A DNA stretch of 51,059 nucleotides, the filler included, from Catajapyx aquilonaris (lineage: Eukaryota), in the NCBI GenBank assembly GCA_000934665.2. It is 2 parts of 2 records of this genome, joined end to end, with 100 filler letters (N's around TTAATTAATTAA, not from the genome) between each part and the next. Parts side by side here need not be neighbours in the genome. Positions count along the whole stretch, not along the records: positions 1 to 25,480 come from JYFJ02005359.1; 1 more part is not named here. The stretch is one strand, 5' to 3'. Shown here piece by piece: positions 1-51,059 of the stretch (within the stretch, counting starts at the first letter, position 1; each line of letters opens with the position of its first letter). Below the pieces are notes generated by a model. It searched no databases. It worked only from the letters and a program-made list of their open reading frames with translations, and was not told the origin of the DNA. A program made the position numbers and the translations under genes.

Positions 1-10
1 TTCGCTTTAG

Positions 11-94
11 ATGTTTATGGAGACTGACAGCCAGTCTGCTCTGATCCACAGGCACATAGTTATCTGCTCTGAACTTAACACCACGAGCATGTGA
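11..94 (+). CDS. Possible terminal coding exon of an upstream plus-strand gene (MFMETDSQSALIHRHIVICSELNTTSM*; frame not certain)
   Basis: Pyrimidine-rich TTCGCTTTAG acceptor at 1-10, open frame to TGA at 92-94, AATAAA at 99-104. No family recognised. Confidence 0.25.
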   Translation: MFMETDSQSALIHRHIVICSELNTTSM

Positions 95-977
95 TCGAAA
101 TAAATCAATATAATTATTATTTACCAGTAGCAGCAAAATAAATAGCATTTTTCTGCATCATACTTTACTTTCATTCCTGGAGACATATTGCCTTTCACTT
201 TTGGGATAGGTTCCAAACACAGATTAGATTAGGAGGCTCGAGCTCGAGAAGGGTAGATAAGGGAGGAGGGAAAAAAACTCAGCAGATAAGCACGGACGTA
301 CACACACGTGTGTGTGTACACACCTGTGCAATGGATTGCCTAGCCGCCAGGATGAACGAAGAATCTTGCGGACAATCTTTTTGCGTTTCATTGTACACAC
401 CCATACACTACCAACGTTGACATACGGTACAAGGGTACACACCCATACACACACCAATTATACCCCATTGTACAGTACCGTATACGATATTGATATAATA
501 TATCTCGATAGGTGTAGTAGTATGCGATAGAAGTGTAGCAGGCTGTATCTCCGTCATACAAGAACCCTTTCTTCCTTAGCGTGGGATGATAAGAAATTAC
601 TTGCATTATCTTTGCGTTTATTTGTGGTCGATGTTGACAAATAGGCAAGTAGCTCTAAGCAGTCTAAGGTCTGTGGGCAAATATTGAATGAGAATAACAT
701 TCCGTATGGTTCACACGCGTAGCTTCACTCCCACACGTGGGAGTGAAGCGACGCGTATTTCCCATTCGACACAGTCTCTCTCCATAAAGGTCTACTAAAA
801 TAAAACTGAGAAAATGCGGGCTAGACAAGTACGTATAATTGCTGGAGTAGGTGATCAATTCATACATTATGAGCAGCAGGTACAGTGTTTTATCTATCAA
901 GTGCAAGTACAGGCATCGTTATTTTATGATACAAAGAGAAACGCTGTCAAAGATTCCTGAATATTTAGAGGCGCAAT

Positions 978-1870
978 TCACATGTCAAGCATTTTGGCCA
1001 ATCCAGGGCATCTCTGAAACAAAATTGAAACAAAACGTTCAGAATTTTGCGTTATAATTATCTTTCTCATCATGAGCTATACGTGCCACCCACCTCTGTA
1101 ACCACTTTTCTAAAGCATTTCGCCAATTTTGTTAATCCCGTGCAGTTTGGCATCGTTCTGTTTACTTTCACTCCTGGAATATTTGAAAGGCAAGGGATTA
1201 CTCGCCGTATGCGTGCGTGTTTAACATTGTCGCAATAATTGGGCCAAATCCACGTGTCAGCCTGAACGGTGTCGGACATAAATATGATCACCTTTTCCAC
1301 CTTTTCCCTCTTTGGCGCATTTTTTCCACAATTCCCTGAAAGCTTCTTGCATGCCCCCTTCAGGTAGAGATACGATCATTTCCTCCGCCTTCTGCACCTG
1401 GAACTCTCCTTCCTTGGTCAACTATATAGTCACAGAATCGGAGAGGTGACTCAATCGTTCCAATAAGATCACACTCCATAAAATCCATTGTGCCACTTAC
1501 CACTTCCAGTCTTGAGAGCATGCAGTCTGCCAGGCACTGCAATGGGGGAATATCCTATATGTTAAGAGGGATCAACATTTGCTTGGCGCGTTCACATTAG
1601 CGTTAGAATATTAGCATCAAGGAAGAGTAAGAAGTGTTCCTGGTAATTACCAGCCTGTCCTGGCCAAACTCCTTCAGGCAGTCGAGCATGACTTTCATCG
1701 CTGGGTAGTTCTGAGGAGGAGACTCGCAGTCGCCATGGACCAGGCCCACCTGCTTTTAGAGTAGGAAATACACCATAAGTGCAGCTGAAGGTGTCTCCAA
1801 CCATACTATTACTTACCAGCAAGAAAGCGGCCAGGAGCAATAAGGACGAGAGCACTCTAGGAGCAGTCAT
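978..1870 (-). CDS. Obp: OBP-like secreted protein, copy 1 (141 aa, 6 exons, intact)
   Basis: Exons 1870-1817, 1749-1651, 1536-1501, 1421-1301, 1173-1094, 1013-978, all GT-AG. Protein MTAPRVLSSLLLLAAFLL/VGLVHGDCESPPQNYPAMKVMLDCLKEFGQDRL/CLADCMLSRLEV/LTKEGEFQVQKAEEMIVSLPEGGMQEAFRELWKKCAKEGK/GVKVNRTMPNCTGLTKLAKCFRKVVTE/RCPGLAKMLDM*. Signal peptide plus the C-X3-C and C-X8-C hallmarks of insect OBPs. Confidence 0.88.
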
Positions 1871-3144
1871 CCTAATGGAGTAGTCATCCTAATGGAGTCG
1901 GTCCAATGGGACTGTTTGCACAACATCCCAAGGGCGACTTTTATTACATGTCATAAAAGTTAGGCCGATTGACGTACTGCTTCCCTGCAGGATGTCACTT
2001 GCCTTAGAACTAGAATTCTCACTCTCTGTGGGCTCAATAGGAGAGGTGCACACTCAAGTGTCACATTACCGCCATTAGATTTATGTGGCTTCCAACACTG
2101 CCTGGGTTTCAATGAATTGGAATGTGTTAAAGAGCATTGCCGCCATATATATATTCTGCCGAGGGTTACGTGAGCACTGTCATTGTCCTGAGGGTGTTGC
2201 CCGATCAGAGTGATAACATTGGTGATGATGGACGTCGCACTTGGACGACACGAACGTGGCTCAGGAGGGGCAAGTTGAATAGGCGAGAAAATGTTTTTAA
2301 TGTGACGAAAGTCGGTGTTTCACCACGCCATCTTTGTTTCAGAAACTTGGGGGGTGTATTTGGCAATGGCTCGTTTCTCTCAATATAATTATAGTCTCCT
2401 CCGTGCTGCTCTGTAATCAATAGGTAATATTAGGAAGCATTCATTTCACGACATATTCAGACCACAATGGCAAATTTTGCACAATGGCACAATTTGTGGA
2501 GACATAAAAAAGTAATATTTCGAGAGCGACCAATATTCCGTCGGGGTGATGTATAGTGAATCTACAGTATAGCGCAAGGTACTATGATAGTAGTAGTATG
2601 TAGTATGATTGAAGTATAGTGCGTAGATATGTAAATGTAGTCAACGTAGCTAGGTCCGCATGACGCTGTAATGCTGTTAATTATATTTACTGCTTACAGC
2701 CATGCATGCATACGATTGATTAGAAAAATTGCTTAGCCACCTAAAGACGAACTGTTTTCGCCATTTGGCAAAAAGTAAGTGACAATTTACGAGGATCAAT
2801 ACATTGAGAAATGTTGCCGGATTGCATCTTTCGTCCCAGTTTTTGCAAATGGGCACTCCCTCTATTACGTGAAATGATTTAGCGGGATTCCTTCATTAAT
2901 TTAAATTGCGAACCTGCAATATATTATTGTCATTTGCTTACAAGCAGGAGGTTTTCCCCATTGGGCACATACACTTTCCATAAAGGCATACCCAAATAAA
3001 ACCGAGTGAAGACTATAGTTTGACCAGACAGTATATTATAAACAGGTACTTGTGCTTTAACTAGTAAGTGCATGTACAATCTTTGTTGTTGGATGAGACA
3101 AAGAGAAACGCTGTCAAAGATTCCCCGGTGTTTTGAGTCGCAGT

Positions 3145-3969
3145 TCACATGTCGAGCATTTTGGCGAATCCGGGGCATCTCTGAAACAAATATTGAAACA
3201 AATATTCAGCACTTTGTGTTTCATCCCTCTTGCCGTGCCACCCACCTCTGTAATCACTTTTCGAAAGCATTTTGCCATTTTCGTTAATCCCGAGCAGTTT
3301 GGCAGCGTTCTATTTACTTTCACGTCTGGAATAATATTGAAAAGCAAACGATTATTACTCCCCGGATGCGTAGGGCCAACAACACTGTCAGCATGAACAG
3401 TGTCTCACATTTTAAACAAATCCGCACCTTTTCCTCCTTTGGCGCATTTTCTCCACACTTCCCAGAAGGCTTCTTTCATGTCCCCGTCTGGTAGCGAATC
3501 TAGCATTTCCTCCGCCTTCTCCACTTGGAGGTCTCCTCCTTCGTTCATCTAGTCACAGAATCAAAGGTTGCAATAAGGTCGCACTAAATACATTGTTACA
3601 TATTGTACAACTTACCACTCCCAGTTTTCGAAACAAGCAGTCTCCCAGGCACTGCAAGGTGGAATTTAATATCCCGTGTTAGAGGCATCAGCAGTATTTA
3701 TTTTTTTAATTACGAAAGAGTGAGTGAGTGTTACCAGCCTGTCCTGGCCAAACTCCTTCATGCACTCCAACATGGCTTGCGTCGCTGGATGGTTCTGAGG
3801 AGGAGCCTCGCACTCGCCATGGACCAACCCCACATGCTTTTAAAGGTAGGAAGAAGAAGAAGAAGAAGTCCATCAGCTGAAGATAGTGTCACGTGTCTCC
3901 AATCAGATAAATTACCAGCAAGAAAGCGGCCAGGAGCAATAAGGACGAGATGACTATAGGAGCAGACAT
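3145..3969 (-). CDS. Obp: OBP-like secreted protein, copy 2 (reading frame intact; intron-1 acceptor mutated CAG>CAT)
   Basis: Exons 3969-3916, 3833-3735, 3651-3616, 3548-3428, 3325-3246, 3180-3145. MSAPIVISSLLLLAAFLL/VGLVHGECEAPPQNHPATQAMLECMKEFGQDRL/CLGDCLFRKLGV/MNEGGDLQVEKAEEMLDSLPDGDMKEAFWEVWRKCAKGGK/DVKVNRTLPNCSGLTKMAKCFRKVITE/RCPGFAKMLDM*. The canonical acceptor is lost at 3834; an in-frame AAG lies 3 nt upstream. Confidence 0.75.
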
Positions 3970-4437
3970 CCTAATGGAGTCGGTCTAACTACGGACGGTT
4001 TGCGCATCACAACTCCAACCTTTATTACAGGGAGGCAGGATGTCACTCTTGCACAACTAGAATATTATTCTCACGTGCTGCAGGCTCAATTGGGGAGGTG
4101 TCATTCAAAGTACTGTGTCACCTTATCAGCAGAAGATATAATATGTTGGCTTCCTTAACTGCTTGGTTTTCAGCCATTGACATTGCGGTGTGTATATGCC
4201 GGATCATTATTTACGCAATATCCTGTCTGGCGTTTTGTGAGAGCCCTTTTCATTCGGTATTGCCCGAGATAGATAGAATTGGTGTCGATGGACGTCACAC
4301 CAGGGCGACAGGCACGATGGGCCGGCCAAATAGCAGGAAGATAATATTTTACATACCGTACGTGAGAAAAGTCAGTATATGTCCCCAATATGGACAGTTC
4401 CTGTCGGCTGGTATTACAAGTTAGTGTGAACATTATA

Positions 4438-4999
4438 CAGGGTGTTTATTGTAATTCTGCAAAGACTTTCAGGGGTAATAGAGGGGACCAAGACAAGCAT
4501 TTTCGACATAGGAACCCGTGTCCGGAAACGCCCTCTAGAGGGGGTTCATAGACAAGGAACGGGTGCGCTCAGACGCTTCATGCGGGAGGCGCTAGGCGAG
4601 CGGACTGTTTTGTTGATAGATGGTGCTCGGATAGTAAACATCGATGCGATGTGCCATAACCTGGCAACAGCAGAGCCATCTAGCAACTAAAGTACGCCTC
4701 CTAGGAGATGTGTGGATAGCCAACAGCGGATTTGTTGTTGCCAGGTTATGGCGTATCGCGTTGTTGTAAGCAAACAACGATGTGATACGCAATAACCTGG
4801 CAACAACTGCAATCTATCTATCAACAAAACAGTCCGCTCACCGAGCACCTCCCGCGTGACGCGTCTGAGCGCACCCGTTCCTTGCCTATGAACCCCCTCT
4901 AGATGGCGTTTCCGGACACGGGTTCCTATGTCAAAATTTTTTGTCTTGGTCTCCTCTATTACCCCTGAAAGTCTTTGCAGAGTTACAATAAACACCCTG
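4438..4999. mobile_element. Tc1/mariner-type MITE with long TIRs (CAGGGTG...CACCCTG) and TA target duplication
   Basis: About 180-bp inverted arms (4438-4620 vs 4818-4999) flanked by TA. The paralogous upstream regions at ~8910-8945 and ~10990-11020 show the empty site. A second copy lies at 37081-37494. Confidence 0.85.
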
Positions 5000-5831
5000 T
5001 ATAATGGATTAATGGCGCATGTGCGTCACTAGAATGGATATCGCTTTCATAGAATGATATTGAAGCCTGAATAGTGTCCCACGATTAGACGTAAGAGACA
5101 CCACGAGGAATAAAAAGAAGTCTCCTGACAGCTCTCAGGTGTAAATATATTCTTCACGTATACACGTCTGCTCTCTTCTACAGACACTCAACGACTCCTT
5201 ACAAAGTATTTTCAGGGGTATTTTCGGGTAATTTTTGTACTCCAGTACGTACCCGTCCCCGGTACATACCGTCCGCTGTATACATGCGTACCCGGTATGA
5301 ACCCGTCCCTGGTACGCACCCGCCAACCTTACATATAATCTTCCCCTGTGAATATTATTCCTTATTCATCTTTGCATGGCTGCCATCTTTGAAATCTTTC
5401 CGCTCCCTGATTGGCCTCCCTGGTGCATCCCGAGGTTGCCAAATCTCTTCCTAACACACTGCGCAGGCGCCGACAAGCCCCTCCCACCGGCATGGGTCTT
5501 TAACTAGCTGCTTATTACAAGAAGTGGATATCAGTTAGTAGTAAGCTAGCAGGCGCTTATCAGCTGCTAAGTAGCAGTGCTGATAAGTCACTGCTAAGGG
5601 AAAATACGAAAATTCGACCCAAAGACTCTCCAAAAAAGGACTCCCCAATAAAGCCGAGAACATACTAGTTTGACGACAGTATACTAATTTGCGTGGGTGA
5701 TCATTTTAATGCATTCTGGGCAGGTACAGTGCTTTTTCTAGCGAGTGAATGTACAGTACGTAGACGCAGTGTTGTTGAACGAGAAAAAAATGAAACGCTG
5801 TCAAAGATTCCTGAATATTTTGAGTCGCAAT

Positions 5832-6698
5832 TCACATGTCAAGCATTTTGGCCAATCCAGGGCATCTCTGAAACAAAATTGAAACAAAACGTTCAGAATT
5901 TTGCGTTATAATTATCTCTCTCATCATTAGCTATACGTGCCACCCACCTCTGTAACCACTTTTCTAAAGCATTTCGCCATTTTCGCTAATCCCGCGCAGT
6001 TTGGCAACGATCTGTTTACTTTCAATCCTGCAATAGTGGAAATGCCAATGATTATTACTCGCCGTATATAGGTTCAACACTGTCCCAACTGAATGGAATC
6101 CACGTGTCATCTTTAACCATCGTCACCTTTTCCTCCTTTGGCGCATTTTCTCCACACTTCCCAGAAGGCTTCTTTCAGATCCCCATCCGGTAGAGATGCT
6201 AGCAATTCCTCCGCCCTCTCCACTTGGACGTCTCCTCCTTCGCTCACCTAAGTCACAGAATCAAAGGTAATGGTTTCAACAAGTTCACACTAAAACTGTT
6301 ACATATTGTGGAACTTACCACCCCCAGTCTTACGAACATGCAGTCTCCCGTACACTGCGAGATGGAAACATTCAGTGTTTTAGAGACATCGACATTATTG
6401 AACCCACATTTTCAGATTCGTGCCTGCCTGCTTTTTAAATAATAAGAAGGAGTGAGTAAGTGTTCCTTGTTACCAGCCTGTCCTGTCCGAACTCCTTCAT
6501 GCACTCCAACATGGTAATCATAGCTGGGTGGTTCTGAGGAGGAGCCTCGCACTCGCCATGGACCAAACCCACCTATTTTTAAAAGGCGGATGAGGAGGAG
6601 GAGAAGAAGTGTCCCTTGCCTCCAACTAGATTAATTATAATTACCAGCAAGAAAGCGGCCAGGAGCAATAAAAACGAGATGGCTCTAGGAGCAGACAT
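5832..6698 (-). CDS. Obp: OBP-like secreted protein, copy 3 (141 aa, 6 exons, intact)
   Basis: Exons 6698-6645, 6572-6474, 6354-6319, 6247-6127, 6027-5948, 5867-5832, all GT-AG. MSAPRAISFLLLLAAFLL/VGLVHGECEAPPQNHPAMITMLECMKEFGQDRL/CTGDCMFVRLGV/VSEGGDVQVERAEELLASLPDGDLKEAFWEVWRKCAKGGK/GLKVNRSLPNCAGLAKMAKCFRKVVTE/RCPGLAKMLDM*. Confidence 0.88.
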
Positions 6699-7697
6699 CC
6701 TAACTGGTTAGTTCCGAACTGGACTGTTTGCATCACAATCCCAAGGGCGACTTTTATTGCAGGGAAGCAGGATGTCACTTGCGAAACTACGGTTTCGCAT
6801 ACGTTGCAGGCTCAATTGGGAAGGTTTCATGTAAACTGCAGTGTCACATTATCAGCACACATAATAAGATTTATGTGGGGCTTCCTACACTGCTTGGCTG
6901 GTATTATTATAAGTCTGAACATTACATAATGGCACATGTGCGTTACTAGAATGCATATCGCTTCCATATCATGTCCCACGATTAGACGTAAGAGACACCA
7001 CGAAGAATATAATAAGTCTCCGGACGGCTCTCAGATGGAAATTATATATTCTTCTCAACAGGTTGACTCGTCTGCTTTCTTCGACAGACACTCAGCGACT
7101 CCTTCCTTACATTGCATTTTCAAGGGTGGAGCATCCACCAAATATTTCGGGTAATTTTTGTACAGTCATGCAAGATTTATAAAAACACGAGGGGTGTTCA
7201 AAAAAGGACCGAACATTTTAAATAGCTCGTCAATCGGCACAAATAAAAATTGCTTATAGCCACATAGAGACGAACTGTTTCCGCCATTTGGCAGATGCTT
7301 TTCTTGACCGAAAGTAAGTGACCTGTAAGCGACAATTTACGAGAATCAATACACTGAGAAATGTTGAATTCTTTATTCATCATTCTCTCTTCCAATTCTT
7401 TTGCAAATGGGCACTCCTTCTACATGAAATGATTTAACGGGATTATTAATTTCAATTGTGAACCTGCAATTATTGTCAGTTTCTTATAATCAGGAGGGTT
7501 TTTCCCCATTGGGCACAGACACTTTCCATAAAGGCACACCCAAATAACACCGAGTAAAAACTATAGTTTGACCTTTGACCGGACAGTATTATGAACAGGT
7601 ACTTGTGCTTTATCTAGTAAGTGCATGTACAACCATTGTTGTTGGATGAGACAAAGAGAAACGCTGTCAAATATTCCCCGGTGTTTTGAGTCGCAGT

Positions 7698-8469
7698 TCA
7701 CATGTCGAGCATTTTGGCCAATCCAGGGCATCTCAGCAACAAAATTGGAACAAATATTCAGCACTTTGTGTTTCATCCCTCTTACCATGCCACCCACTTC
7801 TGTAATCAATTTTCGAAAGCATTTTGCCATTTTCGTTAATCCCGCGCAGTTTGGCAGCGTTCTATTTACTTTCACGTCTGGAATAATATTGAAAAGCACA
7901 CGATTATTACTCGCCGGATGCGTAGGGTCAACACTGTCAGTATTTAACACATTAAAAAAAATCCGCACATTTTCCTCCTTTGGCGCATTTTCTCCACACT
8001 TCCCAGAAGGCTTCTTTCATGTCCCCGTCTGGTAGAGATGCTAGCAATTCCTCCGCCTTCTCCACTTGGAGGTCTCCTCCCTCGGTCAACAGGAATCAAT
8101 AAAGGTCACTCAAAGGTTGCAACAAGATGGCATTAAATTGTTACATATTGTGCAACTTACCACTCCCAGTTTTCGAAACAAGCAGTCTCCCATGCACTGC
8201 AAGGTGGAAATATTCCGTGTTAGAGGCATCAGCAGGATTGGTTAAATTAAGAAAAAGTGAGTAAGTATTCCTTGTTACCAGCCTGTCCTGGCCAAACTCC
8301 TTCATGCACTCCAACATGGCTTGCGTCGCTGGGTGGTTCTGAGGAGGAGACTCGCACTCGCCATGGACCAGGCCCCACCTGTTTTTAGGAAAAAGAAGCT
8401 CAAGTGTCACTTGGCTCCAGCAAGAAAGTAGCCAGAAGCAAGGACGAGATCAGGATTAGTGGCAGTCAT
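7698..8469 (-). pseudogene. Obp: OBP-like copy 4, pseudogene (paralog of copy 2)
   Basis: All six exons are recognisable, but there is a frameshift in exon 1, the intron-1 donor is deleted, exon 2 starts with an extra G (8373-8376), the exon-4 acceptor is lost (CTG|TTG near 8090) and the exon-6 acceptor is mutated AG>TG (7734-7735). Confidence 0.85.
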
Positions 8470-9889
8470 CCTAATTGAGTCGGCTCAACTATAGGAACTG
8501 TTTGTGCATCACAACTGCAACCTTTATTGCAGAGAAGCAGGATGTCACTTGCATAACTAGAATATTATTCTCACGTGCTGCAGGCTGGGAAGGTGTCATT
8601 CAAACTTCAGTGTCACCTTTATATCAGCAGAAGATATATATGTGGCTTTAACTGCTTGGTTTTCAGCGATTGACGTTGGGGTTTGTATAAGAGCATTATT
8701 TTACGCAATATCCTGTCTGGCGTTTTGTGAGAGCCCTTTTCATTGGGTGTTGCCCGAGACAGATAGGACATTGGTGTCGATGGACATCGCACTTGGGCGA
8801 CACGCACGATGAGCCAGCCAAAGAGCTTGAAGAGAATATTTTACATCGAGCAGAGTCAATATGTCACCACTATGGAGACAAAGGAACCAGTTCCTGTGGG
8901 CTGGTATTATAAGTCTGAACATTATATAACGGCACATGTGCGTCACTAGAATCCACATCGCTTCCATAGAATGATGTTGGACCACCCTGTATATGGCGCA
9001 GCGAGTTCCAGTCCAGAGACTGATTCCATTGCAGCGCCAATGTGGAAAGAGATAACGGCACTCTAGATGGAGGCGAGTGTCCCGACCTATTCTTTGTAAG
9101 GAACAGCGTCCAGAAGGTGTAAAGTAATTTTGAGAATCTCCCACAGGTTTCAAGTTGACCGCACTATTTATTTCCACTTTGACACCAATAATCACATTCG
9201 TAAGTAAGTGATGGATAAGACGATGCAACGGAAACGGTGCATAGGATAATCCAGGGATGTAAGGAAAGTGGACTAAATTTGCTGAAGGACGACTGGTACT
9301 TTCGGCTGTAAGAAGACTGGTGGATGCTGAAGGACAATATAGGTACTATTGGGCTGGTACAACGGATGACCCGGAAACGGCTCGTACTGGGTCACTTTGC
9401 ATGTTGGTCGCCATCTGTGAAATCTTTCCGCTCCCTGATTGGCCTCCCTGGTGCATCCCGAGGTTGCCAAATCACTTCCTAACACACTGCGCAGACGCCG
9501 ACGAGCCCCTCCCACCGGCATGGGTCTTTCACTGCTTCTTACAAGAAGTGGATTTCAGTACGACGAGAATTCCATTTTTAGTAGTAAGCTAGCAGGCGCT
9601 TATCAGCTGCTAAGAAGTAGCAGTGCTGATAGGTCACTGGACTCACTGCTAAGGAAAAAAGACAAAAATTCGACCCAAAGACTCCAAAAACGACTCCCCA
9701 ATAAAACTGAGAACATACCGTTAGTTTGACGACAATATAATAATTTGCGTGGGTGATAATTTTAATGAATTATGAGCAGGTACAGTGCTTTTTCTAGCGA
9801 GTGAATGTACAATTGTACATACACGCGGTGTTGTTGAACGAGACAAAAAGAAACGCTGTCAAAGATCCTGTAATGTTTTAAGTCGCAAT

Positions 9890-10778
9890 TCACATGTCAA
9901 GCATTTTGGCCAATCCAGGGCATCTCTGAAACAAAATTGAAACAAAATGTTCAGAATTTTGCATTACAATTATCTCTCTCATCATGAGCTATACGTGCCA
10001 CCCACCTCTGTAATAACCTTTCGAAAGCATTTTGCCATTTTCGTTAATCCCGCGCAGTTTGGCAGCGATCTGTTTACTTTCACTCCTGCAATAGTGGAAA
10101 TGATCATTACTCCCCATATAGGTTCAACACTGTCCCAACTGAATGGAATCCACGTGTCAGCTTTAAACATCATCACCCAAGTCATCACCATTTCCTCCTT
10201 TGGCGCATTTTCTCCACACTTCCCAGAAGGCTTCTTTCAGATCCCCATCTGGTAGAGATCCTATCATTTCCTCTGCCCTCTCCACTTGGAAGTCTCCTCC
10301 TTCGGTCAACTAGTCACAGAATCAAAGGCCACTTAATGCAGACTTAATGGTTTCAACAAGTTCACACTAAAACTGGTACATATTGTGCAACTTACCACTC
10401 CCAGTTTCCGAAACAAGCAGTCTCCCAGACACTGCGAGATGGAAACATTCATTGCTTTATAGAGACATCGACATTATTGAACCCACATTTTCAGATTCGT
10501 GCCTGTTTTTTAAAATGATCAAAGAAAGAGTGAGTAAGTGTTCCTTGTTACCAGCCTGTCCTGTCCGAACTCCTTCATGCACTCCAACATGGTAATCATA
10601 GCTGGGTGGTTCTGAGGAGGAGCCTCGCACTCGCCATGGACCAAGCCCACCTGTTTTTAAAAGGCGGAGGAGGAGGAGGAGGAGAAGTGCCCCTTGCCTC
10701 CAACTAGATTAATATCATAATTACCAGTAAGAAAGAGGCCAGGAGCAATAAGGAAGAGATGACCCTAGGAGCAGACAT
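9890..10778 (-). CDS. Obp: OBP-like secreted protein, copy 5 (141 aa, 6 exons, intact)
   Basis: Exons 10778-10725, 10650-10552, 10431-10396, 10309-10189, 10085-10006, 9925-9890, all GT-AG. MSAPRVISSLLLLASFLL/VGLVHGECEAPPQNHPAMITMLECMKEFGQDRL/CLGDCLFRKLGV/LTEGGDFQVERAEEMIGSLPDGDLKEAFWEVWRKCAKGGN/GVKVNRSLPNCAGLTKMAKCFRKVITE/RCPGLAKMLDM*. Confidence 0.88.
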
Positions 10779-11275
10779 CCTAACTGGTTAGGTCCAAACG
10801 GGACTGTTCGCATCACAATCCCAAGGGCGACTTTTATTGCAGGGAAGCAGGATGTCACTTGCGAAACCACGATTTCGCATACGTTGCAGGCTCAATTTGA
10901 AAGGTTTTATGTAAACTACAGTGTCACATTATCACACATAATAAGATTTATGTGGCTTCCTACACTGCTTGGCTGGTATTATCATAGGTCTGAACATTAT
11001 GTAATGGCACATGTGCGTCACTAGAATGCGCATATCGCTTCCATAGAATGATATTATTAAAGCCGGTCCCACGATTAGACGTAAGAGAAACCACCAGGAA
11101 TATAATAAGTGTCCGGACGGCACTCAGATGGAAATTATATATTCTTCTCAACAGATTGACTCGTCTGCTTTCTTCGACAGACACTCAGCGACTCCTCACA
11201 GCGTATCTTCAAGAGTGGAGCAACCACCAAATATTTCGCGTAATTTTTGTACAGTCATGCAAGATTTATAAAAAC

Positions 11276-11720
11276 ACAAAGGGTGTTCAAAAAAGGCAAG
11301 AACTTTTTAAATAGCACGTCAATCGGCACAAATAAAAGAGCGTGTTGTGCCTACTGACAGCACCTAGCGACATGTCTTGACAACTAATGCCATTTGCCAC
11401 GTTCAGATATGACCATTGGTCATCGAGATACACCCACGTCGAATTAGTGAGAAAGTGAAAAATAATGAGAGAGCTTGAAAAACATCGACTTTGTGTGATA
11501 TTTCGCTTTAAAAATGGTACAAATTTTACAGAAACATTTCAATTGCTTTGCCAAGCATACTTACGAAGGGTCTCTCCTCGACTAAAAGAGGCACAGATCA
11601 ATCGGTCAAAGGTCAAGGTGATGTTGGTTGTGTATTTGGATTGGAAATGCATTTTTCGTTATGAATTTGAACCATGTTGTCAGATTGGCAGACAAACGGT
11701 GTTGTACTGTGCCAGAATGC
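11276..11720 (+). mobile_element. Internally deleted mariner transposon remnant
   Basis: TIR-like start (GGGTGTTCAAAAAAGG..AACTTTTTAAATAGC; also at 7187-7248). ORF 11465-11776 fuses a mariner N-terminal HTH (ELEKHRLCVIFRFKNGTNFTETFQLLCQAY) directly to the SPRxKxA..RSKVKVMLVVYLDWK..YEF segment of mariner transposases. Confidence 0.8.
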
Positions 11721-11984
11721 GGCTGAACGGCACAGATTTCCTCGTCGTCCCATCATTCAGAATGAAAAGGATGTAAGTCCCGTGCCTTTAAATCGCTCAC
11801 GCGCATCTGTAATGACGTTTTTTCCACCGAACTGTGCTCAACATGATGGCAAAGGAGACTAAGATCAACATTTCCGCGAGTCCGACCACCTTGACGAATT
11901 CACAACGCCGCATTTCAGTTTTTTGCCTCTCCTGTAAAATGTGGTCTCATGGACTTATGACCATTCCATTTTTGGTGATTCAAA

Positions 11985-12600
11985 TGCATGTTGCACAGTC
12001 TGTTGAATTTGGTAACCCCGTGATAGTGACCTCCAGCGAGGTCGGTCATTGTCGCTCCACGTACAGATATGTTCAGAAGTGTCCAAAGAAGTAGTGCACC
12101 GAGATTTACTTCTTTATCACCGAATCGAAGTTCCCTATTCCAATAAAAACGCATGTTGCGCCTGTTAGATATGGCAACCCCTTGAGTGACTCACAGCTGG
12201 GTTATCCATCGTGGCCTCACTTCCCGATATGTTCATAAGTGTTCAATGACCAATTGTGGCGAATTTCAAATTGTTATAGCCGAATGCATGTAAAGGTCTG
12301 CGTTGCACCAGTTGTATTTGGCAACCCCGCGAAAGTGACGTCCGGTGGGGTCACCCAGCGTGGCCCCACGTCCAGATATGCTCAGAAGTGTCCAAAGAAC
12401 TAGTTTACTGACCATGAGTTTCATGTTTTTATCACCGAATACAAAGTCCTAAAGGTATGCTGCACCTGATAGATATGGCAACCCTGTGAAAGTGACACTA
12501 GGCTGGATTACCCATTGCGGGCGCCCACGTCCAGATATTCCCATAAGTGTCCAAAGAATTAGTGTACCGAATTTAATATTTTTATCACAAAATGCAAAGT
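11985..12600. repeat. Four degenerate tandem units of ~150-165 bp
   Basis: Recurring blocks TGTTGCAC..TTGGCAACCCC..AGTGAC and CACGTCCAGATATG..AAGTGTCCAAAGAA start near 11988, 12153, 12301 and 12457. Confidence 0.75.
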
Positions 12601-13585
12601 TAAAACCCTTATCATCCGGACTATTAAAAACAATTTAGGAAAAAGGGGCGAATATCCATTTAATTTTTTTACACTTAAAAACGTAGATATTTTCTAATGA
12701 GGTCCTAGCCTACATTTTGCAAACACAATGTAAAATATCGTCGTTTGTTTGAAGAATACATATTAGTTTTCGAGCTATGATCGATATAAGATCAAAATAA
12801 TTATACGGTATTGTATTGCCCTCTGACGTCACTGTCGTCCAAATAAAAGATGCAGGGTTGCCAGTTGCTCTGTTCCTTCGCTTGTTGCCTAACAAACGAA
12901 TCAAACGACCGCGAGGCAAAGCCCTGATGATGTCACTGTTGTCCGAGGCCACGCCCCCGTTTTTCCCGCCAATTTTCGAGTGACTTTTAAACCCCCGATA
13001 ATTAGGCTAATCGAGGAATGACATTTTGGTGCCGAAATGTGGTGGAATGCGTGTCTACATGTGTGGTTGAGCTATTCGTGTACAAATTGCCCAAATCCCA
13101 GGCCAAGGCTAGGGCCCCATTGTGATTTCCAAAATAAAAAATAAATGCATTGCTCCAATTGGCAGAGCAAAAGTGACCATTTACGAGGATCAGGGCATTC
13201 AGAAGTGCTGGATTCTTTTTTTTCATCCCTCTGCCAAGTTTTGTAAATGGGCACTCCCCCTACGTCTACACGAATTTATTTAACGGGATACAGTCATTAA
13301 TTTTAATTGTGAACCTGAAATTTGCATTTTTTATCAGCAGGAGGATAATTTTATCCTCTCTGTAATCCCATTCGACCCAAAGACTCTCCAAAAAGGACTC
13401 CCCAATAAAACTGAGAACATACTAGTTTGACGACAATAATATAATAATTTCCGTGGGTGATCATTTTAATGCATTCTGAGCAGGTACAGTGCTTCATATA
13501 GCAAGTGAATGTATGTACACGCATTGTTGTTTGACGAGACAAAAAAAAACATTGTCAAAGATCCTGTAATGTTTTGAGTCGCAGT

Positions 13586-14461
13586 TCACATGTCAAGCAT
13601 TTTGGCCAATCCAGGGCATCTCTGAAACAAAATTGAAACAAAATGTTCAGTACCTTACGTTTTCTCTCTCTTTCTCTCTTCTCATGAGCTGTACGTGCTA
13701 CCCACCTCTCTAATCACTTTCCGAAAGCATTTTCCCATTTTCGTTAATCCCATGCAGTTTGGCAACGATCTGTCTACTTTCACTCCTGCAATAGTGGAAA
13801 TGCCAATGATCATTACTCGCCGTATATAGGCTCAACACTGTCCCAACTGAATGGAATCCATGTGTCAGCTTTAAACATAGTCACCTTTTCCTCCTTTGGC
13901 GCATTTTCTCCACACTTCCCAGAAGGCTTCTTTCATTTCTCCGTCTGGTAGAGATGCTAGCATTTCCTCCGCCCTCTCCACTTGGAAGTCTCCTCCTTCG
14001 TTCATCTAGTCACAGAATCAAAGGTCATTCAAAGGTTGCAAAAAGGTCGCACTAAATAATTGAGTTAAACAATTATTGTTACGTATTGCGCAACTTACCA
14101 CTCCCAGTCTTAAGAACACGCAGTCTCCCATACACTGAGAGATGGAAACATTCATTGCTTTAGAGACATATTTCAGATTCGTTCCTGTTTCTTTTTAATA
14201 ATAAGAAAGAGTGAGTAAGTGTTCCTTGTTACCAGCCTGTCCTGTCCGAACTCCTTCATGCACTCCATGGCTGTTTTCATCGTCGGGTGATTCTGAGATG
14301 GAACCTCGCACTCGCCATGGACCAAGCCCACCTGTTTTTAAAAGGCGGAGGAGGAGGAGGAGAAGGAGAAGTGTCCCTTGCTTCCAACTAGATTAATTAT
14401 AATTACCAGTAAGAAAGCGGCCAGGAGCAATTAAGGACGAGATAGCTCTAGGAGCAGTCAT
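13586..14461 (-). pseudogene. Obp: OBP-like copy 6; single 1-nt insertion in exon 1 (young pseudogene or assembly error)
   Basis: Exons 14461-14407 (55 nt vs 54 in paralogs; extra base at 14431-14432), 14331-14233, 14134-14099, 14005-13885, 13785-13706, 13621-13586. Remainder open: VGLVHGECEVPSQNHPTMKTAMECMKEFGQDRL/CMGDCVFLRLGV/MNEGGDFQVERAEEMLASLPDGEMKEAFWEVWRKCAKGGK/GVKVDRSLPNCMGLTKMGKCFRKVIRE/RCPGLAKMLDM*. Confidence 0.75.
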
Positions 14462-15379
14462 CCTAATGAGTTATGTCCAAACGGGACTGTTTGCATCACA
14501 ATCCCAAGGGCGACTTTTATTGCAGGGAAGCAGGATGTCACTTGCGAAACCACGATTTCGCATACGTTGCAGGCTCAATCGAGAAGGTTTCATGTAAACT
14601 GCAGTGTCACATTATCACACATAAGATTTATGTGGATTCCTACACTGCTTTCAGCGATTGGGATTGGGATTTGTATGAGATCATTTTTACGTAATATCCT
14701 TCTGAGCGTTTTCCTTAGCGCCCTTTTCCTGGGGTGTTCCCCGATGAGATAACATTGGTGGTGATGGATGCTAATCTTTGCCGACACGCACCTGGATCGG
14801 ATTCAGAGTTGGGCGAGTCAAACGATCGATGATTTGAATATTTTAAATAATGCGAGGAAAGTCGTCAATCCACTATGGATCATAAGTTGCCTTCTTTGCA
14901 TGGACAATGCAATGATCGCATGTGTCAAGGGGGTAATCACTCGACTGAAAAGTGTACACTGGAGTACCAAATTCAAGGAGTACCACGGAGTAATAAAGAG
15001 TGAGGTGCCTGAGGAGTACCAGGGACTACCACTCCCAGGTTGGTGTACACCGGAGTACCGAAGTGATTACCTCCTTGGCATGTGTATTGCGCACGTAACA
15101 CTATCCCACTTGAAGGGGCCTTGAGCCCTCTTTACAACCATCTTGTATGTGAAATAGCCATTAAATCTCACCATTAGTGGAAAATATGCATCTCTGAATA
15201 TCTGGCGTTATCTGTCGTTGCTATATACAAAATAAAAATATCGAATTTTGCTAGCATCTCCTGAGCATTCCAGTAGTTGGTCCTGCTTTTTGACATGGCT
15301 AAACATAATAATTAAAAATTATACTACGCACTCCAAGTAAATAATTTGGACTCTAGATGAAAATCTGGAGTGCACCTTT

Positions 15380-17867
15380 TAGTCCAGGCAGATTTGGTCA
15401 AAAAATCAGTTTCGCTCATATTGCGTGTTAATTTTGATCTGTTTGTGGGAAGTTGTTAAGCATAATGAGAAGTTTCAAAATCGACTTGTCGCCATTTCCC
15501 ATCCGCCATATTACGGCCGCCATCTTGGAAAAATGGCGGAAAAAACAGATTTTTCTGTTTTATCTTTTTAACCGTTCATTTTCTGAAAAATAATTAGACA
15601 TTAAACATGACGGGAATTATATACCACATCGAAGAGTACTCTATCAGAATTATGATAACTGTAACCGTTCAGCCAGAATCGAGCGGACAATGTCCATTAC
15701 TACCTTCGCCTGGATTAGCGCGGGAAGAATTGTTCAAAAATTCCGTGCCGCTGTAATTTTAATGATAATTTTGATCTGTTTGGGGGAAGTTGTTAAGGAC
15801 AATAAGAAGTTGCGAAATCAACTTGTCGCCATGATTTTAGCTACCTATTACAACCGCCATCTTGGAAAAATGGCTGCAAAAAGAGCTATTTTTGCTTCAT
15901 TTTTTGAACAGTTAATATTATGAAAAGACGACTAAAACAAAAGTTAAAGAGCATGAGATTTACAATAAATATGTACTTATCAATGTTTTGATAAGTGCAA
16001 CTGTTCAGCTGAAATTCATGATTAAGATTTCTCCTATCACAGGATTTCTAGTAGAACATAAGAAACATATTTTAAAATGTTGTAATACATATTTAAAGTT
16101 ATAAATTGCTTTCTAGTGCTGACTATTATAGGCAACTTATCAACAGAACTACTTGGTTGTGTGCTGGTCACACACTTTAATTATTTTTAAAATGTCAATA
16201 TACACTCGTAAATGGACCTGATATTTATTCCGCCAGGCAATGATTCTTGTGTTACAAACTTGTTTCCAGTTTTTCTTCCTCAAACATCGATGTAAGAAAT
16301 TCAGTTTTATTATCGAGTAATCATTTTTGTTGATAATAGTTTACAAGAAATAGGATACATAGACTACTGTACTGTACAGTATACTTGTTCTAATCTGTGT
16401 TCAGGAGTCCTCATTGTCAATGTCTACACCTGGGTTTCTCCTGCGAAAAACTGCAGCGAAGCTGTATCTAGAACAACAACATTTTCACTGAACTTGCTGG
16501 TGTTCTGATCATTACTCTGTTAATCATCAGAAACCCAGTGCCGATTGCAAATACGGAAGATGAGGACTTCTGTATGCAGGATAGAACTACTGTATAGCCT
16601 ACTATACAGTATATATATTATCTTTTATCTGTTATAAAGTGTACACTGTTATGATTATAATAAAACTGACAATGAGTTTCTTACATCGATGTTTGAGGAA
16701 GAAATACTGGACACAAGTTAAAGTTTTGTAACACAAGAATTATTGCCTGGCGCAATAAATATCAGGTCCATTTACGAGTGTATATTGATATTTTTTTATT
16801 ATTAAAGTGTGTGACCCACAAACAACCAAGTTGTTCTGTTAACTTTTGAGATCAATTTTGATAAGTTTCCTAATAGTCATCAGAAAGCAATTTATAACTT
16901 GGAATATGTATTACACCATTTTAAAATATGTTTCTTACCCTCTACTACAGTGGTTTCCAACCGGGGGGGCGTGAGAGGATTTCAGGGGGCGTGAGGCCAT
17001 GAGAAATAAGTAAAGTAACATAACATGCTGGCTCTTCTGTCGTTTCCTCTATTTCGACATGTTTTCATTCCTCAGTTATAAAAATATCTTTCAAGAAACT
17101 CTTGCTGGAATTTATTGGGACCGGGGGTGGTGGGGCGTGAGTGTTTGGTGAAAACGAAAAGGGGGGCTTCAATGACGAAAAGGTTGGGAACCACTGCTCT
17201 ATATACTAGAAATCCTGTGATAGGAAAAATGTTAATCATGAATTTCAGCTGAACAGTTGCACTTATCAAAACATTGATAAGTACATATTTATTGTAAATC
17301 TCATGCTCTTTAACTTTTGTTTTAGTCGTCTTTTCATAATATTAACTGTTCAAAAAATGAAGCAAAAATAGCTCTTTTTGCCGCCATTTTTCCAAGACGG
17401 CGGTTGTAATAGGTAGCTAAAATCATGGCGACAAGTTGATTTTGCAACTTCTTATTGTCCTTAACAACTTCCCACAAACAGATCAAAATTATCATTAAAA
17501 TTACAGCGGCACGGAATTTTTGAACAATTCTTCCCGCGCTAATCCAGGCGAAGGTAGTAATGGACATTGTCCGCTCGATTCTGGCTGAACGGTTACAGTT
17601 ATCCTAATTCTGATAGAGTACTCTTCGATGTGGTATATAATTCCCGTCATGTTTAATGTCTAATTATTTTTCAGAAAATGAACGGTTAAAAAGATAAAAC
17701 AGAAAAACCTGTTTTTGCCGCCATTTTTCCAAGATGGCGGCCGTAATATGGCGGATGGGAAATGGCGACAAGTCGATTTTGAAACTTCTCATTATGCTTA
17801 ACAACTTCCCACAAACAGATCAAAATTAACACGCAATATGAGCGAAAATACAAATCTGCCTGGACTA
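15380..17867. mobile_element. 2.5-kb foldback non-autonomous DNA transposon with ~1-kb inverted arms (Academ-like termini)
   Basis: Termini TAGTCCAGGCAGATTTG...CAAATCTGCCTGGACTA, flanked by TTT on both sides (3-bp TSD). Outer arms (15380-16050 vs 17205-17867) are near identical; inner arms (16050-16430 vs 16540-16945) are more diverged. The superfamily is inferred from termini and TSD length only. Confidence 0.8.
16948..17196. mobile_element. hAT (Charlie/Buster-like) MITE nested in the right arm of the foldback element
   Basis: TIRs CAGTGGTTTCCAACC...GGTTGGGAACCACTG; absent from the left arm at ~16050; degenerate 8-bp TSD (CTCTACTA / CTCTATAT). Confidence 0.8.
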
Positions 17868-18479
17868 TTTGCTCCCTGGCAAGTTTTTTTTAAATATTCG
17901 ACCCCTGGTAGTACATATTCCCAGAGTGTTTTGTTGTGCCCGAATATGTTTCAACTTTTGTTCTCTTTGTCCAGCCCTTTTGTATAACACTGTCCTTCCT
18001 ATTACCAGCATTTCAGTAGCACTTTATTGAACACAGTGCCATTTATTGGACTCTGTCATAATAGTTGTGATTTTTGTCTCTCTCGATTGAAGATCTGGCA
18101 TTCATGTCGATAAAAAAAAGATCGATTAGAATACTGAAGGGAATTCGAGATATAAAGCAGTTTCAGGATATTGCTTTATCTTCCATCGTCATTTTTGCAT
18201 GCTTATCCACAAGAGACTAATTCCCATCAGAAGAGGCCAATGACAATCTGATAAGTGCAAAAGTATTACGAGTCTAGTTTGAAGGGCAGGTTATCCCTTA
18301 TTACGCGAATAAATGTTTGTTTGCACTAAATTGACGCGATGACCAAAGAGTAATAATTGATTCCTTTCGCACTCGCCCCAAAACAGAAAGGACAGCAACA
18401 ATACCGTATATTCAGACATCATCACCGTAAACACGCACATACACAAAATAATGACGGCATGCGATGGAGTTATTGTTGC

Positions 18480-18930
18480 ATGGTAGCAAAGTGCGCATGT
18501 GATAGTTTTATGGCCCACAAAATAGGGGCAGAATTGTGTGCACTGGACCATTGCGTAACTGTGGATTCGCACTCCCTTCAGGCTCAATTGGGAATAAGGT
18601 GTCATGCAAACTTCAGCGCCGCATTATCACCGTAAGATTTATGTGGCTTCTCACACTATTAAACTGCATTGCCGCGCAATATCCTTTGGAGCGTCTTGAT
18701 TGTATGTGATCACCATTTTCCTACCAGGGTGTTGCCCGATTAGAGTGATAACATTGGTGGTGACGGGTGTCGCACGTGGCCGACACGCACGTGGCTCAGG
18801 ATGGGCAAGTGACGAGCGAAATAGTTTTCAATGTTACGCAAGTCAGCATTTCACCACACCATCATTGTTTCGAAAACTTTGGCAAAAGTGTCTTTGGCAA
18901 TGGCTCGTTGCCCTCAATCCGATCAGCCAT
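18480..18930 (-). promoter_or_regulatory. Orphan chimeric OBP upstream region with no gene body
   Basis: 18487-18570 aligns by eye to the copy-7 proximal upstream region (21160-21242); 18578-18915 aligns to the distal upstream region of copies 1-6 (e.g. 2030-2385). Confidence 0.65.
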
Positions 18931-19229
18931 GGCCCAGCGATTCTCAATAATATACTTCAATGCACTGCACTGTCGCGTGGTGTAAAATGCACACGCAGCG
19001 CCATGGCATGGATGATTTTATAATTATATATTTTATATAACTGAAGAGTCGTGTCTTTGCTTCATAACATGACCGTTTACCTCTCCGTCCTACACGCCAT
19101 ACCATAAACATGGGATAATTTTAAGGAAGCGCCTATAAATAAATAAATCTTGCGAGTATACAGTAGTTTGTGGTCGATGGCCACAGAAAGGTGATGTGGA
19201 AAGCGACTATGTAACTTCTGTCTTCTGCC

Positions 19230-19323
19230 AAAAGAAAAATCTAGATGACCTGAAGTGTCCCCTTACTTTTATTACATGTAATAAAAGTAAGGGGACACTT
19301 CAGGTCATCTAGATTTTTCTTTT
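19230..19323. repeat. Perfect 94-bp spacerless palindrome
   Basis: Two 47-bp arms are exact reverse complements, centred at ATTACA|TGTAAT (19276/19277). Confidence 0.95.
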
Positions 19324-19324
19324 C

Positions 19325-19720
19325 AGAGCAGCAGAATGTCACTTCGAAATATGATTTTCAATCTCTGCAGGCTCTTTGGGGGGAAATGTTATGCAAACTG
19401 CAGTGCAACGTTATTTCTATCACATGATATGTGGCTTCCTAAACGGCTTGGTGTTCAGCGATTGGGAATTGGGATTGCATAATTTACGTAATATATCCTT
19501 TTTAGCGTCGTGTGAGCGCCTTTTTCCTGGGGTGTTACCCGATTAGATAACATTGGTGATGACGGACGGGTGCTTCACTTTGCAAACACGCACCTGGATC
19601 AGTATGTTGAGAGTGGCCCAGCCAAATAGATGAATGGCATATTTTGAATGTGATGATAGTTGAAAGAATGTTGCCGCTATGGACAACAGGAGATCAGTTC
19701 CTGTGGGCTGGTATATTCGT
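19325..19720 (-). promoter_or_regulatory. Second orphan copy of the upstream region of OBP copies 1-6
   Basis: Contains GCAGAATGTCACTT, GCAGGCTC, AAACTGCAGTG, ATGTGGCTTCCT, GGGGTGTTACCCGATTAGATAACATTGGTG and CAGTTCCTGTGGGCTGGTAT in the same order as 14530-14800 and 8540-8910. Confidence 0.7.
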
Positions 19721-20297
19721 GGTCTGCAACCTTGCTACACGGATAATGGGCTTCGAAAAAAGGTGTGAATATGATATCCTGGCAAATGTGCGTCACATCC
19801 AAGCGATATTGCATCTTCCATTCAAAATACTCTCTTTGCGTCATATACGGACGCCGCCGCGGTTATGCAATGCACTTTTCCAGAAATGCTAATGGCCTCG
19901 GGAATGAGGGCAGAAAGTTATCCTTTGAAAACCACGGGTTCACCCTGAGGACGTTATTATTTATCTCAGTCATTATGGAACAAAATCATTGTGACGCCTT
20001 GTAAAATTGTGTCTGTACCTTATTATTTTTTAAGATTAATGATCTGACTAGCCGTTCTGAACGGGTATGCGGAAGTCATTTCATTATCATATATTTTTGT
20101 TCTTTTGTCAACCACTCTCGTGATCATTTTTGCAATTAATTTTTCAATGTGTTAAATAATGAAATTCGGGTTGCAACTCGGTTGAGAGTGATCATTTTTA
20201 TTATCATCATTGCATGGTACACATTCTTCACAGTACATTAAGTGAGTAGCAAGCGAGCATTGTTGACATCCGGTAGAAGAATCTCCCGTTGGTGACT

Positions 20298-21132
20298 TCA
20301 CAGTTCAAGCAGCTTGACTAGTGCTGGGCATTTCTGGAAAGGAACGTGAAAATATTGTCGAGTGGTTCGCATAATTATTTCGATCGCCATCAGCAGCATG
20401 AAGGGTGTTTCTTACATCTGTCATCACTTTCTTAAAGCATCTGCCCAACGTTTTCCAGCCCATGCAGTTGGGCAATTTCCGGTCGATCGGATGCCCTGAG
20501 GACAGGAAAGAATGTTGTGCTACCTTCGCATCACTTGAACACTATGTATGCTATACAACGGAGGAGATGCCAACCCACCGTCCCCGTCTTTGCAGCATTT
20601 CTTCCAGAATTCGCGGAATGCCTCTTTCAAGTCTCCGGGAGAAAACGAGTCGATCACCTTGACCACCTCCTCTTTTTGGTACTTCCCTTCCTCACTCAAC
20701 TAACCTCAGGCCAATCAATAAGGCGCGTTAATTACAAGCGCAATGTAACAAGCCATAAGCATATAGTGATGAAGCTTACCAGATTCAGCCGCATGCCTAT
20801 GCAGTCTGCCAGACACTACAATAATAAAGTGTTGATGATTTCACACATTAGCGTGTTCCTTTCAACATGATGTGGTAATCTTATAGTAAGGTCCTTACCA
20901 GCTTATCCTTGCCGAATTCTTTGGCGCATTCCACGGCTGCCTTCATGCCTGGGTTGTCCTGAGAAGGAGCGTCGCACTCACCATGGACCAGCACCTGCAT
21001 GGTGATGATGACAACACAAAAGCACAGTCGTTAACAGTGACGGTGAAGAAGAGGCCATGTCCTGGAAATTGAGCCGTAACTAACCATTAAAGAGGCCATC
21101 AGCATGACCAGGACAAATGCTGAGCAGGTCAT
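20298..21132 (-). CDS. Obp: OBP-like secreted protein, copy 7 (divergent, 138 aa, intact)
   Basis: Exons 21132-21085, 20994-20899, 20815-20780, 20699-20579, 20495-20416, 20333-20298, GT-AG with the same phases. MTCSAFVLVMLMASLM/VLVHGECDAPSQDNPGMKAAVECAKEFGKDKL/CLADCIGMRLNL/LSEEGKYQKEEVVKVIDSFSPGDLKEAFREFWKKCCKDGD/GHPIDRKLPNCMGWKTLGRCFKKVMTD/KCPALVKLLEL*. Confidence 0.88.
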
Positions 21133-22060
21133 AGTGAAGCCAGCACGATTGCTCGACTCAAAGTGTGCAAATGATAGTTAGCCCATAAAGTAGGGGTGGA
21201 ATAAATATGTGCACTGAGCCATTACGTAACTCAGGAGTCGCGTTTTTTTTTTAGCTAAGTCTCTTCCTTTCTAAAACCGCGAACAATGCAGCTGGCAACA
21301 ATATGGGCCATGATTTACGAGCGCCAAGACTTCCATCTAACGCAGAATTGTTTGGCCACACGACATCCGCTGTAAGTGTTACGTGTGCCTGGGGGATTTA
21401 TACAGGCAGCGCGTTAATTATTACGTATTTTTGAGACATGCAAGTGGCAGTGGCGACAGGCGTTTGAAATGATTCCGAGTTATGTAAGCCGCGTTTTGAA
21501 TGAGGTGGAGATGTGTTATTGCCACCTTCCCTTGATGCGGATATCCTGATGGTCGCCTATCATGCGGGCCATCGAACTTGGTCTCAAAATGGCTATATAC
21601 AACGAGTGAACCCGTTGCGAAAATTTGGCAAAACCTGTAATCAGTATGGCAGTGATAATAACACTATGCAGAAAAGTAGGACATGGTGACCAACATCTGC
21701 TGCTCACAATATTAGCATGTCGTACACCTCTGTGGCTGTTTTCTTCAAACTGAAGTTGAAAGCCGCAACACTGAATATTGGCCCACTGCCACTGCTCATT
21801 CCACTCCTTACAATAAGCCTATTAGGAGAAAGATGTCAAAAAAAAATAAGAGTCCCGACTCTGTTATCAATCATAGCTCCAAAATACCGTACAAAACGTT
21901 TTTGGCACATACATACGTAGCATACTAACATGGATTACAACTTGGTACTTTTTGCAAGGGATTCATTATTTTTATCGTATACATTCATTTGGACAGTATG
22001 TGTTTGTGCATGTGTGATGTCGGGAGGGCGGGTCATCTGTCCTCTATAAGTTTGTAGTTC

Positions 22061-23364
22061 TCACATGTCGAGCATCCGGGCCAGTTCAGGGCACATCTGA
22101 AACAGTCAAAATTATTATTGCTTTCAGATTGAAGACGTATCTGACCTCTTGAGTTGTCACACCTGAGTCACGACTTTTCGGAAGCATTTTGCCATCTTGG
22201 TCCATCCCGTGCAGTCAGGCATCTTCCGGTTGATTGGAGGAACTATAAAGTCAGAGAAAATGGAATTGATGCACCCATTATGGAAACACCCCAACTCCAT
22301 CTCTCTGGGGCATGGAGTTGGGGTGGACGCGCCTTGCTATCCTTGTGAGGACTTTTGTCATTACGAGGTAGTTTTTCTGCACCTCATAGTGAACACACGC
22401 CTCACAAGGATAGGGAAAAATCGAAAAATACATCATGAAGACAGTAAAAATATATTTCACCAAAATTTAGGGTGTTTCCTTGTAGGTTAGGTTAGTTTTA
22501 AAATTTGGAAAAACCTCACAAGGATAGCAATGCGCGCCTGTGTGTTTCCATAATGGGTGCTTCAATTGAAATGAGGCCAAATCGAAACAACGTTCGTTGC
22601 TGGTTCCAATTGGCACCCTTTGAGCGCCGTATGTCCAAACACTGACTTTTTCCAGACTTGGCGCACTTCCTCCAGTATTCCAAGAAGGCCTCTTGCAGAC
22701 CGCCTTCCGGAAGAGTCTCGATCATTTGTTCCATCTTTTCAGCTACGTACGCTCCTTTCTCGGTCACCTACAATGGCATAATCAGACTGGTCGAGGAAAA
22801 AATAACCACACACCCTATACAGTTGTCACGTAGACACATGTGCATGCCGAGTGTGTCACTCCGATTCCACGGTGGCCAAGAGTTGAGCCTCTGAACGTCT
22901 AAATCGTAATGAACCACCCTGTGTGCCTTGCTCTGTTCATTATGAGTACAGCTTATGCTGCACTGAGAAATTAATTGGATTCAACTTACTATTCCCAATC
23001 GCTGGCCGAGGCAGTCTGCCACGCACTATACACAGGGCGAGGAGCATAATTAAGTGCGTGATCATTACTGACGCCACATAATTATGTATGTACACTATAG
23101 TTAGACTCTTTGTACACAAACTGTTCTTACCAGCCTCGCTGTTCCAAACTCCTTGGCGCAATCCATGGCTACCTGCATAGCCTTGTTTTGCTGATCAGGA
23201 GCTTCACAAGTTGCGTGGACGAGACTCATCTGTCCATATGTAAGATGAGGCATACCAGTGTCAAACAATAAAAGAAGCCATTCTCGCAAAGAAGAGGTGG
23301 TGCCAATTGTTACCATGCAAGAGGCCAAGAGTGACACGAACAAGACAGAGTGGACGGTGGTCAT
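22061..23364 (-). CDS. Obp: OBP-like secreted protein, copy 8 (divergent, 140 aa, intact)
   Basis: Exons 23364-23314, 23229-23131, 23025-22990, 22767-22647, 22242-22163, 22096-22061. MTTVHSVLFVSLLASCM/MSLVHATCEAPDQQNKAMQVAMDCAKEFGTARL/CVADCLGQRLGI/VTEKGAYVAEKMEQMIETLPEGGLQEAFLEYWRKCAKSGK/IPPINRKMPDCTGWTKMAKCFRKVVTQ/MCPELARMLDM*. Confidence 0.88.
22264..22567. mobile_element. MITE in intron 4 of OBP copy 8
   Basis: Inverted termini AATTGATGCACCCATTATGGAAACAC / GTGTTTCCATAATGGGTGCTTCAATT, with inner IR TTGCTATCCTTGTGAGG / CCTCACAAGGATAGCAA. It explains why this intron is ~400 nt rather than ~70-130 nt. Confidence 0.75.
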
Positions 23365-24024
23365 CTTGGAGCCACCTCTGTTGCACATGGACGAAGGAGT
23401 ACAGTCCGTGGCCTGCGGTTCGGATGATCTTATCATTGCTGCACTGGGATCCCACGCCCTTTTCAAAGTGCGAACAATTGAGAATTCCTAGAATAGGAAC
23501 ATTCTGACGCAGGCTATTGTTACGCAAGATCACAGGACGCACAGATCATCCTCAAGCAATGCGTGCCGAATTCACCTTTTTCATCCCAGGCTGGTGACAG
23601 CGACTTATCGGTGACATTTACACAATAAGGCGATACACGCGACACGCAGCTCGATTTGAATGTAATCACTTCATAATGATATTTATTTATAGGCTGTATT
23701 GCCGCCAAGCACGCACCTTTCTCGCTTCAGTTGGAAATTTCAGCATCGGATGTTGCTTCAGATGGGTTTGTTTTAATGCATCACCATTGTCATTACACAT
23801 CAGTCATGTTATCTAAGAGAGCAACCGTGTGGGTTATGCCATTGTTCAGAGTGTCCCAGAATAATACTGCATTGGGACGTATATTGTTCAAATAAAAATC
23901 AGGACACGATGATTGTGTATGTAACGTTTTTATTTCGACAGCGTTCCTTTTGGTGTGCGGAATAAGTGCAGTGCGGTGACAGTACATCTGCTTACAACAC
24001 ATTATTAGGCCCCTATGCTCTTCT

Positions 24025-24952
24025 TTAAGGTTGGAGCAAAGACATCAAATTGGGACATTTCTGCAAAGAGAAGTATTTTTATACAAGTCCTTGCAACGTT
24101 AGATTGTTCTCATTGACAACTGTCACAATAATAAAAGATTGAAGCACAACTATACTGGTGGTCAACAGTAAACAAACCTCTTCCATGACCTTCCTGGCAC
24201 ACTTTGCGATCTTCATGAATCCGGCACAGTTGGGCACGGTCCTGTCGATCGGAGGGGCTGAAGAAGACAACAGCAATATTATTTACTGGGCATTGTTGCG
24301 CATGCAGCATGTGGCCAACTCACCATCGCCAGCTTTGGCGCATTTGTTCCAGATCTCGTACATGGCAGTCTTCAACTCACTATCGGGAAGTAGGTCAAGC
24401 AGTTCCACTACCTTCTTCGGGTTGTACTCGCCCTTCTCGTTTATCTAAATGTGAACAACGTGGCTTCAAAATATTTTTTGGCCATTTTTCCATCATTATG
24501 TTATGGCAAGTAATTAACTTAAAATATAAAAATAAATGACGCAAATTTGCAAATAAAATGGAGCTTACCATTCCCAGCTTGATTCCTATGCAGTCTGCGA
24601 CGCACTAATTGTCGGAACACGAATTTATTATTGGGTGCAGATGTTTCGCAATGTTTCAACTTGGATGGTGACACTTACCAGTCTGTCATTTTGATGGCCC
24701 AAGGAGCACTCGAGGCCTGCCTTCACCACTGGGTGGTCCCCAGGTATACCCTCAGTGGTGCAAACACCTCTCACTACCACCTGAAACAACAACAGTAAAA
24801 ATTAGCAAGTGCTCATCCTCAGCTGCAATGTGCAATAAGGTTCCTTAATTGAACCTGACTGCATGTTGCACCTCTGAGTAGATCATACGCACCAAGAGGT
24901 TTGTGCAGAGCACCAGACAGAGAAGCCAGGACATGGCGCTTGTCTGCTGCAT
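24025..24952 (-). CDS. Obp: OBP-like secreted protein, copy 9 (most divergent, ~144 aa, intact)
   Basis: Exons 24952-24893, 24780-24679, 24604-24569, 24444-24324, 24257-24178, 24060-24025. MQQTSAMSWLLCLVLCTNLL/VVVRGVCTTEGIPGDHPVVKAGLECSLGHQNDRL/CVADCIGIKLGM/INEKGEYNPKKVVELLDLLPDSELKTAMYEIWNKCAKAGD/APPIDRTVPNCAGFMKIAKCARKVMEE/KCPNLMSLLQP*. Confidence 0.87.
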
Positions 24953-25480
24953 CGTGGATATGACTGGAGACATTCGGATTGTTATATGCTGCACGTGTGT
25001 CGTTGTAACTCTTCGAACTGGTGCACCACCGCGATCCACGCCCCTTCCGTGTCCACACTTTGGCACCTTCACGAATGATGGTCCGGACAGGATGGGAGGA
25101 GCTGGACGCCCCTCTTTCTTTCTTTTTTTGTTCGAAATAGTTAAAGAGAGGCGGCCTTGCGACAGACTCAGAGTGTGAAACTATCGCATGACTGGCCACC
25201 ATACCCATAATAAAAATGGCTGATGGTCAGATTAGTTGGTCTGGATTGAGCTGGATACTATCAAAGGTGAGGCACATCACGGCACATGACTATCAGGGAG
25301 CATATACTACATAAGAGGCGCAAACATTTGATTTCCGCGTCTCTCTGTTTGGGGCCGTTGCCAAGGCTGGCGGCCATCTTGAAGTGTGGGGAACGCCAAC
25401 GAGGTATAAATAGGGTACAGGCAAAAATAGGGTCCGCCATCTTTGATTCGCGCGTGTTCTTGCCGTGCAGTTGCCATGCC

Positions 25481-25580
25481 NNNNNNNNNNNNNNNNNNNN
25501 NNNNNNNNNNNNNNNNNNNNNNNNTTAATTAATTAANNNNNNNNNNNNNNNNNNNNNNNNNNNNNNNNNNNNNNNNNNNN
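25481..25580. other. Artificial assembly linker: 44 N + TTAATTAATTAA + 44 N
   Basis: Exactly 100 nt, symmetric, with a six-frame stop palindrome at 25525-25536. Confidence 0.92.
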
Positions 25581-25889
25581 CCCTCTCCGACTCGAATACT
25601 GTTATGATACGTCAAAAAAGTCTTACAATAGGTTACAATATTATGAAACGGACCGATCGGCCATGGGCCCCCCCGAAAAAATTTCCTGCCTACGCCACTG
25701 ATTAGCGGCTAATATTTTTGCAACCTCAAAAATAACTACTGATGAACCGAAATGAGGAAGAGTAGGCCTATACTTTACCAAACCTTCCTTACGCTGGGCA
25801 TGTCCTCAATTGACAACCAAACTAACTCTTCTTACCATCCTAAATTTGGGAATTTTTTGGATTTTCTAATTCCGCATGGTCTATAGTGC

Positions 25890-26260
25890 TGTGCAAACGT
25901 CACCTCTGCTGCTAATTTTCACGTTAGCAGGGTCAGAATACAAGCCAAAAGACCGATATTCCGAAGCCACAACATCTGCATCCGGTCGCGAGTGGCGGGT
26001 CGCCGGTCGTGGGTCGTCGCGACTGATATCAGTGACATGTAAATGATTGATTAAACTTGATTCATAAATTGCTACACAAAATCGATTTCGAGGTCTTATT
26101 CTACTTGCTCGCGCCAGCTCGCGCCACCCTAGAGCGCGCTACAATCGCTGCGACCGGGGACCTGCGGCGCGCGACCGGCTGCTAAGTGTTGTGGCTTCGG
26201 AATATCGCATTTAGCTTGTATTTTGACGTGAAAATTAGCAGCAGAGGTGATGTTTGCACA
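25890..26260. mobile_element. MITE-like inverted repeat
   Basis: TGTGCAAACGTCACCTCTGCTGCTAATTTTCACGT..CGATATTCCGAAGCCACAACA is mirrored at 26186-26260. Confidence 0.7.
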
Positions 26261-27524
26261 ACATTAGGCCAAGCAGAATTGAGGAGCGATAAAGCAAAAC
26301 CCGCAAGATCACACGTAATTTTTTTTTTTCCAGAAAAGGAGAATGTTCTCCCACACTTCACCCACGATACCTAGGACTACCTCCACCACACGATACCTAG
26401 GACTACCTACTAGGACAACGATTCCAATTTCATTTTCTTCATGTTCATATTCCCTACAAAACGTCATTGCAATATTTCAAATGTGGTGGTTCTTATTTGA
26501 TGAATCGTGTAGCGCTATCACAATGGATCCAGAAATATTTAAAAAGCACAAATCTTTATGTTAACATATTGTAGACCTGTTCCTTGAGAAGTATATCTGT
26601 TGCACAAAGTTGCCTTCAAGCAGAAAATATCAGGTTTTATTTGTAGGATATTCATCAAGGAAGATGAAGTGGCGTTTTGCTTAAATAAAAGTGAAGTGAT
26701 TTAATAAGATAGAGTGATGTAGGGGGCTCAGAATGGTGGAGGAACCACAAAGCCCGCCATAATTTATTGACTTTAATGAGCTTACAATTGTCGTGAACCG
26801 ACATCAGTTTTGCACAGGTTGTTGTTGATGATGCTAAATGAAAAGTGACTTATTCGTATCCAGTTCCTTTTGAAATTGCAATAATCAGGTGTTTAAATTG
26901 CAGATTCTTCACTATTTTTGAGTTTGGTATTGCTCCAAACTGCTCTGGAAGCGTAAAAAATTATTATATTTTTCTTCCCCTTTTTAGAACTACAATTTCG
27001 CGATTAAATTTTTAAATTTTTTGACTAACTTATAGGGGGTCTCAACTTTTCTGTCCGAACAGTTATCGGACAAGCCTATGTATCTTCTAGCTATGTAGCC
27101 AGAATATGCCCCAACATTCCTGGCACATCCCTCAACCGATAAAGCCAGGGAAGCATCACTGGTTGCGAGTCATTGCTAAAAAATAAGCAGCTTACTGCAA
27201 TATTTCCGATATAATGGTTATATTGTTCGGACAAAAAGAGTTGTATTGCAGGCTCCAAGGCAGGCTCTCAAGTCTGAGGCCAAAATGCTCATATTCTCAT
27301 TTTTAATCCATGTAACCATTATTTATTATTCCATTGAAATGCAGGAGGGAACAACAGGAAACAGGGAACTGAGAAATTTCGCTGATTCAACTGATTTCCA
27401 ATATGCAGAAAACATTAGGTTACTTAAATAATCAGGTCAAAGGAACAGCTTTTCATGAGGATGATGATGAAGCTTTGGGTCCGAAAATAAGCAATGACCG
27501 ACGACTATTCATTATCATGCCATG

Positions 27525-27921
27525 TAGGTCATGCGTGTCAAAATTGTGATAATACCGCCAAGGGGCACAGAGTTTCGTAATAAATCGATGTTTGGCCACC
27601 TAATGAGGTCATTACTGAGGCCATGGACGTTTTTAGCAGCCAAAATTTCAGGTCGGAAAATGCGAACTTGGACGCCCTTTATAAAGGGACGTTGGATAAG
27701 GTTCTTGACATGGTAAAACATGGCCTCCAAATATTCCACACTTGTCCAACCATCTGCTATGCACGGTGACTGTAAGCCTGACTTTTTCGACCTGATATTT
27801 TGGCAGCTAAAAGACGTACATGGGCATCCAGAATGACCTCATTAGATAACCGAACCTCGATTTATCACGAAAATGTGTACACGTTGTGGTATTTTGATCA
27901 AATTTTGACATACATGGCCTA
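27525..27921. mobile_element. Old MITE with degenerate ~135-bp arms (TAGG...CCTA termini)
   Basis: 27525-27660 is an imperfect reverse complement of 27783-27921 (e.g. TAATGAGGTCATT / AATGACCTCATTA, CAGGTCGGAAAA / TTTTCGACCTG). Confidence 0.65.
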
Positions 27922-27931
27922 AACAAAATCG

Positions 27932-27987
27932 AGCAATGGGCGATGGCTATACTGTATTATAATACAGTATAGCCATCGCCCATTGCT
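27932..27987. repeat. Perfect 56-bp spacerless palindrome
   Basis: AGCAATGGGCGATGGCTATACTGTATTA|TAATACAGTATAGCCATCGCCCATTGCT. Confidence 0.95.
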
Positions 27988-29934
27988 TTTGCTGTGCCAG
28001 AAGAGGTCCGGTAAGTATATAGTTACTTTCAGCTAAACTTCCTACAATAACATAATACTTTCTGCACATACTGGAAATCAGCTGAATAACCCGATTTTCT
28101 GCAAGCAATGGTTCTTCCTTGTTGGACCACCTTGTATAAAATTAAAGGAAATCACGCGCAACAACATATAAATGACCACCCCACATATTCTGGTAACTTA
28201 CGAAAGATTACCTCGAAAGTTATAGAGTAGCACACTTGTTTATATCATATGGCTCCGTGAAACTGAAACTGTTTAACCCTCCTTTCCCAGTTATGCTTGC
28301 TGAAAAAGGATATTTTATTTCAGAAATCCGAGCAAATTAACAAAAAGTTGAGGAAATTGCAGAATATAGCGAGAGATTATAGAGAACAGATTTTTGCCTT
28401 TTTTGGTGTAGTTATTGTTTTTCTGTTATCCCAAAACGATATGACCTACGTTGTGACAGAGTGATATGAACACTGAGAGACTGGGTATAGACGGAGTGTG
28501 GAGGGACGTCTTTTGAAAGTCAAATAAAGTGAAATAAAGCCAATCCGGTGCTGGGTCGCGAGTAGCCCGTGTTTTATTGAATTAGGTATATGTTTAACAT
28601 CGTGGTAAAAGGCTGACATAATACCAATGAGTCCAACCTCTAAGATAAACACTCAGAGAGTATGAGAAATGTTGACATAGCTTATGATAATATCTTTGAC
28701 ATGTGGGAATAATGATGATTAAGACACATCCTGTGAGGTCTCGAGTTCGATTTCCTGACATCTGAGGCAGAAAATATTTTTCTCTTGTACACTGTAGAAA
28801 GAGTTAATTTTATAGATGAGTTCTTTCTGTAGGTCTACTTGCATGCTCGGGTTCTCGGTTTTCTGCCATGATTTAAATGCATCACAGCTAACTATAATCA
28901 ATGAATAAACCCGGATGCTGAAAAGGCGATCTGCTGAAGGCTCCAGTAAGCCAATCAGGGGTGTTCAATTACTATTAAAGGGCAAAAATGTGTCAGGGTC
29001 ATTACTAACTGGGGTTTCAAAATTTACCGTTGCACTAACTTGCTCTTACGAGCGAAGCATTATTTTATGTTTCAACTTTTAAAAATTCTATTAGAATCGA
29101 ATAAAAACTGTAGCTAAGTTACGATTAAGATAAAAAATCTGAAAATTTGAATGCAAAATGAGATTTACTTCAAAGTGGTTAAAATTGTTATCACACACGA
29201 GTTCAGGTCCTGACGAAGCAAGCTATAGTGGCAAAATGATGCATCGGGTGAATGTCAATATCGTAAAAAATAAAGAGTGTACACCTTTCTGCATTGGATG
29301 TGAATGCTGGGTGGAACGGATATGGAAGCGTCAGGGCAAAATTTGAAAAATAGCCGGCCGCAAAATGCGCCCTGCAAAGTACGTGTCAACAAAAGATTGT
29401 GAAAGATGTGACCAGCTCTCATGGAGAGCTAGGAGAGCGGCCTCATTCAATTTAATCCTGTCTGGTCTGGTGTACCGAAAGTGCCAATGTTGCTCATTTT
29501 CTTGCTGAAGAGTATTGGTGAGGAAAAACGTGAACGTAGATTTTTGGATCTGGTGGGGTTGCGGATGGCCGCGAGATGAGCGCATGTCGGCCGGATCAAT
29601 TGAGGAAGCCATTTAGTCAGCATCAATGTGCGCGGCGTCAAAATATCGGAGGACCGGGTCGATGAATGATTTTCAGGGGGATACCATCACCACGGCAGCA
29701 GCAGCAGGTCCCTTTTTTTGTAAGTGGAAGAGAGGAGGGGAGGGATGGGGTGCATTTTTGGCTCATGCCCCGGCTCGGTAGCTCGCAACCAGTCCAATTG
29801 CCAGGCCGCCTAATGGCCGCGTTTTGGCTCAGCCAATGCCATCTCCACGCTCTTCTCTGGGATTAGGTGCTTGCCTTTGCACTAGCCTACTTCCCTTGCT
29901 GTTTTCCATACGGTCTGACACCAACAATGACCAG

Positions 29935-29972
29935 TAGGTAGGTAGGTAGCTAGGTAGGTAGGTAGGTAGGTA
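29935..29972. repeat. (TAGG)n microsatellite
   Basis: About nine TAGG units with one TAGC interruption. Confidence 0.85.
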
Positions 29973-30456
29973 TTGTAGATAGCGGGACAAGTGACGCTGT
30001 TGATACTGCAGACAAATGGCCTGCAACCACTCACTCTGGAAATGCAACGAGGGACCCTATTGTCATCAAGGTTCTACTATCTTCTGCATCGATATGTTCC
30101 AACTGAAAATGTCCTGAATGGTTAGGGTTATTTCGAAGCTGCTAAGCATTACACTATGTTACAAAAATCAACATTTTTTTGTCCATGAAAATTCATTGCT
30201 ATTTACTCTTTCTTTAGATAAGTCGTAACTCATAATGTCCACTCCTTTTGTCTGAAATAATATTTTTGGCCTCGGGGCAGTCAAAAAACCAAATTCCCCG
30301 AAAAATAGGGTCATTCCGAATCAAGTGGCCCGAAGTGTTGCTACACCATCTTGGATTTCGTGAAACATTATAGCTGTACACGCCTATGTATGCCATACCA
30401 CAGTATACCAAGGTTCATCCTTATTGCGCAATGCGGTGTGGGGGGGGGGGGGGGGA

Positions 30457-30723
30457 NNNNNNNNNNNNNNNNNNNNNNNNNNNNNNNNNNNNNNNNNNNN
30501 NNNNNNNNNNNNNNNNNNNNNNNNNNNNNNNNNNNNNNNNNNNNNNNNNNNNNNNNNNNNNNNNNNNNNNNNNNNNNNNNNNNNNNNNNNNNNNNNNNNN
30601 NNNNNNNNNNNNNNNNNNNNNNNNNNNNNNNNNNNNNNNNNNNNNNNNNNNNNNNNNNNNNNNNNNNNNNNNNNNNNNNNNNNNNNNNNNNNNNNNNNNN
30701 NNNNNNNNNNNNNNNNNNNNNNN
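30457..30723. other. Assembly gap flanked by poly-G runs
   Basis: 267 N between two G homopolymers. Confidence 0.95.
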
Positions 30724-33700
30724 GGGGGGGGGGGGTATAGAGAATTTGGGAGTAAAGTTCTCGCTAACTAACAGGAGCAGAACCGAAATTTTTTCTGTGT
30801 AAGTGTAACTGACCTGTTAATGGACGTGGTACTTTTCCCATATTATTAATATACTATTTTTGAAGGTAATTTTCATGCGGGAGTAATTTACACCGGCGTG
30901 AAATTTTAAGTGATGTCGTAACAAGCACTCCAAAATGCGGAAAAAATAGGTGCTCTAGACCGACGAGGCCGATTTTTATGTGTAGCTGTAACATTTCGGC
31001 AAACAATGATTTTGTCAAAATTTGACTGATTTGAGAACTATACTAGCAGTATTGTACTGTAGGCGTCAAGATCACAGCACTAAATACCTAACTCAATATC
31101 GACCAAAATATGACTGATCCACTCATCTGGTCTTCATAGTCTGTCGCCTACACTTTATTTACTCTCTCAAAGTAACCAAAATCAAAAGACATTATAAATA
31201 ATGCACGACAAGACCTGATATGAAGCATTATCAGAGTCACATTTAATTAAGAATTGAGTGCGAAGTATCCAGAAAAAATATGGTTAAGCAGCTATTGTGT
31301 ATACTTATAAAATTTGAATACTGACTTGAAAGCCATTGTATGTGTTTAGCAATGGGGAGCGGACACCACAGTGCTGGAGAGGCCATTCCCTGACTAGCCT
31401 CCTAGCATCAGCTGCAGCTGAATCCTTAAAAGTGGAAAAAAGGAGGTAATCCTTGCGTCTGTGCAGAGTAGGGGAAGAGTATGGGCTAAGGAGGTGAGAA
31501 AGAAAAAGACGACAGTTCCGTAATGAGTCTGCCTGGCGACTTTTGTGACATGTGTTAATGAGGTGCACTTTCTTGGCCGGGCGCGTCTCCGGGAGGGAAG
31601 CTTTCGCAGTCAGACGGCGTGCATTATGGAAAGCAAAGGCCCCGACTTCCTCTTCATTATATGTTGGCGCCCGACTGGAAGAAGACGTGTCCCTCGGATG
31701 GAGGAACCAGGAGCTACCAATTACTACAGCATCGGGCACTAGCCCTTTCTTTCTGGAAAATGGGGTTACGCGGGGAACAACAAATCTGAAACAATAATTG
31801 GACACTTTCTGTAATTATCCTTATCAAAAGTTACTGAAGATGGTGAATATTAAAATTGACCTGACGAATAGGGGGATCCCCTCTATTTCGAAGTGCTCGA
31901 ATTTAACGGTTGGAACCTTTTACGATATGGGGATGGTGGGGCAAGACGGGACACTTAGGGTTTAGGAAGTTACAGAAGAGTCCGTTTATGCAGCACAGGT
32001 CTGAAATTTTGACATAGCATAATGCTACCAACTATTTTCTATTGAATAATAAAAATATGGTACTCTGCACTGTAATTCATGTACTAATTAATTATATTCT
32101 GATTCCTAGCTAGTACATGTGGCCTTAACCAGTACGTAGTTAGGACACAACCGGTACAGAGCCTCGTGTCCACAGATGGTCCACACTTCCAGATGGTATC
32201 AAGATGGTACCGAGATGGTATATTTAGGATAACCTTGAGAACACGTGTCGACAGGATTTAGGAGGGGGGGGGGGACAAAAAAATAGATCCGCCCATTTAT
32301 TTCCGAGCAGCTTTTATTTAGCTTGAGTAACCTTGGGCCATCGGCAAAAATTTCGAAAATTATGCAAGATTTTTTGTTTCTCCTCCCTCCCTCCCTTTAT
32401 TTCTTCTTTCCTTTCCCTCCCTCCCTCCGGGTTTTCCCCTCTAAACGTAACAGCCAATAATACGGAATATTGCATGTTCAGTTGCCAGTGTCGTTCAGTC
32501 TGCAGCAATGGACAGTGGATGCGGTGTATGTGTGGTGACCAATAGTCTGAATCACAAGAATAATTGCAGCTGGACATGTGGCCAGCTCATATTGTAAGGG
32601 CCAGAGTGCTATCTACGACTGCAAGAGTGCAAGGCCGATATGCGGCCGATATAGTTTGGGTGCAAGTCAGAACAAGGATTATGACATCAGCGTCTTATTT
32701 TTGTTTATTTAACATGTGATTTTGTATATTTATTTATAGATATAGAATAGCATTTTGACACTTAATTGACCCATGTGACAGCCAGAATGCAAATGTGCAC
32801 ATCAATTTTGACAAAATGGACTCCTCTTGAACTGCGCATTTTGGGAAATACTGTATAATTATCATCGCTATCCATTTCTGTGATTACCGTAATATACAAA
32901 TAATTGTGGAAAGAAATAGGGTGCAAAATAATAGCAAACTTGTCTAAAACCAGAAAAAACGCTTCCTACTGACCAAAGTCACATTGGGCTAGCGGCCATT
33001 ACTTTCATCCAATGTAGATAGATGCAGGAATTGCAAAGACAGTATTGTAAAAAATATGGCAGCATTTGCCGACTTTTTAAAGGGGGTGTTCCGTCTTACC
33101 TCGTGTCCCCTTCTTGCCACACCCTCCCCTATTGATGCTATTTAGCACTGGGGAATACTTTTTTTTTGTGTGTGTGGGGGGGGATTTAACAGCCTCAGGG
33201 GAGTTTCCTAGAGGGGGTGTGGGTGGGTGGGTGGATCTCTGGAGGGAAATGGATGACATGAAACATTCAGGGCGTAAACACTTGCTTGCTTGCCCGGGAG
33301 TGGCATCGTTTGGGCAGGGCTGGAGTGGGGGCCAACTGGAATTGCTACTGCAGCCAGGCCACTGCCCCCGGGCCTAATCGAGCGACCACTTTTCCATGCC
33401 TCGTCAAACGGAATGGAATGGCACGGGGATGGAACGGAATGGAATAATATTGGGTGCGTGTCATGCGTATCCATAACCCACGAGTGAGGCTGTGGGAGGG
33501 TGTGGGATTGAGTTGGGGGAGTGGGAGGGGTGATACCGGGTCAGCCTTTTGGTCAAGACGTGGCTCTTCCGTGGGTTATTGTAGGGCTGGCAAATCGCCT
33601 AATGTACCGTATTCGGCTAAGAGGAAGTGATTCAGAAGTATGCCCCCGCTCCCCTTCCCCGTCCTTCCATTTGAGGTCATCAACGGATAAGGATCATGAG

Positions 33701-34048
33701 AGCTGCTTCAGGACATGCAGGCAGGGGTCTATCAGTGGTCATCTTTCTGATAGACTGCAATGGGATGCAAAGAGGGAAATCATACTAATGGTATTACTGG
33801 ATCTTTTGAATCGTAATGCGGTTGGGAAGGACGGCCACTATCAAATTGAAGAGTAAGTTTTTGCATTATGGTTATTCCTTTCATAAAGTAGAGAGTTTCA
33901 GTGGGCCTTATCGTATGTCACGAAACGAAACTCCGTGGGCCCCGAAGAAGCATAACCGAAACAGACATCACCTTATTTCCAGAAGTACCTATAAAAGTGT
34001 AAGAATTGTAACAATATTATATTATTATGGGGAAGACAGTGATAAGGA

Positions 34049-34845
34049 ACGTTTTGGCCTCCACCATACGTACTGATGGTATATACTGTACAGTAGTAGT
34101 GAGAGTGAAGCCCATACAAATTCAAGCTTAAATAGGTAAGGTGTGGGTTTTTTTTGAAGGTCTGAGTTCTAAATCCGGGGAAAAGGCAACCGAGACATAA
34201 TTAACTGGAACCGTAACCAGGAAGCAGCCCCCGATTTTTGAAGCGTCTCCAAGCGGAATAAGCAATCGGGTCGAACGAGTCGCTCGGCATGTTTGTTTCG
34301 GGCCTGGGTTGTGTGAGGGTGGGGGTGGAGGAGGAGGAGGAGGAGGAGGAGGAGGAGGAGGCAGGGTTGGGTGGGTGCATGTGGCAAATCCCCAAAAGCG
34401 GACTCTGAAATTTGGGCTCGGACCGTCGGGCCGTGAAATCAGAGGGATNACGTTTTGGCCTCCACCATACGTACTGATGGTATATACTGTACAGTAGTAG
34501 TGAGAGTGAAGCTCATACAAATTCAAGCTTAAATAGGCAAGGTGTGGGTTTTTTTGAAGGTCTGAGTTCTAAATCCGGGGAAAAGGCAACCGAGACATAA
34601 TTAACTGGAACCGTAACCAGGAAGCAGCCCCCGATTTTTGAAGCGTCTCCAAGCGGAATAAGCAATCGGGTCGAACGAGTCGCTCGGCATGTTTGTTTCG
34701 GGCCTGGGTTGTGTGAGGGTGGGGGTGGAGGAGGAGGAGGAGGAGGAGGAGGAGGAGGCAGGGTTGGGTGGGTGCATGTGGCAAATCCCCAAAAGCGGAC
34801 TCTGAAATTTGGGCTCGGACCGTCGGGCCGTGAAATCAGAGGGAT
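34049..34845. repeat. ~400-bp near-identical tandem duplication split by a single N (probably two alleles at a contig join)
   Basis: 34049-34448 vs 34450-34845 differ only by two substitutions, a T-run length and one GGA unit; N at 34449. Confidence 0.85.
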
Positions 34846-36679
34846 TTCCACCCGGACCTAATGATATTGATCAGCGGAGCGGCCGCTTTTACTCAATGCT
34901 CGTGCATGACGACGATTGGATTATCCCGCCCAGAAGGCAGCAAAGGGAGCTCAGATACGGGCATCTAGACAGATGGATACAGTGGGTGGTGGGTGGGTGG
35001 GAGGAGGAAGAGTCCTCCTAGCACGATTCACCCGCTAACTTTCTCTACTAACCAACTCTCCGGTCCTTTACAGAAATCCGACACAACTTTTGGGTAAGAA
35101 AACAAACTACACCGGCCTACCCAGGGCATATCGGAGACGTAATTTGCCAAGGAACGCTCCTCTTTGTTGCCGACACAGCCAATCACGGTCCAAACGACTT
35201 GACTCAAAATGTAGCATGTGCCTCTTTTTCCATGTGTGGCTCGTCAATATATTGACTCTTCGTTTTCCACAACTCTACCTTCACATCGAGCCTTATTATT
35301 AACGCCCATGTTACGGAGCTCTACTGGTTGTGCCACTGGACAGCCAAGCATGAGGTCCGGAGTTCAACTCTTACGACGGGTATTAATTTAGATAGAATTG
35401 CACTGCATTCTCTTCCCAGGACCAAAAGCATTTTCGAATGTCCTTGGCAAAACTATGACCTGCAGGAGTTCCCTCCAACACTGACGTGAAGGCACAAGAA
35501 TATAATATTATATTACCAATGGTTCGCGATATACCGGCAATGTCAAGTTCTTGTAGAAGGGTTTTATTATTTTCTTTCACATAAGAGAAGTTGACAATAA
35601 ATACAATGTTTGTAGTATATTCGAGCTTATCAGGCAGGTTATGTACGCATATCTACAGGACGTCGCCTATTGGGAAGGATTGGCATAAAGCGGATTGGCT
35701 TTCTGCAATGAATAATCTGAAGACCACAATTCAATAAGGGCCCAATATATTGTGAAAATAGAAAATGTCCAGGAAGCGAAAAAAACAATTTATTGTTTCT
35801 GATCATAGTAGGCTGTTGTGCTATGACTGATAGGGTAAGGTCCCCAAATTTCGACATCCTTACGTTGTTTTCCTCTTGTTAGAAAATGGCTGATCGCAAC
35901 AATGTAAGGGAAATGAATGTTAATACATTGAACATTTACCTACTAGGTCCCGCAATGAAAATTTTTAAAAAATATGTAGGAAAAAAGCACAAACTTGAAA
36001 AAGGGAAGACATCAATTTCTTCAGTTTCAACAAAAATGTTCCTAATTTCGGCACCTGCGTTTTAATGGGAGGAAGAGTGCAATTTTTTTTGTAAATTTGT
36101 GAATGCTTTAAAATGCTGGATTAATAACAATACAATGAAAACTGGTTTATCTGCATGATGAAAATGAAATGTTTTCCCTATTTGCAAATAAATAAAATTA
36201 TGCCGTTGAATAATGACTTGATCAATACAATCATACGAAGAAGTTTTAACAGCAGGTAGTACAGATGAGCAAACGTTTTCTGTGACTTCTTTCTCGAGTT
36301 TCCGCGAAATAAATGGAACTCTCAAAATGAGCATGATAGTACGGTAGGTAGGGCCCTATCCGAAATTAGAAACATGACAACTTTCTACTGTGGCTGCCGG
36401 TTCACATCGACAAGTTGCAGCATGATGTCGATACTTTAAAACATGCAAATAAACAGTGTAAGCAACATCATAGGCTAAAATAAATTATTGAATAGCATAG
36501 CTTAATTGCTGGGAATGATGGCCAATAATAGCATGCGCTGCAGTCCACCATGCGCTTAGAAACAAACTGGTGTCAAAGGTTGCACAATGCGCGGATGTTC
36601 GCATCAGTGCTGCCAGCTCACCAATTCCGTCTTTGTGACATTTTACCACTGTCGAAATATGGACACTTTCTCCTATATA

Positions 36680-37070
36680 GTCCGGGCCCTAAGCGTTTTA
36701 ACCTTGCACTTTGTGATAACAGAAGGTGCCACTTGGCACATAATTATGTTCCCTAGGCCTATAGGGGCAATTCCAGAGTTGCAGGCCACTGATCGGTCCC
36801 TTAGGGCTTAGGTCACGAGTTATGCGGTGTTGCCAACATGGCCGGGGATGACCTGAGCGTTTTTAACGTTGCATTTTGTGATAAGAAGGTACCGCTTGGC
36901 ACATATGTTCCCTAGGTTTGTAGGAGTCGTTTGAGAGATGGCGGCACTTGATCGGATCCTTAGGTCAGGAGTTATGCGGTGTTGCCAACCTGGTCCGGGA
37001 CCTAAGCGTTTTGAACAATTTTCAACTTTGCATTTTGGGATTTTGGCAAGCATGTTTCCCCAGGCCTAGA
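36680..37070. repeat. ~2.5 degenerate tandem units of ~150-165 bp
   Basis: CCTAAGCGTTTT..TTGCA.TTTGTGATAA..CTTGGCACATA..TGTTCCCTAGG..TTAGGTCA.GAGTTATGCGGTGTTGCCAAC recurs at ~36688, 36852 and 37001. Confidence 0.7.
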
Positions 37071-37080
37071 GGCGCTCTGA

Positions 37081-37494
37081 GAGGCGCTAGGGGAGCGGCC
37101 TGTTTTGTTGATAGATGGCGCTCGGATAGTAACCAACGATGCAATGTGTCATAACCTGATAACAGCAGAGCCATCTAGCAACTAAAGTATGCCTCCTAGG
37201 AGACGCGCGGATAGTCAACAGCGGTTCTGTTGTTGCCAGGTTATGGCGTATCGCGTTGTTGTTTGCGTACAACGACGCGATACGCCATAACCTGGCAACA
37301 ACTGGGCGCCATCTATCAACAAAACAGTCCGCTCTCTTAGCGCATCTCGCCTGACGCGTCTGAGCGCACCCGTTCCTTGTCTATGAACCCCCTCTAGATG
37401 ACGTTTCCGGACACGGGTTCCTATGTCAAAAATACTTGTCTTGGTCCCCTCTATTATCCCAGAAAGTCTTGGCAGAGTTACAATAGACACCCTG
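37081..37494. mobile_element. Left-truncated copy of the CAGGGTG-type MITE at 4438-4999
   Basis: High identity to 4586-4999; ends CACCCTG followed by TA. Confidence 0.85.
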
Positions 37495-39825
37495 TATAAT
37501 GAATGAATGATTATGATGTACGAATATATGAGACATTATTCTCTTCAGAGTAATAATTACACATTATATTTAATTTAATGTTTTTGGTCTCCCATGCCAC
37601 CTGTATACATTAGAATTGTAGCGGCCATTTTTGACCACTTCCTGAGGGCATAGGTCTAAGATTTTTTGGTATAGACCCGCAAGTCTACTTTATTTTCCAC
37701 TATGTTTAGCACTGCTCCTCAGAGGGGAACGTTCTAAATGGTAAAGTAACGCATCTTCTTTAGAAGTAGCGATGAGACAAAAATCACGCTGCGCTTTTAA
37801 ATCACCGCTATTTTAAAATCGCAGGTCACTTGTAGTGTATTAAAATCGCCCATTTCAAAAGTGACAATCACGTTTGTCACTGCCATCGGGAAATCGCGCT
37901 CTGGTCCATCGCTGGTTAGAAGCCTTTTCCAGGCATTACTAGTGACATTTGAGCTATTCTTGCGTTTTATACCGATGGACATCCGCCGGAGGAAGTACGA
38001 TATGCCATAAAAGCATTTCCGTAAAAATTGACAGATGGGCCCTTATTTCATTGTGTTCATTGCATATTTGTTATATGTCTGTAATGCAGCAATGTTTACA
38101 AAAAAAAACAACTTCCCGTCGGATTACATCGGGCGTGTTATTTAATTTAGTGAATGTTATCGATATTTATATTTTAATCGAAAGTAATAGTAAATTTCAG
38201 TCACATTTCTCAGCGGATAAACTTAGTGTTGGCGAATTACCATTTTGCAAATTATTTCTACCTTCCACTGGCAAAAAGCACTCACTAACTGTTACAACTA
38301 TAGGTTTGTCATCATACCGGTATTATATTTATTCTAAAGTGACTCTGCAAAAGGCCCACAATAATTGCCCCTAAATAGTTATTGTCAAATATTTGATGTT
38401 AGTTGCAGACAGCAAAATAATGTACTGTATAACAGCATACTAAATAATTATTAAAGACAGCCCTGAGGCATAAAATATATTGTTTCTTCAATCTAAAACA
38501 ACATCTAATAAGAAAGTAAGCAGATATAAAATCTTAGTATGGGCAAAAGAGAATATATGAAGACTTAGGGAGAAAACCGATCAAGGTCCACTTCAGGTGA
38601 AACTGAGATAGCCCTAATCCCATTTTAAATTTCGAAGGCCCATAAGGCTCCATTGTAAATCCCACTTTCGGAGCGTTCCATTGTGACCTATGACCATAAC
38701 TCCACAACCACGACCAAACCATCATATTCTGTACACTAGTGAAAGTATCTTCTGAGATATATCATTCATTTTTGACAAAAAGTGGACCTTCATCGTTCTT
38801 CCCCCGAGGTCTTCATATTGTCTACCACCTTGAATTCCTGTAAATAATTATGTGAAACTGAAAAAGTGAATTTTCAGAGAGAACACTGTACACTTTATAA
38901 AGTCGTATAATGATCATTCATTCCTATGAAATTGAGCTCTTTAATACTCGCATTTTTCTGATGAAAGCATTAAATGAATTAAGTAACCAAATGTGAAAAG
39001 GCATATTGTGAGAACTGTTGCTTTTAAGTGTATTGCCAAAGAAAATTTGTCGTCAAAAATACGCTACTAGAGTGTGCATCTATACCGTTGTAAACAATTA
39101 TATCATCACGGGTAAACCATTCGTTCCAATACTATACCAGTATCGTATTATAGCATTATTTTGAACTAGTTGATTGTAAAGTTCTAAGCGCTGTCGAGCA
39201 ATGTTATTATGTTCGGTGCTAGAATGACCCTCGTTTTGTTCAATTGAATGCATATTTTAATAAAATTAGTTCATTAATTGATGATGCCATTTGCAACTAA
39301 TTAATCAATATATAGTTGCCCATATGTGATAACCGGGGCTTTGCCGCCCCCCCCCCCCAGCAAAGTTTAATTTGAATTCATATTTACTACGAGTTTATTA
39401 AATGCCAACACTCTGCACAGTAATTGTTGAGGTAACACTGCCATGTTACAATGCCTACAATTGCAATGATGATGTGAAATTACTTTCGACAACACAGTAA
39501 ATTACCGGCAAATCTCTCAATTTCTGGTCGCAAAATGGCTGATCACTAGCAACACCTAAAATAATGATACCATTACGAATAATATTGTAATTACACAAAA
39601 AGTGTCGTAAAAGACACCTTCATAATATATATATGACGCAAAGAAACCGGTGTGTCCTTATCACTTCAATATATTTTAACGGTATATAACAGACATTTAT
39701 ATGGGATGTTTTTAAAAAAAGTCAAAAGGTTTCCACTTGGTTTGCATCATTAATAAAACAAATGACAGGATTATGTTCCAGGTGCCCCTTAGAGCCCTGC
39801 AGCATATTTCGTTGGTGTATGCTAA

Positions 39826-40040
39826 GTGTGGTGTAGCCGTTAGAACCACAGGCTTCATCCACCTGTGAGTCCCGGGGTTCGATCACCGGGTCTGACCTAT
39901 CCTAGTCTCATATGGACAGAGTCTCGGTGGACTCGGTCCGCATTCGCATTGGCTTTTACTCTAAGAATTCTCCGGCCTCCCCCCGCTCGCTAAGATTTCA
40001 AAATTCTTTTGTTCGTGAGAGTCATTAAGGCCTTGGCTAA
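39826..40040 (+). mobile_element. tRNA-derived SINE (3' end approximate)
   Basis: A-box-like TGGTGTAGCCGT (39829), hairpin CACAGG-N9-CCTGTG, B-box-like GGTTCGATCAC (39876). No complete acceptor stem. Confidence 0.55.
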
Positions 40041-40144
40041 CAATCGCGGGCGCATGCGCATATCATTTTCTTTTCGATGTCATGGATGTTCAAACAAGAG
40101 AGATCGGCGCAGAAATACAATATAATCAATCTCAGACCTTAGGG

Positions 40145-40400
40145 GAGGCGAAGTGGCGCTGCAGTAACGTATGCGCCCGCGGATGTTAAGGTCCCGGGTT
40201 CAATCCCAACCCGGGGTTCCCCCCTTCATCTCGCGCAGAGTAAGACCGTCTCTGGCTTCGTTTCGGGTGGCGATCCTTCCACATATGCCACCCGGGGGAG
40301 TTCACAAAACGGCACATCAACGTCTGTGCACATGCACTTTGCACATCCCCTCACAGTTTCCCTGCCCGTGGATCCGGGCGTATTCAAAAATAGACAACAG
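40145..40400 (+). mobile_element. Second tRNA-derived SINE (3' end approximate)
   Basis: A-box-like TGGCGCTGCAGT (40154); AGGTCCCGGGTTCAATCCC T-arm/B box (40189-40207). Confidence 0.55.
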
Positions 40401-42402
40401 CCCTTTCCATCCAATGGTGGTAATCCACCCCCCTATAGACGAAACAGGTCATCACGGGGTACTTCAAAAAAACAAAAAAAACAAAAAAAATTTCAGACCT
40501 TAAATGCATAACGATCAGAGAAATGTTGGAATGATTTTGCAATATGAAAGTTGAAGTTTGCTCTATCCCTTATATGGGCTCCATTATATTGTATTTGATC
40601 ATTTCTGTAGGAAGCGTAACGCCCTCAGAAAACCATAAGAAAGCAAAGGTGTCAAGGATTCCTAACTCTGTTTCGCCCAAAATATGACTACATTATATAT
40701 CATGTCTTCAATTCATATCCCACGGTATCCCCCTGAACATATTTTGAACATACGTAAATGTGAAGGAGTGCAGGCTATTTGTAATCCTGTTGAGAAACCT
40801 GAGTATAGACTACCTCTATTCACATCGCATTGGACGTATCCCGAGTTCACCCGACTTATCAGGGATAATCCAACTCTAATCCGGATTCCATCTTGGTTCT
40901 GGTGCACCATCTTGTTAGCCGGTACGCTCCGATGGCCTTTAATTAAGTATTCAAAGTCTGTCGCGTGCTAATAGATGGTGGTAGCATCCCCCAGCCGAGA
41001 TTAATAAGAATTACTGCGACCAGATGGTGCTCCCTGAGTTATGACTGGTGCTGTGTGGGCGCGTTCGGGACTTGAGTGCGGAGAGAACAAAATGGCGATT
41101 AGTCAGTTGTCAGCCAGGGCTAAAGGCTACAGACAACCCCTCCTGGGACATAGTTCAGATGAGGACAAGCCACTCGTACTTCTCCTCCTCCTGCTCCAAG
41201 AGGCAGCAGCCTTGACTTCCTTTTCCCCGGTCGCCCTTAAGGGAATTTAATTAAACAACCATTTGTTACCGCCTTGAGACTGTTTAAACTAATTAGTGGA
41301 AGAATTATTTTGGGAGCCGGTCCCCCTTCCAAGGCGCTAATTGGCCTTCCTTCCGCCTCTCTACCAGTGTTTTCACCTATCGAGCTCCCTCCTATTCTTT
41401 TTTGTCTCTGTAACAGGGCCTCGTCTCTTGCGCGGAAAAATATTATCGCTCGGCTCACGCCTGAACCGCATATTAATCGAAACGTTGCCAGCGATTGGCC
41501 AAAAAAGCTCGATCCCTAACCATTTGTTATCTTGCTTGCATGCTGCGTTATGTTTCAACATTTAGGCTACAGTCAAGCTTGCAAATTGTTCTACAAGGCC
41601 CGCAGTATGGGCTCCTTACAAATATTTATTTCATTATATCTTAGCAAAAATTCCAGAATATTTTTATCATTTACCTCTTTATTCATTGCACGTCATTATT
41701 TCATACCGCTTTATTGAACACAGAAATATACGAAAGGGAAGTATATTACAGTAGGCTATAATACATTACGTATTATAGTACCTCTAGGTACAGTGCATTG
41801 GTATATAGCCATATACAGTAGTTCGTGCACATATTGGCTACCTTGTAACAGGCTGCTGACATATTAATTTGATCTGGTGAATATTGTGTAGGATATTACA
41901 TGTTTGTAACCAATTTGATTATGACAGGGATTTAGATTACATTTTCTGAGTCCTTTAATTTGCGCTTCCTGATGCATCAAAGAGTGCACGCAAGCATTGC
42001 TCTTAGCATTGGAATCAGATATTTATATTCCCGACAAAAATTAAGGTTCGCGATTGTATTCCGGTGCTTTTGTTCACAAGATATTCACCAGGGGACAACT
42101 ATATGTAGAGTCAGAATAGTACACACTATTTCCACCAGTAGGCCTAGGCCAAGCCTACGCTGTATGACAAACTATGGCTAAAGCTAACAATATGATTATA
42201 TCCATTTAAGCTTCATATGATAAACTTTGCGCCTTGGTTTAAATAACTATTTCACTCCTGTGATTCTGTGAACTAGCGTATAGTACAGTATGTTGCAGCT
42301 ATTTACGGAAAATAATATTGCGAAGACAAATCATATATTGCCATTAAGCGTGACCAGAAACTTGTAAGGGCGTATTATGTACACGTGGTCTGTTTATTAT
42401 CG

Positions 42403-43151
42403 TGGGCTGTTTCATAAGTAATGGCGAGTATTTTTTTATTCAAAAACGGTAACACATACAGAGATTCCCTTTGCTGAGTTTTGAAGATCCGACTATTGCA
42501 ATTTGATCTGTCATATAGATGTCGTCCATATCGCAAGGGGGGCAGGGAAACAAAAGGGGATCGTGATCCTCCACCGCGCAATCGCCATAAGCCTGACGCT
42601 CTTGGAGCTGTTGAACTTTGAATTCAGGACACTCGGTGATGTACGTACAACACGGGAGTTTGATTTCGCATGTGGGACAAGTGAGAGAGAGCATTTTGCT
42701 TAGGACTCTGAAAGACTGAAAGGTCTCGGGAAGTTGGAGACCTCATTGGCTCTCTCGCCATCTCTGATGCGCAAAGGTGACACCACGTTGCTCTTGCCGA
42801 AACGCATTGGAACTCTGCCTCAGCGAGGGCGATGGTTTTCTTGAACGGAATGTGGCGATGGATGGCACATAGTGCTCTGACTTGTCCCACACTCGAAATC
42901 AAGGTCCCGTGTTGTCCATCGCCGAGTGTCCTGCTGTCAGCGTCCAATAGCTCCAAGCTCGTCTTAGGGCGATTAGCGAAGTGGGAGGGTCACGATCCCC
43001 TTTTATTTCCCCGCCCCCCTTCCAATATGGGCGACATCTACTATATACCAGATCAAATCGCCTGACCTTCAAAACTTAGTAAAGGTCATCTCTGTATGTG
43101 TTACCGTTTTCGAATCAAAAAATACGCGCCATGACTTATGAAACAACCCAG
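42403..43151. mobile_element. MITE with ~290-bp degenerate inverted arms (Tc1/mariner-like)
   Basis: GGGCTGTTTCATAAGT..AAAACGGTAACACATACAGAGAT..AAAAGGGGATCGTGA..GTGGGACAAGT is mirrored at 42859-43150; TA follows the right end. Confidence 0.75.
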
Positions 43152-45100
43152 TAATTATGCTAGTTCCATTGTTCTTGGAGTATTATGCAGCGTGTAACTA
43201 GCTACGGAGAGGCATGCAAAATAATAATTAGGCACATTCACGCACATGCAAGAACATAGGCGAACTGGTTGTTTCCGAAACATCGTGACAAAAATAAAGC
43301 ACGAAGTTGGGGTATTGTACATAATGCTGCATCATTAGAGCTACAAGTTCTAATTAGCATTATTATTTTTGTGTGCAAATTGTGCGAAACGGGAATTTGA
43401 GCCTATACATTTTTTGCAGTGGCGTGGCGGCGCTAATACTGAGCATTGTGCAATAAGAATAGTACGAATGGAGTTTGTCATAAATGTTACTGTATTTCCC
43501 GTTTAGTTTCTAACATGACTGTGCCGTAAAATGGGGGGACTTTGGACACATGGAGTGAAATCGGACGTTCTCACTTTTCTTTGCTTGTAACAGTGTGGAG
43601 GCTTATTGGGAGGCCAAAAAAGCTGTTTGTCAAGGGCGTTGGACAGATTGGGTTCGAGAGCTGCAGAACACAACATGAGCACGCCAGATGCACATTGAGA
43701 GGACTTCTTAGACACCTTGTTCCCTGACTCAAAAATGACGTAGGCCTACATTAGGATATGTGTTAAAGTAACTAGCACCGACACTCCCCTGCTGCACGGA
43801 GGTAAACCGGAACACAGCCGATTTGTAATGACATGAGTCCTCTCCTTTGTCCCAGAGTATACTGGTTGGAACAAAAATATTTCAGGGTTGTAAATGCGAT
43901 AAGTTTGGTGTCTTTCTGTAATTTTGTGGGGTGAATTCGGACGTGCGGAGGAAGCACATTCATTAGGGTTGTAGATGGAAGGTTTTACCAACACTACAGG
44001 ACCGAGGACCTTGAATGGGCTGTGCCCGGGTGTGCCCGATTAGAAATTCAAAGCTCTTTACATAAGGGGAGCAGAAAAGTACCTGGTCCCATGCATCACC
44101 ATTTCGAACAAGGTCTGAAACAAACATGCAAAGAAATATGGAGGGCAACCAGCATGAACTTTTTAAGAAGGAAAACCAATGCAGTGAAGGGCTACTCCGC
44201 TGTGCTGAGTGGGCATCAAGTTACAGTTCACGGTCAAAATTCAAGCGCAAAAAAAGGATGTTGGTTAAAGGAACATATTTTGTTGTCCAGATGTTGATGA
44301 CGAATGTCTTAGGGTGGAATCCGAGGTTGTTCGTAAATAACACAGGCCTGCGAAATAATACTTTATTTTTTCTGCACAGTTTTATGAGTTTCTAATGTAT
44401 TTCGATACGTTGAGTTCAGAAATGGCGAGCTTTTCCCTCTATCACGTCAGGTTTTTCCACAAAGTGAGGATAAAGATTCTGGAAAATCACACACAAGAGT
44501 ATAGCAGAGTAAAAAAAAGTCTTTGGTTCAGGCCTAGGTAGGGGATGAGTAGGTTTTGAGAAACAAATAGGTTACAAAGCCACGGCCATCTCCTTCAAGA
44601 TGATATAGATGGCATGAGTAGGTACTTACAGGTAATCGTGGAGAAAAATGTTTTCTATGCACCCACCCTACTGCGTGGTTCAGGTGTTGCCACATTAGAG
44701 GTTATAAATTACATTTTAACATTTTAACATTTTTCTACTTTCTATGTTTCAATTCATCGTCGTTGACCTGAAATATCTAATTTTCTAAGCTAAATATTGG
44801 TTTGACACATTTTTATAGCAGAGCGCCCAGTATGTAGGCAACCAGACAGAAATTCACGATTTGTGTCGAAACTGTACAGAAGTTTTTGCGTATTTTTCCC
44901 GAAATCATCATTTAAAAATACATAAGAAACACCTCTCACTTTCAAGAGAAAATTTAATCGCAGGCCTGGGTAATTTATTATTGGCGAAGCGTAATATCCT
45001 CTTTGCGAGAGACCGTCGTCGCAGAGGGAGTTATCGTAATTTTTGTGACATCAATGATGCTTATGTGTAGTCTAATGAACATACCAGTACAGGTATTTGT

Positions 45101-46020
45101 CCTACACCAGTGTAGTTCGTCCACCCCCAAAAATGGAGTGGTTGGGTAATAAACAAAAGGTGATAAAAATCACCGTTAAGATTATCTGGGCTTTAGAACA
45201 CATAATTATGAAGCATAACAATGTAGTTAGGAGGACACCAGTTGAAATTGATTTGACAGTTAACAATTTATTGACATAAATATGATTACACTTGGACAGT
45301 GAATTTCCGTGGGGTCTGGTAAAAATTGCTCCCACTAGATTTATTTTACTTAGCAGGACATTAATTTTAATAATGAACCTGAGAGGCGACACAAACCTGG
45401 AGACTGCATTAAAATGAATTACAAAAAATCAACCACGGAATTTTAAAATGTTTATCACGGCTTGCAGATGTCGAATTTTCTGTGCATTTTTGAATGCAGA
45501 GATTTTAAAAGCCATTTCACATTAATTAAATTGAATTTTTTATCGTAGCACATTGGACCGAGGTCTAAATAGACCATGACGTCACATTTTTATTTCTTTA
45601 TAAATAACACCGTTAAATGTTGTACACCAAAGTGTAGCAATTTCAGAAAAAGTCCGCGAGCCATAAACATTTTAAAATTCCGTGGTAGATTTTTTGTAAT
45701 TAATTGTAATATTGTCTTCGGGTTTTTGTGGCCCCTCAGGTTGTTTATTAAAATCAATGTCCTGCTAAGTAACATATAAACATCGTTGGAGCAATTTTTA
45801 CCAGACCCCAGGGAAATTCAATGCCCAAGTGTAATCATATTTATGTCAGTTGTTAACTTACTGTCAAATCAATTTCAACTTTGGTGTCCGCCTAACTACA
45901 TTGTTACGCCTCATAATTATCTATTCTAAAGTCCAGATAACCTTAACGGTGATTTTTATCACATTTGTTTATTACCCCACCACTCCATTTTTGGAGGTGG
46001 GCGAACTACATTGGTGTTGG
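45101..46020. mobile_element. Non-autonomous DNA transposon with ~360-bp inverted arms
   Basis: 45101-45460 is an imperfect reverse complement of 45655-46020. Confidence 0.78.
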
Positions 46021-46205
46021 GCAAGTATTCATATCTGCTGTATAAAATACTGATGCCCGTTGTGGGGTACAGAAGGTACCGGTACGGCGATATCGTATCG
46101 ACATCATTTATTCGAAGGTGCCCTTTGTGAGTGTTTATTTAAACCTGTAATACTCGTGCACATGTATACGAGGCTGCACCATTAATGTGCAGACTCGTCC
46201 TTTAA

Positions 46206-46616
46206 AGAGACACTCCACTCAAAAAACAAGTTTGGCTCTAAAAATCGGGCAAAAAATCCTGAATCTGACTGTGCAATTCGTTTTTCGCTACGCGGAACGG
46301 TAATCCCATGGCGAGGTGTCTAAAGTGTGTCGTCTGCTAATGAGCGCCGCCGCCACGCGGGGAACAGGGGAACTGGAGGGATGCACCGCTCTGGGATGGG
46401 CCTAAGCGCGCGAGCAGGCGGGAGCAGCCCTCCAGTTCCCAAGGTCCCGAGGGCGTCGCTGGCGGACGGCCAGGACTATATTTTAATTTCCCCACTTTGA
46501 CCCCTCGCCCTGGGATTACCGTTCTGCGTAGCGAAAAACGGATTGCACCTTCGGATTCAGGATTTCCCCCCCGATTTTTAGATCCAAACTTGTTTTTTTT
46601 TTAGTGGAGTGTCCCT
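46206..46616. mobile_element. Kolobok-like MITE
   Basis: TTAA|AGAGACACTCCACT ... AGTGGAGTGTCCCT|TGAA with ~120-bp inverted arms. AG..CT termini and a (degenerate) TTAA target match Kolobok. Confidence 0.72.
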
Positions 46617-49600
46617 TGAAAGTGAAATAAACGGGCGTCCGAAGATACCCCATTTTACGCTACGAGCTTGTTAAGATATAGAATTTACTTCATTATTACT
46701 ATGGTAAGTATTTTAAATTTAATATGATATAAAGATTTGGCACTGCAATAAAATGCCTCATGTTTCGAAAGTCTGCTGAGATCAGTATACTGTATAAGTT
46801 ATAAATGAAACAGATTTCCGAGAATTTGCTTTCGTCTGAGATTTTATTCGCTTTAGTTTAGGTCTGAAAAGTAAGGCATGTCTTGGGTTTAAAAATGTGT
46901 AAAGAATTTCCCTCCAAAAACCACATAGCAGAAAAATGAAAAATTTCACATTTTTAGCTATGACTTCACTAGCTCACCAAGTTCATTAAACAATAATTAT
47001 TTTTAGAGCGCGGTACTAAATCTGTATGACTGAAGGTTCAGTTATATTCCCTGTACACTATAGAAAGCCAGATGCTCTGGAGACACGGTCATGATGACGG
47101 CTCTCTTCACTGTGAAAGAGTCAAGCCTGCACGTCATCGCTACCATGTCTCAAGCGCGTCTGGCTCTCTAGTGTAAACGCACCTATTATGTAGGTACTAT
47201 ATCGCTCAAAAACATAGAGACGATTTTGAGCGATATAGTACCTATACAATGTAGTAATTGGTATATGTGTAGAACTCTCGCCACGAGGCGCCGACAAGCG
47301 AGGTCTTTCATGTCTTGGTCGATCCAACAATTGGCTACTGTACATTAGAATTTTCAAAATTATCAAGTGTTTTACAGAATCCACACTTTGAACTAGTGAC
47401 TTTAGGTTTGGCACATGCAAAAAAAAAATTGGCAGGCAAATAAGCCTATAGAGTGACCAAGGGGTGAAGGAGATTCTTCGGCATTGGATTACAATATCTG
47501 ACGCGGAGTTTGCGACTATATAGTAATATTTATATAATGATATGGGATATCCCACGGCGATATTGATTTTTCGGAAATATTCTTTAAAGATGATTAAAGG
47601 CAAAAAGGTACCGGTATACTGTACGTACTTTAGGAATCCGGTAAGGTAACTCATTTTTCTGTAAAGAATATAGTCAGAAACTAACAGACTATGTACAGTA
47701 CTAACCTATATAATACGTGCAATCTTGGAGTGTAATACAGGTAAAATGTATTAAATTTCGTGAAGGCAGGCTTAAAAAATACGCGACTGCTACTGCAATG
47801 CGTAAATGATAAGAGCCTTGCACGTAACAAATTAAAACACGTGCATATAAATAGGCATAAATATGAAGCATCCTTGCTCGATGAAATCCATTCCCATGCC
47901 CGTATACCCTCATAATTAATTGCCCACAGCTAACCTTCTTGCACACTTCGGATGCCTCTTCTTTACCCCAATCCCCCTCCCCTACCATCCTTAATGACCC
48001 GGAGTAGAACTAACGAGGTGACAAATGCTAAGACACGTGACACGTGTACTACACTCATAATTAATCTCAGACTCCCACCCAACTACGCTTTTAGAGGGTA
48101 AGGTCTCTGCTAAAATGCACGCCGATGGTGGTTGGCAGCCTAAGCTCAAAGGTTAGAGTCATTCGGGGAGAGGAGGGGATGGAGTGTTAGGGTTGGGGTG
48201 AGGGAAAGGAGGCAGGTCCTATATAGTATATATAAAAAGAGAGAGTAGAGGAGAAATATATCTGGGGGAGCGGCCGTTAATTACATGCTGCGGGCGTGCA
48301 TTTCCAGTAGCCCTGGATATGAATGGGTGTGGCCTGGATAACGGAAGCAGAGCTTTGTCAGCAGGCATAATTCTACATTAGCGCCACAAAAGGGCCTGGA
48401 GAGAAGGAAAGGGTGCTGGAGAGCGGGGGGAGGGATAGGTACCAACTTGTGTATTACCTACCCACCCATAGAACACCAGAACAAACCCTGTGGCATCCCA
48501 CTGCCCACACTTTTTATTGCTTTTTTCGGTCGGCCATCTTGGTTCCGCCTCTGCCTCATAAATCTGCTGCCCTGTTTTTTCCTTTTTTTTTTACCTCGCT
48601 TTCGGGCTTCCGAAAACATCTCACCCGATAGTATGTTGGAGCCAGCTAATTTTACCTTCACGGAGTTGTTTTATACAGCAAATTGGACGCTCTGGGATAC
48701 TTGTGGCAATATCCGGTCCCCTGTGCTATTTCGAAGCTTGTGTCGCGTTACAGGAGCGGGGCACGTGCACACCGTACCGTTAAGGGCCCTTTTATTTAGC
48801 GCAATGGCACTCATAGCGTATAACCGTACACCTGCGGTAATGGAACACAAGGGGAGAGGGGGGGGGGGGCTNAATGTTGGACACTGGAATGCCACGAAGG
48901 TTTACATTTGCAATGGGGTGTCGGCAGGCAGGATTTGGATGGTTGTAACGTACAAAATCTCAATTTCGGGCGGTATTAGGTGTCAAAAGGGACTGGTGCA
49001 ATTAATGTAACTTGTAACACTAAATTTTGATGCTTTCATTTTCATCAGCATCATTATTATTATTTTTTCTTTACCCCATTAGAGGGAACAGAGCCCCTTT
49101 AGGGGGGTGGGTTACCACCATTTTTTCTTACGAAATTTTCTTCGCATTTCTTCTCTCCGGTGCAGGATAGGGATTTTTGAGGGGGGGATGCGGGTGCAAG
49201 TGCGATGTCCGAAATTTGGGGGTCGTGTTCAGTCCCCCAGGGGGCCAAGATACAAGACACCCCCTCCCCTAGGTGCGGGGCAGAAACTCCACACCGACAT
49301 CGCACCTCCTCATGAACAGGACAAGGATAGGAAAGGAAGGAAGCTGCTGTGGCCTATTTTACGGTACAATCCCGGAATTTTTCCTGGGCCGACCTTGGAA
49401 AACCACAGAAAACCAAGGTCAGGACCGCCGGCCTCCGGGACTCTAATAACCCAGGACCTCCCGATTAGCAGTCGGATACTGTATTGTTGGCCAGTTGGCA
49501 TGACTATCAGGTTGTCAACTGGCAGGTATTGTTGTCATTCAGTAAACACTTAGAGTTCACAAAGTCAGTGTTACTCAGAGGGTCTGTTCGAGGGCCGCTC

Positions 49601-49630
49601 AGGGGCCTTACCAAGGCCTATCAGTATACA

Positions 49631-49642
49631 TGGTGGCAGCGG
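49631..49642 (+). other. Primer-binding site complementary to the tRNA-Leu 3' end
   Basis: TGGTGGCAGCGG immediately follows the LTR-terminal CA; it is the complement of ..CCGCUGCCACCA. Confidence 0.7.
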
Positions 49643-49703
49643 GGTGAGACGTTCTACCCCTACCATTGTTGGAGACTCAAGTTCCGAGGTCAGAGCAGCG
49701 GAC

Positions 49704-50310
49704 ATGGCATCCTGCCCATTTCTACCTCCGGAACCTCTCGACTTCCAACATCCAGAAGCATGGACTCTTTGGAAAATGTGCTTCCAAAGGTACAGGACCC
49801 TGTCCAAGTTGGACAAGCAGCCGGCGGCCTATCAAGTCGATGCTTTAGTATACTGTATGGGACCTCAGGCGGAGGAAGTCTTGATAAATTTCCACCTGGA
49901 CGAGGTTGCTATGAGTGACTGCTGTTGATGTTGTTCGAGAATCACTTTGTCAAGAAGAACCGAACACAGGAGTTGAACGTCACGCAAGCCTGGCTGTCTG
50001 AAGACGTCAAGCAGCAGCAGCAGCAACGGGGTGAGCCGAGTCTACCCCTACCGTCAAAGCTAGACAGGGAGCCAGCGGCCGAACAGTGCGCCGTCACTCA
50101 GGCCAGGCTGTCCGTCAAGCAGCAGCAGTCTACTCTCCAAGGTATAAGGAGATGCTGGAACAGGACCGGGTTCACTCTTCCAGTCACACCAAAGGGTCCG
50201 CTGGTAAGAATAACGGTTCAAGTGGTCATAAGAACCAGAAGCATATTGCTTCCGAGATGTGTGCCTGTTTCAAGACAGCAGGGCACTACGGCGCAGTTTG
50301 TCAGTCATTC
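49704..50310 (+). pseudogene. gag: Disrupted retrotransposon gag
   Basis: MASCPFLPPEPLDFQHPEAWTLWKMCFQRYRTLSKLDKQPAAYQVDALVYCMGPQAEEV matches the typical Mag-clade gag start. It continues after a frameshift as FENHFVKKN, and after another as CACFKTAGHYGAVCQS (CCHC remnant). Confidence 0.75.
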
Positions 50311-51059
50311 CAAGAAGCTGACGTCCGAGAGCTGACGCAGTTGCCCATCACATGTTTGGGGAGCTTGGAAGCAAGAGAAGTCATCAACTACTCCGTCCAG
50401 GACCGTGTGGTGACTTCCGTCAAGGGCCACTACATGATAGCCACCGCCGGGACCAACGTTGGGGTCACTCCTCAGCAGGCATCCAAGCAGGATCTAGAGC
50501 TACACGAGGTTCTGGAGAGGAGGAAGTGCCGTAGCCTCAGGTCCTCCGGCAAGGTCTCCGGAGGAGGACAGACCAGTGTCGGACGCGGAGGATGCAGCCA
50601 GGTGGCCAAGAAGTCATCCTCAGAAGAGTACCAGAGCAGCATCAGGGACCGCCAGCCGGCGCCCATGGACGCTGCCCCTTCTGACGCCCCGGCTGAAGCA
50701 GCCGTGGAAGACGCGCCAGCCGACACCTCCAGCGCAGAGGACGTACGCGACAGCCGCTGTGTCCCTTACCGCAGGTACATGTTGGAGGCCATCGCCCCCC
50801 AGACGGAGCAGTCTGGCTGCATCCTGGAGGACAACCTGGACCACACCACCGACCGCCTGAAGGTCGACGAAAAGGACGTGGTCATCAAGCAGGTGCTGAA
50901 GAGGACATCCCTGACGCAGCCTAGATCCACGGGTCGCCCGCCGCCGAAGACGGGGAGATGTATTAAGCTGGGTTTACATGTGAGCGAAATGATCAGCGAT
51001 TTGCATCGCCAGCGATGAAATCCTAACGAAAGCAGTGATTTGGGCCGAAAGTAGCAATC

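What the first reader, a model, noticed from the sequence alone, without database searches (positions are those of the whole stretch)
978..24952. Nine-gene tandem array of an atypical 8-cysteine OBP-like secreted protein family, hidden from the ORF track by splicing
Seen: nine minus-strand genes share six exons with identical intron phases (0,0,0,1,0) and fixed exon 3-6 sizes (36, 121, 80, 36 nt). Each intact copy encodes a signal peptide plus C-X15-C-X9-C-X3-C-X41-C-X15-C-X8-C-X8-CP (first spacer X17 in copy 9). Known: C-X3-C and C-X8-C define insect OBPs, and a C-terminal CP marks Plus-C OBPs. Unusual: the X9 spacer before C-X3-C is much shorter than in Classic OBPs, C4-C5 is long, and the mature protein (~117 aa) is short for Plus-C. 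Inference: a lineage-specific compact Plus-C-like subfamily in which the first and last cysteines form a fourth disulfide that clamps the termini. It could be a non-olfactory carrier (saliva, gland, haemolymph or seminal fluid) rather than antennal.
Basis: partly seen in the sequence, partly recalled or inferred. Interest (0 to 1): 0.85.

Follow-up and report, generated by a model that had tools for sequence, protein, structure and literature searches.

The report
Eight-cysteine OBP-like tandem gene array
A row of nine small spliced genes (seven intact) encodes secreted carrier-type proteins whose cysteine pattern combines the frame of centipede and mite odorant-binding-like proteins with a cysteine pair typical of insect odorant-binding proteins, an unusual variant of a known family that may show how the insect form arose.

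Summary
The array is real. Nine minus-strand six-exon genes lie at 978-24952. Seven are intact, g6 has one frameshift, g4 is decayed. The intact copies have GT-AG introns, phases 0,0,0,1,0 and cysteine spacing 15-9-3-41-15-8-8-CP, as stated; all 28 pairwise dN/dS values are below 1.

"Compact Plus-C" fits only partly: four of the twelve Plus-C cysteines are absent. The short front part and the terminal clamp have precedents. Varroa OBP1 (solved) lacks helix 2 and bridges its first and last cysteines. Several centipede OBP-like proteins have a similar short interval and CP tail. Neither has C-X3-C.

Best reading: a secreted five-helix OBP-superfamily carrier with four disulfides, namely the non-insect frame plus the insect C2-C5 bridge. 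This rests on spacing counted by eye, weak Pfam hits (E 0.05-0.11) and single-exon models. The whole-protein fold, the splicing and the tissue were not tested. No close relative was found. Nothing supports a non-olfactory role in particular.

This scan already noted several similar clusters elsewhere in this genome (unchecked notes). Verdict: new variant of a known kind.

The parts
978..1870 (-). g1, intact; exons 1870-1817, 1749-1651, 1536-1501, 1421-1301, 1173-1094, 1013-978; 141 aa
3145..3969 (-). g2, intact if the acceptor 3 nt upstream of the usual exon-2 start is used; exons 3969-3916, 3836-3735, 3651-3616, 3548-3428, 3325-3246, 3180-3145; 142 aa
5832..6698 (-). g3, intact; exons 6698-6645, 6572-6474, 6354-6319, 6247-6127, 6027-5948, 5867-5832; 141 aa
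7698..8469 (-). g4, pseudogene closest to g2: indels in exon 1, first donor deleted, indel at the start of exon 2, acceptors of exons 4 and 6 lost
9890..10778 (-). g5, intact; exons 10778-10725, 10650-10552, 10431-10396, 10309-10189, 10085-10006, 9925-9890; 141 aa
13586..14461 (-). g6, one 1-nt insertion in exon 1, exons 2-6 open with intact splice sites: young pseudogene or assembly error
18487..18918 (-). upstream-region relic (similar to the 5' flanks of g1-g6 and g7) with no alignable coding exons behind it
19230..19714 (-). second upstream-region relic, ending in a perfect 94-nt palindrome (19230-19323); no coding exons
20298..21132 (-). g7, intact, with an extra Cys beside C4; exons 21132-21085, 20994-20899, 20815-20780, 20699-20579, 20495-20416, 20333-20298; 138 aa
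22061..23364 (-). g8, intact; exons 23364-23314, 23229-23131, 23025-22990, 22767-22647, 22242-22163, 22096-22061; 140 aa
24025..24952 (-). g9, intact, most divergent (36-44% aa identity to the others); exons 24952-24893, 24780-24679, 24604-24569, 24444-24324, 24257-24178, 24060-24025; 144 aa

Best explanation
A birth-and-death tandem array of secreted, roughly 13-kDa carriers of the arthropod OBP superfamily. SHOWN: gene structure, hydrophobic leader, no long hydrophobic segment in the mature chain, invariant 8-Cys frame, purifying selection. INFERRED fold: extended N-terminus, helix 1, a five-residue turn where classic OBPs have helix 2, then helices 3-6 and a short amphipathic tail. INFERRED bridges: C1-C3 and C4-C6 (shared by all OBPs), C2-C5 (the insect bridge), and first Cys to last Cys-Pro (the clamp solved in Varroa OBP1). 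INFERRED function: binds small hydrophobic molecules in a cavity left more open by the missing helix 2, and ferries or buffers them in extracellular fluid. Chemosensory lymph is my first guess (about 55-60% given the fold), another secretion or haemolymph the second.
For: C2-X3-C3 and C5-X8-C6 are exactly the classic spacings (PMC8961588 passage); C3-X41-C4 lies within the classic 35-47. Exon 4 of g1 and g9 hits PF01395 at profile positions 58-93 of 113, the expected place (E 0.05 and 0.11; 2 of 8 copies), and g7 hits the Sol_i_2 family (E 0.076; that it has an OBP fold is recalled). AlphaFold on exon 2 gives coil 1-15 and helix 16-28 with C1 at 24, so five residues remain before C2 (pLDDT 73); exon 4 gives two helices (pLDDT 80). 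Helices 4, 5 and 6 are amphipathic in 7 of 7 intact copies (moment 0.43-0.67 at 100 degrees). Dropping C2 and C5 leaves spacing 15,13,41,24,8. Compare Varroa OBP1 19,26,42,20,8 (residue numbers), Varroa OBP3 15,17,36,14,8 and centipede SmarOBPl3_11 16,15,42,14,8, 3_15 19,13,43,16,8, 3_13 16,11,45,20,8 (each of these three has one extra Cys; all counted by eye). SmarOBPl3_7 and 3_10 end in C-X8-CP plus a short tail, like exon 6. dN/dS is below 1 in 28 of 28 pairs.
Against: No whole-protein HMM or structure test was run, only single exons. The Pfam hits are far below the gathering score (13-14 bits vs 22), 6 of 8 exon-4 copies do not hit PF01395, and an unrelated family (PAH_ZNF598, E 0.0035) scores better for g9. 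Exons 2 and 5 hit no Pfam family (0 of 8 tested). Exon profiles did not retrieve Varroa OBP1 or any OBP from PDB sequences at E up to 10. C4-C6 (24) is longer than in the non-insect examples (10-20). Helix 3 is only weakly amphipathic (0.16-0.39). The likeness to centipede and mite proteins is by eye, with no score, and could be convergent. No expression data.
Confidence: 0.7

Rival explanations
1. A derived insect-type Plus-C OBP that secondarily lost four outer cysteines, helix 2 and most of its C-terminal extension. The likeness to centipede and mite proteins would then be convergence, or would reflect only the shared root of Plus-C.
For: C6-X8-C6a followed by Pro, and a Cys upstream of C1, are Plus-C marks. 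Plus-C clades expand in tandem, e.g. a 61-gene cockroach array (PMC6175461 section 3.4). Some chelicerate OBP-like proteins fall near Plus-C in trees (PMC5952958). Some authors define Plus-C simply as having extra cysteines.
Against: Three spacings fall outside the Plus-C pattern, C5-C6 is 8 not 9, and 4 of 12 cysteines are absent. Similar short C1-C3 intervals and short CP tails occur in centipede proteins without any such loss being needed.
Confidence: 0.15
2. Six-helix classic-like OBP: an exon coding for helix 2 was missed, or helix 1 is split so that the usual fold is kept.
For: Gene models rest on DNA only (no RNA run listed). OBP genes often have many short exons (7-9 in cockroach).
Against: Intron 2 is only 74-120 nt and the shortest intron in the array is 65 nt, so there is no room for an exon plus two introns. 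Intron 2 is poorly conserved between older copies (51-65% in 11 of 15 pairs). The exon-2 model shows one helix only.
Confidence: 0.04
3. A secreted disulfide-rich helical protein unrelated to OBPs (glue, gland, immune or cuticle protein) whose cysteine spacing resembles OBPs by chance or convergence.
For: No significant hit in Pfam, PDB sequences, the 5.8-billion and 1.84-billion protein sets or the ESM Atlas with single exons.
Against: Five spacings, the CP, the leader on its own phase-0 exon (as in insect OBP genes), the size and the position of the weak PF01395 hits all agree with OBPs. Queries of 26-42 aa have little power.
Confidence: 0.11

Closest known systems
Myriapod OBP-like proteins of Strigamia maritima (21 sequences, supplement of PMC5952958), e.g. 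SmarOBPl3_11, 3_13, 3_15, 3_7, 2_5
   Same: Leader; first Cys within a few residues of the mature N-terminus; first spacer 16-19 in the compact members; short C1-C3 interval (11-18; ours 13); C3-C4 41-45; C6-X8-C7; CP plus short tail in 3_7 and 3_10; lineage-specific expansion (counted by eye).
   Different: 0 of 21 show C-X3-C or the C5 partner. Several carry an additional N-terminal Cys pair or other extra Cys. C4-C6 is shorter (10-20 vs 24). No scored similarity was computed.
Chelicerate OBPs, type VdesOBP1 (PDB 7NYJ/7NZA; PMC8222343) and TurtOBP1-4 (PMC8269058)
   Same: Six of our eight cysteines map on its six. Solved bridge between first and last Cys that joins the termini. Helix 2 absent, five helices.
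   Different: Six Cys only, no C2-C5 bridge. C1-C3 interval 17-26 (a loop) vs 13. Only 4-5 genes per mite genome. Exon profiles did not retrieve it by sequence.
Insect Plus-C OBPs (pattern in PMC5054612 Table 2; AgamOBP48 described there second-hand)
   Same: All six core cysteines, a Cys before C1, C6-X8-C6a-Pro, C3-C4 of 41 vs 43.
   Different: 12 Cys vs 8; C1-C2 21-48 vs 9; C4-C5 20-33 vs 15; C5-C6 9 vs 8; 178-259 aa vs 138-144.
Classic insect OBPs (Pfam PF01395 PBP_GOBP)
   Same: C2-X3-C3, C5-X8-C6, C3-C4 and C4-C5 within range (35-47, 8-18); leader on a phase-0 first exon; size; tandem clusters.
   Different: Two extra Cys. C1-C2 is 9 vs 24-37, so no room for helix 2. Only sub-threshold Pfam hits on single exons.

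Membership tests
Arthropod OBP superfamily (incl. OBP-like) | Signal peptide; small soluble secreted protein | tested here: met
   21-25 aa leader with 9-residue hydropathy 2.5-3.3; mature 117-119 aa, maximum 19-residue hydropathy 0.94; no dedicated predictor run
Arthropod OBP superfamily (incl. OBP-like) | All-helical OBP fold with internal cavity | tested here: inconclusive
   Only exons 2 and 4 were modelled: helices where expected; fold searches with the 40-aa hairpin were uninformative
Arthropod OBP superfamily (incl. OBP-like) | Binds small hydrophobic ligands | not testable with these tools
   needs recombinant protein
Classic insect OBP (PF01395) | C2-X3-C3 and C5-X8-C6 | tested here: met
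   7 of 7 intact copies; definition
Classic insect OBP (PF01395) | Six Cys only; C1-C2 about 24-37 residues (helix 2 present) | tested here: not met
   8 Cys (9 in g7); C1-C2 = 9
Classic insect OBP (PF01395) | Pfam gathering score 22 bits | tested here: inconclusive
   single exons only: 14.1 and 13 bits in 2 of 8 exon-4 copies
Plus-C OBP | Cys-Pro eight residues after C6, and Cys upstream of C1 | tested here: met
   7 of 7 intact copies; pattern
Plus-C OBP | 12 Cys (C1a, C1b, C1c, C6a, C6b, C6c), adjacent CC before C1, extended C-terminus | tested here: not met
   only two extra Cys; 9 residues after the last Cys
Plus-C OBP | C5-X9-C6; C4-C5 20-33; C1-C2 21-48 | tested here: not met
   8, 15 and 9
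Plus-C OBP | Nests in the Plus-C clade | not tested
   no OBP reference sequence was returned by any search, so only a within-array tree was built
Chelicerate/myriapod OBP-like | N-terminal Cys and a Cys eight residues after C6 (terminal clamp); short or helix-free C1-C3 interval | tested here: met
   positions met by spacing 15,13,41,24,8 against (counted by eye); the bridge itself is not shown
Chelicerate/myriapod OBP-like | Lack of C2 and C5 (Minus-C-like) | tested here: not met
   C2 and C5 are present in all copies; their absence in OBP-like proteins is stated in PMC5381604 and PMC8222343
Chelicerate/myriapod OBP-like | Disulfide pairing first-last, C1-C3, C4-C6 | not testable with these tools
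   needs mass spectrometry or a whole-protein model

The most novel reading that the evidence does not exclude
The family is a surviving structural intermediate in OBP evolution: the five-helix, terminally clamped frame of myriapod and chelicerate OBP-like proteins that has gained the insect C2-C5 bridge but not helix 2. Classic OBPs (clamp lost, helix 2 gained) and Plus-C OBPs (clamp kept, more Cys added) could both derive from such a form. If the unchecked scan notes are right that the host is a non-insect hexapod with many such clusters, some among ionotropic- and gustatory-receptor genes, this is a large, overlooked carrier repertoire serving those receptors.
Probability: 0.3. Interest if true: 0.7.

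Novelty: new variant of a known kind. Interest (0 to 1): 0.45.

Why it matters
How insect OBPs relate to the OBP-like proteins of mites, spiders and centipedes is open. PMC8269058 suggests a common precursor and says no such ancestor was found in databases. PMC5952958 finds the two families not reciprocally monophyletic. A protein carrying both the mite-type clamp and the insect C2-C5 pair in 117 residues makes that question testable with one structure and one tree. It also shows how such families escape annotation: 36-nt exons and sub-threshold Pfam scores. Tandem OBP arrays with pseudogenes are ordinary in themselves.

Tried and rejected
No whole genome is held for this window. No RNA holder was listed; this is no evidence on expression.

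A missed helix-2 exon was rejected on intron length. Extra copies beyond the nine: none found by splice-bounded patterns or tblastn in the rest of the window. A short GECE motif behind the relic near 18,480 did not extend to an alignment above the shuffled maximum. Rfam: 0 matches. Pfam on 101 other long frames: 2 sub-threshold hits, nothing that names the host.

Literature: ten searches listed no paper describing this 8-Cys spacing. The library lacks most subscription papers, including the bristletail/firebrat OBP paper (Missbach 2015) and Renthal 2017 (both seen only as reference entries) and the AgamOBP48 structure paper (not held). The cockroach OBP sequences were not reached because the supplement was cut. 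So 'not in print' is not established.
Full report
Observation. A self-comparison shows repeated blocks only in the first 25 kb. Scoring the six exon peptides of copy 1 along both strands found nine minus-strand sites for each of exons 2-6; for exon 4 they score 84-208 against 25 for the next site and 17 on the plus strand. Splice-bounded patterns for exons 3 and 5 occur 9 times each against 0.035 and 0.015 in 200 shuffles. Seven copies (g1, g2, g3, g5, g7, g8, g9) give open 138-144 aa proteins with 35 of 35 GT-AG introns, phases 0,0,0,1,0 and exons 3-6 of 36/121/80/36 nt. The spacing is 15-9-3-41-15-8-8 followed by Pro (17 first in g9). Additions: g2 needs an acceptor 3 nt upstream; g7 has an extra Cys beside C4; g6 has a single 1-nt insertion in exon 1; g4 has lost a donor and two acceptors and has indels. 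Two upstream-region relics without coding exons lie at about 18.5-18.9 and 19.2-19.7 kb. No further copy was found.

Evolution. Identities among the 7 intact proteins are 36-88%. Nei-Gojobori dN/dS over the collinear core of 8 copies (g9 left out because of its indel; g4 and g6 included) is below 1 in 28 of 28 pairs: 0.14-0.34 for the 13 pairs with g7 or g8, and 0.26-0.74 for the 15 pairs among g1-g6. g1-g6 are a young expansion; the tree of 8 proteins has no fully supported branch (94/95 for the young clade). Intron 5 of g1 is 98% and 95% identical to those of g3 and g5, while its introns 2 and 4 are 53-63% identical to those of the other copies, which suggests a local conversion tract. This is ordinary birth-and-death evolution of coding genes.

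Protein anatomy. Each protein has a 21-25 aa hydrophobic leader, a mature chain of 117-119 aa (about 13 kDa, pI 5.9-8.2) with no long hydrophobic segment, and the first Cys at mature position 2 (cleavage placed by motif). AlphaFold could be run on single exons only. Exon 2 is extended for 15 residues and helical at 16-28, with C1 at 24, leaving five residues before C2. Exon 4 is two helices. Helices 4-6 are amphipathic in all 7 copies; helix 3 only weakly. Intron 2 (74-120 nt) is too short to hide an exon. So the place of helix 2 is empty (inference).

Database tests. Exon 4 hits PF01395 below threshold, at the expected profile position, in 2 of 8 copies (E 0.05, 0.11); an unrelated family scores better for g9; exons 2 and 5 hit nothing. 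No relative came from the large protein sets, the Atlas, metagenome contigs or PDB sequences. Fold searches with a 40-aa hairpin were uninformative. No genome or RNA run was available. OBP membership therefore rests on pattern, not on a significant score, and the whole-protein fold, the junctions and the tissue remain open.

Comparison with known forms. Classic OBPs have C2-X3-C3, C5-X8-C6 and bridges C1-C3, C2-C5, C4-C6 (PMC8961588, passages), with C1-C2 of 24-37 (PMC5054612, passages with Table 2). Plus-C has 12 Cys, C1-C2 21-48, C4-C5 20-33, C5-X9-C6 and Pro after C6a; the array meets only the Cys-Pro and one upstream Cys. Varroa OBP1 has five helices, lacks helix 2, has a wide open cavity, and its six Cys (21, 41, 68, 111, 132, 141) pair first-last, second-third and fourth-fifth (PMC8222343; parts 1-4 of 6 and supplement part 1 of 2 read). 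Spider-mite OBPs pair the same way (PMC8269058, passages). Removing C2 and C5 from our pattern leaves 15,13,41,24,8, which maps on those six positions. The 21 centipede OBP-like sequences in the supplement of PMC5952958 (passages and supplement passages) are closer still in the front part. Counted by eye: SmarOBPl3_11 16,15,42,14,8; 3_15 19,13,43,16,8; 3_13 16,11,45,20,8 (each with one extra Cys); 3_7 and 3_10 end in C-X8-CP plus a short tail. None of the 21 shows C-X3-C, in line with the description of OBP-like proteins as lacking C2 and C5 (PMC5381604, passages). What I did not find described is their combination with the insect C2-C5 pair in an eight-Cys protein.

Mechanism. Most likely each copy is secreted, folds into a five-helix OBP-type bundle with four bridges (C1-C3, C4-C6, C2-C5, first-last), and binds small hydrophobic molecules in a cavity that the missing helix 2 leaves more open; the short amphipathic tail may partly cover it. 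Paralogues would differ in ligand preference. All of this beyond secretion is inference. For site of action the window is silent. Unchecked scan notes report similar genes interleaved with ionotropic- and gustatory-receptor genes elsewhere in this genome (e1-7708544, e1-7834529), which leans towards a chemosensory role. OBPs and OBP-like proteins are also expressed widely outside sensilla. I put sensory lymph at 55-60% given the fold. Varroa OBPs bound test ligands only weakly, so binding is not guaranteed.

Host and context. Nothing in the window names the host. Scan notes describe the genome as a non-insect, springtail-like hexapod (e1-7507221, e1-7832837) and list at least seven other 8-Cys OBP-like clusters, one of 28 loci; I tested none of these. 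OBPs are known from springtails in small numbers (PMC4145409, passages and supplement rows). A dipluran genome paper has no 'OBP' in its main text (PMC6938034, passages). OBPs are reported absent from crustaceans, with remipedes unexamined (PMC5850775, passages). Large OBP expansions are known in cockroach (109; PMC6175461, passages and section 3.4) and mayfly (191; PMC7250882, passages). PMC3595023 and PMC3134979 were seen as passages. Ten searches listed no description of this spacing, but key papers and supplements on wingless-insect, cockroach and mayfly OBP sequences were not seen, so a described clade with this pattern is not excluded.

Verdict. It is best filed as a new variant of a known kind: it works like an OBP, fails the strict tests for Classic and Plus-C, and fails the OBP-like definition only by having the extra pair. 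Interest 0.45. The array itself is ordinary and recurs across this genome, but the cysteine frame bears on an open question about the origin of insect OBPs and can be tested cheaply. The intermediate-form reading has about 0.3 probability and would merit 0.7.

Noticed in passing
window 15380-17867: Fold-back element: 644-nt arms 99% complementary around an inner inverted region (16049-16947); sits between g6 and the relics.
   Followed up: no
window 4431-5006 and 37081-37509: MITE-like inverted-repeat element between g2 and g3, with a related copy (89-92%) at 37 kb.
   Followed up: no
window 11459-11773 (+): Sub-threshold Pfam hit to the Mos1 transposase HTH (E 0.0011): probably a mariner relic between g5 and g6.
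   Followed up: no
window 19230-19323: Perfect 94-nt palindrome with no loop, at the point where an upstream-region relic would enter its 5' UTR.
   Followed up: partly
window 1014-1093 vs 5868-5947 and 9926-10005: Intron 5 of g1 is 98% and 95% identical to those of g3 and g5 while its other introns are far more diverged: likely gene conversion.
   Followed up: partly
window 34049-34845: 400-nt direct duplication (98.5%) split by a single N: probably an assembly artefact.
   Followed up: no
window 42403-43150, 45094-46027, 46200-46622, 27525-27987, 38550-38823: Further decayed inverted-repeat elements in the gene-poor right half.
   Followed up: no
window 49554-51018 (+): GC-rich end with frames of 124-327 aa that look like retrotransposon gag/pol remains (recalled resemblance; no Pfam hit above threshold).
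   Followed up: no
window 25481-25580: Assembly gap of Ns with a short palindromic stop-codon spacer in the middle, 530 nt upstream of g9; the array may continue in sequence not joined here.
   Followed up: no
exon 5 of g1, g2, g3, g5: N-glycosylation sequon (N-R-S/T) in the loop before C5 in four young copies, absent in g7-g9.
   Followed up: no
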